IMG/VR virus record: IMGVR_UViG_3300018984_000007
Span: 1-52,941 of that record
DNA length: 52,941 bases
Direction: 5' to 3' (one strand)
Source: a virus
Lineage: Duplodnaviria > Caudoviricetes
The translations under genes and the position numbers were made by a program. Below are positions 1-52,941 of this stretch, in pieces. Each line of letters opens with the position of its first letter. Positions within the stretch are counted from its first letter, which is position 1. The notes beneath the pieces are model-generated. The model did no database searches and was not told the DNA's origin. It was given only the letters and a program-made list of their open reading frames with translations.

Positions 1-4
1 TTCG

Positions 5-130
5 GTGGTGGCGGTTTCCCCGGTTCGGTGGTGGTCCCGGACCATCGCGGCTTACCTCATCACGCTAACTTACAAGCGTGGCAAGGACGTTCCCGAGGAC
101 GAGCCAGCTCGGCTGCGGTACGACGAAGTG
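5..130. repeat. 126-bp terminal direct repeat (copy 1); circular assembly overlap
   Basis: Identical to 52816-52941; the ORF running off the right end continues in frame into 5..331. Confidence 0.95.
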
Positions 131-331
131 ATGAAGATGCTGGAAGGGATCAGCAAGGGGGACATTTCCTTGCCGTTCCCCGCATCGCCGGACTTGCCGA
201 CCAACGTCTCAGGTGATGTGTTCATCTTCAACATGTACGAGGGGAACCTCTTCGCTCCGGCCGACTTCCGACTGGGCCACAGTTACCCGATCGATGGTTG
301 GCCCCGTTGGGGGTTTGATTATGGCGGGTGA
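5..331 (+). CDS. Head-tail adaptor (Mu gp36/DUF1320-like), 3' part; gene starts at 52627
   Basis: Joined protein MYSSVDDVR...IQDAIAEADGIISVHIASRYEIPL...IAAYL...RYDEVMKMLEGISKGDISL has the gp36-like pattern; follows the capsid genes. Confidence 0.75.
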   Translation: MVAVSPVRWWSRTIAAYLITLTYKRGKDVPEDEPARLRYDEVMKMLEGISKGDISLPFPASPDLPTNVSGDVFIFNMYEGNLFAPADFRLGHSYPIDGWPRWGFDYGG

Positions 332-761
332 CTTCCATGCTCGGACTCAGCGGCTGATGGACAACCCTGGTGGCGGCAAGCTCATCTTCAAGATCTCGTT
401 CGACCAGGTCTACGCGCGTTACCAGCACGAGCGTCGGGACCTTTACCACCCGAGGGGTGGCGGTCCTGGATACCTCCGCAATGCGCTTAACGCGAATGCT
501 GCTCGTACGTTGCAGGCTCTTGCAGATGCAACTCTTCGTGGCAACCAGTCGATCGCGATGATCCGGGCGGCTCAGCGAACTGCGCAAGTAGCGGAGTCGG
601 GTGCGCCGGTAGAGACAGGTGAGCTTAAGAAGGATGCGGAGATCAAGGTTTACGACCGGGGCGCGCTGATTTTCCACCGTCCGTCGAAGGCTCCCGGCCG
701 CGAACCCAACAGCAGGCGTCGGACCGGCCGTCCGTCGCGGGCAAAGCGGACACCACGATGA
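321..761 (+). CDS. Neck/tail-completion protein (HK97 gp10-like)
   Basis: YARYQHE and APVETGELK motifs; lies between adaptor and tail terminator; ATG at 321 preferred to 213. Confidence 0.6.
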   Translation: MAGDFHARTQRLMDNPGGGKLIFKISFDQVYARYQHERRDLYHPRGGGPGYLRNALNANAARTLQALADATLRGNQSIAMIRAAQRTAQVAESGAPVETGELKKDAEIKVYDRGALIFHRPSKAPGREPNSRRRTGRPSRAKRTPR

Positions 762-1153
762 TCCTGATGAAGGACCTCATCCAGGAACTACGTGACTACC
801 TCGAAAACCCCGTTCTGGAGATCGTGCCTGGGCCGGATGACCCCGATACTTCCGAACGGTTCATTAAGTTGACCCGCACTGGTGGTGTGGGACTCGACCT
901 GGACGATCTGTTCGACCGTGTCGATATCGCGGTCGAGGTTGCCGGGGCACAAGGCGATTACGACGACGCGGAATCGCTGGCGTTCGAAGTCGACAGGTTC
1001 TTCCTGCGGCATGAAATGGGCAGAATGAGCGGCGCTCGGCTGTTGTCTTTTACCAGGGGTGGCGGTCCTTCGGCACTTCGGGTGGACGACGCTCAACGTC
1101 ACCATTTTGTGTGCAGTTACACTGCACATGTACAATCGGCACTAACGGCCTAG
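758..1153 (+). CDS. Tail terminator
   Basis: 131 aa with TRTGG and C-terminal RHHFVCSY; ATGA overlap; upstream of major tail gene. Confidence 0.65.
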   Translation: MILMKDLIQELRDYLENPVLEIVPGPDDPDTSERFIKLTRTGGVGLDLDDLFDRVDIAVEVAGAQGDYDDAESLAFEVDRFFLRHEMGRMSGARLLSFTRGGGPSALRVDDAQRHHFVCSYTAHVQSALTA

Positions 1154-1161
1154 GAGGACCT

Positions 1162-1386
1162 GTGGCAAACGCAACACAGCCGACACCCAGCGATAAGGTT
1201 GTCGTTAAGGCTCAGACCGGTTATTCGATCGACGCCATGGGCGCCGAGGGTCTGGAGGACGTTCCCGTCGTCGACGACCGCACTGGCGTCGAGATGACCC
1301 GTGAGCAGGCCGAGAAGCTTCGGTCCCTGGCTCGTCAGCAGGACGTGTCGATCACCGTCACGGCCAAGAAGGAGGATGACCAGTGA
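1162..1386 (+). CDS. Hypothetical virion-module protein
   Basis: AGGAGG RBS then GTG at 1162; coupled to major tail start. Confidence 0.6.
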   Translation: MANATQPTPSDKVVVKAQTGYSIDAMGAEGLEDVPVVDDRTGVEMTREQAEKLRSLARQQDVSITVTAKKEDDQ

Positions 1387-1961
1387 CCACCGGTGTTCTC
1401 TATGACGCCAACAATGTTGCCGTTGGTAACGCCACGTGCTGGTACAAGCCGTGGACCGCCACCCCCTCTGTTCCGGTCGCTGACGCCACTGCTGTCTTCA
1501 CTACCACTGCGTGGGAGACTGCATCTTGGGTCAACATGGGTGGTACTGACGAGGGCTTCAAGGTCAACGTCGAGACGAGCCTGACCGAGCTGATGATCGA
1601 AGAGCAGTCCACCCCGGTGGCGCAGTCGGTCGAGTCACGAGGCATCACGATCGAGGCGGCTCTGGCCGAAGACACGATCGAGAACATCAAGCTCGCCTGG
1701 AACGGTGGTACCATTGCGGTTGGCGCTGGCCCGCCTGCCAAGAAGACCATCACCCTCACCGACACGATCAACTACTGGACGATCGTGTTGGAGATGCGCA
1801 ACTGGATGGGGTTCGCCCGGCGAATTTACATCCCGAAGACCACCATCAACGCGTCCGGTACGACCGCATTCCGACGTGCGGCCGACAAGCGACTGTACCC
1901 TCTGCGGATCACGTCGATCTGTGCACCTAGCCAGATCCAGATCGTCGAGTTCTCCGCCTGA
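1383..1961 (+). CDS. Major tail (tube) protein
   Basis: 192 aa; W..MGGTDEGFKV tail-tube motif; upstream of chaperones and tape measure. Confidence 0.8.
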   Translation: MTTGVLYDANNVAVGNATCWYKPWTATPSVPVADATAVFTTTAWETASWVNMGGTDEGFKVNVETSLTELMIEEQSTPVAQSVESRGITIEAALAEDTIENIKLAWNGGTIAVGAGPPAKKTITLTDTINYWTIVLEMRNWMGFARRIYIPKTTINASGTTAFRRAADKRLYPLRITSICAPSQIQIVEFSA

Positions 1962-2002
1962 CCTAGTTTCACCCACTCACCCGGCATAGTGAGGTCCTTT
2001 TC

Positions 2003-2377
2003 ATGGCACAGTTCAATGCAGCCAAGGCTGTCGACCCGATCAATATCAATCTCAAGCCGTACGTCGACCTGGAAACGACGATTCCTGAACCGTCGACCAA
2101 AGCGATGACGGAGTTTCAGAACGTGCTCGTGTCCATGGCCAAGGAACTGAACATCAAGCCCGGCCAGCAGATGGACCTGGCAGCCATGGCAGAGATGCCC
2201 GAGGACGCGGCCAACGTCATCGCGGACAAGATGCAGGCAGCAATCATCGGATTGTGCGGTGGCGCTATCACCGACGCACACCTGGACGCGCTTCCCTTCC
2301 GCGTCAAGATCGCGTTCATCACGTGGTTGACGGGTGAGATCAGCCCGGAAGCCTCGACCCCCGGTACGAACAGGTAA
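2003..2377 (+). CDS. Tail assembly chaperone (G-like)
   Basis: Between major tail and tape measure; overlapped by an open -1 frame. Confidence 0.75.
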   Translation: MAQFNAAKAVDPININLKPYVDLETTIPEPSTKAMTEFQNVLVSMAKELNIKPGQQMDLAAMAEMPEDAANVIADKMQAAIIGLCGGAITDAHLDALPFRVKIAFITWLTGEISPEASTPGTNR

Positions 2378-2631
2378 CCGGGGGCGAAGACAACCGACTG
2401 CGTTGGTACTTGGCGAGGCGGTACTTTCAACTCAATCCGGCTGAGTGGGACGCGCTACCTTGGTGGGAAGCTCGACTCCTAATCGAGGGGTTGGAGCAAG
2501 AAGGTATCCTCGGGGACCCCGATAACCCTGAGCGTAGCCCGACCACCCAAAATCAGCCCTTAAAGGGCATAGATCTCACTAGTGCGGACCTGAACTCCGT
2601 CGGGGGTTTTCAAGTTCGCCGTGCCGGGTGA
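2344..2631 (+). CDS. Tail assembly chaperone extension (T-like), probably reached by -1 frameshift
   Basis: -1 frame open from 2338 to 2631 (..YLARRYFQLNPAEWDALPWWE..); candidate slip site C CCG GAA at 2344-2350. Confidence 0.6.
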   Translation, partial: PGSLDPRYEQVTGGEDNRLRWYLARRYFQLNPAEWDALPWWEARLLIEGLEQEGILGDPDNPERSPTTQNQPLKGIDLTSADLNSVGGFQVRRAG

Positions 2632-2645
2632 GATGAAGAAGGGGA

Positions 2646-5036
2646 GTGGTTCAGATCGGAACGTTCGACGCCGGAAAAATTGAGGCGGTTCTGACTCTGG
2701 ACCGCTCCCCCTTCAAGAGGGAACTGGCGGCAGCCCGCGCCGAGGTTGCAACGTTTGAAAAGAAGAAGCTAAACAAGACGCTGCACCTTGATGCCGACGT
2801 CGCTGCCGCGTTGGGTGAACTCGAAGCTGTCGACGAGGCTGTCGACAAGATCCCCGAAAAGAAGACCACCAAGATCAACATCGAGACGGGTAACGGCGTC
2901 TCGCGGACCCAAGCTCTCATCACGGCGGTCCTGGCCGGGCTCCCCCTGATTCCTGCCGTTGCGGCTCCAGCTGCTGCGGGCATCATGGGGTTGAGCGCAT
3001 CGCTTACGGCGGCGGCCGGTGGAGCCGTGATCCTGACGGCCGGACTCGTCGGCGCGGTGCAGCGATTCAATGAGGTGAAGGAAGCTGGGGGTCGGATGAC
3101 CCCTGAAATGCTTAAGTTCGGCGCGGCGATCAGTGTCCTCGGCACCCAGTGGGATCGGTTTATCGCCGTAACCCAAAATATGTCGTTCACTGTGATGACG
3201 ACCGGCATCAAGATCCTGTCGGATCTGCTGCCCCGTCTGGTCCCCGTCTTCACAGCTTTTGCCAACGTGGCCAACGGCGCGTTGAAGGCAGTCGGTGGTT
3301 GGTTCAACGGACCTGAGGGCCAGGCCATGTTGACCTGGTTCCAGACCTTCGGAGCCATGCAGTTCGGCGTGATCCTGGGTATTCTGGGCGACATGGGTCG
3401 CATCTTCATCAACCTAATGATGGCATTCTCTCCGTTCGCCACCACCATGATGAACGGGTTGCGGAGCCTGACGACCGGTTGGGTCGCCTGGTCTGCAGCG
3501 CTCAGCTCCAACACCGGGTTCCAGGAGTTCATGGCTTACGTTCAGCAGATCGGCCCGCAGGTCCTGGCGACCATGGGGTCGTTGGTCAACGCGATCGGCG
3601 CGATCCTGCGAGCGCTGGCTCCGCTCGCGCCGGTCCTGCTGTCCGTCATCAAGGGGTTCGCGGACTTCATCTCCGGGATGAACCCGGCCGTGCTGACCGG
3701 CATCATCGTGGCGGTCGGCAGCTTGGTCGCCGTCTGGACCGCGTACGAGGCGGTTGCCTCGATCGTGCGGGCCGGGATGATCCTGTGGACTGCGTTGATG
3801 GGAGCCTGGCGCGCGGTCACTATGCTGGCGACGGCGGCTCAGTGGCTGTTGAACGCGGCGTTGCTGGCGAACCCGATCGGCCTCGTAATCATCGCAATCG
3901 TCGCGTTGGTCGCGGCGCTGGTCATCGCTTACCAGAACAGCGAGACGTTTCGTAATATCGTCAATGCGGCGTGGGCTGCGATCAAAACCGCCATTGCCGC
4001 GACAATAAACTGGATCGTCAATACCGCTGTTCCCTGGGTGATGAATGCCGCGACTCAGATCGCAGCGTTCTTCACCCGGATGAAGGATCGGGTCGTCTCG
4101 GACTGGAACGCGCTATACGCTCGCGTCTCCGCGATCGTGAACACCATTCGAGCGGTGATCACGGCGGTAGTTGCGGCGATCGTGGCCCGCGTGGTTAGCG
4201 ACTTCAACACGATCCGCAACTTCGTCACCACGGCGGTAAACGCGGTGCGGGCGGTCATGACGGCTCAGTTCAATGCGGCGCGGACCGCCGTCACGACAGC
4301 TGTCAACGCGGTCAGGACGGCGGTCACCGCAGCGTTCAACGCGGTCAGGTCCGTGGTGTCGGCGGTCACCTCCGCCGTCTCAGCCGACGTTAGCTCCCGA
4401 TTCAACGCGGTTCGATCGGTCGTGACCTCCGTCGCGAACGCGGTCCGGGCCGTGGTTACGTCGCAGTTCCAGGCGGCTCGCGCCGCAGCGGTTGCCGCGT
4501 TTGCGGCGATGTACGCAGCGGTTGTGGGCCGGATGAACGCGATGCGCTCGACGATCGCAGGCGTGGCCAGCTCGATCCGGGGGATCTTCGCCGGAGCCGG
4601 TGGTTGGCTGGTCGGCGCAGGGCGGGCGATCATCGACGGTCTGATCTCCGGTGTCCGGTCCGGCATCGGCGCATTGCAAGGAATGCTCAGCTCCGTCACC
4701 AACATGATCCCGGACTGGAAGGGGCCGCGTGAGCGTGACGCGATCCTGCTCCGTCCGGCCGGTCGACTAATCATGAAGGGTCTCATCGGCGGAATCAAGG
4801 ACCAGATTAACCCGTTGAAGAGCACCCTCGCCGGAATTACCGACATGGTGGGTGGCGGTTCTTACGGGTTGGCCGGTGCGACAGGGGGTGGCGGTTCTTT
4901 GGCCCTGCGCGGTACAATGGCTCCAGCGCCTATGGCCGTCACGTTCAACAACTATTACCCGGTTGCTGAGCGCTCTTCCGAAAGGGCCACCCGTCAGATG
5001 ACCGAAATGGCAGTGTTGGGGGTGTTCAGCAGGTAA
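2646..5036 (+). CDS. Tape measure protein
   Basis: 796 aa, Ala-rich; LLANPIGLVIIAI motif; roughly 11-residue F/W-spaced repeats; canonical position. Confidence 0.9.
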   Translation: MVQIGTFDAGKIEAVLTLDRSPFKRELAAARAEVATFEKKKLNKTLHLDADVAAALGELEAVDEAVDKIPEKKTTKINIETGNGVSRTQALITAVLAGLPLIPAVAAPAAAGIMGLSASLTAAAGGAVILTAGLVGAVQRFNEVKEAGGRMTPEMLKFGAAISVLGTQWDRFIAVTQNMSFTVMTTGIKILSDLLPRLVPVFTAFANVANGALKAVGGWFNGPEGQAMLTWFQTFGAMQFGVILGILGDMGRIFINLMMAFSPFATTMMNGLRSLTTGWVAWSAALSSNTGFQEFMAYVQQIGPQVLATMGSLVNAIGAILRALAPLAPVLLSVIKGFADFISGMNPAVLTGIIVAVGSLVAVWTAYEAVASIVRAGMILWTALMGAWRAVTMLATAAQWLLNAALLANPIGLVIIAIVALVAALVIAYQNSETFRNIVNAAWAAIKTAIAATINWIVNTAVPWVMNAATQIAAFFTRMKDRVVSDWNALYARVSAIVNTIRAVITAVVAAIVARVVSDFNTIRNFVTTAVNAVRAVMTAQFNAARTAVTTAVNAVRTAVTAAFNAVRSVVSAVTSAVSADVSSRFNAVRSVVTSVANAVRAVVTSQFQAARAAAVAAFAAMYAAVVGRMNAMRSTIAGVASSIRGIFAGAGGWLVGAGRAIIDGLISGVRSGIGALQGMLSSVTNMIPDWKGPRERDAILLRPAGRLIMKGLIGGIKDQINPLKSTLAGITDMVGGGSYGLAGATGGGGSLALRGTMAPAPMAVTFNNYYPVAERSSERATRQMTEMAVLGVFSR

Positions 5037-5905
5037 TGGCCACTACATCCACTCACGCTGTCACGGTTGAAGGTGTCCGGTTGGACACCTTGGCCTACAA
5101 CATCGAGACAAAGACTGGCTGGGACCTGGGTCAGACGGCTCGTGGTTCGAACAGTGAAGTACCAGGCAAGGATGGGGAGTTGTGGACCCCAAACAAGCGC
5201 GAGGCGGCTGGTCGATTCGCCCTGCAAATGTGGGTTGCCGGAACGGATGTGGACGGCGTTCCTGGGTCTGACGGATACATGACGTTCCGCCAAAACCTGG
5301 ACATGTTAAGGACAATCTTTGGCAAACGACACAAGCTGCTTACCGTTACCTTGGCGTACGGTGGAACGGTCGGGACCCGTGAGTTTCTGGGTGAAGTGGT
5401 CCAGGCTTATGACCCCACGATGCTGGGGTCAGGACGTGCCGGGCGGTTCACTGTTCTATTCAACGTTCCGGACGTTTACTGGCGCGATACTGCTGATCAA
5501 AACTACGACCTCACCAACGCAACCGTAGGCCAGAAGACGTTGACCGCTTTTGCGGGAGCGACTGCGAATATGAGGGACTTAATCGTTGTCTTCGACGGAC
5601 CCTGGACCAACCCAAGCATCGTCGACGACGCCACAGGTCACACTTTATCGTATAGTGGTACCATCGGTTCCGGGACCCAATGGAACGTGGACACCACAGC
5701 TCATACCAGTAGGACCGGATCAAGCATTGCCTTCACGGCCAATGGCACGCAGGCGATGCTGGCAACGTCTCGTTCTGGCGCTCACGCGCCAGGGCTCTTC
5801 GGACTGACACCAAACGGATCTACCGCCCCCACCGTGACCATCGGCGGATCCGGTACCAGCACCGGATCACGGGTTCGGATCAGGGGACGGAGGAAGTACC
5901 GTTGA
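5036..5905 (+). CDS. Distal tail (Dit-like) minor tail protein
   Basis: Directly after tape measure; EVPGKDG and FNVPDVYW motifs. Confidence 0.75.
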   Translation: MATTSTHAVTVEGVRLDTLAYNIETKTGWDLGQTARGSNSEVPGKDGELWTPNKREAAGRFALQMWVAGTDVDGVPGSDGYMTFRQNLDMLRTIFGKRHKLLTVTLAYGGTVGTREFLGEVVQAYDPTMLGSGRAGRFTVLFNVPDVYWRDTADQNYDLTNATVGQKTLTAFAGATANMRDLIVVFDGPWTNPSIVDDATGHTLSYSGTIGSGTQWNVDTTAHTSRTGSSIAFTANGTQAMLATSRSGAHAPGLFGLTPNGSTAPTVTIGGSGTSTGSRVRIRGRRKYR

Positions 5906-8900
5906 GTCTCAGCTTTCGCATTCTTAACCTGGATACCGCAGCCTACATCGGTGACGTAATCGATTTCACCAGCGTCAAGGCATCATTCGAGTACTCCGGC
6001 GTCGGCGCGCTCAACATCGAGCAGCCGCTGACCGGCCGGTTCGCCAACTTGCTCACCACCGACGTTGAGGTGGTCGCGTACTGGAACAATACTGAAATCC
6101 GCAATGGACGTTGGGTGGTTCGCGGCAAGCAGGGTGAGACCGTTGATGACAGTGGCGGTCGGGTGGGTCTGGGAGGGTTGAGCTGGGCTGACGTTCTGCG
6201 CAAGGTGGTCGTCTACGCCGACACCACCTTCACAGCTCAGACTCCCGGCGCGATCATCCGAACCTTGCTGCAGACCGCCACCACCCGTGGGGCATTCGGT
6301 GCGGCGAACACGACCACTTCTACGTTTTCGAACACCCTGGATTCCAAAGGTGTTGCGTGGGCTAACAGCCTCACGATCACCTACCAGGCTGGCGCAACTT
6401 ACCGTCAGATTCTAGAGTCGCTGGCTGACCGTGGTCTGATTGACTTCGAGTTCGCCGGTCGCGACTTGATGATGTACAACGGCACCACGATGGGGACTAC
6501 CAAGGACGTGGTCCTGGCGGCCGGACGGCACGTCAAGGAGACCCCGTTCAAGGAGTCGACCGAGAATAAGGTTAACTACGTCCTGGTTGAGGGTGACAAT
6601 GGGCTGCTGACTGAGCGGTTCGTGTCAGGTCCCCGACGCGAGGAGTCGTTCCAGTCGCAGTCCGGCATCAAGGATGCGGGTACGCTCGCGGTTCTTGGGG
6701 ACTCGTACCTCACATCAGCCTCGATCACGAAATCACAACGCACCACCAAGATTGCGTCAGCCTCGTTGGTTCAGCCGTTCCAGGATTTTAACGTCGGGGA
6801 CTCGATCATCTACGACGATGGTTCAGGTCCGCAGACGATGCGAGTGCGTCAGATCACGGTCGAGATCGACAACGACGGCCGGATGGAAACGTCGCTAATC
6901 TTGAACGACCGTATCCTTGAAGATGAAATTGTTCGAGCGAAGACTCTGACGGCGCTCGCCGGAGGTGTTACGTCGGGAACAGTCGGCGCTCCCGAGACTG
7001 ACGTGGTCACGGACACCACGATCCCCAAAGCTCCGGCATCCGCAACCGCTTCCAGTTCGGCCTACGTCGACCAGACTAACGGTCGATCCTACGCGCAGGC
7101 GACCGTTACCTGGCCTGCGGTTACGCAAAACACCGACAATACGGCTATCGATGATCTTCACGCATACGAGGTCAAGTACCGAACCGACACCGCCACCCCC
7201 GCAACGACCCCAACCTCGTTGGCCCCGGCCACCCGATACGACACCCTTACGGCGCGGTTCGACCGACGCGGCAAGACCTACGGTTGGACGACCGGTATCA
7301 TGCATGGGTCGTGCCGGGCCGGAGGTCGGGACTGGTTTGACTTCGCAGACACCCGGATCGGCACTGCCAACGCACTCGGTGTGTTCACCACCACGGCCCA
7401 TTTGGTCCGCAACTCGATGGTACTGTTGGATCCAACCAACAACGCGTCATGGGATGCTCGCTGGGGCAAGGCCAATATGCTCACGGCGAATGATGCCAGC
7501 TTGGAAGCCGCGATCGGCACGTGGCGCGCGGACTCAAACTGCTCCGTCAGCCGGATCACGAGCACGGCCAAGCACGGGACGGCATCACTACAGGTCACCG
7601 TGACGGCTGCGGGGGACGCCGTAGCCACCACCGGTCTTGGGAGCGCCAGCGGCTGGTACGCAGTCACGGCGGCCACTCAGTACACGGTCCACGCTTACGC
7701 CCGTGAGACTTCCGGCACGGCCAAGAACTACACCGTTGGAATTCGCTGGTGGAATGCCTCCGGCACTCTGATCTCCACCACTGAATCCTCGTCCATGGCC
7801 GGTACGCAGTCGGGTTCCGGCGCGCACCGCCGACTCGCAGCAACGTTTACTTCTCCGGCGCTGGCAGTTCGCGCTGCGATCGTGGTTCGGGTTGTCGCTG
7901 GAACCTTGTCGCAGACACACTCGATCGACTGCGCTGGACTTTACCTGGGCGACAACATGATGTCATCTTGGTCGCTTCCCGGCACCGGATCGCATGTTGC
8001 GCTGATCACCCCCGAAGAAGTCAACCTCGCCACGTCAAATTATCTGCGGGCCGAGACGATGTGGACCTCGGGCGGCAAGGTCTATGCGATGTATTCGCTG
8101 TGGCCCGCCGCGACCTCCATCTATATCGCCCGATGGGACGCGACGACATTTGCGTTCGAGTGGTTCGCAGCGTTCCGCACGAGTGAGACCGTGGTCTGGG
8201 GTCGGACCTCGTGGGAGAACGCGACCTACTCGTACATCTACGGTTCAACAACGGCAGCTCCCACCTCCATGTTCCTTATGCGGGTTCCTGTCGGTAACCC
8301 GCTGGGAACGCAGGAGTTCTGGACCGGTGCTGCGTGGTCGGTCACCCGTGCGTCGGCTGCTGCGGTCTCCTCACTGAACAAAGGTCTGTCCAGTCTGACG
8401 CAGATCGGTGCGTCCTACTGGGGCATCACGATTTCGGCGAATAACCAGATTCGGCTCTACACATCGGCCGCGCTGGAATCGGGTTGGTCCGAGGTCGGCC
8501 TTGTGGCGTACATGTCGGAGGTCAACGGCACGACTGTAGTCGCGTCGGACGCCAAAATCCACCGACAGTTCGACAGTGCCGACGGTATCGTCATGTCGTA
8601 CTCGGCAGACGGCACGATCAATGGTCTGCAGAAGACCCGATACATGGTACCAAAGTTCCTGCGCGGACCCAAGGGATCGGTAACCGCACCCACTCCAATC
8701 ACTCCCTCATCGGCCACGATCACCATCGAAGCCGGAACTCTGGTCGCGTACGTTTCCGGCCTGCAGGTAAACGGTAACTTCGTCGCGTCCGTCCGAGCGG
8801 TGGACAACTCTGGCAACGCGTCCGGGTGGACCGACTCGAACGTTATTCGGTTGGCGGATGACACCACCCCGCCTCCGGCCCCGTCGATGCCACAGGTCGC

Positions 8901-11400
8901 CTCCCAGTTCCAGGGTATCCGAGTCGAGTGGGACGGCACCGACCTCAACGGTAACACGATGCCAGCCGACTGGTTCGCGACTGAGGTCCACGTCTCGGAA
9001 GACAACGACTTCCAGCCGTCAATGTACACTCGCGTGGACACGTTCTACTCGCCGTCCGGCGCGGTCAGCTCCGTTCAGGGTCTGGACTTCAACACGACCT
9101 ACTACGTCAAGCTCGTAGCGTATGACGTAAAGTTGAACTCCTCAGACGCCTCAACCCAAACTTCAACCGCCACCATCCAGTTGAGCGATCCTGACCTGCC
9201 GAATAAGCTGATCACGGCGGCGAAGATCGCGGACGGCACCATCACCACGACGCAAATCAACGTCGCGGCGTTCGGTGAGAACATGGTCCCGAACGGCGGG
9301 TTCGAGGACCTGGACTCTAATGGGTTCCCCGCGCACTGGCAAGCCGGTTACACCCAGGGTGGTGGCGGTCCTTCGCAGCTGTCGTCTGACACGGCGAGCA
9401 TTGCTGGTAACCGGGCGATGAAGTCGATTGTTACCGCGACAGACGCAGTAGAGATCGTCCAGACTGACATTCTGTCTTTGGTGCCGGGCGACATTTACTA
9501 CGTTTCGGCGTGGGTGCGCACGTCGGCCACGCTATCGTCGGCCAATCTACTGGTCCGGTTCTGGTCGGCGGAGACGGAGGCGAAGGTCGGCGCCATCTTC
9601 GACTCGCAGTCGGTCATCACCAACATCGGCACCACGACGGCTGGAACCACGGCGGTTAAGGTTGAGGGTCAGGTCGTCGTCCCGGCGTTGCACAAGTACG
9701 GGCGGGTGGCGATTTACCCGCAGATCACCGGAACGGGTTACACCGCGTGGGTCGACGAGGTGCAGGTCCGGCGAGTTGTCGGAACCGCGAACATCGCCAA
9801 CGCGTCGATTAATAACGCTAAAATCGCGTCGCTCGCGGTCGACAACGCACAGATCGCCAACGTTTCGGCGGGTAAGATCACGGTCGGTACCCTCAACGCG
9901 GATATCACGGTTTCGGCCCGAATCAAGACGGCAGATACCGGCAACCGCGTGGAGATGAGCAACTCCGGCATTTACGGGTTCAAGGACTCCGGCGCAAATC
10001 ACAGCTTCAAGCTGCAGACCGATGGGACGTTCTGGGCTTCCGGCACGATCGCCAGCTCGATTATCACCGGTTCAACTGCTTATTTCCCGGATTCCAACGC
10101 TTCCGCACCGGGTTACACGCAGATCTCTGGTGACGGTTTCTACCTCTATAACGCAGGAACGACGAACTTGTTGTCAAATCCTGCGGCTGAGACTTCGGCC
10201 GGTTACGTGGCGTCGTCAGGTGTCACGGTGCAAACCAAGGGTGCGATCGTCCCGGACATTTCGCAGAACCTTGACGCGGTAGCGATGTACGGTAAGACGG
10301 CGCTCAAGATCTACAACACGGGCGGCACCGGTTACGTCGATGTTCCGATCGCAGTCACCCTGTCGGCCAACACGCAGTACTCATACTCGTTCCACGTCGC
10401 CGTGTCTACCGTTCTCGATATCAGTCCTGGAACCTCAGCCGTGGGTTACGCCCGATTCCAGGATATGGGCATCGTTGAGAAGTTCCAGGGCGGCGGGTCC
10501 CGGATGCTCACAACTGGCGTCGACACTAAGATCGTTCTCGACGGCGCGTACATGGGCAAGTACACGTCAGCTAACTCGACAATGCCGAACAACTCCAGCC
10601 ACAACCAGATCGGCGTCCCGGACTGGGTCCACCGTTGGGGCAAAACCTTCACAACCCCCGGTGATGTGTCTGGCACCTCGACCTATTGGCTGCGGTTGCC
10701 AGTCGCACGTACTGTGTTCGACGGTAACGAAGGCACGTTGGCCCTGGTCTACGACGGCATGCAGGTTGAACAGAAGTCGTTTATTACCCGCTACTGCGAC
10801 GGCGACCAGACCGGCTGCTCCTGGAACGGAACGGCACACGCGTCCACTTCAACTCGGCCGGACGGACTGGGCACCATCTGGTTCCCCTCATACGGTGAGC
10901 CGATCATCAAGGGTCGGATCCGGGCACCTGACATCGTGGTCACCAACTCGTTCAAGCAGGGCTCTGGCGCAGCTGCTGGAACCAATTACATCGAGTACAC
11001 CCGTTCATCGACACTGTCAGTACCGAACGCGACCTGGACGCTTTTTACACCGGATACCGTTATCACAACCCGAACCGTAGCGGACGACGGAACGATCGTG
11101 TCAGGCGCGAACCACGTGTCGCAAGTCAACGGTCTATACGCATTGATGACTCAAGTCGTGTTTACATCGTCGGCTGGTCCGTTCCGTGCCGCAAGGTGGC
11201 TCACTCAGGGCAGTTCGCTGATCTGCCTTGGGACCACCGACCCAGGGTTCAACATGGCTCAAGTATCCGGGTTCGTAACTTTACCTGGCGCTGGTTATTT
11301 TGTCGTTACCCACATTTACCAGGGATCTGGCGGCGCACTCACCACCTTCGCACACGCCAACGCCAACCCGGCGAAGACCGTGTTCGCGCTGCTCAAGTAG
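5902..11400 (+). CDS. Large multidomain tail tip/receptor-binding protein (hub, FN3-like, CBM-like and beta-propeller domains)
   Basis: 1832 aa; N-terminal hub-like region; FN3-like VRAVDNSGNASGW and DTTPPPAP; CBM-like starts NMVPNGGFE and NLLSNPAAE; ITAAKIADG-type repeats. Confidence 0.85.
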   Translation: MSLSFRILNLDTAAYIGDVIDFTSVKASFEYSGVGALNIEQPLTGRFANLLTTDVEVVAYWNNTEIRNGRWVVRGKQGETVDDSGGRVGLGGLSWADVLRKVVVYADTTFTAQTPGAIIRTLLQTATTRGAFGAANTTTSTFSNTLDSKGVAWANSLTITYQAGATYRQILESLADRGLIDFEFAGRDLMMYNGTTMGTTKDVVLAAGRHVKETPFKESTENKVNYVLVEGDNGLLTERFVSGPRREESFQSQSGIKDAGTLAVLGDSYLTSASITKSQRTTKIASASLVQPFQDFNVGDSIIYDDGSGPQTMRVRQITVEIDNDGRMETSLILNDRILEDEIVRAKTLTALAGGVTSGTVGAPETDVVTDTTIPKAPASATASSSAYVDQTNGRSYAQATVTWPAVTQNTDNTAIDDLHAYEVKYRTDTATPATTPTSLAPATRYDTLTARFDRRGKTYGWTTGIMHGSCRAGGRDWFDFADTRIGTANALGVFTTTAHLVRNSMVLLDPTNNASWDARWGKANMLTANDASLEAAIGTWRADSNCSVSRITSTAKHGTASLQVTVTAAGDAVATTGLGSASGWYAVTAATQYTVHAYARETSGTAKNYTVGIRWWNASGTLISTTESSSMAGTQSGSGAHRRLAATFTSPALAVRAAIVVRVVAGTLSQTHSIDCAGLYLGDNMMSSWSLPGTGSHVALITPEEVNLATSNYLRAETMWTSGGKVYAMYSLWPAATSIYIARWDATTFAFEWFAAFRTSETVVWGRTSWENATYSYIYGSTTAAPTSMFLMRVPVGNPLGTQEFWTGAAWSVTRASAAAVSSLNKGLSSLTQIGASYWGITISANNQIRLYTSAALESGWSEVGLVAYMSEVNGTTVVASDAKIHRQFDSADGIVMSYSADGTINGLQKTRYMVPKFLRGPKGSVTAPTPITPSSATITIEAGTLVAYVSGLQVNGNFVASVRAVDNSGNASGWTDSNVIRLADDTTPPPAPSMPQVASQFQGIRVEWDGTDLNGNTMPADWFATEVHVSEDNDFQPSMYTRVDTFYSPSGAVSSVQGLDFNTTYYVKLVAYDVKLNSSDASTQTSTATIQLSDPDLPNKLITAAKIADGTITTTQINVAAFGENMVPNGGFEDLDSNGFPAHWQAGYTQGGGGPSQLSSDTASIAGNRAMKSIVTATDAVEIVQTDILSLVPGDIYYVSAWVRTSATLSSANLLVRFWSAETEAKVGAIFDSQSVITNIGTTTAGTTAVKVEGQVVVPALHKYGRVAIYPQITGTGYTAWVDEVQVRRVVGTANIANASINNAKIASLAVDNAQIANVSAGKITVGTLNADITVSARIKTADTGNRVEMSNSGIYGFKDSGANHSFKLQTDGTFWASGTIASSIITGSTAYFPDSNASAPGYTQISGDGFYLYNAGTTNLLSNPAAETSAGYVASSGVTVQTKGAIVPDISQNLDAVAMYGKTALKIYNTGGTGYVDVPIAVTLSANTQYSYSFHVAVSTVLDISPGTSAVGYARFQDMGIVEKFQGGGSRMLTTGVDTKIVLDGAYMGKYTSANSTMPNNSSHNQIGVPDWVHRWGKTFTTPGDVSGTSTYWLRLPVARTVFDGNEGTLALVYDGMQVEQKSFITRYCDGDQTGCSWNGTAHASTSTRPDGLGTIWFPSYGEPIIKGRIRAPDIVVTNSFKQGSGAAAGTNYIEYTRSSTLSVPNATWTLFTPDTVITTRTVADDGTIVSGANHVSQVNGLYALMTQVVFTSSAGPFRAARWLTQGSSLICLGTTDPGFNMAQVSGFVTLPGAGYFVVTHIYQGSGGALTTFAHANANPAKTVFALLK

Positions 11401-11408
11401 GAGACGAC

Positions 11409-11912
11409 ATGCCGATCGAGAAGGCGAATAAGCACCCCGACAGGTGGGCTCGCTTCGAATGGAAGCAGCCGGGGGGTGGTGGCGGTCCGCGAGGTTTGGA
11501 CGACGAGCCCGCAGCGCTCAACCTTGGAAAACCGCCACGGTGCAGGGCGAGCGGCCAGTTCGAGCGGTACTTCCCGACCGATCCGAGGGTTGCTGTTGGG
11601 GCGTGTGCTCACACACAGATTCTCGACATAGACTTCCCAGCGGGAATCGTTAGGTGTTTGGATTGTGGCTACGCACTCCAGGTGAAGCGGGACTGGTTGC
11701 CTGTTCTCCCGCATGATATATTGTCGGATGCGCAGCTGTTAACGGCCCGAATCGTTTTCAACGACGTGCATTTCGACAAGACATATAAGTTCACGGCTCA
11801 GCACGACGACGACCCCGAGAAGGAACTGCAAGTCCGACGCGACCTCGCGGCACGAGGAATCGAGAGGATCACCCCCGACAATGTCCGTAAACTCACCGGA
11901 ACAACAGACTGA
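11409..11912 (+). CDS. Hypothetical protein (CxH...CxxC, possible Zn site)
   Basis: AGGAG RBS and ATG at 11409; 167 aa. Confidence 0.6.
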   Translation: MPIEKANKHPDRWARFEWKQPGGGGGPRGLDDEPAALNLGKPPRCRASGQFERYFPTDPRVAVGACAHTQILDIDFPAGIVRCLDCGYALQVKRDWLPVLPHDILSDAQLLTARIVFNDVHFDKTYKFTAQHDDDPEKELQVRRDLAARGIERITPDNVRKLTGTTD

Positions 11913-12123
11913 ACTGGATGCGCAGACTGTAATCGAGGTCTTGCGCGATAAACTCCAGGCTTCCGAATGGCGTAATGTCGTCCTGGAGACACAACTACGT
12001 GAACTGGGTACTCGACTCCAGGCAACCGCCAGTGATAAAATGGAGATAAGGCGGTTGCAGCTTCGAGTCGAAGAACTCGAACTCGGCGCTGCTGCCGAAC
12101 CGATCACAACCCAGGAGCCGTGA
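11881..12123 (+). CDS. Small coiled-coil protein
   Basis: Heptad Leu/Glu pattern; coupled to endolysin start. Confidence 0.55.
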   Translation: MSVNSPEQQTELDAQTVIEVLRDKLQASEWRNVVLETQLRELGTRLQATASDKMEIRRLQLRVEELELGAAAEPITTQEP

Positions 12124-12938
12124 TGCAGCAGATCATGCCGGGTGCGCAGTGGCGCCCCCTCAGTGACATCAACACCGAACCTCTCATCAAGCCGCGTCTC
12201 TTGATCACTCACACGATGGTGGGTGGTCTTCTCGGAACTGAGCGTTGGTTCAAGGCGGGCAACGGCACAGGATATGGCGGACCGGAGTCTACGTTCGGGG
12301 TTGGAGGCCGATACGACGGCATCAACGACGGCGTGATCTTCCAGTGGCAGCTGCTCAACCGACAGGCTGACGCGCAGACCGGTGGCAACGCGTGGGCCAC
12401 CTCGATCGAGATGAGCGACGGCACACACCCGACCGAACCGTTTTCGACGAAGCAGCTCGAAGCCCTGGTCGACATTCACGTCTGGTGGTGCAAGCAGACC
12501 GGTCACACCCCCAGCGTCGCCACTGCTTACAATGGGTCTGGTTTCGGTTACCACCGGCAGTTTTCGCAGTGGAACCCGAGCGGGAAGTCCTGCCCTGGCA
12601 ACGCGCGAATTCTCCAGCTCAAGACCTACGTTTGGCCCGAAGCCAAACGTCGCATCACAGGATCGGTTCCTCCGGCGCCGGGTCCGGTGTTCCCCAAGTT
12701 CCCGCTTCCGGCTGGTGAGTATTACGGTCCGGAAGGTAAGTACCCGAGTGCGGGACTGGCGCAGTGGCAGCGTCAGATGAAGTTCCGTGGTTGGACGATC
12801 AGCATCGACGGGTTCTACGGCTCCCAGACCCGGACCGTAGCCCTCGCGTTCCAACAGCAGAAGGGACTGGCCCGCGATGGGCTCATTGGGAGAACGACTT
12901 GGGACGCGGCCTGGCGCACCACCATCACCAGTGCGTAG
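12120..12938 (+). CDS. Endolysin: N-acetylmuramoyl-L-alanine amidase with C-terminal peptidoglycan-binding domain
   Basis: ITHT...SIE...GYHRQF..KSCPG amidase_2 pattern; IDGFYGSQT...FQQQKGLARDGLIGRTTW PG_binding_1 pattern. Confidence 0.9.
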   Translation: MMQQIMPGAQWRPLSDINTEPLIKPRLLITHTMVGGLLGTERWFKAGNGTGYGGPESTFGVGGRYDGINDGVIFQWQLLNRQADAQTGGNAWATSIEMSDGTHPTEPFSTKQLEALVDIHVWWCKQTGHTPSVATAYNGSGFGYHRQFSQWNPSGKSCPGNARILQLKTYVWPEAKRRITGSVPPAPGPVFPKFPLPAGEYYGPEGKYPSAGLAQWQRQMKFRGWTISIDGFYGSQTRTVALAFQQQKGLARDGLIGRTTWDAAWRTTITSA

Positions 12939-12985
12939 TGTTCCACGCTCCCCCCGAACCACCATACCCGAGGGGGTAGCTGTCC

Positions 12986-13189
12986 GTGGCCCGCAAACGA
13001 CGCATCCGCTTGCGGATTACCCGCGACCTGGTAACTTTCTCTACCGGTTTGGCTGGTATCGTTCACGAGACGTTCCTAGCCTCAGCCGATCGGCCTTACC
13101 TCCTAGTTTTGTTCGGGACTATGATTGGGCTCCCCGCTTTCGCGCGAATGGGAGACAAGAAGGCCGACGAGGAAGTGAAGCAGCCGTGA
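12986..13189 (+). CDS. Small membrane protein (lysis cassette)
   Basis: Two hydrophobic segments; downstream of endolysin. Confidence 0.6.
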   Translation: MARKRRIRLRITRDLVTFSTGLAGIVHETFLASADRPYLLVLFGTMIGLPAFARMGDKKADEEVKQP

Positions 13190-13274
13190 TGCGGCTCATA
13201 CGAGCATACACGGCAGCCGAACTTTACGTCCTGACGGGTTCCCTGACTACGTTCCTTGTTTGGTGGGCAGATAA

Positions 13275-13667
13275 ATGAAGAATGTGGTTCACTTCGTCAG
13301 GGACCGTGGTTTCGTTCTCGGGATATTCGGCTTGATCGGATTGATTGCTCTAATCATCGCGATCCAGCAGAACACCAACACCAACGCACAGCTTCTGGAA
13401 ATTGCCAGGGGCAACCGGGCAATCAACCTCCAAAACGCTCAGATCCTGAAAGAGGTTCAGAGCTGCACTGACCCAAAGGGTGCATGTGCCCAACGGGGTC
13501 GCCAGCAATCCGGTCAGGCGGTTGAAACCATTAACCGCATCTCAGTGTACGCGGCGTTCTGCGCGAACCGGCAAATGCCGCCGGTTACGGTCAAGGACGT
13601 CGAGAGTTGCGTCAAGGAGCAGCTCGAAAAGAATCCCTCGACCCCCGGACAGGAGCAATCCCCGTGA
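13275..13667 (+). CDS. Membrane-anchored protein (lysis cassette)
   Basis: One N-terminal TM helix, then coiled coil with 4 Cys. Confidence 0.65.
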   Translation: MKNVVHFVRDRGFVLGIFGLIGLIALIIAIQQNTNTNAQLLEIARGNRAINLQNAQILKEVQSCTDPKGACAQRGRQQSGQAVETINRISVYAAFCANRQMPPVTVKDVESCVKEQLEKNPSTPGQEQSP

Positions 13668-13954
13668 GCACCTACGGCAACGACGGCGCGGTTCGTCGCC
13701 CCGACTTCACCACCAAGACGTTCTGGGTCAACACCATGGAGCGTGTCGTCCGGACCGGTGTCCAGGCTGCGCTGGCGCTGGGCATCACCGACGCAACCAC
13801 CGCGCTTTCCCTGGACCTGAACCAGGGTGCAATCGCGGTCGGCCTGGCGATGCTGGGTGCGCTCCTGACCGCGCTCGCTGGTAAGGCGGTCGGGGACAGC
13901 GACAGCCCGTCGTTCGTCCTCGCCGCACCCCCGAAGGCAAGCGACACCGTCTGA
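13664..13954 (+). CDS. Holin (r1t-like)
   Basis: TKTFWVNTMERVVRTGVQA motif; two TM segments; C-terminal SPSF. Confidence 0.8.
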   Translation: MSTYGNDGAVRRPDFTTKTFWVNTMERVVRTGVQAALALGITDATTALSLDLNQGAIAVGLAMLGALLTALAGKAVGDSDSPSFVLAAPPKASDTV

Positions 13955-13967
13955 TCCAGAACCGCTA

Positions 13968-13996
13968 TTGCGCTACCAAGTGGGCCATGATAGTAT
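13968..13996 (+). promoter_or_regulatory. SigA-type promoter TTGCGC-N17-TAGTAT
   Basis: Matches the genome-wide promoter family; TGn extension before -10. Confidence 0.6.
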
Positions 13997-14226
13997 GGTC
14001 CTATGCAGTGGGTCGTCGGTCCACGCATGGTGAGCCTTGGCGGGAGCACCGGGCCGGGACCTCTCTTCGGAGGGGTTCCGGCCCACCTGTATTTAAACAG
14101 CCGTCAGCCCCATCCCGTCAAGGCCGTGGAAACCGAGGAATGGGGCCGAGGCGCGGCCCCCAGGATGGACCGCGCCGCCAGTTTACGCTACACGTTAAAG
14201 CACTGTCAACCCAGGAGACTCCCGCC

Positions 14227-15627
14227 ATGCTGCCCTTGATGCAACATCAGAAAGACGACGTGGATTGGATCTGGAGGTGCGGTCGCGGCTTGCTTGGAAA
14301 CGAGCCCGGGTTGGGCAAAAGCCGCTCCGCTATCGAGGCCACCAAGGGGATGGAAACGCTTGTAATTGCGCCTTCAATGGTGTTGGTCGGGGGAACCTGG
14401 AAAGACGAGATCGCAAAGTGGGCCGAAGACCCGGATAAGTACACGACAGTTGCGTATACATCGTTGAACGCGCGAGTGAAGACGGGCGGCAAGGACGGCA
14501 AGAACCTGTCCGCCACCAAGCCCACCGGCAAGGTTCGACCCGGACTTGAAGGTCCGTGGGAAGCAATTATCGTCGACGAGTCGCACTACATGAAGGGGCG
14601 CGAAACGAGCTGGACCGCTGTGATCCAACGACTGGCAGCTAAATCTGACCTGGTTTTGTCGATGACCGGCACCCCCGTGCCGAACTGGTCAAGTGAGCTA
14701 TTTACTACACTTCAGTTAATTAATCCAGAAGAGGCTACACCCGGCAAAAAGTACGGTTCGTTCTGGCGCTGGGCCGACGAATGGTTTGAGTCGTCGATCT
14801 CTCCCTATGGTGAAAACGTCAAGGTGATCGACGGAATGAGAGGTTGCACGCCAAAGTGTAAGGCTCGCGCCGCAACCGATCCGTGCGAACATTACCAGCA
14901 CTTTACTTCAGTTAACCTTGGCGTCAACTACCGGCGCGTGTACCGCCACCATGTGTTGGACCTGCCTGAGAAGACTGAAACCAAGGTCTTCACGCCAATG
15001 GAACCATACACCCGCAAGCTATACAACCAGCTCAAGACCAACTTCGCTGCCTCGCATGAAGGAACCGACCTACTGGTGTGGAACCAGGGTGCACTGAATG
15101 TGATGTTGGACAAGTGCACGGTGTCCTCATGGTTCATGGCCAAGAACGGCAAGCCACGTGGCGGTAAACTGGAGCAGCTAAGGCTCGATCTATCTGGACG
15201 GTCACGGGCGACGCTCGTGCTGGCGCACCATAGAGACGTGGTCGAGGCATGCTCCGCTGTCGCGGAGAGTGTCGGGCTGCGTTCCGCGTACGTGCATGGG
15301 GGCACCAGCACCCAGCACAAGGCTCTGGCGATTAAAGCGTTCAAAGAGGGACGGCTCGACGTATTGTGTGGGTCGCTTGACTCCGTGGCCGAGGGAATGA
15401 CCCTAACGGTCGCGGACATGGCGATCTTCGTCGAGTCAAGCTGGAAGCGGTATCGCAACGAACAGGCACTTTACCGCATCTGGCGTCTCGGGCAGGAGTG
15501 GCCGGTCACGATCCGCCACTACATCACGCCGAATTCGGTGGACGAGAAGAAGCGAGCGATCGTCGCGTTAAAGGAGATGGACGCGATCAAGACCATGACG
15601 GCGGCCGAATACACCGCTCTCCTGTAG
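14227..15627 (+). CDS. SNF2-like DNA helicase (SF2)
   Basis: EPGLGKS, IIVDESH, MTGTP, EGMTLT, EQALYRIWRLGQ; AGGAG RBS before ATG 14227. Confidence 0.9.
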   Translation: MLPLMQHQKDDVDWIWRCGRGLLGNEPGLGKSRSAIEATKGMETLVIAPSMVLVGGTWKDEIAKWAEDPDKYTTVAYTSLNARVKTGGKDGKNLSATKPTGKVRPGLEGPWEAIIVDESHYMKGRETSWTAVIQRLAAKSDLVLSMTGTPVPNWSSELFTTLQLINPEEATPGKKYGSFWRWADEWFESSISPYGENVKVIDGMRGCTPKCKARAATDPCEHYQHFTSVNLGVNYRRVYRHHVLDLPEKTETKVFTPMEPYTRKLYNQLKTNFAASHEGTDLLVWNQGALNVMLDKCTVSSWFMAKNGKPRGGKLEQLRLDLSGRSRATLVLAHHRDVVEACSAVAESVGLRSAYVHGGTSTQHKALAIKAFKEGRLDVLCGSLDSVAEGMTLTVADMAIFVESSWKRYRNEQALYRIWRLGQEWPVTIRHYITPNSVDEKKRAIVALKEMDAIKTMTAAEYTALL

Positions 15628-15630
15628 GAC

Positions 15631-15659
15631 TTGTGTCATAGAGCCGCCCATGGTAGGAT
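15631..15659 (+). promoter_or_regulatory. Promoter TTGTGT-N17-TAGGAT; probable leaderless transcript
   Basis: ATG at 15666 lies 7 nt after the -10 box with no RBS. Confidence 0.65.
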
Positions 15660-15665
15660 AGTCCT

Positions 15666-15941
15666 ATGACACCAGATACGCGGGTGTTCCCCGCCACTCA
15701 CCAGACCGCGCATTACCTGGAGGCATCGTCTAGGCAGTTCACCCGGATGTACCTCACGGAGGCAGACGGGGTGAAGTTTGATCCGGCGCTGCAGATCAGC
15801 GAGGTTCGGCCCCAAGACCCGGACAGCGGCAACGGAATCGAGCTGCTCGTCGTGTCCCCCAGCAACTGGATCATGGGCATTGGTATCCCGGAGCTGGGTT
15901 TGGGCCAGAAGCCGATCAACATAACGGTGAAGTTCCTGTGA
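15666..15941 (+). CDS. Hypothetical protein
   Basis: 91-aa ORF directly after promoter. Confidence 0.65.
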   Translation: MTPDTRVFPATHQTAHYLEASSRQFTRMYLTEADGVKFDPALQISEVRPQDPDSGNGIELLVVSPSNWIMGIGIPELGLGQKPINITVKFL

Positions 15942-16090
15942 GGACCGTCCAGATCGAGATAACCTTCGCAAATGAAATCAACTACGACACCGTGGAAGCA
16001 CTGCTGGACGGACTGGACACGCTGGAAGGGGTCAAGCTCGTTACCGGACGACTCATCCACGATGCGGTCATTCGCGCTACCGGCGAGTGA
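15938..16090 (+). CDS. Small hypothetical protein (50 aa)
   Basis: GTGA overlap with upstream stop; read manually. Confidence 0.5.
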   Translation: MRTVQIEITFANEINYDTVEALLDGLDTLEGVKLVTGRLIHDAVIRATGE

Positions 16091-16091
16091 C

Positions 16092-16121
16092 TTGTGCCAC
16101 ACCCGGCGCATATGATAGTGT
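16092..16121 (+). promoter_or_regulatory. Promoter TTGTGC-N18-TAGTGT, overlapped by CRP-like box AGTGA-N6-CCACA (16086-16101)
   Basis: Direct motif match. Confidence 0.5.
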
Positions 16122-16153
16122 AGGTCCCTCGAAACCCAGGAGAAGCACCCGCC

Positions 16154-16840
16154 ATGACCGCCACCCGCACAAAGGTCGGAATCCTTATCTGTGGGTTCTG
16201 CTCAACCAGGAACTGCGAGCATTGCCCAAGGGCCATTCGCCACGAGTCAGGCAAGATCTGGCGTTGCGAGTGCACCCGGCCCTACTGCGGTGGTCAGGTC
16301 ATGCGTTGCCTCGACTGCAAGAACGAAACTGACGGCGAGATTGCTGTTGACTGGCGCTGCATCGACCAGGAAGCGTGCGAACTTGCGGTCAAGAAGCGAC
16401 TGGACGCCAACCCGACGATCCAGATGATCCGTGAATTGGAGATCAGAGTGAGCGAGAACACCGCGACCGAGGCCAAGGTCAAGCGCGAGAAGGCTCCCAA
16501 GGAGCCGACCAACTGCATCCACTGCGGCGAGCCGACCAAGGGTGGCAAGTTCCTTCCCGGCCACGACGCGCGGATGGTGGCGGAGCTGATCCGCAAGGCC
16601 GTCGACGACAAGAGCCTGACCCAGGCGCAGGCTCGCGCGCAGCTCACCGACGGCGGTGCCTCCGAGACGCTGGTCGCCAAGTTCGACAAGGCGTACGAGC
16701 GGAACATGGAGCAGGCCACGAAGAAGGCCGAGCAGGCCGCCGCCAAGGCTGCCGCTCCGGCCGAGGCCGAGGCCACCCCGAAGGCCGCCAAGTCCGGCAA
16801 GCCCGGTCCGAAGGCCGTCGCGGAGCTGGTCAACCCGTAA
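16154..16840 (+). CDS. Cys-rich Zn-binding protein with CxxC...PGHDAR motif and Ala/Lys-rich tail
   Basis: CGFC/CEHC/CLDC clusters; CIHCGEPTKGGKFLPGHDAR. Confidence 0.75.
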   Translation: MTATRTKVGILICGFCSTRNCEHCPRAIRHESGKIWRCECTRPYCGGQVMRCLDCKNETDGEIAVDWRCIDQEACELAVKKRLDANPTIQMIRELEIRVSENTATEAKVKREKAPKEPTNCIHCGEPTKGGKFLPGHDARMVAELIRKAVDDKSLTQAQARAQLTDGGASETLVAKFDKAYERNMEQATKKAEQAAAKAAAPAEAEATPKAAKSGKPGPKAVAELVNP

Positions 16841-17041
16841 CACCCCCCCATCACCCCGAGGACACGGAAAGCACCCTGCGGTGTCGGGGGTGATTTTTCA
16901 CCTTGCAATGTCGGGGGTGGTTCCTTGGGGGAGGCGGCGGTTCTGGCGAGAGCGCAGTCACAACCGTCGCCGCAAATGAGGTCGGTAGCCCAGAGATGGG
17001 CTGCCGACCTCATCTGTTCCCGAACTATTTAAGGAGAGAAG

Positions 17042-17488
17042 ATGGACCTCCCGGAATATAATGCAGATCTACACAACCAAAAGTGCTTCTACTTCGGCAT
17101 CCCGGTGTTTGAACACCCGGACATCGACCCCGGCGACGCGCTGGTGGTGCGGGTCCCGATCCCCGAGTACGACAACGCGATCCGATTTAAGATCCTGGTC
17201 CGCTCGATCCGCGAGTTCGAGAATCAGATCTGGATTGACCGCGCCGTCCGCGAGGCAGTCGAGTCGAACATGGGAGACGTGCTTAAGTGGCTCAACGGCG
17301 GCAAGCGGCCAAGGTACCGGCTGACCAACTCGACCTCTTCGCGGATCTCGAAGCAGCTGTCGTCCTCCGAGGCGGCGGTCCTGGCGAGCAAGAGCTTTGC
17401 CAGTGCTATGATACAAGCGTCCGAGGCGGTGGCTGGACTTTCGACCAAGTTTCGCGCTATTGGGTCCATGGTGACCCAGCATGCCTGA
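17042..17488 (+). CDS. Hypothetical protein
   Basis: AAGGAG RBS; 148 aa. Confidence 0.65.
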   Translation: MDLPEYNADLHNQKCFYFGIPVFEHPDIDPGDALVVRVPIPEYDNAIRFKILVRSIREFENQIWIDRAVREAVESNMGDVLKWLNGGKRPRYRLTNSTSSRISKQLSSSEAAVLASKSFASAMIQASEAVAGLSTKFRAIGSMVTQHA

Positions 17489-17666
17489 AACCTCGTCATC
17501 TGATAAGGCAAAGTATATCCGGTTGACGCAAGGATCAAGCATCCTGTGTCAGAAGTGCAAAGTCGATCTGGTGATGAAGGTCTGCCAGGTCTGTACTGCG
17601 AGAACCTGTCCTAAGTGCTGGTGTCCCTGCGCAGTTGTGGCTCTTGACCACGATCTGCTGGAATAG
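17481..17666 (+). CDS. Small Cys-rich (Zn-ribbon) protein
   Basis: CQKC, CQVC, CPKC motifs; fills the gap between neighbours. Confidence 0.5.
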   Translation: MPETSSSDKAKYIRLTQGSSILCQKCKVDLVMKVCQVCTARTCPKCWCPCAVVALDHDLLE

Positions 17667-17669
17667 GGT

Positions 17670-18287
17670 ATGACGGCACTCATATCCGTCGACCCTGGCG
17701 ACGTTCACGTAGGCGTTGCCTTCTTCGACGAAGACCCCAACTCCCCTCACGGTTGGGTCTGCACCGGCACCCAGGAGATGACGCCGGACGAGTTCGCTGA
17801 TTCGCTCGCTGACACCTTCCTCGACCAGGATGAGGGGTGGCGGTTCTTGATCTACGAGAAGTTCCGCCTCTACGCGGATAAAGCGAAGCAGCAGACCGGC
17901 TCCGAATTCCCCACCGCGAAGCTGATCGGGGTCATCGAGTGGCTGGGCCGCAAGCACAATGAACACGCCGAACAGCACCGGCTGGCGGAGCGGCTGGGCA
18001 AGCTCACCACCTGTGAGGTGGGTGGCGGTTTTTGTTCGGCCGACCGCGCCGAGGGCAAGCGGATCGTGAACGAAGTTCGCCTGGTGAAGCAGCCTGCCGA
18101 TATCAAGAAGCCAACCATCGGCATCCTGCGACACCTGAACATCAAGTCGGTCGCTAAAGCAGAGGGCGACAAGCTCGGCCACCGGGTGGATGCCGAACTT
18201 CACGGGTGGCACTTCCTATTACGCACGCTCGCAAAGGAGCAGCAGTGCGAAACCCCTACGCTTTCATCTGCCTCATCTCAATCCTGA
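17670..18287 (+). CDS. RuvC-like Holliday junction resolvase
   Basis: ISVDPG..VGVA, IYEKF, HRVDA RNase H-fold acidic residues. Confidence 0.7.
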   Translation: MTALISVDPGDVHVGVAFFDEDPNSPHGWVCTGTQEMTPDEFADSLADTFLDQDEGWRFLIYEKFRLYADKAKQQTGSEFPTAKLIGVIEWLGRKHNEHAEQHRLAERLGKLTTCEVGGGFCSADRAEGKRIVNEVRLVKQPADIKKPTIGILRHLNIKSVAKAEGDKLGHRVDAELHGWHFLLRTLAKEQQCETPTLSSASSQS

Positions 18288-18350
18288 TCATCCTGGCAAC
18301 GTACGCATACTACACCGACCCAGGTGATAAACTCGGACCGGAGGACGATC

Positions 18351-18692
18351 GTGCCACGCGGGACGGACTGCAAGGTACACGTGCACCACTCGATGGTCCC
18401 CTTGGAAATGCATCACATCATTCCCAAGGCGTACGGTGGGACGAATATCCCGGAGAACCTAGTGCGGATATGCGCGAATGGGCACGGGGACGTACACTTC
18501 TACCTTTCCCTCCTGTTCAAGTTTCAAGGGTTCGTTCCCTGGGATCAGGAAAAGATGTTCGGGACGAAGGTTAGGTCCCTTGCACAGCGTGGATTTGTTG
18601 GGTTGAAAGCCCTGTATCATACCGATCCCGCCAAGCTGGAAGCGATCCGGCTCGTTTCCATCCGCAAGCTCGAAGAGGACCCCCTTGACTAA
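18351..18692 (+). CDS. HNH endonuclease
   Basis: HHIIPKAYGGTNIPENLVRICANGHGDVH; GGAGGA RBS before GTG 18351. Confidence 0.85.
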   Translation: MPRGTDCKVHVHHSMVPLEMHHIIPKAYGGTNIPENLVRICANGHGDVHFYLSLLFKFQGFVPWDQEKMFGTKVRSLAQRGFVGLKALYHTDPAKLEAIRLVSIRKLEEDPLD

Positions 18693-19626
18693 CCCCGACC
18701 CAATTATTGTCAGCTACTCAGAACTATCTACCTTCCGGCAATGCCCCCTCAAACACTGGTTGGCGTACGACCTACGATACACCAAACCACCGGCCCCAAC
18801 CGGCGCACTATCCAAGGGAACGCTCTGGCATGCGGTAATGGAGGACCACTACAAGTTGATCCAAGCGGAGCAGAACCGCCACCCCCGCAATCGGATCCCC
18901 CCTACGCGCGAGAAGTCGTTGCTCGAAGAGATTTGGAAGTCCATCTCGTGGCGACTGTTCGACGACAACGGCAAGCAGACCGAGGTCCAGGAGCTGATCG
19001 AGTGGATGTACATTGGTTACGTGAAGCAGTACGGCGCGGACCTTGGCTGGCGCATCGACGGGATCGAGCGCTACGTCGAGCATCCCTTGCTCGACACGCA
19101 GGGCAGGCGTTCACACTACATGCTCAAAGCGAAGATCGACCTCATCATCTTTTCCTGGGAAACGATGTCCTTGTGGGTGGTGGACCACAAGTCGGGAGCG
19201 AATCCGCCGACGCAGATGGACCTGGAGATCGACGATCAGTTTGGGTTGTACCAATGGCTCCTGCGCCAGGTTGGCAAACCAGTTACCGGTTCGCTACACT
19301 CATACGCGCGAACGACCCGGAACAAGGGAGACTTTCCGGACGCGGAAGCGAAGTACAAGCCGCAGACCCTGGAGGGCCGGTTCAAGCGGACGTTCCTGAA
19401 CCGGACTCAGACGGAGCTGACGAACATCGCGCAGGACGCGTGGGGAGTTGCAAGAGCCGCGTACCCGCCCGCATCCTCGCCACGCCCGAAGTATTCCGCA
19501 CCCGACCCCCGTTCCTGCGGATGGATGTGTGACTTCAAAGAGCCTCACCTACTGATGCGCAAAGGATACAACATCCACGAGGTTCTAGCCGATTACGGGT
19601 TCCGAGTAGACAAGACTCGTCACTGA
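18685..19626 (+). CDS. Cas4/RecB-like PD-(D/E)XK exonuclease
   Basis: SYSELSTFRQCP, GTLWH, KIDL, VVDHKS, C-terminal CGWMCDF. Confidence 0.85.
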   Translation: MTNPDPIIVSYSELSTFRQCPLKHWLAYDLRYTKPPAPTGALSKGTLWHAVMEDHYKLIQAEQNRHPRNRIPPTREKSLLEEIWKSISWRLFDDNGKQTEVQELIEWMYIGYVKQYGADLGWRIDGIERYVEHPLLDTQGRRSHYMLKAKIDLIIFSWETMSLWVVDHKSGANPPTQMDLEIDDQFGLYQWLLRQVGKPVTGSLHSYARTTRNKGDFPDAEAKYKPQTLEGRFKRTFLNRTQTELTNIAQDAWGVARAAYPPASSPRPKYSAPDPRSCGWMCDFKEPHLLMRKGYNIHEVLADYGFRVDKTRH

Positions 19627-19880
19627 TGGTGGAGTTAGACATGGGGTGGGTGGCGGTCCTTCTTTGGGCTATTCTCGTAATTTGCATCATCACTTGTGTT
19701 GCGGTGGTGTGGATGATCGCAGTCGTGTTACGCGAGGGTTACATGCGGCGAACATATTGCGGACCGATTGAACGGCGGCACACCCTCAACCGTAAACAGC
19801 AACGTGAAGTTATCGGCAAGTTCGTAGGGGAACTTTCACTGGTAAACACCCCGGACGATCTTAGGCGTTTGCGGGAGTAA
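19626..19880 (+). CDS. Small membrane protein
   Basis: N-terminal hydrophobic helix; coupled start. Confidence 0.55.
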   Translation: MVELDMGWVAVLLWAILVICIITCVAVVWMIAVVLREGYMRRTYCGPIERRHTLNRKQQREVIGKFVGELSLVNTPDDLRRLRE

Positions 19881-20603
19881 TTGTTTTTTCTTAACAGCGC
19901 ATGTTACCGTGGCAAGGTGGCTAACAAACGAGTCATCCGAATCCAGGGTATCGAACTTCTGTGCGCTGTGACCCTGCTTGTCTGCTTTGCCGCAGGCATA
20001 GCGTTCGCATTCCCAGGAGGATCAGAGTGGAACCGCAGTCAGAACCCGTCGACGATGAGCCGATCGTTTACCGGGCCGAACATCCTTGGATCTTCGGAGT
20101 CGTCGGCCGAGGAACCACCCTTCTCGCCGGTGACCCCTTCGCCTTCAACGTCGACACCCGTGAGATCGTCCGGGTCCACCTCCCCCGAGGCGGGCACAGT
20201 GGCGGCGACCATCGACCCGTGGACCCCCGAACCACAGACGACGTTGCAGTTCGCCCGGCAGCTCCCCCCGTACCCCCCGACCGCCACGGCCCCCCGGTCG
20301 AATGCTACCAGGAGTACGTTACCGACGGATGGGGAAACCTCATCTACACGAGTCCCGTCTACAACGTCAGCCACACGCACGTCGACTCCTTCGGCAACGT
20401 CACAGCCCACGTCTACCCGCGTCGAGACGGCACCGACCTCCCACCCGTCAACGTCGAACCCGAGCAACCCGTCTACCACAAGCCCGAGCGCATCCCCAAC
20501 GGATGGTCCATCGTCCACCCCGACTACGACTAAGTCGCGTGGGAAGTCCTGCGATCACAAAGGTAAGGGTCGGCCGCCTCACTGCCCTGATCCGACGCCG
20601 TGA
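19881..20603 (+). CDS. Membrane-anchored/secreted Ser-Thr-Pro-rich protein
   Basis: Hydrophobic N-terminal segment then long S/T/P tract; start uncertain; overlapping frame also open. Confidence 0.5.
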   Translation: MFFLNSACYRGKVANKRVIRIQGIELLCAVTLLVCFAAGIAFAFPGGSEWNRSQNPSTMSRSFTGPNILGSSESSAEEPPFSPVTPSPSTSTPVRSSGSTSPEAGTVAATIDPWTPEPQTTLQFARQLPPYPPTATAPRSNATRSTLPTDGETSSTRVPSTTSATRTSTPSATSQPTSTRVETAPTSHPSTSNPSNPSTTSPSASPTDGPSSTPTTTKSRGKSCDHKGKGRPPHCPDPTP

Positions 20604-20629
20604 TCTCACACATGGGGGTGGCGGTGGGA

Positions 20630-20659
20630 TTGTGTCCTGCACGCTAGGTGTGGTAGGAT
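20630..20659 (+). promoter_or_regulatory. Promoter TTGTGT-N18-TAGGAT with a GGTGGCGGT copy just upstream of -35
   Basis: Direct motif match; 9-mer at 20617-20625. Confidence 0.65.
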
Positions 20660-20725
20660 AGGAGTCTAGGGCCGGGAGGTGTCGCGTCCCTCCCGGTCCA
20701 TTCTATTCCCGCCAACACACCAGGA

Positions 20726-21262
20726 GTGCAAGTGGACATTTTCGACGTTCTGAAAGCGGACGGAGTCGCATCCGAATCCGACCTGCGGATTGCGCTCACC
20801 GACTACTTCGGCTCACGTTTCTACAGCGACCCAGACATGTATCAGGTCCTATGGGGTTACCGCGACGGTAACATGAGCCAGATCATTACCGGCATCAACC
20901 GTCTCGCGAACAAGGCGAACAAGCGGCTGGACCTCAAGGCTAATCCCCGTTTCGAACTCGCCCGACTCAAGCTCCAGATCAAGAACCTGCAGAAGGACCT
21001 GGAGAGGTTGGAGTCCATCCCGACCGAGCCGGAGAGCGACGACGACGGAATGCCGGTCGTGTCGTTTACCAAGATGTTCGGCCGGTCCGAGGGTACCGCT
21101 TACCACTTCGCAGCGATCAAGGCCAACGGGTTCTGGCACGTCACCGGTAACAAGGAGGGCGGACGCCGGATGAGCTGGGCCGAACTCGTCGCGTTCGTTC
21201 GTAGCCAGGAAAACGAGGACCCCGAGATCTGGTACATGAGCGGTTCCGAGCGCGTGTCGTAG
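20726..21262 (+). CDS. Hypothetical protein
   Basis: Coiled coil then YHFAAIKANGFWHVTG...SWAEL. Confidence 0.65.
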   Translation: MQVDIFDVLKADGVASESDLRIALTDYFGSRFYSDPDMYQVLWGYRDGNMSQIITGINRLANKANKRLDLKANPRFELARLKLQIKNLQKDLERLESIPTEPESDDDGMPVVSFTKMFGRSEGTAYHFAAIKANGFWHVTGNKEGGRRMSWAELVAFVRSQENEDPEIWYMSGSERVS

Positions 21263-21395
21263 GGACTTGTGCAGGAGGACCTGCGCATGAGAAGATAGGG
21301 TCTCCGGCTGGCAGCAGGGTTTCCTCCCCCGTAACCTTGCTGCCAGCCGGTTCTATGGCCGACCCGGCGGAACCGGGCATGACAGAGGAGACGGA

Positions 21396-22334
21396 ATGCC
21401 AAGAGCAACACCAGCAACTCCCGCCAGCTCCCCCGGAATCCGAACCGCCACCCGCCCCGGAGCACTTCCCGAAGGCGACGCGTGGTTCCAGCCGTTGGAA
21501 GAGCAGGAGAACTTCATTCGGGTTCTCTATTACGGCAAGGAGGGTTCCGGCAAGACGACACACGCGTGTCGCGCAGCCAACATGAATCAGGGCCGAGTTC
21601 TCGTCATCCGTGCCGAGGCTGGGCTTAAAACCATGGCGTTGCGGACACAGGGGGTGGCGGTCGAGAATCTCGTCGCCTACCCGGCCAAGAGCGGTGAGCG
21701 GATCACGCGAGCTGGTCTGGACGCCGTTTACCGGCGCGTGGCCTCCGACCTGGAGAAGGACCCCAACTCCTGGTATGCCGTGATCTGGGACAGCGTGACC
21801 GAGATTGTGACCTCAGTCGTGGATGAGGTTCAAGCTAGTCGCGTCAAGAAGCTGATCGAGAAGGGGCGCGAGCCGGACCCGTTCTTCACTGACCGTGAGG
21901 ATTACGGGACCATGACCAAGATGGTTCGTGACCTGTTGCGCAAGTACCACGCTCTGGACTGTCACCTGATCGTGACGGCGCTGGAGCGGCGCGACGTGGA
22001 CGAGGACACGAAGAAGCCGATGTATGGACCGGCCGTCACGCCTGCGCTGATGACCGACCTGCTTGGCTACGTGGACATGGTACTCGCATGCAAGGCACCG
22101 GACGAGATCGGTCCGGCCCGCGCATACACCCGCAAGGTGGCGAAGTTCCGAGCCAAGGACCGGTACGGTGTTCTCCCCCCGCGCATGGCGGAACCGACGT
22201 TCGACCGGATTTACGCGTACCTCGACGACGAACTGCACGAGGACACGGACCCCGTACAGAAAACCCTCAGCGCGAAGGCCGCAACGGCTGACGACGTGAA
22301 GGCAGACCTCGACGACACCCAGGAGAAGGAGTAA
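21396..22334 (+). CDS. AAA_24/Sak4-like P-loop ATPase (recombination/annealing)
   Basis: YGKEGSGKTT Walker A; VIWDSVT Walker B; AKDRYG; next to SSB-like gene. Confidence 0.8.
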   Translation: MPRATPATPASSPGIRTATRPGALPEGDAWFQPLEEQENFIRVLYYGKEGSGKTTHACRAANMNQGRVLVIRAEAGLKTMALRTQGVAVENLVAYPAKSGERITRAGLDAVYRRVASDLEKDPNSWYAVIWDSVTEIVTSVVDEVQASRVKKLIEKGREPDPFFTDREDYGTMTKMVRDLLRKYHALDCHLIVTALERRDVDEDTKKPMYGPAVTPALMTDLLGYVDMVLACKAPDEIGPARAYTRKVAKFRAKDRYGVLPPRMAEPTFDRIYAYLDDELHEDTDPVQKTLSAKAATADDVKADLDDTQEKE

Positions 22335-22339
22335 CCGCA

Positions 22340-22885
22340 ATGCCGAAGCTCACGAGCAAGCTGGTCAAGGCTGCAGCCGAAGCCAAGGAGGTCAATACCT
22401 CTTTCGAGGCGTGGCCTGCCGGGAAGTACATCGCCACGCTGGCGAAGGTCGACACCCGCGAGAGCAAGGCCGGGAATGAGTACTGGGTCGCGGAGTTCTC
22501 GAACTTCGAGGACCTGGACGGCAAGAAGTACCCTGGCCGCCAGTGGCTGAACATCAACCTGCCGATCGCGGAGATGCCCGCCGACTGGCTGCCCAAGAAG
22601 ATGAGGGACGCTGGCGAGACGGTCGAGTCGGTCGACCAGGAGGCGCGGACCGAGTCGTGGGAGAACTACCAGGGCATGACCGTGGGCCGGATCAAGGAGT
22701 TCTTCGAGGCGTTCGGCTTCACGATCGACTCCGACACCGACGAGCTGATCGGTGAGCAGTGCATCGTGAAGATCGGTCAGGAGACCTCGAACTACGGTCA
22801 GCGCAAGGGCGAGCGCGTCAACACCGTTGCTGGACTGGCCCCGCTGGAGAGCGCCGGAGTGGTCAAGGAAGACACGGATTTCTGA
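22340..22885 (+). CDS. ssDNA-binding protein (DUF669-like)
   Basis: FEAWPAGKY..SKAGNEY; DELIGEQCIV; acidic C-terminus ending DF. Confidence 0.7.
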   Translation: MPKLTSKLVKAAAEAKEVNTSFEAWPAGKYIATLAKVDTRESKAGNEYWVAEFSNFEDLDGKKYPGRQWLNINLPIAEMPADWLPKKMRDAGETVESVDQEARTESWENYQGMTVGRIKEFFEAFGFTIDSDTDELIGEQCIVKIGQETSNYGQRKGERVNTVAGLAPLESAGVVKEDTDF

Positions 22886-22902
22886 GTTCCACAGCTCACT
22901 CG

Positions 22903-22938
22903 GGGAGGGGTCGGCCCGTAAATGGGTCGGCCCCTCCC
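22903..22938 (+). terminator. GC-rich hairpin after SSB gene
   Basis: GGGAGGGGTCGGCCC / GGGTCGGCCCCTCCC stem (G-U allowed); no U-tract. Confidence 0.5.
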
Positions 22939-22966
22939 TGTCGCACCAACCCAATAGGAGCGCCAG

Positions 22967-25555
22967 ATGGTCCGAGTTTCCGGCCGCAATGACCTTTCGC
23001 CCCTCGAATACATTGAACTGTACGACTCCCATGGGTTAAACGTCTTCCCCGCCAAGTACCGGGACAAGCCGCCGATCGTCAAATGGCAGCAGCACCAGGC
23101 ATCCGGGGTCACGCGCAAGACAATGGAAAACTGGTTCAGCGGATCAAACAAACTGAACTTTTGGATCATGACAGGCAACGCCAGTAAGCTGATCGTGATC
23201 GACGCCGACTCGCCAGAAGGTGACGCATGGTGGCGATCTCGGCTTGGCGACAGCCTACTCGACAACACCGCGATCGTTCAGAGCCGCAAGGGCAAACATT
23301 ACTACTTTCGCATACCGGCCGACTGGGACAAGACAGTCCCCTCGTGGTCAGTTCACCCTGGTCCTGGCGACGAATTCCTAGAATCATTTGACTTCTCGGC
23401 CGAGGGCCGAGGTGTAATCGCTCCCCCCTCAGTTCATGAATCCGGCTTCCACTATGAGTGGCTTCGACCGCTGGAACACCTGACCGAAGCACCCATAGAG
23501 CTGCTGGACGGCCGGTTCCGGGACGAGGCTCCTGGCGCACGGGAGAACGCCACGGGTGGTGGCGGTACCGACTGGCGCGGAGAGCCGCGTAGCCTCCTGG
23601 CGCGGCTGCTGGCGAGCCCGCCTGCCGAGGGTGGCCGGAACGACTGGATGGCCCGCGTTGCGGGTCACTATGCCAAGATGCATCACGACCAGCACGATCT
23701 GTACGTTGCTCAATGTGAAGCGCAGAACCACCGGCTCGGACCGCCACTATCCCAAGAGGAACTGACCAAGACGCTCGACTCGATCTGGAAGTCGGAGCAT
23801 GAGAACAACCCGCAACGCGCGTTATCGGAGAAGACCGGCTGGTTGAAGGGCAACGGCAAGTCGCTGTTCACCCAAGTCCAAGAGAAGCACGGCGAGTCGG
23901 TTGACTATGGTATCGCGCCGTGGGCAAACTTCGATATCACCGCCACTGGTGTGACAAGGGGAATCGACCAGGCACAGACCTATTTGGTCGTGCTGCGCAC
24001 CGAGGATGGTGACCTGGAACTGCAGTTGCCTGGTGCGTTGCTGGGCGACGACCGCGCGTTGAAGAAGTGGTTGGCTAGCTTCGGCGCGATCGTTACTCAG
24101 CCTGGCAACACGTTCCCTCGTGACGGTTGGACCCCCGGCACGCGACTTCAACACTACATCAAAGCACAGAAGCCACCGGCCGTTCACCTGTCCGAGGCGC
24201 TAGGCTGGGACCCCGAGGCGCTGGACGGCGAGGGTGCGTTCGTCACGCACGACGGCATCATCTTGGCCGAGGGGTCGATTCCGAGCGAGAAGTGCGGAAT
24301 CCGGGCCGCCAGCATCCTGCTGACTAGCGGGGTCGCACCTCACCAGTACGGGTTCCAGGGCAGCGAGCACGACGCGATGATGGTGTTGGACGAGGTATTG
24401 TCGTTCCACGATCCGGTCGTCACGTCCGTGTTCGGTGCATGGTGGGCCGCCTGCTGGTTGAAGCCTCAACTACACGCGCTCGCGTCGATGTTCCCCTTCA
24501 TGGGAATCCAGGCTCCGTCCGAATCCGGCAAGACGAGCGGGTTCTTCGGCATGATGATCCAGCTCAATGGCAACACGAGTGGGGAGCAGGTCCCAACGTA
24601 CGCCGCGTTGCGCAACATGGTGGCCGGTCACAGCAACGGCATGGTGTGGGTCGACGACATGGACGACCCGAACAAGATGATGGAGCTGCTGCGTGCTGCG
24701 ACCGGCAACGGCATCATCACTAAGATGGGTGAGGACCGGACTACCACGTCGAAGCAGAAGATGCGGGCACCTGTGGTCCTGTCCGGTGAGCACCTGGGGT
24801 TGGCGTCGCAGAAAGCGCTGGCCGACCGGTCGGTGGCGATCAGTGTCGGTTCTCCCACCAGTCGAATGTCACGTCACGACCCGGCCCGCATCCAGTGGCT
24901 GGATATCGTCGACCTCAAGAAGCAGTACCCCAAGGGTCTGTCGGTGCTGGCCGGTTGGTACGCCATGAAATCGCTGCAGGTCGAGGCCGAGGTGTGCGAC
25001 GTTTACGTCCAGGCTCGCAAGCGTGGGGGTGGCGGTCGCGTGGCGGACAAGGCGGCGATCTTGCTGGCCGGTGCCTGCCTGCTGGACCACCTGTGTGGTC
25101 ACGAGGACCCGTGGGGCCAGCAGGGTGAGCACGCGATGCGGGTATCCGACTGGTTGGACGGGACGGCCAAGCATGTCCTCGCGGCAGACAACGCTCTTAC
25201 GATGGAAGTCGCGCCTTGGGCATTGCGTGCGCACAACTTCCCGTCTAAGCCGGAGTTTGACGAGCACAAGGGCTACAATACACCGGTCTTTGTTGAGGGT
25301 GACCCGGAAGAGCTGGGCGGGTTTAAGGTCTGGATCAGTGCGGCTGATTTGGCCGACGCGTGGAAGCGGCACAACCCCCGAGCCGAACTCCGCACAGCGT
25401 CGAAAGACGCGCTGAACGAGCAGCTCAACGTCATCTCGCCGGGCAACAAGTACCGCAAGCAGAAGCGAATCACCAACACCAACCGGCCGTATTACAAGTA
25501 CATCGAGGGTGAGTACGCGCTGGCCGTGTTTAATCGCGCGCAGGGTACCTCTTGA
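22967..25555 (+). CDS. Primase-polymerase (bifunctional Prim-Pol and PriCT) fused to helicase-like domain
   Basis: LIVIDADS, KGKHYYF, VIAPPSVH, EGGRND; P-loop APSESGKT and WVDD. Confidence 0.85.
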   Translation: MVRVSGRNDLSPLEYIELYDSHGLNVFPAKYRDKPPIVKWQQHQASGVTRKTMENWFSGSNKLNFWIMTGNASKLIVIDADSPEGDAWWRSRLGDSLLDNTAIVQSRKGKHYYFRIPADWDKTVPSWSVHPGPGDEFLESFDFSAEGRGVIAPPSVHESGFHYEWLRPLEHLTEAPIELLDGRFRDEAPGARENATGGGGTDWRGEPRSLLARLLASPPAEGGRNDWMARVAGHYAKMHHDQHDLYVAQCEAQNHRLGPPLSQEELTKTLDSIWKSEHENNPQRALSEKTGWLKGNGKSLFTQVQEKHGESVDYGIAPWANFDITATGVTRGIDQAQTYLVVLRTEDGDLELQLPGALLGDDRALKKWLASFGAIVTQPGNTFPRDGWTPGTRLQHYIKAQKPPAVHLSEALGWDPEALDGEGAFVTHDGIILAEGSIPSEKCGIRAASILLTSGVAPHQYGFQGSEHDAMMVLDEVLSFHDPVVTSVFGAWWAACWLKPQLHALASMFPFMGIQAPSESGKTSGFFGMMIQLNGNTSGEQVPTYAALRNMVAGHSNGMVWVDDMDDPNKMMELLRAATGNGIITKMGEDRTTTSKQKMRAPVVLSGEHLGLASQKALADRSVAISVGSPTSRMSRHDPARIQWLDIVDLKKQYPKGLSVLAGWYAMKSLQVEAEVCDVYVQARKRGGGGRVADKAAILLAGACLLDHLCGHEDPWGQQGEHAMRVSDWLDGTAKHVLAADNALTMEVAPWALRAHNFPSKPEFDEHKGYNTPVFVEGDPEELGGFKVWISAADLADAWKRHNPRAELRTASKDALNEQLNVISPGNKYRKQKRITNTNRPYYKYIEGEYALAVFNRAQGTS

Positions 25556-26045
25556 CCTAATGTAACAGTTACACAACCCCACTCGCAGCCGTACTTACGC
25601 AGGCATCACCGTGCGCAAGCGCAGCGTAAGCGCACGGGTTCCAGAGTAAGACGGAAAGGTCACGGTGACGCTGGGTGTATATAGTCCTGTCTATGAGATA
25701 GGGCTGTATACACTTCTTTTAGTACATACCGTCTCTCTCTTGAGACCGTTTCCCCTAAGTACTCCCCCCGCGAATGACCTCTAGAATAAGCGCGATAAGT
25801 AGCCGTAAGTATGCCTACATTTGTTCTGGTTTCGTACGTCTTATCCGTCTTATCCGTCTTATTCTCCGGAGACGCCACACCTGCGCACGATCCGGCTGTG
25901 GTGTAGGTCCAGGGGGTGTACAAGGGAAGTTTTCGGCCCCGTACCCGTGGCGCGTAGTGCGCCGCAGGATAAGACGGATAAGCGCAGGCGTCACCGTGAC
26001 CGTGCGCAGGATTGTGCGCTAGTCAACGTACATGGTAGGATGGTA
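25556..26045. other. Putative replication origin (AT-richer, iterons, inverted repeats)
   Basis: 3x CGTCTTAT(C/T) tandem at 25837-25863 with inverted copy at 25967-25982; 14-bp inverted repeat 25658-25671/25988-26001; directly after primase. Confidence 0.6.
26012..26041 (+). promoter_or_regulatory. Promoter TTGTGC-N18-TAGGAT
   Basis: Same promoter family. Confidence 0.65.
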
Positions 26046-26078
26046 CCAGCAGCACCACCCCCGATGGAGAGAGGAACC

Positions 26079-26318
26079 ATGACCGACACAACGACCGACG
26101 TTCGAATCGAGTCGAACGACCAGCGCCGAGCCGTGCGGCTCCGTCGCGAGATCAACAAGCAGCACCAGTGGAGGGTGAAGACCTGGGCCACCGCGCAGCG
26201 TTACATCGCGGAGCGGCAGACGGAGCTGCGTGAGCTGGGCTTCGACGAGGAAGAGTTGTTCGAGCCTGACTTCTCGACCGAGGCGAACGTGGAGCTGTAC
26301 ATCAACTCGCCGTCCTGA
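26079..26318 (+). CDS. Hypothetical protein (79 aa)
   Basis: GAGGA RBS and ATG 26079 downstream of promoter. Confidence 0.65.
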   Translation: MTDTTTDVRIESNDQRRAVRLRREINKQHQWRVKTWATAQRYIAERQTELRELGFDEEELFEPDFSTEANVELYINSPS

Positions 26319-26349
26319 CCACCGGCCCCCAGGATAGACCCTTCAAGGA

Positions 26350-28383
26350 GTGAATGTGGCCGATCCAATCAAGCCGTCCGACCTGCTGGTGCTGATGCGA
26401 AATAACATGACGATTGGCCCCATGGCAGTGGACACCGAAACGAGTGGCCTGTTCGAGGACGACGGCGCGCGAATCTCAACCGTGTCACTCGCATTCAAAG
26501 TTCCGGACAAGATGTTTCCGATTTTGTATAACTGGGCCGGAGACGACCGCATTACGCTTCGTGTTGAAGATATAGCGCAGGGTCATACTGCAATGATCGC
26601 ATCGATCGCGTGGCCGGTGGATCAAGGTCGGGACGGCAAGCCTGAGGCGCACGGCGCAACACCGCTTTGGCCTGAGGCTGAGAATCTGCCCGACGACGAA
26701 TGGGACATCCTACTTCGCATCTTGAACCAGCACAGCTTGATCATGCACAATAGCAAGTTCGACTGCCACAAGTTCCGGGTTGGACTGCGGACACGGCCGG
26801 ACACCGGGATCGACCTGATGGACCGCGTGGCGTGGGACACGCAGAACGTGAACGACCTGTTGTGGGGTTGGGAGAAGACCGGTCTCAAGTCGACCGCTGC
26901 CCGGCTTTGGGGCAAGGAATGGGAAGACGAGAGCGCCAAGGTTTCGGCCTACCTCAAGAAGGCCAAGCTCCCGGCCGGTCGATGGGACCTCGTGCCGTGG
27001 GACGTGATCGGTCCGTACGCCGACACCGATGCGCGCTTGACGCTGATGTTATACCTGCGTCAGCAGCATGAAATCCACCACATGGGTGGCGGTTCTTGGC
27101 TTGGCGATCACCTGGACGTGATCTCAACTGCGCACCGTCGGCTTGACGTTACTCGCATGCTATACCGGATGGAGAACAAGGGCATCCCGTACGACCAGAT
27201 CAAGTCGAAGTTGACCGGGTTCGAGTGCGAAGAGCGAGCGAAGAAGATCGCACGCAAGCTGCCGTTCAGCCCGCCGACCGTCAACAAGGCCAAGCACTAC
27301 TGGTTCGGTGAAGAGGCAAAGGGTGGTCGCGGCATGATCCCCTACTCGACGACCGAAGGTGGCCAGCCACAGCTCACGGCCGAGATCGTGGCGAGGATGG
27401 TCGAAGACGGAGTCGAGCACGCCAGGACCTGGGCCGAATATGTCAAGGTCACGGACGCCGCGTCGATGTGGTATCACGGTTACGCCGACAAGGTTGGCGT
27501 GGACGGCCGACTGCGCACCAGCTTCCGGCAGAACGGAACCCGCAGCTCCCGGTTCTCGGTCGAGCGGGTCAACCTGCAGGCGATTCCGGCGAACTACAAG
27601 CTCGGCGGTTACGCCAGCCTTGAAGGACTGCCGACACCACGCGACCTGATCGCGTCGGCCGTGCCCGAGGGCTGGGCAATCTGGGAACTGGACCTAATGC
27701 AGGCTGAGCTGCGGGTCGCGGCGCTCATGGCGAAGTGTCAGCCAATGTTGGACATGATGGAGCGCGGACAGGACCTGCACGACTACACCACCCAAGCGCT
27801 GTTCAACATGGACAAGAGCCATCCCGAGTGGGACCGATACCGGCAGGTTGGCAAGCGGGCAAATTTCTCGCTATGCTTCGGCAGTGGCGCACGCACCTTC
27901 GACAACATGATTTCGAAGGAAGCGGGTATGCAGCTTGGTGAGCGTGAATGTCGACGCATCGTAACCGAGTGGAATGGACTGTACCCCGAGTTCCACGATG
28001 CGATCCAGCGGCACATGGACACGGTGGTCCGGCGTCAGCTCAAGTTCCAGAACGGTTGGGTTTCGTACAAGAATGGTGAGCGGCGCTGGTTCCAGCAATA
28101 TGAGGATGCGCACAAAGCTTTTAATCAACGTGTGCAGGGGAACCTGGCGCAGTACGGTATCGACTGGCTGCTGTTCACTGACCACTACCTGCGGCAGATG
28201 AAGGAACTGGAAGAGGCGAACGCTGGCCTCATCCTCGCGATCCACGACTCGCAGGTTCTGCTCCTGCCGGACAGCCCGCTAGGACAACGAATCGCAGAGC
28301 GGTGCGCCGGTTTCGCCAACGACCTTTGGCAACAGTGGTTCCCAGGGGTGGGTGGCGGTTCTAGCCCGAAGCGGTGGGGTTAA
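26350..28383 (+). CDS. Family A DNA polymerase with 3'-5' exonuclease (possible DpoZ-type)
   Basis: Exo I DTETSG, Exo II HNSKFD, Exo III YADTD; motif A DLMQAELR, motif B RQVGKRANFSLCFG, motif C IHDS. Confidence 0.9.
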   Translation: MNVADPIKPSDLLVLMRNNMTIGPMAVDTETSGLFEDDGARISTVSLAFKVPDKMFPILYNWAGDDRITLRVEDIAQGHTAMIASIAWPVDQGRDGKPEAHGATPLWPEAENLPDDEWDILLRILNQHSLIMHNSKFDCHKFRVGLRTRPDTGIDLMDRVAWDTQNVNDLLWGWEKTGLKSTAARLWGKEWEDESAKVSAYLKKAKLPAGRWDLVPWDVIGPYADTDARLTLMLYLRQQHEIHHMGGGSWLGDHLDVISTAHRRLDVTRMLYRMENKGIPYDQIKSKLTGFECEERAKKIARKLPFSPPTVNKAKHYWFGEEAKGGRGMIPYSTTEGGQPQLTAEIVARMVEDGVEHARTWAEYVKVTDAASMWYHGYADKVGVDGRLRTSFRQNGTRSSRFSVERVNLQAIPANYKLGGYASLEGLPTPRDLIASAVPEGWAIWELDLMQAELRVAALMAKCQPMLDMMERGQDLHDYTTQALFNMDKSHPEWDRYRQVGKRANFSLCFGSGARTFDNMISKEAGMQLGERECRRIVTEWNGLYPEFHDAIQRHMDTVVRRQLKFQNGWVSYKNGERRWFQQYEDAHKAFNQRVQGNLAQYGIDWLLFTDHYLRQMKELEEANAGLILAIHDSQVLLLPDSPLGQRIAERCAGFANDLWQQWFPGVGGGSSPKRWG

Positions 28384-28472
28384 TGCCTACACTACATAAG
28401 CGCAAGCGTCGGCGCAAGAACAGTTCGGCCGCCACGGCTCGGATCAAGCGCAAGAAGAAGGGCAACCGGTAA
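28383..28472 (+). CDS. 29-aa highly basic microprotein
   Basis: MPTLHKRKRRRKNSSAATARIKRKKKGNR; TAATG overlaps at both ends. Confidence 0.5.
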   Translation: MPTLHKRKRRRKNSSAATARIKRKKKGNR

Positions 28473-28588
28473 TGGAGTGGTCGCATTTCGGAACCGTAAT
28501 GGCGCAGGTCGTGATCGCGTCGATGACCGGCGCGATCATCTTCATCATGCTGACCTCGGCATGGGACTCGTGGAGGAAGCCCAAGTGA
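28472..28588 (+). CDS. 38-aa single-TM microprotein
   Basis: Coupled start; hydrophobic core. Confidence 0.5.
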   Translation: MEWSHFGTVMAQVVIASMTGAIIFIMLTSAWDSWRKPK

Positions 28589-28704
28589 ACGACCTCGCGC
28601 GTAACTTCGGGATCGGTGCTCTCATCGGGTTTACGATCTTCGCTACTGTCTTGATCCTCGCAGTCATCGGGTACAACATCTACGAGAGGAATCACCGCAG
28701 GTGA
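28585..28704 (+). CDS. 39-aa single-TM microprotein
   Basis: GGAGG RBS; GTGA overlaps at both ends. Confidence 0.55.
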   Translation: MNDLARNFGIGALIGFTIFATVLILAVIGYNIYERNHRR

Positions 28705-29765
28705 AGCTGGACGTGATCGTCGGTGGACAATACGGGTCGGAAGCTAAGGGTCACGTTACCCAGCGCGTGATTGAGCGTGCGCTAACGCTGAACCCGGACG
28801 AGCAGGTGGTCAACATTCGTGTGGCGGGACCGAACGCCGGTCACACTGGGCACAACATCTACGGCAAGGCCATGGCGTTCAGGACTCTGCCGATCGGTGC
28901 GCTGATTCCTGGTGTGGAATGCGTGGTGGCGGCCGGGTCTGAAATCCAGCCGCAGGTTTTGCTCAATGAGATCGACGCAGCCAAGTCGATCGGGTTCGAC
29001 GCCAGCTACCTGATGGTGGACCGTGAGGCGACCGTCATCGAAGACCGGCATCACGAGCGTGAGACTAACGCAGGTCTGGTCCACAAGCTGGGGTCGACCG
29101 GCAAAGGAGTCGGCGCGGCACGAGCCGACCGACTGATGCGGCAGGCAAAGCGCGTAATCGATGACGGCGTATTCATCGACGAGTTGGAAGCACGTGGCGT
29201 TCGAATCACGAACACGGCATACGACTTAGCGTTGCGTAGCGACGACGGCCGGATTGTGATCGAGGGTACGCAGGGGTTCGGGCTGGGACTTCACGCCGGG
29301 CTGTACCCGCACTGTACGTCATCCGATTGTCGGGCAATCGACTTCATGAGCATGGCTGGCGTCATGCCGTGGCAGTTCGACTACACCAGTCTTAAGGTGT
29401 GGGTCACGTGTCGGGTGTTCCCGATTCGAGTCGCTGGTAATAGCGGACCGATGACGAATGAAACGAGTTGGGACGCGTTGGGTCTGCCGACCGAGTACAC
29501 GACTGTGACGAAGAAGCCAAGGCGCGTAGGATATTGGGATCAGGCGTTAGTGCGAGCTGCGGTGTTGGCGAATGGTGGTGCGCCGACTGTGGCGCTCGCG
29601 ATCACCATGCTGGACCAGTTGTTTCCTAACACGAAGGGGATCAAGGAAACGCACAAGCTGATCACTGAAACGGACGCCATGGCATGGCTGACCAAGGTGC
29701 AGGACGAGTCGTACGCCAGGATCGAACTCGTCACTACCGGACCCAATACAGGAGTGTTCCTCTGA
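28701..29765 (+). CDS. purZ: Adenylosuccinate-synthetase homologue, PurZ/PurZ0 type
   Basis: GGQYGSEAKG (Ser where PurA has the catalytic Asp of GDEGKG), GPNAGHT, IEGTQGFGL, PIRVAGNSGP, TTVTKKPRRV, TMLD; short 354-aa form. Confidence 0.8.
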   Translation: MKLDVIVGGQYGSEAKGHVTQRVIERALTLNPDEQVVNIRVAGPNAGHTGHNIYGKAMAFRTLPIGALIPGVECVVAAGSEIQPQVLLNEIDAAKSIGFDASYLMVDREATVIEDRHHERETNAGLVHKLGSTGKGVGAARADRLMRQAKRVIDDGVFIDELEARGVRITNTAYDLALRSDDGRIVIEGTQGFGLGLHAGLYPHCTSSDCRAIDFMSMAGVMPWQFDYTSLKVWVTCRVFPIRVAGNSGPMTNETSWDALGLPTEYTTVTKKPRRVGYWDQALVRAAVLANGGAPTVALAITMLDQLFPNTKGIKETHKLITETDAMAWLTKVQDESYARIELVTTGPNTGVFL

Positions 29766-30463
29766 TGTGTGGATGTAAGGCTCACGGCGACAACGACGAG
29801 TTCTGCCGGTGCGGTTGCCCCGAGCACAACAATCGGGTCAAAGTGGACGGTAACAACATGGTTCACATCACCGACGCACGATACCAGGTGATGAAGCAGG
29901 CGGAGGAGACGCTGCAGAACCCGGACCTGATCACCATCAGCAGGGTCGAATACGATGCGTTCCGCGCCGCGTACCAGCGGGCCGAAGGTGTGATTGCCCC
30001 GCCGAAAGAGACACAGACGGTCTCGTTCGATGTAAAGCTGGAGCCGGGTGCAATGGAGGCGCTCGGGTTCACCGTTCGGGACGAGGGTGCCCCTGGTGCG
30101 GGTGGCGGTCGTGCCGCCGAGATCAAAGACCGGGTGCGTGAAATCACTCACTGGTGGACCTCGCACGCGGTGAACGTGATCGAGCGGACCGCACCGAAGG
30201 CCGCGCAATACGGCGCTGCTGACCTCGATTTGATGGGTCAGGCGATGGAGTCGCAGTACGCCGAGGCGATCAAATGGATGACGCCGGAAGAGCGTAAGAC
30301 GTTTGGTCGATACGCGGCGTGCGCGTTCTACGCGTTGGGCAAGGTCGCTCGTATCCAGGGTGCGCTCGAACGTGGTGAGCTGCCGCACTCGGACTCGGAG
30401 TTCGACTTGGAGGTCTATGCAGTGATGATGACCTGCATTCGTCAGACGGGTCGCTGGGTCTAG
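29765..30463 (+). CDS. Putative all-alpha nucleotide pyrophosphatase (Nmad1/DUF1599, MazG-like) with Cys-rich N-terminus
   Basis: KAAQYG...KVARI...DSEFDLEVYA pattern; coupled to purZ. Confidence 0.5.
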   Translation: MCGCKAHGDNDEFCRCGCPEHNNRVKVDGNNMVHITDARYQVMKQAEETLQNPDLITISRVEYDAFRAAYQRAEGVIAPPKETQTVSFDVKLEPGAMEALGFTVRDEGAPGAGGGRAAEIKDRVREITHWWTSHAVNVIERTAPKAAQYGAADLDLMGQAMESQYAEAIKWMTPEERKTFGRYAACAFYALGKVARIQGALERGELPHSDSEFDLEVYAVMMTCIRQTGRWV

Positions 30464-30466
30464 GAT

Positions 30467-30490
30467 TCAACCTGCCAGCCGGTAGGTTGA
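30467..30490 (+). terminator. Hairpin upstream of secreted-protein trio
   Basis: TCAACCTGCC-agcc-GGTAGGTTGA. Confidence 0.4.
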
Positions 30491-30512
30491 TGTTCCAACG
30501 GAAAGGAACCGC

Positions 30513-31028
30513 GTGAAGAAGATCGCAACAGTGGTTACGGGTCTGATGCTGACCCTGGCCGGTGTGGTGGGGATCTCATCTCCCGCGTCGGCTGTCGCGC
30601 CAGGTTACTGCCCGGCTGGGCCGGGGCAGAATTGCTTCCGCAATTTTGCCAACTGTACAACGACTGACTCGTCGGCTGGCGCGATGAGCGTGGTTGTCTA
30701 CCACGTGCGGAGTTCGGGTGGCTTGTCTACCCGAGTTTACTTCCTCCGCGCAATCTCCGCGTCGGATGGTTATCACAAGGTCCTCGACTTCTCGAAGACC
30801 TCTGGTGGTGGCGGTACGACGTATTGGACCATCACTGCTCCGTTCGGGGACACACACCTGAACGGGACCACCCACCCGGAGGAAAGCTACGGGAACAGTG
30901 GTCTGGCTTGGGCATCGATCTCACAGAACCCTGTGGTCAAGACTCGGTACCAGGCAACCGCCTTCTATGGCGGGAACGTCACGCACTGCAATGTCCCGCT
31001 CGACTTCTCTACCTCCTACATCGGCTGA
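30513..31028 (+). CDS. Secreted 4-Cys protein, paralog 1
   Basis: Signal peptide ending PASA; C..CFRNFANC, GGGGTTYW, terminal Cys. Confidence 0.75.
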   Translation: MKKIATVVTGLMLTLAGVVGISSPASAVAPGYCPAGPGQNCFRNFANCTTTDSSAGAMSVVVYHVRSSGGLSTRVYFLRAISASDGYHKVLDFSKTSGGGGTTYWTITAPFGDTHLNGTTHPEESYGNSGLAWASISQNPVVKTRYQATAFYGGNVTHCNVPLDFSTSYIG

Positions 31029-31038
31029 GAGGAACCAC

Positions 31039-31575
31039 GTGAAGACCAAGATCTTCGCGCTGTTCGCGGCACTGGCGTTCGCGCTGGGTGTCACGAGCAT
31101 CGCTCCCGCCAACGCAGCTCCGCGCGCATCCGCGCCGGTTCTGTCCAATCACACCAGCACGCTGTGCCACAGCGGTTGGGTCTGCTACCGCAACTGGAAC
31201 AACTGCAACACGGCCGACTCCAGCACCGGCCAGGTCGGTGTCGAGGTCATCTCTCGCGCGTCCACCTCCGGTGCGTCGGCTCAGGTTCTGCAGGTGCGGT
31301 ACAGCTCCACGTCCAGCCAAAACTTCCGTGTCGACTGGTCGAAGTACGCGACCGGTGGAGGCGGAACGACCTACTGGTTCACCAGCTCGCCTGTCGGCGA
31401 CGCGTGGGTCGGTTTTGGCTACCCGGACAAGATCTACCAGCCGGTCGACTCGGCGTGGGGAACCTACTCGCAGAACGCCAGCGTGTGGAACTACCTGTCG
31501 CCGCGCAGTGATGAGTCGGATGTCAAGACCTCCTGCACCGTGCTCCTTACCAAGGCCAACTCCTACAGCGGATGA
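31039..31575 (+). CDS. Secreted 4-Cys protein, paralog 2
   Basis: GAGGA RBS and GTG 31039; signal peptide ending PANA; CHSGWVCYRNWNNC, GGGGTTYW. Confidence 0.75.
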   Translation: MKTKIFALFAALAFALGVTSIAPANAAPRASAPVLSNHTSTLCHSGWVCYRNWNNCNTADSSTGQVGVEVISRASTSGASAQVLQVRYSSTSSQNFRVDWSKYATGGGGTTYWFTSSPVGDAWVGFGYPDKIYQPVDSAWGTYSQNASVWNYLSPRSDESDVKTSCTVLLTKANSYSG

Positions 31576-31586
31576 AGGGCAATCAC

Positions 31587-32129
31587 ATGAAGAAGATCTT
31601 TGCGCTGTTCGCGTCGCTGGCGTTCGCAGCCAGCCTCGCGGCAGCTGCTCCTGCCAACGCAGCTCCGGCTGCGCCAGCTCCGGCCGTCATGGTGCCGGTC
31701 CTGACTGTCACCCCCGACGACTGTGGCAGCGGTAACGTCTGCTACAAGAACTGGCAGAACTGCCCCGCACAGGACGGTGCTGGCAGCGTCGCGGCCACCG
31801 TGTACCACCGCACCTCGATCTCCGGCTCGTCTGCTCAGGTGATCGGCATCCAGTGGAACAACGCCACCACGCGTTGGATGAAGCTCGGTGCCTGGTACAA
31901 GCAGTCCGGTGGTGGAGGCACGACCTACTGGTTCCGTGACGAGTTCAACGTCCCCACGTCGTACCACATGAACGGCGGGACCAACATCAGGTGGTGGGAG
32001 AACAACCTTCCCTGGGCTTCGTATTCGGTGAACCCGAAGGTGACCTCGGTGTTCGAGCCGCAGGCTGTTTACCCGCAGACGGACTGCGTCGTGAACCTGA
32101 CCAAGGCGAACCGCGTCTACAGCTGGTGA
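31587..32129 (+). CDS. Secreted 4-Cys protein, paralog 3
   Basis: Signal peptide ending PANA; CGSGNVCYKNWQNC, GGGGTTYW; alternative start 31572. Confidence 0.75.
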   Translation: MKKIFALFASLAFAASLAAAAPANAAPAAPAPAVMVPVLTVTPDDCGSGNVCYKNWQNCPAQDGAGSVAATVYHRTSISGSSAQVIGIQWNNATTRWMKLGAWYKQSGGGGTTYWFRDEFNVPTSYHMNGGTNIRWWENNLPWASYSVNPKVTSVFEPQAVYPQTDCVVNLTKANRVYSW

Positions 32130-32140
32130 TCTAAACCATC

Positions 32141-32169
32141 GGGGACCCCGGCATCCGGCCGGGGTCCCC
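32141..32169 (+). terminator. Hairpin after secreted-protein trio
   Basis: Perfect 12-bp stem GGGGACCCCGGC/GCCGGGGTCCCC. Confidence 0.55.
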
Positions 32170-32196
32170 ACCCCCACCTCCCCCTTTGGAGCGAAC

Positions 32197-32877
32197 ATGG
32201 TGGTCATGAACTTGGGCCGGTTGAAGCAGCACGACGAGCGGTCGCGGCAGTTCGCGTTCAGTTCGCGTGCAGCTGAGTCGATCCAGATCAAGGACAAGGG
32301 TTGGACCCACTACGGCGCGGTGTCCGATCAGGGGGTAACCAGCGCGTGCGTCGGATTCACCGGCCTGGACTGGCGCAACACGCGACCGGCGAAGCAGCCG
32401 AAGAAGGTGTACTACGAGAACACGGCGTTCGACGACTACCGTGGCGCGACGCTGCACGACGCGTGGCCCGGCGAGTGGCCGGACGTGGACAATGGAAGCA
32501 GCGGGCTGGGTCTGTGTAAATACTTCAAGTCGATCGGCGTAATCGACCGGTACGAGTGGGCGTTCGGGTTCGAGTCGTTCCTGCACATGATGATGCGGGG
32601 TCCGGTGTCGGTCGGCATCGAGTGGACCGAGGGCATGTTCTACCCCGACAAGTACGGGCAGATAAGCCCGACCGGCCGGACTGTCGGCGGACATCAGCTG
32701 CTAGCCACCAGTGTGGACGTGAACAAGCAGTATGGGGGTGGCGGTCGTGTCTGGCTGCTCAACCACTGGTCCAAGCGGTGGGGTGTCAACGGCCGAGCGT
32801 GGATGACGTTTACTGACTTCGACAACCGGCTGCGCGCCGACGGCGACGCAGTCCTGATGATTAAGGACCCGGCATGA
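32197..32877 (+). CDS. Papain-like (C1) cysteine peptidase
   Basis: DQGVTSACVGF (Gln/Cys), GGHQ (His), LNHWSKRWG (Asn). Confidence 0.8.
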   Translation: MVVMNLGRLKQHDERSRQFAFSSRAAESIQIKDKGWTHYGAVSDQGVTSACVGFTGLDWRNTRPAKQPKKVYYENTAFDDYRGATLHDAWPGEWPDVDNGSSGLGLCKYFKSIGVIDRYEWAFGFESFLHMMMRGPVSVGIEWTEGMFYPDKYGQISPTGRTVGGHQLLATSVDVNKQYGGGGRVWLLNHWSKRWGVNGRAWMTFTDFDNRLRADGDAVLMIKDPA

Positions 32878-33173
32878 TGCAGCAGCACGAGGTTGAGGCG
32901 AAGAAGGAAACGCCGGTCATGGGTCCGACCCTGTCGGTGGCGCAGGCGTGGTTGAAGGCGAATGGGTGGACTCAGGTTCGCGTCGACCGATGGACGAAGC
33001 TGCAGGCTCGGACCGGTGAAGAGATGTTCGTCGAGTTGGGCTACGTCTATGGCGCGGTCTGGTTCAAGGGTAAGGTTGCTCGGATCGGTTTCATCCACAA
33101 CGCCGAGACGCGCGACCCCAACGACATCGAACCGTTGAAGCTGCTGGTTCAGGTACTGGACGAGTCGCGTTGA
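32874..33173 (+). CDS. Hypothetical protein
   Basis: 99 aa; ATGA overlap. Confidence 0.6.
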   Translation: MMQQHEVEAKKETPVMGPTLSVAQAWLKANGWTQVRVDRWTKLQARTGEEMFVELGYVYGAVWFKGKVARIGFIHNAETRDPNDIEPLKLLVQVLDESR

Positions 33174-33271
33174 ACCAGCAGGACGCGGTCTGCCCGCGTT
33201 GTGAGAAGCACGTTGTGAAGGAGACCCTGATGGATCACCTCGCCAAGCACTGGGCGGAGGACAAAGAGTGA
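33170..33271 (+). CDS. 33-aa C2H2-like zinc-finger microprotein
   Basis: CPRC-x11-H-x3-H; 4-bp overlaps at both ends; read manually. Confidence 0.5.
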   Translation: MNQQDAVCPRCEKHVVKETLMDHLAKHWAEDKE

Positions 33272-33399
33272 ACTTGCTTCTGAACTGCCGGTCTTGCCGC
33301 ACTAACTTCGACAGCATTCAAGGTGCTGACGATCACGAGATGACCAACGACGAAACTTGTTTCCTGGCTCAGTACACGATCGTTAGGGATGCTGAATGA
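33268..33399 (+). CDS. 43-aa C2HC-like zinc-finger microprotein
   Basis: CRSC-x3-F-x8-H-x7-C; GTGA/ATGA overlaps; read manually. Confidence 0.5.
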   Translation: MNLLLNCRSCRTNFDSIQGADDHEMTNDETCFLAQYTIVRDAE

Positions 33400-34364
33400 C
33401 ACCCCCTCGCATGGTCTATATGGCCTACCCAATAGACCTGATCGCGGGCCGTGACGATGTCCGGCCGCTGTTCGAGACGATCGAGAACCTCAAGCCTGCG
33501 CTGATGGACGCTGGGGTCGATATAATCTTCGATCCCGGTGATGCATTCATGGTCAACGCGGCGGCCAGGGTCGGGCACGAGCTGCGGTCGATCAACCAGG
33601 CCGCGCTGGATGCGGCCGATGCGATGGTGGCGGTCCTGCCCTCCGGCCTGCCGTCCATCGGGGTCCCGATGGAAATCGACCACGCGGTCAAGCAGGGCAA
33701 GACGGTCGCGGTGATGACCGACACCAAGGCATGGATGCTGGGGTTCGGTGATTACCCCAACGTGAAGACCTTCCCGATCGAAGAGGCGGGCTGGGTCCAG
33801 ATGATCCTGTGGATGGTAGCTTCACATCTGCGGGTCGAAGAGTCGAAGCAGATCCAGGTCGAGGCACTGCCGTTCCAACGCGCGTACAAGGCGGAATGCG
33901 GCAAGTACGGTGTGCACGACGCACACGATTACGGCGAGCACATGGCCGATCGTTGCGACGGCGTGCCGGATTGCACCCCGCGACGCGTTCACCATAACGA
34001 CGCGGGCTGGGACCTGATCGTGGCTGAAACGACATTGATCCGGCCTGGCCAGCAGGTTGATATCCCAATGGGGGTGGCGGTTGCACTGCCCGAGTGGTCA
34101 TTCGGTCGAATCACCGGCCGGTCGTCGACACTGCGGAAGCTCAACGTCCTCGTCAATGAGGGCATTATTGATGCCGGATACCGGGGACCACTTTACGCGC
34201 TGTGTCGCAACATGGGCACCGAGAACGTGCGAATCGACGCCGGATCCAGGGTCGCACAGCTCATCATCCACGAAAACCACGCGCCGGAAGTTGAGCCGGT
34301 CGCGGTACTCGATCTGCCGGAATCAACACGAGGGGACCGTGGTTTTGGTAGTACGGGAACGTGA
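33396..34364 (+). CDS. Fusion: nucleoside-2-deoxyribosyltransferase/N-glycosidase-like domain and trimeric dUTPase
   Basis: N-terminal VYMAYP...DAADAMVA...SIGVPMEI...GKTV; C-terminal AGWDL, GRSS, GIIDAGYRG, RVAQL, RGDRGFGSTG. Confidence 0.85.
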   Translation: MTPPRMVYMAYPIDLIAGRDDVRPLFETIENLKPALMDAGVDIIFDPGDAFMVNAAARVGHELRSINQAALDAADAMVAVLPSGLPSIGVPMEIDHAVKQGKTVAVMTDTKAWMLGFGDYPNVKTFPIEEAGWVQMILWMVASHLRVEESKQIQVEALPFQRAYKAECGKYGVHDAHDYGEHMADRCDGVPDCTPRRVHHNDAGWDLIVAETTLIRPGQQVDIPMGVAVALPEWSFGRITGRSSTLRKLNVLVNEGIIDAGYRGPLYALCRNMGTENVRIDAGSRVAQLIIHENHAPEVEPVAVLDLPESTRGDRGFGSTGT

Positions 34365-34527
34365 AGAGCTTGACACGGTAGACCTCAGCCCGCTAGGGTG
34401 GCTGGCTGTGATCACGGGTGCGCTCACACCCCTGATCGTGCTCGGAGTCGTCATCCTGATGTACTCCTGAGCACGCCGTTCCGGTTGATAAGGTGCGGGG
34501 AATGCTCCTGGTCCCGGAACACAGAAA

Positions 34528-34560
34528 CGCCCGGCAGTCCCGAGGGGGGACTGCCGGGCG
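34528..34560 (-). terminator. Terminator at convergence of right- and leftward operons
   Basis: 14-bp perfect stem CGCCCGGCAGTCCC/GGGACTGCCGGGCG, followed by TTTCTGT on minus strand. Confidence 0.7.
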
Positions 34561-34568
34561 GATCTGTA

Positions 34569-34952
34569 TCAGGAGACGGGCTGGAGAGCCGTCCCGTGAG
34601 CTGGCGTGGGCGGGGTGGCAGGTACGGCGGTAGTGACAGGGCCGTCGTCACGGCGGGGCCGGTAGCGGCTGCCTCCGGTGACCAGGCTGCCCAGTTTGGG
34701 GCGGGCGGACTCGGTCTGCTCGAACACCAGGACGGCGACCTTGGACTGCTCTTCCGCGATCACGTCCAGCAGGTCCACGATCGAGACGTTCTGGTCCTCC
34801 TGGTTGGCGCGGACATGGACCTTGTCGTCGATTCCCTCGATTGCGCCGTGCTCCGCGACCCGAGCCCGATCCATCATATTCATCAAGATCGGGTAGTGCA
34901 GGCTCCAGATTGCCTCGCGCTGCTGGTCGATCGGTGTCAGGGTCTCACTCAT
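34569..34952 (-). CDS. Hypothetical protein
   Basis: 127 aa; last gene of leftward cassette. Confidence 0.6.
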   Translation of the reverse strand: MSETLTPIDQQREAIWSLHYPILMNMMDRARVAEHGAIEGIDDKVHVRANQEDQNVSIVDLLDVIAEEQSKVAVLVFEQTESARPKLGSLVTGGSRYRPRRDDGPVTTAVPATPPTPAHGTALQPVS

Positions 34953-35088
34953 CGGTGGTGTCCTCGTCCTTCTTGACGTAGAGCTTTGGCGGGGTCACAT
35001 TCTCTTCGTTCGTCTCGGCCAGCATGAGTTGCCTGGCCCAACGACGCTCTTCCTCGATTCGGTCGAGGTGGATCTTGAACGGGTCCAC
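34945..35088 (-). CDS. 47-aa hypothetical protein
   Basis: AGGAGG RBS and GTG; read manually. Confidence 0.55.
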   Translation of the reverse strand: MDPFKIHLDRIEEERRWARQLMLAETNEENVTPPKLYVKKDEDTTDE

Positions 35089-35113
35089 TTTGCGCCTCCT
35101 GGGGGCGGGTTAG

Positions 35114-35308
35114 TTACAGCGGGCTGATTTCGATCATGACGAGCTTGCCGTTCTTGGTCTTGCCCTCCCACATGAACATGAAGTCCATCTCGTCGAAGTG
35201 GTCGGAAGCCAGAGCCAAGATGCCAAACTCTTCGTTCATCATGGCCAGGACGTGCATTGCCATGCCAGGGTCGACCAAACCCCAGTCCAGATAGACCATG
35301 ACCCGCAT
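35114..35308 (-). CDS. Hypothetical protein
   Basis: 64 aa in tandem array. Confidence 0.55.
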   Translation of the reverse strand: MRVMVYLDWGLVDPGMAMHVLAMMNEEFGILALASDHFDEMDFMFMWEGKTKNGKLVMIEISPL

Positions 35309-35312
35309 GGCG

Positions 35313-35801
35313 TCAGTTCTCGATCACGGACGTGACGGACGCGGTGACCTTGGTACTGGCCTTCGGCGTGGTCCCCGACCCGCTCATGAACGGCTTCTCG
35401 AAAGTGAGCCCATTCGAGACGAGCGTGTCTGAGTACGGGTCCGTCAGCCCGTTCATGATGTAGGTGATCTCCCAGCTTTCGCCGTCCTCGGGCTTGAGGT
35501 TCTCCGGCCCCACGTAGTTCAGGGTTGGCTCCCAATTGACGTTGCACCCGTACCCGCTGAAGCAGTGCTTCTTCGTGACCCGGATCGAGACGGTCCAGTC
35601 CTTGGTGCCGAGTGGGCGCTCGATCGCCTTGGGCGTTTCTGCCTTGGGGGCGGTGAGCTTCTTGGGCGGGGTGGCGGTCCCTGAGGTTGCCACTGGAGCG
35701 GTGGCGCGGCCAACGTTCTTGGCCTCGGGTGCGGCGCAACCGACCAGAGCCAAGGCGGCAACTGCGGCGGGACCCCAATAGCGGAAGTGTGTGTAGCTCA
35801 T
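35313..35801 (-). CDS. Lipoprotein
   Basis: Lipobox ALALVG-C; Pro/Ala/Thr linker; KHCFSGYGCNV motif. Confidence 0.75.
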   Translation of the reverse strand: MSYTHFRYWGPAAVAALALVGCAAPEAKNVGRATAPVATSGTATPPKKLTAPKAETPKAIERPLGTKDWTVSIRVTKKHCFSGYGCNVNWEPTLNYVGPENLKPEDGESWEITYIMNGLTDPYSDTLVSNGLTFEKPFMSGSGTTPKASTKVTASVTSVIEN

Positions 35802-35831
35802 TGCGTCGGTCTCTCTTCTCGTGAGGTGAAA

Positions 35832-36686
35832 TCAGGCGGGCTGGGTGGTGTACGGCTTGAACGTGCTGTTGTTCGTGACCGGGATCTTGTATTCCAGGTC
35901 CTTGAGGTTGTCGGCCGCGTTGCTGGCTTCCGAGCCAGGCTTCACCTCGCTGCGGGTGACCACGTTGTCGACCTGCTTGGCGTGGTAGGTCCAGCGGCCG
36001 ATCTTCACCGTGCCGTAGACCGGCGTGGGCGCAGGGGTCGCAGGCTCGTCGGTCTTGAGCTTGCTGGCCTTCTCCACCAGGCGACCGGCGTGGGCGTAAG
36101 CCTTGTCGCGCAGCTTCTGCGAGGGCAACTCGTTCAGAGCGTCACGGACCTCGTCCTCGGTGCCGACCCAGCCGCCGTTCGCGATCACCGTCTGTGCAAT
36201 CTCCCTGGCCACCTGGCCAGCGTGCCTCGCGTCGTGACCCGGAGCGTACTCCCGTGAGGACAGAGCCTCGCAGCCGCACAAGCACGGCTTAGTGGCAGCA
36301 GCCGGATTGCGGGGGGCACGTGGTGACTTGGGGGCAGAGGTTCCCTTGGTGGGGGTGGCGGTCCTGGGTGCGGGCATCCGCGCGTCGAGCCAGGTGGTGA
36401 ACTTGGCGGTGACGGCTGCCTCGTCCTCCATCTTGACCAGGTCCTCGTGCAGACCCCAAACCGTGTCGCCGTCCGGGGAGGTGACCTCTTCAGCCCACCC
36501 GTGGTTGACCAGGATGCCGACCAGCTCGCGAGCGTACCGGCTGTTGATGTTCACCTTGCTGGCGACATCGGTGATGTCCACGAAGTGCTGGTCGTGGATC
36601 AAGGCGAAGGTCTTGGCCAGCTCGTCGCGAACGTGGCTCTCGATCTCGGCCTTCTTGGGAGCAGGGGTGGCGTTCTGGAGGGACAT
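35832..36686 (-). CDS. Putative DNA-binding protein: wHTH-like N-terminus and CxCGC...PGHDARH module
   Basis: ITDVASKVNINSRYARELVGILVNHGW; CLCGC..YAPGHDARHAGQV..LPSQKLRDKA. Confidence 0.7.
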   Translation of the reverse strand: MSLQNATPAPKKAEIESHVRDELAKTFALIHDQHFVDITDVASKVNINSRYARELVGILVNHGWAEEVTSPDGDTVWGLHEDLVKMEDEAAVTAKFTTWLDARMPAPRTATPTKGTSAPKSPRAPRNPAAATKPCLCGCEALSSREYAPGHDARHAGQVAREIAQTVIANGGWVGTEDEVRDALNELPSQKLRDKAYAHAGRLVEKASKLKTDEPATPAPTPVYGTVKIGRWTYHAKQVDNVVTRSEVKPGSEASNAADNLKDLEYKIPVTNNSTFKPYTTQPA

Positions 36687-36727
36687 TTGGGACTCCTGGG
36701 GTGAGAAGTGGCGGGGTGACTAGAACC

Positions 36728-36756
36728 ATCGTACCACATCCCGTCCCAGGACACAA
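36728..36756 (-). promoter_or_regulatory. Leftward promoter TTGTGT-N17-TACGAT
   Basis: Reverse-strand match with TGn extension. Confidence 0.65.
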
Positions 36757-36799
36757 GGGGTGCTTTGGTGTGCGCTGGGACGGAAAGAAGTGCGGTGGG

Positions 36800-37012
36800 T
36801 CAGGGAGAAGGGAAGAGGTGCGGGTAACCCCAAGGTTCCTGGGTTACGACCAAGACCGCACCGTTTCCGCCAATACGACGGAAATCCGGTGAACGCTTCA
36901 TGTCGTACGGACCGATCGCGTCTTCGGGGATCCGCCACTCTTCGGTCGTGTAGTACTTACCGGTGTCCTTGAACAGGATCACCTCAGCGCGGGGACCGGG
37001 GGGAAGTTGCAT
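36800..37012 (-). CDS. Hypothetical protein
   Basis: MQLPPGPRAEVILFKDTGKYYTTEEW...EPWGYPHL; ATG near 37012. Confidence 0.55.
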   Translation of the reverse strand: MQLPPGPRAEVILFKDTGKYYTTEEWRIPEDAIGPYDMKRSPDFRRIGGNGAVLVVTQEPWGYPHLFPSP

Positions 37013-37013
37013 G

Positions 37014-37415
37014 TCAGCTTGCGTAACCGACGGCGCGCAGAGGGAACTCGATCGTGACCAGGACCACGTCGGACGGGGAGAACTCCGCGTAGAACTCGCC
37101 TCCACCGACCTCCTGAGCCTCCATGAACAGGGACTCCGGGAAGTTGACCGAGAACCACCCCGGGATCGGACGACCGCCCCGATCCTTGAGGGGGCGGACC
37201 TCCGTGGCCGGGTCCACGATCACCTCGTGGTCGAGCTGGTTGATCGCACGGGCGACCAGGACCTCGTGGCCAACCGGCCAGGTCCGGCCGACGTGGCCGG
37301 AGTGCCGGGTGTTCGGGTTGGCGGCGTCACGGGCTTCGACCCAGACGACACGGACCGGGACGGCCGGGCAGAAGGAACGGGGAGCTGTGATTCGGGGAAG
37401 CGGCTTGGTTTCCAT
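37014..37415 (-). CDS. Hypothetical protein
   Basis: AAGGAG RBS; 133 aa. Confidence 0.65.
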   Translation of the reverse strand: METKPLPRITAPRSFCPAVPVRVVWVEARDAANPNTRHSGHVGRTWPVGHEVLVARAINQLDHEVIVDPATEVRPLKDRGGRPIPGWFSVNFPESLFMEAQEVGGGEFYAEFSPSDVVLVTIEFPLRAVGYAS

Positions 37416-37462
37416 GGCGGGTTCTCCTTATGGGGGTGGCGGTTCTTCGGTTTGGGGGGAGA

Positions 37463-37711
37463 CTAGAGTCGATTCCAAGCGGGGAGGATCAGAGAGACCA
37501 CGTCGCCGTCGGGGAAATCAACTGTGATAGTGAATTCGTCGTCGGGGAACCGGATGATGTGCTGGCCGATCAGGACCGGGAGCTGGGAGTTGTAGTTCAG
37601 GAGCCGCTCGAACGCGGTGCGGAATGCGTCCTTGTCGACGAGGGCTCGGATCAGCTCACCATTGTAGATGATTTTGGCCTGCGGTTTGGTGGGGGCGGTG
37701 ACGTCGGTCAT
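37463..37711 (-). CDS. Hypothetical protein
   Basis: 82 aa in tandem array. Confidence 0.6.
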   Translation of the reverse strand: MTDVTAPTKPQAKIIYNGELIRALVDKDAFRTAFERLLNYNSQLPVLIGQHIIRFPDDEFTITVDFPDGDVVSLILPAWNRL

Positions 37712-37726
37712 GGTGGGCGCTCGCTT

Positions 37727-37975
37727 TCAGTAGTCGAGGATGACGGAGATCGGGCCGACCCGGCTCTCCTGGGGGACGATCAGGGAGAACATCCAGTTCT
37801 CGCCCCAGACGGTGATCTCCAGCTCTTGCTCGCCGTAAGCCGAGGTGATTCGCATGTCCTCGATCGAGAGGGGTTCCGTGAACTTTCTGCCGTCAACCGC
37901 GACCAGCTTTTTGCCGACGAACTCGGAGAAGTCGGAATCTGCGATTAGGGCGCGGACCGTGTGGCGGGTTTCCAT
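37727..37975 (-). CDS. Hypothetical protein
   Basis: AAGGAG RBS; 82 aa. Confidence 0.65.
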   Translation of the reverse strand: METRHTVRALIADSDFSEFVGKKLVAVDGRKFTEPLSIEDMRITSAYGEQELEITVWGENWMFSLIVPQESRVGPISVILDY

Positions 37976-38041
37976 TGCAGGCTCCTTTGGCGGGGTCGAG
38001 CGGGGGGCGGGGGCGGGGGGCGTCTCTTTCTTTCTACCCCT

Positions 38042-38097
38042 ATCCTATCAGGTAGGGGGAGGGGATGCAAGGGGTGCGGGATGTGATGCGGATCACA
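38042..38097 (-). promoter_or_regulatory. Leftward promoter TTGCAT-N17-TAGGAT with perfect CRP-type box TGTGA-N6-TCACA (38082-38097)
   Basis: Direct motif match. Confidence 0.6.
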
Positions 38098-38296
38098 CCA
38101 GGAGCAAGCGACTTGCTAAACGGGAAACCGCAGCGGGGAGGGGTTCTGGGTTAACTCCGCAGACGCCACCCGGACAGTCGGAGCAGGGGAGGGTCGGGAA
38201 GCCCGCGTCCCAAGCGCTAGGGTCGTGGTGGGGGCGCGGATGACCGCAGTCGGGGCACGGGAGGGGAGGCAGCTTGCGGGGTTCGGCGTGTCTCAC
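38093..38296 (-). CDS. Small Zn-finger protein (CPDC-H...CSDC...C)
   Basis: AAGGAG RBS and GTG at 38296; 67 aa. Confidence 0.55.
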   Translation of the reverse strand: MRHAEPRKLPPLPCPDCGHPRPHHDPSAWDAGFPTLPCSDCPGGVCGVNPEPLPAAVSRLASRLLLV

Positions 38297-38467
38297 GGTG
38301 GGCGCTCCTTCGGCGGGGGGGATCACGGTAAATCTGCAAAGGCTTGACCTTGGAAAGCTACTACCGGGGCCGCCAAAAGGGAAAAGACCCGGTTCGGAAA
38401 CGTTGACGGCTGGTTTCGAGATTCGCGTGGGGAGGGTCACCGTGAATCTTCGGTGGGGGGCCGATCT

Positions 38468-38497
38468 CACCGGGGACCCTTCTCAGGGTCCCCGGTG
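38468..38497 (-). terminator. Hairpin downstream of 38505-38861 gene
   Basis: 13-bp perfect stem, GAGA loop on minus strand. Confidence 0.55.
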
Positions 38498-38504
38498 GGG
38501 AGCG

Positions 38505-38861
38505 TTAGACCTGGGCGTCTGCGAGAACCTTGGCGGCTGCGGCCTTGCCAGCCTCGCGGGCTGCGACCTTCGCGGCCTTCTCGGTTGCCTTGCGCTGCGC
38601 CGTCTCGTTGACGCCGAGCGCCTTCTCGCGGAGCTTGTCGGTCGGGAGCGTGGCCAGCAGAGCCTTGATCTCGTCCGAGCTGGTGGTTGCGGCGAGTGCG
38701 CGTCCGACCTGACCGGCGTGGCGTGCATCGTGTCCGCTGACGTAAAACGCGTCCTGCCGGACGGTTGCCTGTCCGCAGTTGCACTTGCAAGGGGTGGGGG
38801 TGGCGCTCGCGGTGGGCGCCTCGGTGGTGGCGACCTTCTTGGCGGCGGTCTTCGTGGTCAT
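38505..38861 (-). CDS. CxCxC...GHDARH-family protein with Ala/Lys-rich termini
   Basis: AAGGAG RBS and ATG 38861; CKCNC..YVSGHDARHAGQV..LPTDKLREKA. Confidence 0.75.
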   Translation of the reverse strand: MTTKTAAKKVATTEAPTASATPTPCKCNCGQATVRQDAFYVSGHDARHAGQVGRALAATTSSDEIKALLATLPTDKLREKALGVNETAQRKATEKAAKVAAREAGKAAAAKVLADAQV

Positions 38862-38917
38862 TTTGTGCTCCTTGGCGGGTTTCGGGGGGAGGCTTCCCTC
38901 CCCTTCCTTGTAATACA

Positions 38918-38947
38918 AGTATACCATCTCCGGGGGGTATGGCGCAA
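38918..38947 (-). promoter_or_regulatory. Leftward promoter TTGCGC-N18-TATACT
   Basis: Near-consensus -10 with TGn extension. Confidence 0.7.
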
Positions 38948-39025
38948 GTCCCGAGGGGTCGATGCCATGTGATGTGTGCCACATCGTAGCATACTTGTGC
39001 GTATGCGAGCGCTGTGCTAGATACA

Positions 39026-39079
39026 ATTGAACGTTCAACTATGGCTGCAAGTTGCGCTCGCAATAGTTGAACGTTCAAT
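39026..39079. repeat. Two TTGAACGTTCAA palindromes 40 bp apart, forming a 17-bp inverted repeat
   Basis: ATTGAACGTTCAACTAT (39026-39042) and ATAGTTGAACGTTCAAT (39063-39079). Confidence 0.85.
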
Positions 39080-39323
39080 AATGTCTGCACATACGAGTAT
39101 GGTATGGCTATACATATAGGCTGCCTAGATAGGTTTTCACCAAAGCGCACGCAATAACAGCGCGTGATGTGAGCAACGCCACATATACCCCTACCTCTCC
39201 ACGGTTCCATGAAAACGTTTTCCTAAGGCACGGTCTCGAACTCGATCCCCCCTCCCCCTTCCCTGAGTAAAGTCTCCCCCCACATACTCCCCCACTTCTC
39301 GCCTTTCCCATCCAACCGTTGCC

Positions 39324-40187
39324 GTGTTACGATGGGTCGTGCCCCCGCCTCCGCGTGCCAAAACCCACAACTGGCCTCCATTTGGTTATCAACGTTACCG
39401 CGCGAAGATCCTTCGTCCTCCGCCTTATGATCCTTTGATCCACCAGCACCGTCCCGAGTATTACCCCAAACCGGACTTCGGCCCTGAGGATGACCCGATC
39501 TGCGGCGCGCGAGACACGAAGCAGGGCGACGCCGATGGAGTCCGCGACAGCCAACGACCTCCAAACCAGCTTTGCCTACGTCCAGCTGGCAACGGAACAA
39601 ATCATCCGGGTTTCGGCCCTTGCTCGAAGCACGGCGGCAACACTGGCGCTGTCAGGAAGGGTGCAGCTTTGGACGCTGGCAGACATTTCATCGAGCGCAT
39701 GAAGGCGGAGATTACGATGTTTGGCGGCGACCCTGCTACTGTCACGATCACGCCGCAGGAGGCGCTGATGGAAGAGGTCCGCCGCTCTGTCGCCATGGTG
39801 CGGTATCTGCAATCGCAGATCTCAACGTGGAATCCTGCGGTTGGCGACATGGGCGCGCTCCCTACCCTGACCGATGAGACCTCTCTTGGCAGCGCCGCCC
39901 CAACGGACGCGGCGGAGTGGCTCCGGCTTTACCGCGAGGAACGCGCACATATGGTCCGCGTCTCAAAGATGGCAATCGACGCAGGTGTCAGCATGTTGAT
40001 GGTCCGCCTGGCCCAGGAGCAGGGGATGTTGGTCGCCTCTGCGGTCAAGCGCATCCTCGACAGCCTCCAGCTCTCGCCCGATCAGGCCGCTCTCGTTCCA
40101 AGCGTTGTCCCCAAGATCTTGGGCGAGATCTCACAACAAAGCTTCCCGGTCAACAGTCCGGTTCTTGAGGGCGTGGTCCTGCGGTGA
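39324..40187 (+). CDS. Terminase small subunit (putative)
   Basis: ICGAR...CLRPAG.GT.H.G.GPCSKHGG Zn motif; directly upstream of large terminase; start uncertain. Confidence 0.7.
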   Translation: MLRWVVPPPPRAKTHNWPPFGYQRYRAKILRPPPYDPLIHQHRPEYYPKPDFGPEDDPICGARDTKQGDADGVRDSQRPPNQLCLRPAGNGTNHPGFGPCSKHGGNTGAVRKGAALDAGRHFIERMKAEITMFGGDPATVTITPQEALMEEVRRSVAMVRYLQSQISTWNPAVGDMGALPTLTDETSLGSAAPTDAAEWLRLYREERAHMVRVSKMAIDAGVSMLMVRLAQEQGMLVASAVKRILDSLQLSPDQAALVPSVVPKILGEISQQSFPVNSPVLEGVVLR

Positions 40188-42028
40188 CAACCCGAGGACC
40201 CTTGATTCCAAGCGTCCAGGGTTACGACACCCCAGGTGACCGGCATCCCCGCGCGCACGGCCTGCCTCCATTCGATGGGGGGTGGCGGTCCGGGGGTCCG
40301 GGGGTCGAGGAACCTGTTGACCCCTTCGCATTCGCGGCAACTATGTTCGCCCCGAAAAAGACTTATCAGGATGATCCGCATGGTTGGGTCACTGCCGCCC
40401 TCGGGGAGCACATGTGGTCCAAGCAGCGCGAGATCCTGTTGAGTGTCCGGGACGAACGTTACACAGCGGTCCAGTCCTGCCATGACGCCGGTAAGTCGTT
40501 CGTCGCGGCGCGGACGGCGGCCTGGTGGATCGCGAGTCACCCGCCTGGTGAGGCGTTCGTCGTCTCGACCGCTCCTACATCGGCTCAGGTCAGTGCCATT
40601 CTTTGGAGGGAGATCGGCAAAGCCCACCGTAAAGGTGGTCTCATCGGTTCGATTACCACAGCGGGTTACCCGCAGTGGAAGTTGGGAAGTGAGATCGTTG
40701 GCTACGGACGTAAACCGGCTGATCACTCCGATGCCGCGTTCCAAGGTATTCACGCCAGGCACGTCCTGGTCATCATGGACGAGGCTGGTGGTATTAACAA
40801 GACGCTCTTCGATGCAGTCGACTCCCTCGCTACTAACGAGTATGCTCGCGTCCTTGCCATTGGTAACCCCGACGACCCCACGTCGGAGTTCGCGCAGGTC
40901 TGCAAGCCGGATTCGGGATGGAATACGATCCGAATTGACGGACTCCGCACCCCAAACTTCACGCGGGAAGCGGTCGAAGGACTCGTCTGTCGACAGTGTC
41001 GCAAGATCGGAAGAACCGCCACCCTCCTCAGCGACCTCTTCGAAGCGGAAGGGCTCGCGTACTCCCAAGAAGAAATCCCCGAAGACGTAAAGCCGATGCT
41101 CTTGAGCCCATTGTGGGTTGAAGAGCGACTGCACCGTTGGGTCGGCCGAACCACCCACTCGAACGATATCGCCCAGCAGGCGGCCGGTTCGTCGCTGTTC
41201 GTCAGCAAGGTGCGGGGCTTATTCCCTAGTACGTCAACTGAGGGTATTATCCCGTTGGGTTGGGTCGAGTCGGCCATGGCGAGGTACCGGCAGTGGGTTG
41301 ACGACGGCAAGCCCGGCCTTGCGGGCAAGACCAGCTTTGGGGTCGACGTGGCACGTGGTGGGGAAGACGAATCTTGCATCGCCGGTCGCACCGGTCACAT
41401 CCTACACTTCATCTCGAAGTACCCCTCGGCGGACACCATGGACACCGTTAGTTTCGTTGAAGCGAAGTTGCGGCCCTACACCGCCACGGAGGATGCCACC
41501 GCTATCGTCGACACCATCGGCGTTGGAGCCGGTGTCTACGATCGACTGCGCGAGATGAACTACCCGGTCATGCCGTTCACCGCGTCTGGCAAGGCGGCTG
41601 GTCTGTCTGACCGCAGCGGCGAGTTCACTTTCACTAACCTGCGCGCTGCTGCCTGGTGGAACATGCGCGAAATGCTGGACCCGTCGCGCGGTTCAAAGGT
41701 CATGCTTCTGGACGACGAGATTCTCAAGGCGGATTTGACTTCGCCACGATGGTTCAATCGACCCGGAGGCAAGATCCAGGTCGAGTTGAAGGACGAGATC
41801 CGCAAGCGGTTGGGTCGTTCAACGGACGCCGGAGACGCTGTGGTCATGGCGTTTTTTAGCGAGCTAGGCGCTATGGATGGGCAGGGCGACCCTTCTGCTG
41901 TACAATGGTACGGACCGGACGAGCAGGAACTGATGACAGTACATCGTTGGGTCGATGACCACGATGGATGGGACGTTAACCCGGACGTCAATCTCGGATG
42001 GGATGGACTTAAATGGCGAGGGCAGTAG
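40184..42028 (+). CDS. Terminase large subunit
   Basis: SCHDAGKS Walker A, VIMDEAG Walker B, IGNP, FGVDVARGGED, STDAGDA nuclease motifs. Confidence 0.95.
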   Translation: MTTRGPLIPSVQGYDTPGDRHPRAHGLPPFDGGWRSGGPGVEEPVDPFAFAATMFAPKKTYQDDPHGWVTAALGEHMWSKQREILLSVRDERYTAVQSCHDAGKSFVAARTAAWWIASHPPGEAFVVSTAPTSAQVSAILWREIGKAHRKGGLIGSITTAGYPQWKLGSEIVGYGRKPADHSDAAFQGIHARHVLVIMDEAGGINKTLFDAVDSLATNEYARVLAIGNPDDPTSEFAQVCKPDSGWNTIRIDGLRTPNFTREAVEGLVCRQCRKIGRTATLLSDLFEAEGLAYSQEEIPEDVKPMLLSPLWVEERLHRWVGRTTHSNDIAQQAAGSSLFVSKVRGLFPSTSTEGIIPLGWVESAMARYRQWVDDGKPGLAGKTSFGVDVARGGEDESCIAGRTGHILHFISKYPSADTMDTVSFVEAKLRPYTATEDATAIVDTIGVGAGVYDRLREMNYPVMPFTASGKAAGLSDRSGEFTFTNLRAAAWWNMREMLDPSRGSKVMLLDDEILKADLTSPRWFNRPGGKIQVELKDEIRKRLGRSTDAGDAVVMAFFSELGAMDGQGDPSAVQWYGPDEQELMTVHRWVDDHDGWDVNPDVNLGWDGLKWRGQ

Positions 42029-43458
42029 CGGGTGTCCCAGGCGTTGTAGATATCACGCACCTTCTCGACAGGGAAGATGGTTCCGCGTTCGACCACGACA
42101 CCATGTTGTTCAACGCGTACAACGAGGGTGCCGTCTTCAACTACGACCGAGGTTCGATCTCGGAGTTGAATGCAATGTTCGAGCGGGACGGCAAGGCGGA
42201 GACGCTGCGTCAAGTCCTGACCCTCCCGATCCGACAGGCTCCTTGGACGATCCGCAAGGGTCCGGCCGAGTCGAGCGCTGTCGAGCTGGTTGAGCGGGTT
42301 CTGTCGAACCCGGCCAACAACGGTGGAATGTCGACCCCGATGGGTCTGATCATCGCGCAAATGTGTCAGGCGATCGTTTATCGTAAGACTTACTTCGAGA
42401 AGGTCTTCACCGAGCGCGACGGTAAGATCATCTACGACAAGTTGGCCTGGCGTCCTCCGCAGACCTGCGCGATTGTCCGTGACCCAAAGAACGCGGCGTT
42501 TAAGGGGTTCAAGCAGCAGCCGATCCGGCTGGAGGACACCGAAGAGATCGAGATCCCTCCTCAGCGGGCTTTCGTTTACATTCATGGAACTGACAGGAAC
42601 CCGCTCGAAGGCAAGTCCGACATGGACATCACCTACTGGGCGTACATCACCAAGCAGAAGATCCGGTTCCTGTGGTACCAGTTCCTGGAGGGCCAGTCGC
42701 TCCCCAAGACGATCGTCCGAGCCCGCACCGAAACCGACGCGAATCGCGCCGCACAGAAGATCATTCAGCTCAAGCAGGGTGGCGTGGTCGGGATGACCGA
42801 CGCGATCACCACAGATGTTCTGGAGAGCAGCGGCAAGGGTGCTGACCAGTTCAAGGCGGCACTCCAGTGGCTCGACGCTGAGGCTTCTGGTTCCGTCCTG
42901 GCCGGGTTCACCGACCTCGGGGCAGCTGCGGTCGGCGGTACCGGGTCGTTCGCGTTGTCGAAGGACCAGACGGACTTCTTCCTGATGTCGCGTCAGGCGG
43001 TTGCGCGGGACATGGCGGACGCTCTCAATCAGTTCGTGATCCCCGACCTGGTTCACTACAACTTCGGGCCGGATGCTCGCAGCCCCGAGATCGAAATCGG
43101 ACCCATCACGCAGGACGACGCGAGTCTCGCGATCGGCCTTCTGCAGGCCGTTTCGGTCACGGAGTCGCCCGTCTTGCCTCGCGAATTCTATTCGGAACTG
43201 ATCGAGAGGGTCGCGGGGTTCCTGGAACTGAACACGGCTAAGGTCCGGGAGGGTCTGGCCAGGGCTGAGGCTCAGGGTCGGGCAGCTCTGCCGGATGCGC
43301 CGGGGGTCGGGGCCATGGCTGGGGTTGTCGGAGGTGCGGCGAGCGCGATCACCAGGCAGCGTGAGCAGCGCGAACCCCGGAATGACGCAGGACCGCCACC
43401 CCGCATTGGTGCTCGGATGCCTCGTATCATGATCGGGTCGGGTGGTCCGCGTGCCTGA
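42013..43458 (+). CDS. Portal protein
   Basis: 481 aa after terminase; FEKV, GSFALS, NQFVIPDLVHYNFG (DUF935-like). Confidence 0.85.
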   Translation: MARAVAGVPGVVDITHLLDREDGSAFDHDTMLFNAYNEGAVFNYDRGSISELNAMFERDGKAETLRQVLTLPIRQAPWTIRKGPAESSAVELVERVLSNPANNGGMSTPMGLIIAQMCQAIVYRKTYFEKVFTERDGKIIYDKLAWRPPQTCAIVRDPKNAAFKGFKQQPIRLEDTEEIEIPPQRAFVYIHGTDRNPLEGKSDMDITYWAYITKQKIRFLWYQFLEGQSLPKTIVRARTETDANRAAQKIIQLKQGGVVGMTDAITTDVLESSGKGADQFKAALQWLDAEASGSVLAGFTDLGAAAVGGTGSFALSKDQTDFFLMSRQAVARDMADALNQFVIPDLVHYNFGPDARSPEIEIGPITQDDASLAIGLLQAVSVTESPVLPREFYSELIERVAGFLELNTAKVREGLARAEAQGRAALPDAPGVGAMAGVVGGAASAITRQREQREPRNDAGPPPRIGARMPRIMIGSGGPRA

Positions 43459-43768
43459 GACCCTGTTCATGCAGCCCGAGGTCCTCAAACTGGATATGAT
43501 GGTCACCCGAGGAGGTGGGTGGAGCCTCGCGTTGCTCGTCACAGATAACGCGGGGATCGGGCTGGACCTCACGGGAAAGACCGCCACCATCACGTTGGAC
43601 GGGACGGTGAGCTGGAATGCTTCGGTCGTCGGTTCCACGTTCGTTTGGGATATCCCGAAGACCTCGGTGGACGCTCTTACGATTGACAAGGTGGGGGTGG
43701 CGGTTCTTACCGTGGCTGACGGAGCTAACGTTACGGTTTGGGCCAAGGGTAAGGTCACGGTCCAGTAG
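43451..43768 (+). CDS. Small beta-rich virion protein
   Basis: GLDLTGKTA...WAKGKVTV. Confidence 0.6.
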   Translation: MPETLFMQPEVLKLDMMVTRGGGWSLALLVTDNAGIGLDLTGKTATITLDGTVSWNASVVGSTFVWDIPKTSVDALTIDKVGVAVLTVADGANVTVWAKGKVTVQ

Positions 43769-44100
43769 TGGCGACGCTGAATCTGACACCTGGAGCCACC
43801 GTGAGGGTGGTTCAGCCGACTGTAGGCCTGGTGTCGGTTGTTCGAGGCTCGCGCTCCATCGGGGTGGTGGCGGTTCCTGCTGGCGCGTCGGCGGGTCTGA
43901 CCGGTTACGAACACGTGCAGTCGGTCCCGGCGTCGACTTGGATCATTAGTCTCCCGGCTCAGTTTCCCGCCAGACGACCCGCAGTGTCTTTGTACGTGAA
44001 CGACGAGATGGTAGAATCCGACATAGTTTGGTCGCCTGGGATCAAAACTGTGACTGTGACGTTCCCGTCGCCAATCGCTGGCGTCGCTGTAATCACGTAA
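43768..44100 (+). CDS. Small virion protein
   Basis: YEHVQSVPASTW...VTVTFPSPIAGVA. Confidence 0.6.
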   Translation: MATLNLTPGATVRVVQPTVGLVSVVRGSRSIGVVAVPAGASAGLTGYEHVQSVPASTWIISLPAQFPARRPAVSLYVNDEMVESDIVWSPGIKTVTVTFPSPIAGVAVIT

Positions 44101-44110
44101 GGGAGCCCCG

Positions 44111-45001
44111 GTGGCCAAGAAGTTCCTCAATGGCATCGATCTCAACAACCAGCGGATCGTTCTGGTAGCTTCTCCGTCCACGGGGACGGACGCGACCAAC
44201 AAGGACTACGTTGACAACTTGATCCAGGGTCTGTCTTGGAAGCAGGCGGTCCGTGTTGCCACCACGGCCAACGGGACTCTGGCTTCTGCGTTTGCCAATG
44301 GATCCGTCATCGACGGCGTTACCCTGGTCACTGGCAACCGAATCCTGATTAAGGATCAGACTACCCAGACCGAGAACGGCATCTACACGGTCAATGCGTC
44401 GGGTGCTCCGACTCGCGCAACGGACGCCGACACGGCGGCTGAGCTGGTCAACGCCACTGTTTACGTCTCCGAGGGTACCGTCAACGCCGATAAGGCGTTC
44501 ACGCAGACCGCGAATGCGCCGATCACGGTCGGCTCGACCAACCTCGCATTCGCCCAGCAGGGTGGCGGTACTGCCTACTCGGCTGGTAACGGTCTGCAGC
44601 TGTCCTCAACCACGTTCTCGGTTCAGGCCAACGGCTCGTCGATCGACGTTTCCGGCTCCGGTGTGCGGATCGCGGACGCTGCGGCTGGTGCCGGTATCAC
44701 CTCGACCTCCGGCGTGCTGGCAGTCGGTGCTGGTACAGGCATCACGGTCAACGCTGATGATGTGGCGATCAACACCTCAGTTGTCGTCCGTAAGTATGCG
44801 GTAGCAATTGGTGATGGTTCGGCCACTTCGATTGCGGTGACGCACTCGCTGGGTACTCAGGACATTACTTGGTCCGTTCGTGACGCAACTTCGCACGCGT
44901 TCGTCGAGACGGACGGAGTCGCCACCTCGACCACGGTCCTCACGCTCACCTTTGCGACGGCGCCGACCAGCGGTCAGTACCGCGTGGTGGTTCACGCCTA
45001 A
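44111..45001 (+). CDS. Head/fibre-type structural protein
   Basis: DATNKDYVD, WKQAVRVATTAN, RILIKDQTTQTENGIY, YSAGNGL, AGTGITV fibre motifs. Confidence 0.75.
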   Translation: MAKKFLNGIDLNNQRIVLVASPSTGTDATNKDYVDNLIQGLSWKQAVRVATTANGTLASAFANGSVIDGVTLVTGNRILIKDQTTQTENGIYTVNASGAPTRATDADTAAELVNATVYVSEGTVNADKAFTQTANAPITVGSTNLAFAQQGGGTAYSAGNGLQLSSTTFSVQANGSSIDVSGSGVRIADAAAGAGITSTSGVLAVGAGTGITVNADDVAINTSVVVRKYAVAIGDGSATSIAVTHSLGTQDITWSVRDATSHAFVETDGVATSTTVLTLTFATAPTSGQYRVVVHA

Positions 45002-45477
45002 TGCCTCGGTTCCTGACGGCGATCAGGCACCTGGTTTCAACGGCGGACCCGTCGACTCCCACGCCGTCAGCAGGAGACGAGTATTTCAACTCAACCACTG
45101 GTGCCAAGAAGATTCACAACGGTACGGCTTGGGTTTGGTCTAGCGTATTCATTCAACCGTTCACGATTCAAGGTGCGCTGACAGTTGGTATCACCGGTCG
45201 CAAGCAGCGACTGTACAACCGGTCTGGTTCACCTTGGACAATCGTGGGTGCGGATCTGTACATTGCCACTGCTCCGACGGGGTCGGGGGTCACGGTTCAG
45301 GTGAACAAGAATGGTGCGTCATTGTTCACGTTGTCGGTAGCTGCGGCTGGTAACGCGGCTAACTCGGCACCCAACGCCGTTGTCGCTAATGGTGACTACC
45401 TTGATTTGGATGTTACGGCGATCGGTTCTACTGTTGCGGGGTCAGACCTGTCCTTCACGTTATCCATCATAAGTTGA
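45001..45477 (+). CDS. Fibre-associated structural protein
   Basis: GDEYFNST; TAPTGS..VNKNG..GDYLDLDVTAIGSTVAGSDL. Confidence 0.65.
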   Translation: MPRFLTAIRHLVSTADPSTPTPSAGDEYFNSTTGAKKIHNGTAWVWSSVFIQPFTIQGALTVGITGRKQRLYNRSGSPWTIVGADLYIATAPTGSGVTVQVNKNGASLFTLSVAAAGNAANSAPNAVVANGDYLDLDVTAIGSTVAGSDLSFTLSIIS

Positions 45478-45489
45478 GACGAGGAATCC

Positions 45490-45924
45490 ATGGCACGCTT
45501 TGCTGCCTCCGGTAAGACCCTGGCTACCGCCGCCAACAGCAATATCTTGTCGATTCGGTCGACCGCCACTCAGCGTGCGCGTGTTCTCGAACTGCACTTG
45601 TTCGCGGAGACAGCTGTTGCATGGGTCAACCCAGCCTTGTTCTTGACCACTGTGGTGGACACCGCTGGGACGGCTGTCGCCGGGCAGAGGGAGGATTCCG
45701 GGTCAGGTGCCCCGACGTGTGTTGTGTCGACGATTCCGACCGGTGGTACGCTCGCTGCCGTGGCCCATCGACGAGCAACGATTCCTGGGTCAGTCGGCCA
45801 GGGTATCATCTGGATTTGGCCGGACAGCGACCCGCTGCGAGTTCCACTGTCGTTGTCGATGCTGCTTCGTAATGATGGTGTCGTTGGACCTGCGATCACG
45901 TGGACGATCGTCTGGGACGAGTAA
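45490..45924 (+). CDS. Virion protein (beta-sandwich)
   Basis: GAGGA RBS; 144 aa ending WDE. Confidence 0.6.
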   Translation: MARFAASGKTLATAANSNILSIRSTATQRARVLELHLFAETAVAWVNPALFLTTVVDTAGTAVAGQREDSGSGAPTCVVSTIPTGGTLAAVAHRRATIPGSVGQGIIWIWPDSDPLRVPLSLSMLLRNDGVVGPAITWTIVWDE

Positions 45925-45927
45925 TCC

Positions 45928-47976
45928 GTGGCGCGGACAACCAAACTCATCACAGCGGCTACCGGTACCGGTGTCGTTGGGGGCACGCGTCCGCCGTCGC
46001 TGTTTCGCACCCAAAAGTACCGCCCCGATGGTAATGAATCGAAAACCACCATCGTTGGTAAGCCGACGATTCCTCATTTCTTTGAGGATTACGAAGCCGG
46101 TAATATCAGCCGGTGGACGGTGGTCGCCGGTACCCCGCTGGTCACTTCAGCGGCAGCGTACGGTGGATCTGGATTCGGTGTTCGACTTTCACCTGGTAGT
46201 GGTGTTGGCGCGGGGTTCGGTACGTCCACGAACAAGTGGCCGCAAACTCACACCTGGGCAATCGTACGCACCCGATTCCGATTCAACACACTTCCATCTG
46301 GCACTTCGGGCGACATTTTCACGCTGCAGAGCATCACGCAGACCAATAACACTGACTTGTTTTACGACAATGTCACCGGTCAACTTAAGGCAGACATTGC
46401 AGCTGCCGACACTCTGCTGATTCCCGGTACGGTCACAACCGGCACTTGGTACACGGCCGAAGCTCGAATATTCGTTGGTGCAACCACTCACACTGCTGAG
46501 TTTCGCATCAATGGAACTACTGCCGGTACTATTAGCTCAGCGGGTAATACCAGTACATTCATTCGTTCGTTGACTCTTGGTGCGACCTCCACTAACAAGA
46601 CGTTCCAGATCGACTATGACGACACATACGTTTACGTTGCGTCGGCGCAGCCGGATTGGATCGATGACTGGACTGTTGCTGGAAACCCTGCGGTTGACAC
46701 GCTTACCGACGACTTCACCACTAAGGATCTTACGAAGTGGACGTGGGACGCAGCGGCCAGCGTATCCGGTGGTAACGCGGTAATCCCCTGTACCGGCGCT
46801 TACTCGACGATCTATTCGAACACGAATTATTCTCTAACCGGTTCATCCATCATGTTGAAATGGGCCGGGCTTCCCACTAAGGTGGGTGACGGAACTCAAG
46901 AGGCTCTGTTCATCGCGTACTCGGGTGGAGTAGTCCAAACCAGCAACTACTGGTCGATTTTCTGGACAGCCGGTGGTGCGGGAACACAGGCGATTTGCCT
47001 TCGCGAGATGGAGGCCGGATCCGCTGCCAGTGACGTTTATGTCAACTGGGACGCGACCGCCATGGCTTATTGGCGGATCCGCGAAAGTGGCGGAATAATA
47101 TATTGGGAAACCAGTCCTGATGCGACGACGTGGACAATTCGTCGCCAGAAGGCTCCTGCCGCTGGCATGGATGCGACGACCGTCAAGATCGGTTTGCAGA
47201 CGGGTTACTGGGGAACCGGTGGTGCGTCTGGTAATTTTCTAATCGATAGCATTAATGTTGCGCCGATAGTGCCGACGGGCCAAGTTGCATTTGGCTCATC
47301 GTCCTCGGCAGGGGACATGGTATCGGGGGTTACCAGTAGAACAGTGAACGTCCCGACTGGGGCCGCTATTGGCGATGTGATGGTGGCGGTTCTGGGGCGA
47401 TGGGGATCGGGCAACCCAGCGGTGACGGCTCCGGCCGGGTGGTCACAGAAGGTAGAATACGCTCAAGGCGGAAACTTCGCAGGATCAACCAACAAGACGA
47501 TGATCCTGTGGAAGCGACTGACCGCCGCTGACACTGGCACCTACACATTCTCCTGGACCGGAGGGTTGTGGGCACATCTTCACGTGGTTCGTTTCACTGG
47601 GGTTCTTGCATCAGGTGATCCGATCGGAACGTTACATACCAGCGCTGACACCGGAAGTTCCGGCGCGACTACTTACCCGTCCACCACATTGAATCCAGGG
47701 TTTGTCGGCGCGGGTATGCTTTGGCATGGTTACAACGATGCTGGTGGAACATCCACCCCGCCAACCGGTTACACGACCACTCAGGGAGGCGGGGCAACTT
47801 CAAATGCCATTACCGCCTACAGGTTCCCGACTGGCACTGGGCCACATGTCGCGTCTGGCGGTACTGCTCCAAACACGATACTTCAATCTGTACTAGTCGC
47901 GCTTCAGCCCGCCCCGCCTGGTGGCGGCACAACTACTAACCGGTTCATCGGATGGGGATGGGGAGTGGCAGTGTAA
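45928..47976 (+). CDS. Multi-module lectin/LamG-like adhesin
   Basis: 682 aa Thr/Gly/Trp-rich; three beta-sandwich-like modules; YWRIRESGGIIYWETSPD. Confidence 0.65.
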   Translation: MARTTKLITAATGTGVVGGTRPPSLFRTQKYRPDGNESKTTIVGKPTIPHFFEDYEAGNISRWTVVAGTPLVTSAAAYGGSGFGVRLSPGSGVGAGFGTSTNKWPQTHTWAIVRTRFRFNTLPSGTSGDIFTLQSITQTNNTDLFYDNVTGQLKADIAAADTLLIPGTVTTGTWYTAEARIFVGATTHTAEFRINGTTAGTISSAGNTSTFIRSLTLGATSTNKTFQIDYDDTYVYVASAQPDWIDDWTVAGNPAVDTLTDDFTTKDLTKWTWDAAASVSGGNAVIPCTGAYSTIYSNTNYSLTGSSIMLKWAGLPTKVGDGTQEALFIAYSGGVVQTSNYWSIFWTAGGAGTQAICLREMEAGSAASDVYVNWDATAMAYWRIRESGGIIYWETSPDATTWTIRRQKAPAAGMDATTVKIGLQTGYWGTGGASGNFLIDSINVAPIVPTGQVAFGSSSSAGDMVSGVTSRTVNVPTGAAIGDVMVAVLGRWGSGNPAVTAPAGWSQKVEYAQGGNFAGSTNKTMILWKRLTAADTGTYTFSWTGGLWAHLHVVRFTGVLASGDPIGTLHTSADTGSSGATTYPSTTLNPGFVGAGMLWHGYNDAGGTSTPPTGYTTTQGGGATSNAITAYRFPTGTGPHVASGGTAPNTILQSVLVALQPAPPGGGTTTNRFIGWGWGVAV

Positions 47977-49214
47977 TGGGAGTCTTGGAGCGCAAGCCAG
48001 GAGGGCCGGACAACTGGGTCGAACAGACCGGTGGTCTGCCCAAGTACATCGAGCGAATCGCCAAGCACCTGCACTATGAGCGTGGGATGTCGATCTCCCA
48101 CGCGATCGCAACCGCCGTCAACACGGTGAAGCGCTGGGCGCGTAAGGGCGGAGTCGTCAAGTATGGTGACCGTAACAATATGAAGGTCACGGTAAAGACC
48201 CAAGCTCAGGCCGCTGCTGCATTGGCGCAATGGGAGGCCAACAAGGCCAAGGCACGCGTCTTGCCAGGCACGCCGGGGGGTGGTAAGATGCGGCGTAGGC
48301 GGGCAGTCAATCTTTCGGAGGACATGGTGACGTTGGAGGCTCTTGCAGCCAGGGCCAACGCCATTGCTGACCCCGAAGCGCGAGGCCGGGCTCGAATGAA
48401 GGTCCTGGAACTTGCAGCCGGTGGTGGGGGTGGCGGTTCTGCCGCGCCTGCCACATTTAAGGGCAAGGCCGGAGCCGTGAAGGGCAAGACCGCCACCCCC
48501 GGTAAGAGCAAGGAACCGCAGGCTCGCGGCCAGAAGAAGGTCGTTGGAAAGCGGAAGCCGCCTTATCAGTGGAAGCACGGTTTCGTCCCAGTGACTGAGA
48601 AGGCGCTGGACTCGAAGGCTAAGGGTTCGCCCGTTGCCAAGGAGACGATCACCAAGAAGTACGGCCCCGTCAAGAAGGTCGGCAACGCGACCCAGACTCC
48701 CTCTGGTCCACGTGAAACAGCGGATAAGATCGTTGGTGGCCGGGCTCAGGGTCAGACCGCTAAGACTGGTGGAACCGTTTCCGGCCGTAAGGGCATCGTT
48801 GCCCTTAGGTTGCGTGAAGGAAAGAACAGTGGCCGTACCTTCGGTGAAGGTGTTCGCGCAGTCCAGGGTGACCCCAACCGTGACGTAGCCACCCGTGCAT
48901 CAACTGCCAAGCGCACCTGGGACAGCATCCCCGACAACCGTCGAGTGGTCCGCAACGGCAAGCGATACGTCATCGCCAACGTTGCAGGTCGCCAGCAGCT
49001 TACTCCTTGGGTTGGGGTGGGTGGCGGTCCTTCGAAGCCGACCAGCAACAAGCGGATCGTGTCGATCCGAACCGCGCAGGCTGAGTCGATGACCGAGGGT
49101 CAGATCCGTAAGGTTCTCAAGCCCAAGGGCGGAGCAACCGGTCAGGCTCGCGCCCCGTTGAACAAGGCGCTGGGTGCTAAGATCAAGCGTCGGAAGATTG
49201 CGAGAGTAGCATGA
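47976..49214 (+). CDS. Lys/Arg-rich head-module protein
   Basis: NWVEQTGGLPKYIERIA..AIATAVN N-domain then basic low-complexity region; TAATG coupling. Confidence 0.65.
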   Translation: MGVLERKPGGPDNWVEQTGGLPKYIERIAKHLHYERGMSISHAIATAVNTVKRWARKGGVVKYGDRNNMKVTVKTQAQAAAALAQWEANKAKARVLPGTPGGGKMRRRRAVNLSEDMVTLEALAARANAIADPEARGRARMKVLELAAGGGGGGSAAPATFKGKAGAVKGKTATPGKSKEPQARGQKKVVGKRKPPYQWKHGFVPVTEKALDSKAKGSPVAKETITKKYGPVKKVGNATQTPSGPRETADKIVGGRAQGQTAKTGGTVSGRKGIVALRLREGKNSGRTFGEGVRAVQGDPNRDVATRASTAKRTWDSIPDNRRVVRNGKRYVIANVAGRQQLTPWVGVGGGPSKPTSNKRIVSIRTAQAESMTEGQIRKVLKPKGGATGQARAPLNKALGAKIKRRKIARVA

Positions 49215-50554
49215 GCAAGGTTACTCTCTCCCCTGTTGATCTGTCGATCGCGGAAAAGACCGGTCGCCGGACCTTCCGCAAGCAGATTCTCAAGAAGGGG
49301 ACCATCAACTACCAGGGCACGCGGGTCGACTTCGACGACGACTTCCTGAGCGACTGTGTTGAGGCGTTCAAGAACGGCGCGTACGATCAGGTTCCCTTTG
49401 TACTCGCGACTCCGGACAATGCGCATAACATGGACCCGGAGCGCTATCGCGGCGAGATCGTCGACATGGAACTCACTGACGACGGTATCGACGCGATCAT
49501 CGAAACTACCAAGTCCGGCGCTAAGGCGATCGAGGACAACCCCAAGTTGGGGGTGTCGGCTCGCATCGTCCAGGGTCTGGCCAAGGTGGACGGTCGTAGT
49601 TTCCCTCGGGCGATCCAACACGTGCTCGCCACGATGGACCCGAGGCTGACGGGCATGCAGCCCTGGCAGCCGGTCGACCTGGCAATGTATTCTGGTGATG
49701 ACGAAGTGCTCGACCTCACCGCAGCTACCGTGAAGAAGGGAAACTCAGTGGCCACCAAGCCCAAGGCACGCAGCGGCGGGGTCGTTTCGTTCGACCTGTC
49801 CTCGCTGACCGACGAGCAGTTCAACATTCTGCTGTCGACTGCCGTCATGGACCCCGAGACGGACACCGATGACGGGACCGAAGAGCGTACTGTCACCGTC
49901 AAGACCAAGCGTTCCCCCAAGAGGGTCGTCGGCAAGCGCGTCGTCCAGGAGGCTGCGGCCGAAGAGGACGAGGACCTCGACGAGGTCGTCGACGAGGACG
50001 ACGACGACGTGGAGTACGTCGACGAGGAGGGTAACGCCGTCGACGCCGAGGGCAACCTCCTGGAGGACGACGAGGACGCCGAGCTGGAGGACGAGGACGA
50101 GGACGACGAGGACGAGGTCGTCGAGGCTCCGGCCGCTCGCGTCAAGGCCAAGCCTCGCAAGGCGGTTCCCGGCCAGCGTCGCAAGGTGGAGCTTTCCGAG
50201 CCGGTTCGCCCGGCGAAGAAGATGAGCAAGGCGCGTCGGCTGGAGCTGATGCTCTCCGAGCGCGTTTGGGAGAGCGAGAAGTCCAAGTACATCGGCGCTG
50301 GGGTTCCTCCGTTCCTCGTGGACCTGGCCGAGCCGGTCCTCAAGTCGCCGGACTCGCAGCTCCTGGACCTGTCCGAGGTGGGTGGCGGTTCTGTCGACGC
50401 TCGCACCACGATCCGCAAGATGCTGGACGGCGTCAAGGGAATGGTCGACCTGCGACCGGAGATCGGTCACCAGGTCGACCTGAGCACCATCGAGAAGGAC
50501 AGCCCTACCGACCGGGCACTCCAGGCCTGGAACGAGACCTACGGCACGCCCTGA
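49211..50554 (+). CDS. Capsid maturation protease / scaffold fusion
   Basis: N-domain with H..., GVSA, HVLATMDPRLTGM (Mu gpI-like); long Asp/Glu tract; upstream of capsid. Confidence 0.7.
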   Translation: MSKVTLSPVDLSIAEKTGRRTFRKQILKKGTINYQGTRVDFDDDFLSDCVEAFKNGAYDQVPFVLATPDNAHNMDPERYRGEIVDMELTDDGIDAIIETTKSGAKAIEDNPKLGVSARIVQGLAKVDGRSFPRAIQHVLATMDPRLTGMQPWQPVDLAMYSGDDEVLDLTAATVKKGNSVATKPKARSGGVVSFDLSSLTDEQFNILLSTAVMDPETDTDDGTEERTVTVKTKRSPKRVVGKRVVQEAAAEEDEDLDEVVDEDDDDVEYVDEEGNAVDAEGNLLEDDEDAELEDEDEDDEDEVVEAPAARVKAKPRKAVPGQRRKVELSEPVRPAKKMSKARRLELMLSERVWESEKSKYIGAGVPPFLVDLAEPVLKSPDSQLLDLSEVGGGSVDARTTIRKMLDGVKGMVDLRPEIGHQVDLSTIEKDSPTDRALQAWNETYGTP

Positions 50555-50590
50555 CCGGCTGGCCCTGACAAAGAATAAGGAGAACCCAAC

Positions 50591-51031
50591 ATGTCGGGTG
50601 TTAACCCGCGTTACGTTCAGGGTCCGGTTACCTACCAGGTCGTCGAGACGGTCGTCGGTGGGCAGCTGGTCGAGGCTCGTACGGGCGGTAAGGTTGGCGT
50701 CGCTGCCGCCGGTTCCGTTCGGTGCCTCGGCGTCGCGACCAAGGACGCCACCCCCACCGTGGCAGGCACGGGTACCGATGTGTTCGGTAACCCGACCTTC
50801 GCCCTCCAGATGGTCACCGACCAGGTCGCTGTCGGCGGTTCCGACGCGATTTACCCGGTGACTTACTCCGCGAACGCCACCTTCGGTGATCGTCTCGTCT
50901 GCACGGCCAATGGAACGGTCGCCCCTGCTGGCGCCGCTCCTGATGCCCGTACCGTGGTCGGCGTGTGCGCCGAGCCCAATGGTGTCGTCATCGCCACCAA
51001 CGTCATCGGCCTCGCGAAGATCCTGGTCTGA
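50591..51031 (+). CDS. Capsid decoration/cement protein
   Basis: 146 aa Gly/Val/Ala-rich, LGVATKDA; between scaffold and capsid. Confidence 0.65.
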   Translation: MSGVNPRYVQGPVTYQVVETVVGGQLVEARTGGKVGVAAAGSVRCLGVATKDATPTVAGTGTDVFGNPTFALQMVTDQVAVGGSDAIYPVTYSANATFGDRLVCTANGTVAPAGAAPDARTVVGVCAEPNGVVIATNVIGLAKILV

Positions 51032-51069
51032 CGACCCCTCGCGACTGATTTACTAGAGAGGAAAAGCGA

Positions 51070-51987
51070 GTGCCCACCAAGGTCGTTAGTGCACAGGACG
51101 GTCTCCGTCTCACTGTCAACGCCATGACCAAGGACCCGACGCTCATCCCGGCGCGTCTGATCCAGAACCTGGAGAAGGAGTTCATCACTGACGCTCTTCT
51201 CCGGACGCTGCCTGCCACCAAGTCCGGGGTTTATGTCTACGACGAGTCCACCCCGATGTTCGCGGACGGCTCCGCCGCGATCGTCGAGGAGTTCGGTGAG
51301 ATCCCGGTCATCACCGGCCGTCAGGGTGACCGCAAGGCGGCTTACACCGTCAAGCGCGCTCTCGCGATGATGGTCTCTCAGGAGATGATCAACCGCAACG
51401 ACGTGGACCGAGTGAACACCCAGATCCGCCAGATCCGCAACACGATGGTGCGCACCTGGGAGACTTCTTTCCTCCAGGCTCTGTTCACCCTCACCACCAA
51501 CACGCAGGCCGCCGTTGGTGCCTGGTCCGGTGGTACCTCGAAGATCCGCAACGACCTGGCCCTGGCCTCGAAGAAGATCGCGGACTCCGCGCCGACTTCG
51601 GACCCGGACAACTACTTCGGTTTCCAGGCCGACACGCTGGTCATCGGGCACACCTCGCGTACCGACCTGATGACGAACGCGGACTTCAACGCCGCGTTCA
51701 GTTCGCAGGGTCCGCTGGCCGCGAAGAACACCGGCTACACTGGTGAGCTTCCGGGTCAGTTCTTCGGCCTGAACATCATGGTCTCCCGTGAGCTGGACCG
51801 TCTTTACCCCGGTAAGGCGATCCTGCTCCAGCGCAAGGTCGTCGGCGGTATCGGTGACGAGCGTCCGCTGCGGGCGACCGAGCTTTACCCGGACCGTCCG
51901 CGTGAGACGTTCCGGTCCGACCTCGTTCGTCAGTCGGCGGTCGTCATCGACCAGCCCGGCGCGGCGTGCCTCATCACGGGAGTCTGA
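51070..51987 (+). CDS. Major capsid protein
   Basis: 305 aa; VEEFGEIP, KRAL...VSQEMI HK97-fold pattern; position. Confidence 0.85.
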   Translation: MPTKVVSAQDGLRLTVNAMTKDPTLIPARLIQNLEKEFITDALLRTLPATKSGVYVYDESTPMFADGSAAIVEEFGEIPVITGRQGDRKAAYTVKRALAMMVSQEMINRNDVDRVNTQIRQIRNTMVRTWETSFLQALFTLTTNTQAAVGAWSGGTSKIRNDLALASKKIADSAPTSDPDNYFGFQADTLVIGHTSRTDLMTNADFNAAFSSQGPLAAKNTGYTGELPGQFFGLNIMVSRELDRLYPGKAILLQRKVVGGIGDERPLRATELYPDRPRETFRSDLVRQSAVVIDQPGAACLITGV

Positions 51988-51989
51988 GC

Positions 51990-52592
51990 ATGGCAGAGTA
52001 CGTGGTTCTGGCTGACGGGTGGCGTCGGCCGACCAAGATGGCAGACAACGCCACTCGTGACCTTCTGGAGTGGGAGGACTACTCCAAGGGTGATGTCGTC
52101 GAGCTGGACGAAGAGAAGGACAAGGCGGAGATCACCCGCCTGACCCCGGCTTTCCGTCCGGCGATCATGCTCAAGTCGGAGTACGAGAAGGTCGACCCCG
52201 AGTACCAGCGTCAGGTCATGGCTGTGACCGCCGCTCGTGCGGCCACCCTGGGTGGCGCGGGTTCCGCTCTTCCCGGCGACAACCAGCGCGAGTTCCCCGA
52301 GGGTCAGCGTGTGGACGCTCCGGGTTCCGCCGTCGGCTCTGGGGGTACGGACCCCGAGCCGCAGGGTCTCACGGGTGAGGCTGCAGGGGACAAGTATGAC
52401 GACGCCGAGGCGTACTCGTACCCCGAGCTGCAGGCCGAGGCTCGCAGTCGCGGGATCAGCGCGGGTGGCTCGCGGGGTGACCTGGCGGCTCGTCTCCGCG
52501 AATTCGACCGGCTCAACCAGTCCGAGCTGACTCGCCGTGCGGCGGGCGAGGACCTGGACGACGACAACAAGGACGTTGCGCTCAACAACTGA
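51990..52592 (+). CDS. Hypothetical protein with C-terminal SAP/HeH-like motif
   Basis: YSYPELQAEARSRGISAGGSRGDLAARL. Confidence 0.65.
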   Translation: MAEYVVLADGWRRPTKMADNATRDLLEWEDYSKGDVVELDEEKDKAEITRLTPAFRPAIMLKSEYEKVDPEYQRQVMAVTAARAATLGGAGSALPGDNQREFPEGQRVDAPGSAVGSGGTDPEPQGLTGEAAGDKYDDAEAYSYPELQAEARSRGISAGGSRGDLAARLREFDRLNQSELTRRAAGEDLDDDNKDVALNN

Positions 52593-52626
52593 GTGCACGC
52601 CAACTACGACCCTCCAGGAGGCTAAC

Positions 52627-52941
52627 GTGTACTCGTCGGTAGACGATGTTCGTAACGCGTTGGCCCCTGGAGGGTCGGCGTCTGACACCGGAACCGCTGC
52701 GGCGGTCGAGGACAACCAAATCCAAGACGCCATTGCCGAGGCGGACGGCATCATCTCGGTGCATATCGCGTCGCGGTACGAGATTCCGCTGGACATGACC
52801 GCCACCCCACCTGGTGTGGTGGCGGTTTCCCCGGTTCGGTGGTGGTCCCGGACCATCGCGGCTTACCTCATCACGCTAACTTACAAGCGTGGCAAGGACG
52901 TTCCCGAGGACGAGCCAGCTCGGCTGCGGTACGACGAAGTG
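52627..52941 (+). CDS. Head-tail adaptor, 5' part (continues at window start)
   Basis: AGGAGG RBS and GTG 52627; in frame with 5..331 through the terminal repeat. Confidence 0.75.
   Translation, partial: MYSSVDDVRNALAPGGSASDTGTAAAVEDNQIQDAIAEADGIISVHIASRYEIPLDMTATPPGVVAVSPVRWWSRTIAAYLITLTYKRGKDVPEDEPARLRYDEV
52816..52941. repeat. 126-bp terminal direct repeat (copy 2)
   Basis: Identical to 5-130. Confidence 0.95.

What the first reader, a model, noticed from the sequence alone, without database searches (positions are those of the whole stretch)
456..52826. Genome-wide, frame-independent 9-mer GGTGGCGGT (at least 43 copies)
Seen: by hand I find GGTGGCGGT on + at 456, 1058, 4851, 4887, 9361, 11478, 17836, 18021, 19649, 20617, 21653, 23558, 25028, 27085, 28351, 30101, 30807, 32737, 33626, 34073, 35670, 36354, 37435, 40281, 43696, 43866, 44561, 47382, 48429, 49020, 50381 and 52818 (32 copies; position 7 duplicates the last). 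Its complement ACCGCCACC is at 1455, 6274, 7189, 9166, 16157, 21444, 41015, 43392, 43580, 48489 and 52798 (11 copies). A rough composition-only expectation at about 62% GC is around one copy in total. Most copies extend to GGG(G/T)GGTGGCGGT(T/C)C. In genes it is read as Gly-Gly-Gly (456, 1058), Val-Ala-Val (21653, 34073, 43696) and Gly-Trp-Arg (17836, 40281); it also occurs intergenically (20617, 37435) and keeps + orientation within the leftward cassette (35670, 36354, 37435). Inference: selection acts on the DNA, not the protein. Possible roles are a Chi-like signal for a host AdnAB/RecBCD-type nuclease, a stoperator-like array (cf. mycobacteriophage L5 GGTGG-containing stoperators, but here mostly intragenic and with no evident repressor), a primase or translocase loading site, or binding sites for a phage DNA-coating protein.
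Basis: partly seen in the sequence, partly recalled or inferred. Interest (0 to 1): 0.88.

Follow-up and report, generated by a model that had tools for sequence, protein, structure and literature searches.

The report
Genome-wide recognition word in an actinophage
A soil phage has written the same short DNA word about 45 times through its genes by its choice of codons, most likely as landing sites for its own DNA-copying starter enzyme, and I found no paper that describes such a layout.

Summary
GGTGGCGGT occurs 46 times in the window (33+/13-), or 45 on the 52,815-bp circle. About 1 copy is expected from dinucleotide shuffles and about 10 from synonymous-codon shuffles. It is not frame-independent: 29 of 41 genic copies sit in codon phase 0 (Gly-Gly-Gly or Thr-Ala-Thr). 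The core is sharp, K-GGTGGCGGT with weaker GG...YCT flanks. Sites show no intergenic preference and are slightly more evenly spaced than chance.

The word does not look host-given. No enrichment appeared in 401 sampled Actinomycetota genomes, and there was none, and no skew, in large genomes checked for the 8-mer. The same core is the top or near-top word in cultured phages of other genera (Streptomyces phage Hiyaa, Arthrobacter phage Glenn) that share this phage's PrimPol-PolA-PurZ replication module. Position 8 differs between close relatives. Syntenic phages with other AEP primase-helicases carry other dispersed words, for example JackieB with CGTGTAAACG x41.

My best reading, at about 0.45, is a template-recognition grid for the phage's Prim-Pol/PriCT-1 primase-helicase. 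The word contains GTG, the site that pRN1 and NrS-1 primases require. A Chi-like signal and another phage DNA-binding protein remain rivals. This scan has reached the same reading before on other phage DNA. I found no paper describing it.

The parts
7..15 (+). word copy; duplicate of 52818 (assembly overlap)
456..464 (+). word copy, sense phase 0 (GGG-P)
1058..1066 (+). word copy, sense phase 0 (GGG-P)
1455..1463 (-). word copy, antisense phase 0 (TAT-P)
4851..4859 (+). word copy in tape measure gene (GGG-S)
4887..4895 (+). word copy in tape measure gene (GGG-S)
6274..6282 (-). word copy, antisense phase 0 (TAT) in 1832-aa tail gene
7189..7197 (-). word copy, antisense phase 0 (TAT)
9166..9174 (-). 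word copy, antisense phase 0 (TAT)
9361..9369 (+). word copy, sense phase 0 (GGG-P)
11478..11486 (+). word copy, sense phase 0 (GGG-P)
16157..16165 (-). word copy at the start of ORF 16154-16840 (outside my shorter gene call)
17836..17844 (+). word copy, sense phase 1 (G-W-R)
18021..18029 (+). word copy, sense phase 0 (GGG-F)
19649..19657 (+). word copy, outside my gene calls (inside listed ORF 19626-19880)
20617..20625 (+). word copy, intergenic
21444..21452 (-). word copy in Sak4-like gene, antisense phase 0 (TAT); last - copy before the 14-copy + run
21653..21661 (+). word copy in Sak4-like gene (VAV)
23558..23566 (+). word copy in PrimPol gene (GGG-T)
25028..25036 (+). word copy in PrimPol gene (GGG-R)
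27085..27093 (+). word copy in PolA gene (GGG-S)
28351..28359 (+). word copy at the 3' end of the PolA gene (GGG-S)
30101..30109 (+). word copy (GGG-R)
30807..30815 (+). word copy (GGG-T)
32737..32745 (+). word copy (GGG-R)
33626..33634 (+). word copy in dUTPase-fusion gene (VAV)
34073..34081 (+). word copy in dUTPase-fusion gene (VAV)
35670..35678 (+). word copy, + strand inside a leftward gene (read TAT-P)
36354..36362 (+). word copy, + strand inside leftward gene 35832-36686 (read TAT-P)
37435..37443 (+). word copy, intergenic in the leftward cassette
40281..40289 (+). word copy at the 5' end of the terminase gene; a like-placed variant copy stands in relative G002
41015..41023 (-). word copy in terminase gene (TAT-L)
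43392..43400 (-). word copy at the portal 3' end, antisense phase 2
43580..43588 (-). word copy (TAT-I)
43696..43704 (+). word copy (VAV)
43866..43874 (+). word copy, outside my gene calls
44561..44569 (+). word copy (GGG-T)
47382..47390 (+). word copy (VAV)
48429..48437 (+). word copy (GGG-S)
48489..48497 (-). word copy (TAT-P)
49020..49028 (+). word copy (GGG-P)
50381..50389 (+). word copy (GGG-S)
52798..52806 (-). word copy; left arm of an inverted pair with 52818, also present in G002
52818..52826 (+). word copy; the only copy kept letter for letter at the aligned place in G002
22967..25555 (+). Prim-Pol + PriCT_1 primase-helicase gene (862 aa); proposed reader of the word
   Evidence: PF09250 4.5e-21, PF08708 3e-11
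26350..28383 (+). family A DNA polymerase of the same module
28701..29765 (+). PurZ-like adenylosuccinate synthetase (Z-genome marker) of the same module
35832..36686 (-). one of three paralogous Cys-cluster proteins; its N-terminus looks like a winged helix; rival candidate reader

Best explanation
The word K-GGTGGCGGT, with weaker GG...YCT flanks, is a recognition site read by the phage's own replication module. The most probable reader is the 862-aa Prim-Pol/PriCT-1 primase-helicase (22967-25555). In this model the helix-bundle domain of the primase binds the word on single-stranded template, with a GTG core at word positions 2-4. DNA synthesis then starts next to it.

Because the enzyme is choosy, the genome must offer the word every 1-2 kb. 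Selection has therefore written it into genes wherever the protein tolerates Gly-Gly-Gly, Val-Ala-Val or Thr-Ala-Thr.

Shown here:
- the enrichment and its DNA-level origin;
- the lack of positional or intergenic preference;
- the recurrence of the core in phages that share the module.

For: 1. Selection is at the DNA level. There are 46 copies against 10.4 +/- 2.3 under synonymous shuffles. 18 of 40 GGG and 11 of 17 TAT tripeptides use the one spelling.

2. Behaviour is set by density, not position. 5 of 45 sites are intergenic, equal to the 11% non-coding share. Sites are mostly not at aligned places in relative G002. Spacing is more even than random: CV 0.77 against 0.97, P about 0.05, largest gap 3.46 kb.

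3. The word follows the replication module, not the virion module or host genus.
- Streptomyces phage Hiyaa has a different virion module. Its PrimPol is 34% identical over 860 aa and its PurZ 47%. It has GGTGGCGG as top 8-mer: 77 copies against 15.2 by Markov-3 and 42.5 +/- 3.9 under synonymous shuffle.
- Arthrobacter phage Glenn has a PrimPol 37.7% identical over the full length. GGTGGCG is its top 7-mer (43 against 15.7) and GGTGGCGGT its top 9-mer (12 against 1.2).
- Streptomyces phage JackieB shares the window's virion module (TerL 50%), but its PrimPol aligns only from residue 209. It shows no enrichment (14 against 9.8) and has its own word, CGTGTAAACG.

4. The word drifts between close lineages. 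Position 8 is G in the window (50/71), T in G002 (23/38) and C in L291 (10/18).

5. Dispersed, evenly spaced words occur in 7 of 11 whole related genomes. All 7 encode an AEP-type primase fused to a D5/DUF3987/PriCT-type C-terminal part, though the RepB_primase hits in G410 and G406 are just under Pfam's cut-off. Of the 4 word-less genomes, two have RepB_primase+AAA_25 or Toprim+MCM. No primase was found in the other two among the ORFs I tested.

6. There is precedent. pRN1 ORF904 strictly needs GTG in the template, starts immediately 5' of it, and residues 1-370 suffice (PMC2034472, passages). NrS-1 primase-polymerase uses TTTGGTTA and GTG(A/G), with GTGG among the best (PMC8718748, passages).
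Against: 1. No experiment or direct computation links the primase to the word.

2. Overall PrimPol similarity does not predict the word. IMG/VR locus L292 has a PrimPol 42% identical over the full length, no GGTGGCG excess (6 against 6.2), and another word, AGTCATATG. Five other loci at 41-44% also show none: L302, L305 and L318 match from residue 211, L294 from residue 128 and L311 from residue 150.

3. Gordonia phage Sapo (32%) and Microbacterium phage Cicada (36%) are only about 2-fold enriched. Sapo is not significant under synonymous shuffling (41 against 29.3 +/- 4.4).

5. G411 and JackieB have similar words (CTGTAAAG and GTGTAAAC) but PrimPols that BLAST does not align.

6. No gene family strictly tracks the presence of a word.

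7. A 10-15 nt primase site is longer than any described.

8. The + only and - only subsets of the window are not individually evenly spaced (P 0.18 and 0.91).

9. In Hiyaa the reversed word is also high (43 against 12.5), partly through overlapping GGCGGTGGCGG sites.
Confidence: 0.45

Rival explanations
1. The word is the binding site of another phage-encoded sequence-specific DNA-binding protein of the same module. One candidate is the set of three paralogous Cys-cluster proteins (16154-16840, 35832-36686, 38467-39210). The protein would coat, organise or regulate the whole genome, a stoperator-like or nucleoid-like role.
For: - The word is phage-lineage specific and drifts at position 8, as expected of a co-evolving phage reader.
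- The C-terminal module of 35832-36686 has homologues in G002 (47% over 58 aa) and Hiyaa (30% over 158 aa). Both carry GGTGGCG-type words.
- Its N-terminus resembles winged-helix regulators in the Atlas structure search. TM by row is 0.42-0.65 for short wHTH proteins, but pTM of the model is only 0.33. There is also a weak Rrf2 hit, E 0.14.
- Precedent: Cluster A stoperators (PMC9283540, abstract seen in the listing).
Against: - Sites show no intergenic preference (5 of 45) and no link to transcription direction.
- Places are not conserved with G002.
- JackieB has an equally dense grid but no tblastn match to these proteins.
- No repressor or integrase was found among the ORFs I scanned.
- The structural look-alike is weak.
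- Even spacing is not a known property of operator-type sites.
Confidence: 0.2
2. The word is a Chi-like signal read by a host helicase-nuclease (RecBCD or AdnAB). It would protect the phage's DNA ends or stimulate recombination-dependent replication, as in Chi-rich phages LLS, MD8 and P1.
For: - The first eight letters match E. coli Chi GCTGGTGG and Pseudomonas Chi GCTGGCGC at 6 of 8 places each (my comparison with the sequences given in PMC12315714 sections 6 and 18).
- As in LLS and MD8, it is the commonest word and lies mostly on the top strand when the terminase genes are at the left: 32 of 45, binomial P 0.007. All 14 copies between 21653 and 40281 are +.
- The recognised strand has no A, so it would read the same in a Z-substituted genome. 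That is inference.
- In P. aeruginosa PAO1, Chi is only the 43rd commonest octamer (PMC12315714 section 18). A weak host signal is therefore possible.
Against: - Of 401 sampled Actinomycetota genomes, none has the 9-mer above about 0.22 per kb or above about 2.3 times its reversed control, by my reading of the table. The phage has 0.87 per kb and 46:1.
- In the five largest genomes the 8-mer equals its control.
- In 400 kb of one of them it is 84+/81-, with no skew.
- Two Streptomyces phages carry quite different words.
- Position 8 differs between close relatives.
- Relatives' words sit equally on both strands, and sites are evenly spread rather than clustered at an end.
- The phage has its own exonuclease, Sak4-like and SSB-like genes, unlike the Chi-rich lambdoid class.
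- The run of 14 is only P 0.05. The strand bias may come from which tripeptides proteins tolerate.
- The host is unknown, so its genome could not be tested.
Confidence: 0.1
3. The word has no function of its own. It is a by-product of glycine-rich protein segments, codon usage or base composition.
For: - 29 of 41 genic copies are in codon phase 0.
- In other IMG/VR phages the same 9-mer clusters in glycine-rich tail-fibre-like genes.
- The 7-mer is common in high-GC genomes, for example 1109 copies in the 1.4-Mb genome G001.
Against: - Synonymous shuffling keeps proteins and codon usage yet gives 10.4 +/- 2.3, maximum 19, against 46.
- The spelling is chosen 10-fold over expectation within GGG and TAT.
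- Copies lie in genes across the whole genome and in 5 intergenic places, on both strands.
- One-letter variants are rare.
- The reversed word occurs once.
Confidence: 0.03

Closest known systems
Template recognition sites of AEP primase-polymerases with a helix-bundle domain: pRN1 ORF904 (5'-GTG-3') and phage NrS-1 (5'-TTTGGTTA-3', 5'-GTG(A/G)-3')
   Same:
- The word contains GTG, indeed GTGG.
- Specificity in the known cases lies in the N-terminal 300-370 residues (PMC2034472 and PMC8718748, passages).
   Different: - The known sites are 3-8 nt and were defined in vitro. Neither set of passages I read describes genome-wide enrichment. The NrS-1 paper says the 8-mer sites are few in the NrS-1 genome.
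- Here the conserved word is 10-15 nt, present 45 times, and written through codon choice.
- No biochemistry exists for this enzyme.
Chi-rich phages (E. coli LLS and P1, P. aeruginosa MD8; PMC12315714)
   Same: - A short G-rich word is the commonest oligomer of the phage.
- It is far above expectation and mostly on the top strand with terminase at the left.
- It matches Chi of E. coli and of Pseudomonas at 6 of 8 letters.
   Different: - In those phages the word is the host's proven Chi, clustered near the right end, 87-100% in one orientation, and typical of phages without a recombination module.
- Here there is no host signal in the genomes sampled, the spread is even, 29% of copies are on the other strand, and a recombination module is present.
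- Relatives carry unrelated words.
Stoperators of Cluster A mycobacteriophages
   Same: An asymmetric 13-bp-class site repeated some tens of times over an actinophage genome. The site count is my recollection. The abstract of PMC9283540 speaks of numerous sites across the genome.
   Different: - From recall, stoperators lie in short intergenic gaps, point one way relative to transcription, and are read by the immunity repressor of a temperate phage.
- Here 40 of 45 sites are in coding sequence, orientation is not tied to transcription, and I found no repressor or integrase.
Repeated motifs described in Microbacterium and other actinophages (SAS/ESAS, Cluster EC 18-bp motif; PMC7302621)
   Same: Lineage-specific conserved words in actinophage genomes, with unknown readers.
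   Different: The published motifs number 5-12 copies and sit in small intergenic regions or at ribosome-binding sites (passages). The present word is intragenic, 45 copies, on both strands.

Membership tests
AEP primase (Prim-Pol + helix-bundle domain) recognition sites | The genome encodes a primase of that architecture | tested here: met
   22967-25555 has PF09250 Prim-Pol (4.5e-21) and PF08708 PriCT_1 (3e-11). The C-terminal 650 aa align with the JackieB primase/polymerase.
AEP primase (Prim-Pol + helix-bundle domain) recognition sites | The site contains the short core that such primases need (GTG in pRN1 and NrS-1) | tested here: met
   GTG stands at word positions 2-4 in all 46 copies. 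The cores come from PMC2034472 and PMC8718748. A 3-letter match is weak on its own.
AEP primase (Prim-Pol + helix-bundle domain) recognition sites | The word changes with the primase across phages | tested here: inconclusive
   For: Hiyaa, Glenn, L291 and L317 share the core, while JackieB differs. Against: L292 is 42% identical yet has another word, and five further loci at 41-44% show no excess. G411 and JackieB have like words but unalignable PrimPols.
AEP primase (Prim-Pol + helix-bundle domain) recognition sites | Primers start at or next to the site on single-stranded template | not testable with these tools
   This needs primase assays or mapping of nascent-strand 5' ends.
Chi sites | Over-represented and replication-oriented in the host chromosome | tested here: not met
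   The host is unknown. Among 401 sampled Actinomycetota genomes none is enriched. In five large genomes the 8-mer equals its control. In 400 kb of G059 it is 84+/81-.
Chi sites | In phages: one active orientation, clustered towards the DNA end that the nuclease enters | tested here: inconclusive
   Strands are 32+/13-. All 14 copies in the presumed right third are + (P 0.05), but there is no terminal clustering and the physical ends are unknown.
Chi sites | Recognised by the host RecBCD, AddAB or AdnAB | not testable with these tools
   This needs the host enzyme.
Stoperators (Cluster A mycobacteriophages) | Sites in short intergenic regions, oriented with transcription | tested here: not met
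   5 of 45 are intergenic, the same as the non-coding share. Genic copies are 27 sense and 14 antisense. The + orientation is kept in leftward genes.
Stoperators (Cluster A mycobacteriophages) | An immunity repressor that reads them | tested here: inconclusive
   No repressor or integrase family was hit among the 30 ORFs scanned. Many ORFs have no family at all.
DNA uptake sequences (USS/DUS) | About one copy per kb throughout the host genome | tested here: not met
   The largest density in 401 sampled genomes is about 0.22 per kb, close to the reversed control. The density, sharp core and frame bias resemble USS only in form.

The most novel reading that the evidence does not exclude
A large group of actinophages, including the Z-genome (PurZ) phages of Arthrobacter, Streptomyces and this biocrust phage, replicate with primase-helicases that start only on a long lineage-specific word. 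Each genome therefore carries a co-evolving start-site grid, a private replication address code. The code is written through synonymous codons and even through amino-acid choice. It would confine priming to the phage's own DNA and shut out host or rival DNA.
Probability: 0.3. Interest if true: 0.85.

Novelty: new variant of a known kind. Interest (0 to 1): 0.72.

Why it matters
If the reading is right, a replication enzyme's sequence preference has reshaped codon use and even protein sequence across a whole phage genome. Gly-Gly-Gly occurs 40 times, where I estimate about 10 from the glycine share.

It would give a simple sequence read-out of primase specificity for hundreds of sequenced actinophages. 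It would also offer a way for a phage to tell its own DNA from the host's. That bears on recoding or engineering such phages, because synonymous changes would not be neutral.

It is directly testable. Hiyaa, Glenn and JackieB are cultured phages with non-pathogenic laboratory hosts.

If the Chi-like rival were right instead, this would be the first candidate Chi for an actinobacterial helicase-nuclease. I found none in print.

Tried and rejected
Composition or coding by-product: rejected.

Mobile or duplicated element: rejected, because flanks beyond about 3 nt on each side are unrelated.

Host-side search:
- The phylum scan of 401 genomes found no enriched genome. 15 of those genomes are marked unpublished: G125, G006, G179, G396, G231, G053, G244, G023, G341, G153, G087, G273, G323, G348, G093. 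The statement 'none of 401' rests partly on them. No number I quote singly comes from them.
- One search listed 100 + copies in a row in G059. I took this for possible skew. Fetching 400 kb showed 84+/81-, so it was only the order of the listing.

GC skew as an independent sign of fork direction: ambiguous. The + strand excess in the leftward cassette is explained by C-ending codons.

The dense loci were glycine-rich tail-fibre-like genes.

Close relatives for a test at synonymous sites: none could be fetched. TerL relatives at 70-74% identity exist only in Logan and JGI short contigs, and the tool to fetch them was closed. IMG/VR and JGI gave at most 62%. A single-protein PrimPol scan found nothing.

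A gene family that tracks word presence: none found.

The genome search with the whole PrimPol found nothing in 10 relatives. Local tblastn and Pfam then showed other AEP primases there.

Sequencing runs: the only full holder is a biocrust metagenome that may be the source. I laid no reads.

Papers: I found none on Hiyaa, none on JackieB's word (primer hits only), none on an actinobacterial Chi, and none on genome-wide primase-site grids. Supplements were not asked for. Supplemental Table S3 of PMC12315714 and S10 Fig of PMC7302621 may bear on the comparisons.

I made no structure prediction, complex prediction or RNA search.

Full report
WHAT THE WINDOW IS

The window is a complete IMG/VR virus record. 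Its last 126 bases repeat positions 5-130, the mark of a circular assembly, so the unique genome is 52,815 bp. The only run that holds it fully is a biocrust metagenome, which may be its source.

Gene content:
- terminase 40184-42028
- portal 42013-43458
- major head protein 51070-51987
- tape measure 2646-5036
- a 1832-aa tail gene 5902-11400
- endolysin 12120-12938
- SNF2 helicase 13987-15627
- PD-(D/E)XK exonuclease 18685-19626
- Sak4-like protein 21396-22334
- SSB-like protein 22340-22885
- Prim-Pol/PriCT_1 protein 22967-25555
- family A polymerase 26350-28383
- PurZ-like adenylosuccinate synthetase 28701-29765
- dUTPase fusion 33396-34364
- a leftward cassette 34569-39210

There is no tRNA. 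No integrase or repressor family was hit.

All best protein matches are to actinophages. The endolysin's look-alikes are from Actinomycetota. The virion half resembles Streptomyces phage JackieB (TerL 50%). The replication half has the gene order of Arthrobacter Cluster AK phages such as Glenn, including leftward genes near the right end (PMC5513430 passages). That places the probable left end just upstream of the terminase genes, near 39.3 kb. This is an inference.

THE OBSERVATION

GGTGGCGGT occurs 46 times, 33+/13-, or 45 times on the circle, 32+/13-. Two - copies (14942, 18875) were missed.

Controls:
- Dinucleotide shuffles give 0.92 copies, maximum 4.
- The reversed word occurs once.
- Markov models of order 1-5 give 1.0-8.7.
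- It is the commonest 9-mer by a factor of four over any unrelated one.
- The core is sharp. Relaxing any one letter adds at most a handful of copies.
- Position -1 is G or T in all 45 copies, with weaker G at -3 and -2 and YCT at +1 to +3.

Synonymous-codon shuffles within 64 heuristic gene calls give 10.4 +/- 2.3, maximum 19, of which 5 are immovable intergenic copies. Codon permutation gives 7.2. I did not run a dicodon-preserving shuffle.

The word is not frame-independent. 18 genic copies are sense GGT-GGC-GGT, 11 are antisense ACC-GCC-ACC, 7 are sense Val-Ala-Val, and 5 are in other phases. Yet the spelling is chosen. 18 of 40 Gly-Gly-Gly and 11 of 17 Thr-Ala-Thr tripeptides use it, against 1.8 and 1.2 expected from codon usage. 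So a DNA-level demand is met where proteins tolerate small residues.

Sites do not prefer intergenic DNA: 5 of 45, against an 11% non-coding share. Spacing is a little more even than random (CV 0.77 against 0.97, P about 0.05, largest gap 3.46 kb). The strand bias has binomial P 0.007. The longest + run, 14 copies from 21653 to 40281, has P 0.05.

IS IT A HOST SIGNAL?

The word resembles Chi. It matches 6 of 8 letters of the E. coli and Pseudomonas octamers. Chi-rich phages are known: in LLS, P1 and MD8, Chi is the commonest octamer, sits mostly on the top strand and clusters at the right end (PMC12315714 sections 6, 15, 18). I therefore looked for it in possible hosts.

- In 401 genomes drawn across Actinomycetota, none reaches more than about 0.22 copies per kb or about 2.3 times the reversed control, by my reading of the table. 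The phage has 0.87 per kb and 46:1.
- In the five largest genomes the 8-mer equals its control.
- In 400 kb of one of them it is 84+/81-.
- The host itself is unknown, so this is evidence from a sample only.

The phage also has its own recombination genes, unlike the Chi-rich lambdoid class.

RELATIVES

The closest terminase relatives I could fetch are at most 62% identical.

The contig G002 (TerL 53%, 21.8 kb) carries GGTGGCGTT 16 times, 13+/3-. This is the same core with another letter at position 8. Its sites are mostly not at the places aligned with the window's sites. Of the 14 distinct window sites in the shared region that I could align, only 52818 is kept letter for letter (site 7 is the same copy).

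The 7-mer core is 2.2-3.6 times over a Markov-3 expectation in six of the seven closest loci. It is near 1 in about 85 more distant ones.

A WIDER PATTERN

Syntenic Streptomyces phage JackieB has its own word, (C)GTGTAAAC(G):
- 41 copies, 22+/19-;
- 27 in coding sequence and 14 not;
- spacing CV 0.54, with no simulation as even in 5000;
- 15.5 +/- 1.4 copies under synonymous shuffles.

Whole IMG/VR relatives show the same thing with other words:
- CCCTGTGG in G408, G409 and G410 (25, 21 and 28 copies);
- CCTGTGCG in G406 (27 copies);
- CTGTAAAG in G411 (19 copies).

Strand counts are near equal. Spacing is significantly even in G409, G410 and G411, but not in G406 or G408. G407, G412, G413 and G414 have no such word.

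All seven word-bearing genomes encode an AEP-type primase fused to a helicase-like part:
- Prim-Pol in the window, JackieB and G411;
- RepB_primase+DUF3987 in G408-G410;
- RepB_primase+D5_N+DUF5906 in G406. The RepB_primase hits in G410 and G406 are just under Pfam's cut-off.

Among the word-less genomes, G412 has RepB_primase+AAA_25 and G413 has Toprim+MCM. I identified no primase in G407 or G414 among the ORFs tested. No single gene family tracks the trait.

THE DECISIVE COMPARISON

The nearest cultured homologues of the window's PrimPol N-terminus are in Streptomyces phage Hiyaa and its kin. Hiyaa is 83.2 kb with a different virion module. It shares with the window the PrimPol (34% over 860 aa), PurZ (47%), the SSB-like gene, the dUTPase fusion and a Cys-cluster module. 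Its top 8-mer is GGTGGCGG:
- 77 copies, 43+/34-;
- 15.2 expected by Markov-3;
- 42.5 +/- 3.9 under synonymous shuffles, with 24 copies outside my crude gene calls;
- a 5' flank of GG(G/C) and no preference at position 9.

Arthrobacter phage Glenn (PrimPol 37.7% over the full length) has GGTGGCG as top 7-mer (43 against 15.7), GGTGGCGG at 24 against 5.5, and GGTGGCGGT as top 9-mer (12 against 1.2).

JackieB, also a Streptomyces phage, has no excess (14 against 9.8).

So the core follows the PrimPol-PolA-PurZ module across host genera and virion types. It does not follow the host genus or the capsid.

Position 8 varies by lineage: G in the window, Glenn and Hiyaa; T in G002; T or C in L317; C in L291.

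LIMITS OF THAT LINK

- Gordonia phage Sapo and Microbacterium phage Cicada, which have the same module, are only about 2-fold enriched. Sapo is not significant.
- Over 43 IMG/VR loci with PrimPol homologues, the pooled excess is 1.4-2.1 for the 7-mer, 1.6-3.0 for the 8-mer and 2.3-4.9 for the 9-mer. Many of these loci are near-identical Cluster AK isolates.
- L292 (42% over the full length) has none and carries AGTCATATG instead. Five loci at 41-44% have none.
- PurZ and PrimPol co-occur in the same actinophage groups: 105 Arthrobacter, 18 Microbacterium and 6 Gordonia records in both searches. I could not separate them.

MECHANISM

AEP primases of this architecture are the known sequence-specific ones.
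- pRN1 ORF904 strictly needs GTG in the template and starts immediately 5' of it. The site is not copied, and residues 1-370 suffice (PMC2034472).
- NrS-1 uses TTTGGTTA and GTG(A/G), and its helix-bundle domain binds the site (PMC8718748).

The window's word has GTG at positions 2-4. I therefore commit, at about 0.45, to this model. The PriCT-1 helix bundle reads K-GGTGGCGGT on single-stranded template, and synthesis starts beside it. The genome has been selected to offer a site every 1-2 kb, more often on the strand that would be the lagging-strand template of a rightward fork.

The broader claim is that a phage-encoded factor of the replication module reads the word. I hold that at about 0.7.

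The main rival is another phage DNA-binding protein. The leftward gene 35832-36686 has a weak winged-helix look, and its C-terminal module recurs in G002 and Hiyaa. I keep the Chi-like reading at about 0.1.

COMPARISON WITH PRINT AND WITH THIS SCAN

Repeats described in actinophages are intergenic and number 5-12 copies (PMC7302621 passages). The passages I read on Cluster AK mention none. My searches found no paper on Hiyaa, on JackieB's word, on an actinobacterial Chi or on primase-site grids.

Earlier notes of this scan describe like words in other phages (TGTGGTTA, TGTGGGCA, TGACCACAC) with the same primase reading. The first of these gave me the lead. They are unchecked notes and are not evidence.

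Noticed in passing
window 1-130 and 52816-52941: The last 126 bases repeat positions 5-130, so the record is a circular assembly of 52,815 bp although it is labelled linear. The first four bases differ from the bases before the repeat at the far end.
   Followed up: yes
L024+L236 (Streptomyces phage JackieB, MH229863.1): The AT-rich word (C)GTGTAAAC(G) occurs 41 times on both strands of a 68% GC genome and is very evenly spaced. Five copies fill the gap between a ribosome-binding site and a start codon. TGTAAA hardly occurs outside the word (43 copies against 0.4 expected). I found no paper on it.
   Followed up: partly
G410 (L249-L251, L264), G409, G408, G406 (L237-L239, L265): These terminase relatives carry CCCTGTGG or CCTGTGCG 21-28 times. 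G410 and G406 also encode QueC and radical-SAM (QueE-like) genes, and G406 adds GTP cyclohydrolase I. This points to 7-deazaguanine DNA modification.
   Followed up: partly
window 26350-34364; L266/L267 (Hiyaa), L289 (Glenn), L268 (Sapo), L290 (Cicada): The window's PurZ-like gene is 43-51% identical to genes annotated as PurZ or PurA-like in Arthrobacter, Microbacterium, Streptomyces and other actinophages. It sits in the same order as in Glenn: exonuclease, Sak4-like, PrimPol, PolA, PurZ, dUTPase. The window looks like a mosaic of a JackieB-like virion half and a Cluster AK-like replication half.
   Followed up: partly
window 52798-52826; G002 reversed 12295-12316: Two word copies face each other 11 bp apart inside a conserved head-tail gene. 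The relative G002 has an inverted pair at the aligned place. It is the only site pair conserved between the two phages.
   Followed up: partly
window 40270-40310; L014 3706-3745: Just after the word copy at the terminase 5' end, both phages have the short direct repeat GGTCCGGGGGTCCGGGG.
   Followed up: no
window 35832-36686 (-): Residues about 15-110 resemble winged helix-turn-helix regulators in the Atlas structure search. There is also a weak Rrf2 hit (E 0.14). The C-terminal Cys-cluster module is shared with 16154-16840 and 38467-39210 (PHROGs 5390, 5477, 5395).
   Followed up: partly
window 18324-18692: A small ORF with weak HNH or homing-endonuclease PHROG hits lies just upstream of the exonuclease gene and overlaps its start.
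   Followed up: no
L269-L288 (first 400 kb of G059): The most strand-skewed octamer there is CTCCCCCG (40 against 4). It may be that genome's polar (KOPS-like) word. It is unrelated to the phage word.
   Followed up: no
L292, L296, L294 (IMG/VR PrimPol relatives): Other over-represented 9-mers in PrimPol-bearing contigs: AGTCATATG (8 copies in 14.9 kb), GCTGTAGTG and TGGTATACT. I did not check whether they are intergenic or dispersed.
   Followed up: no
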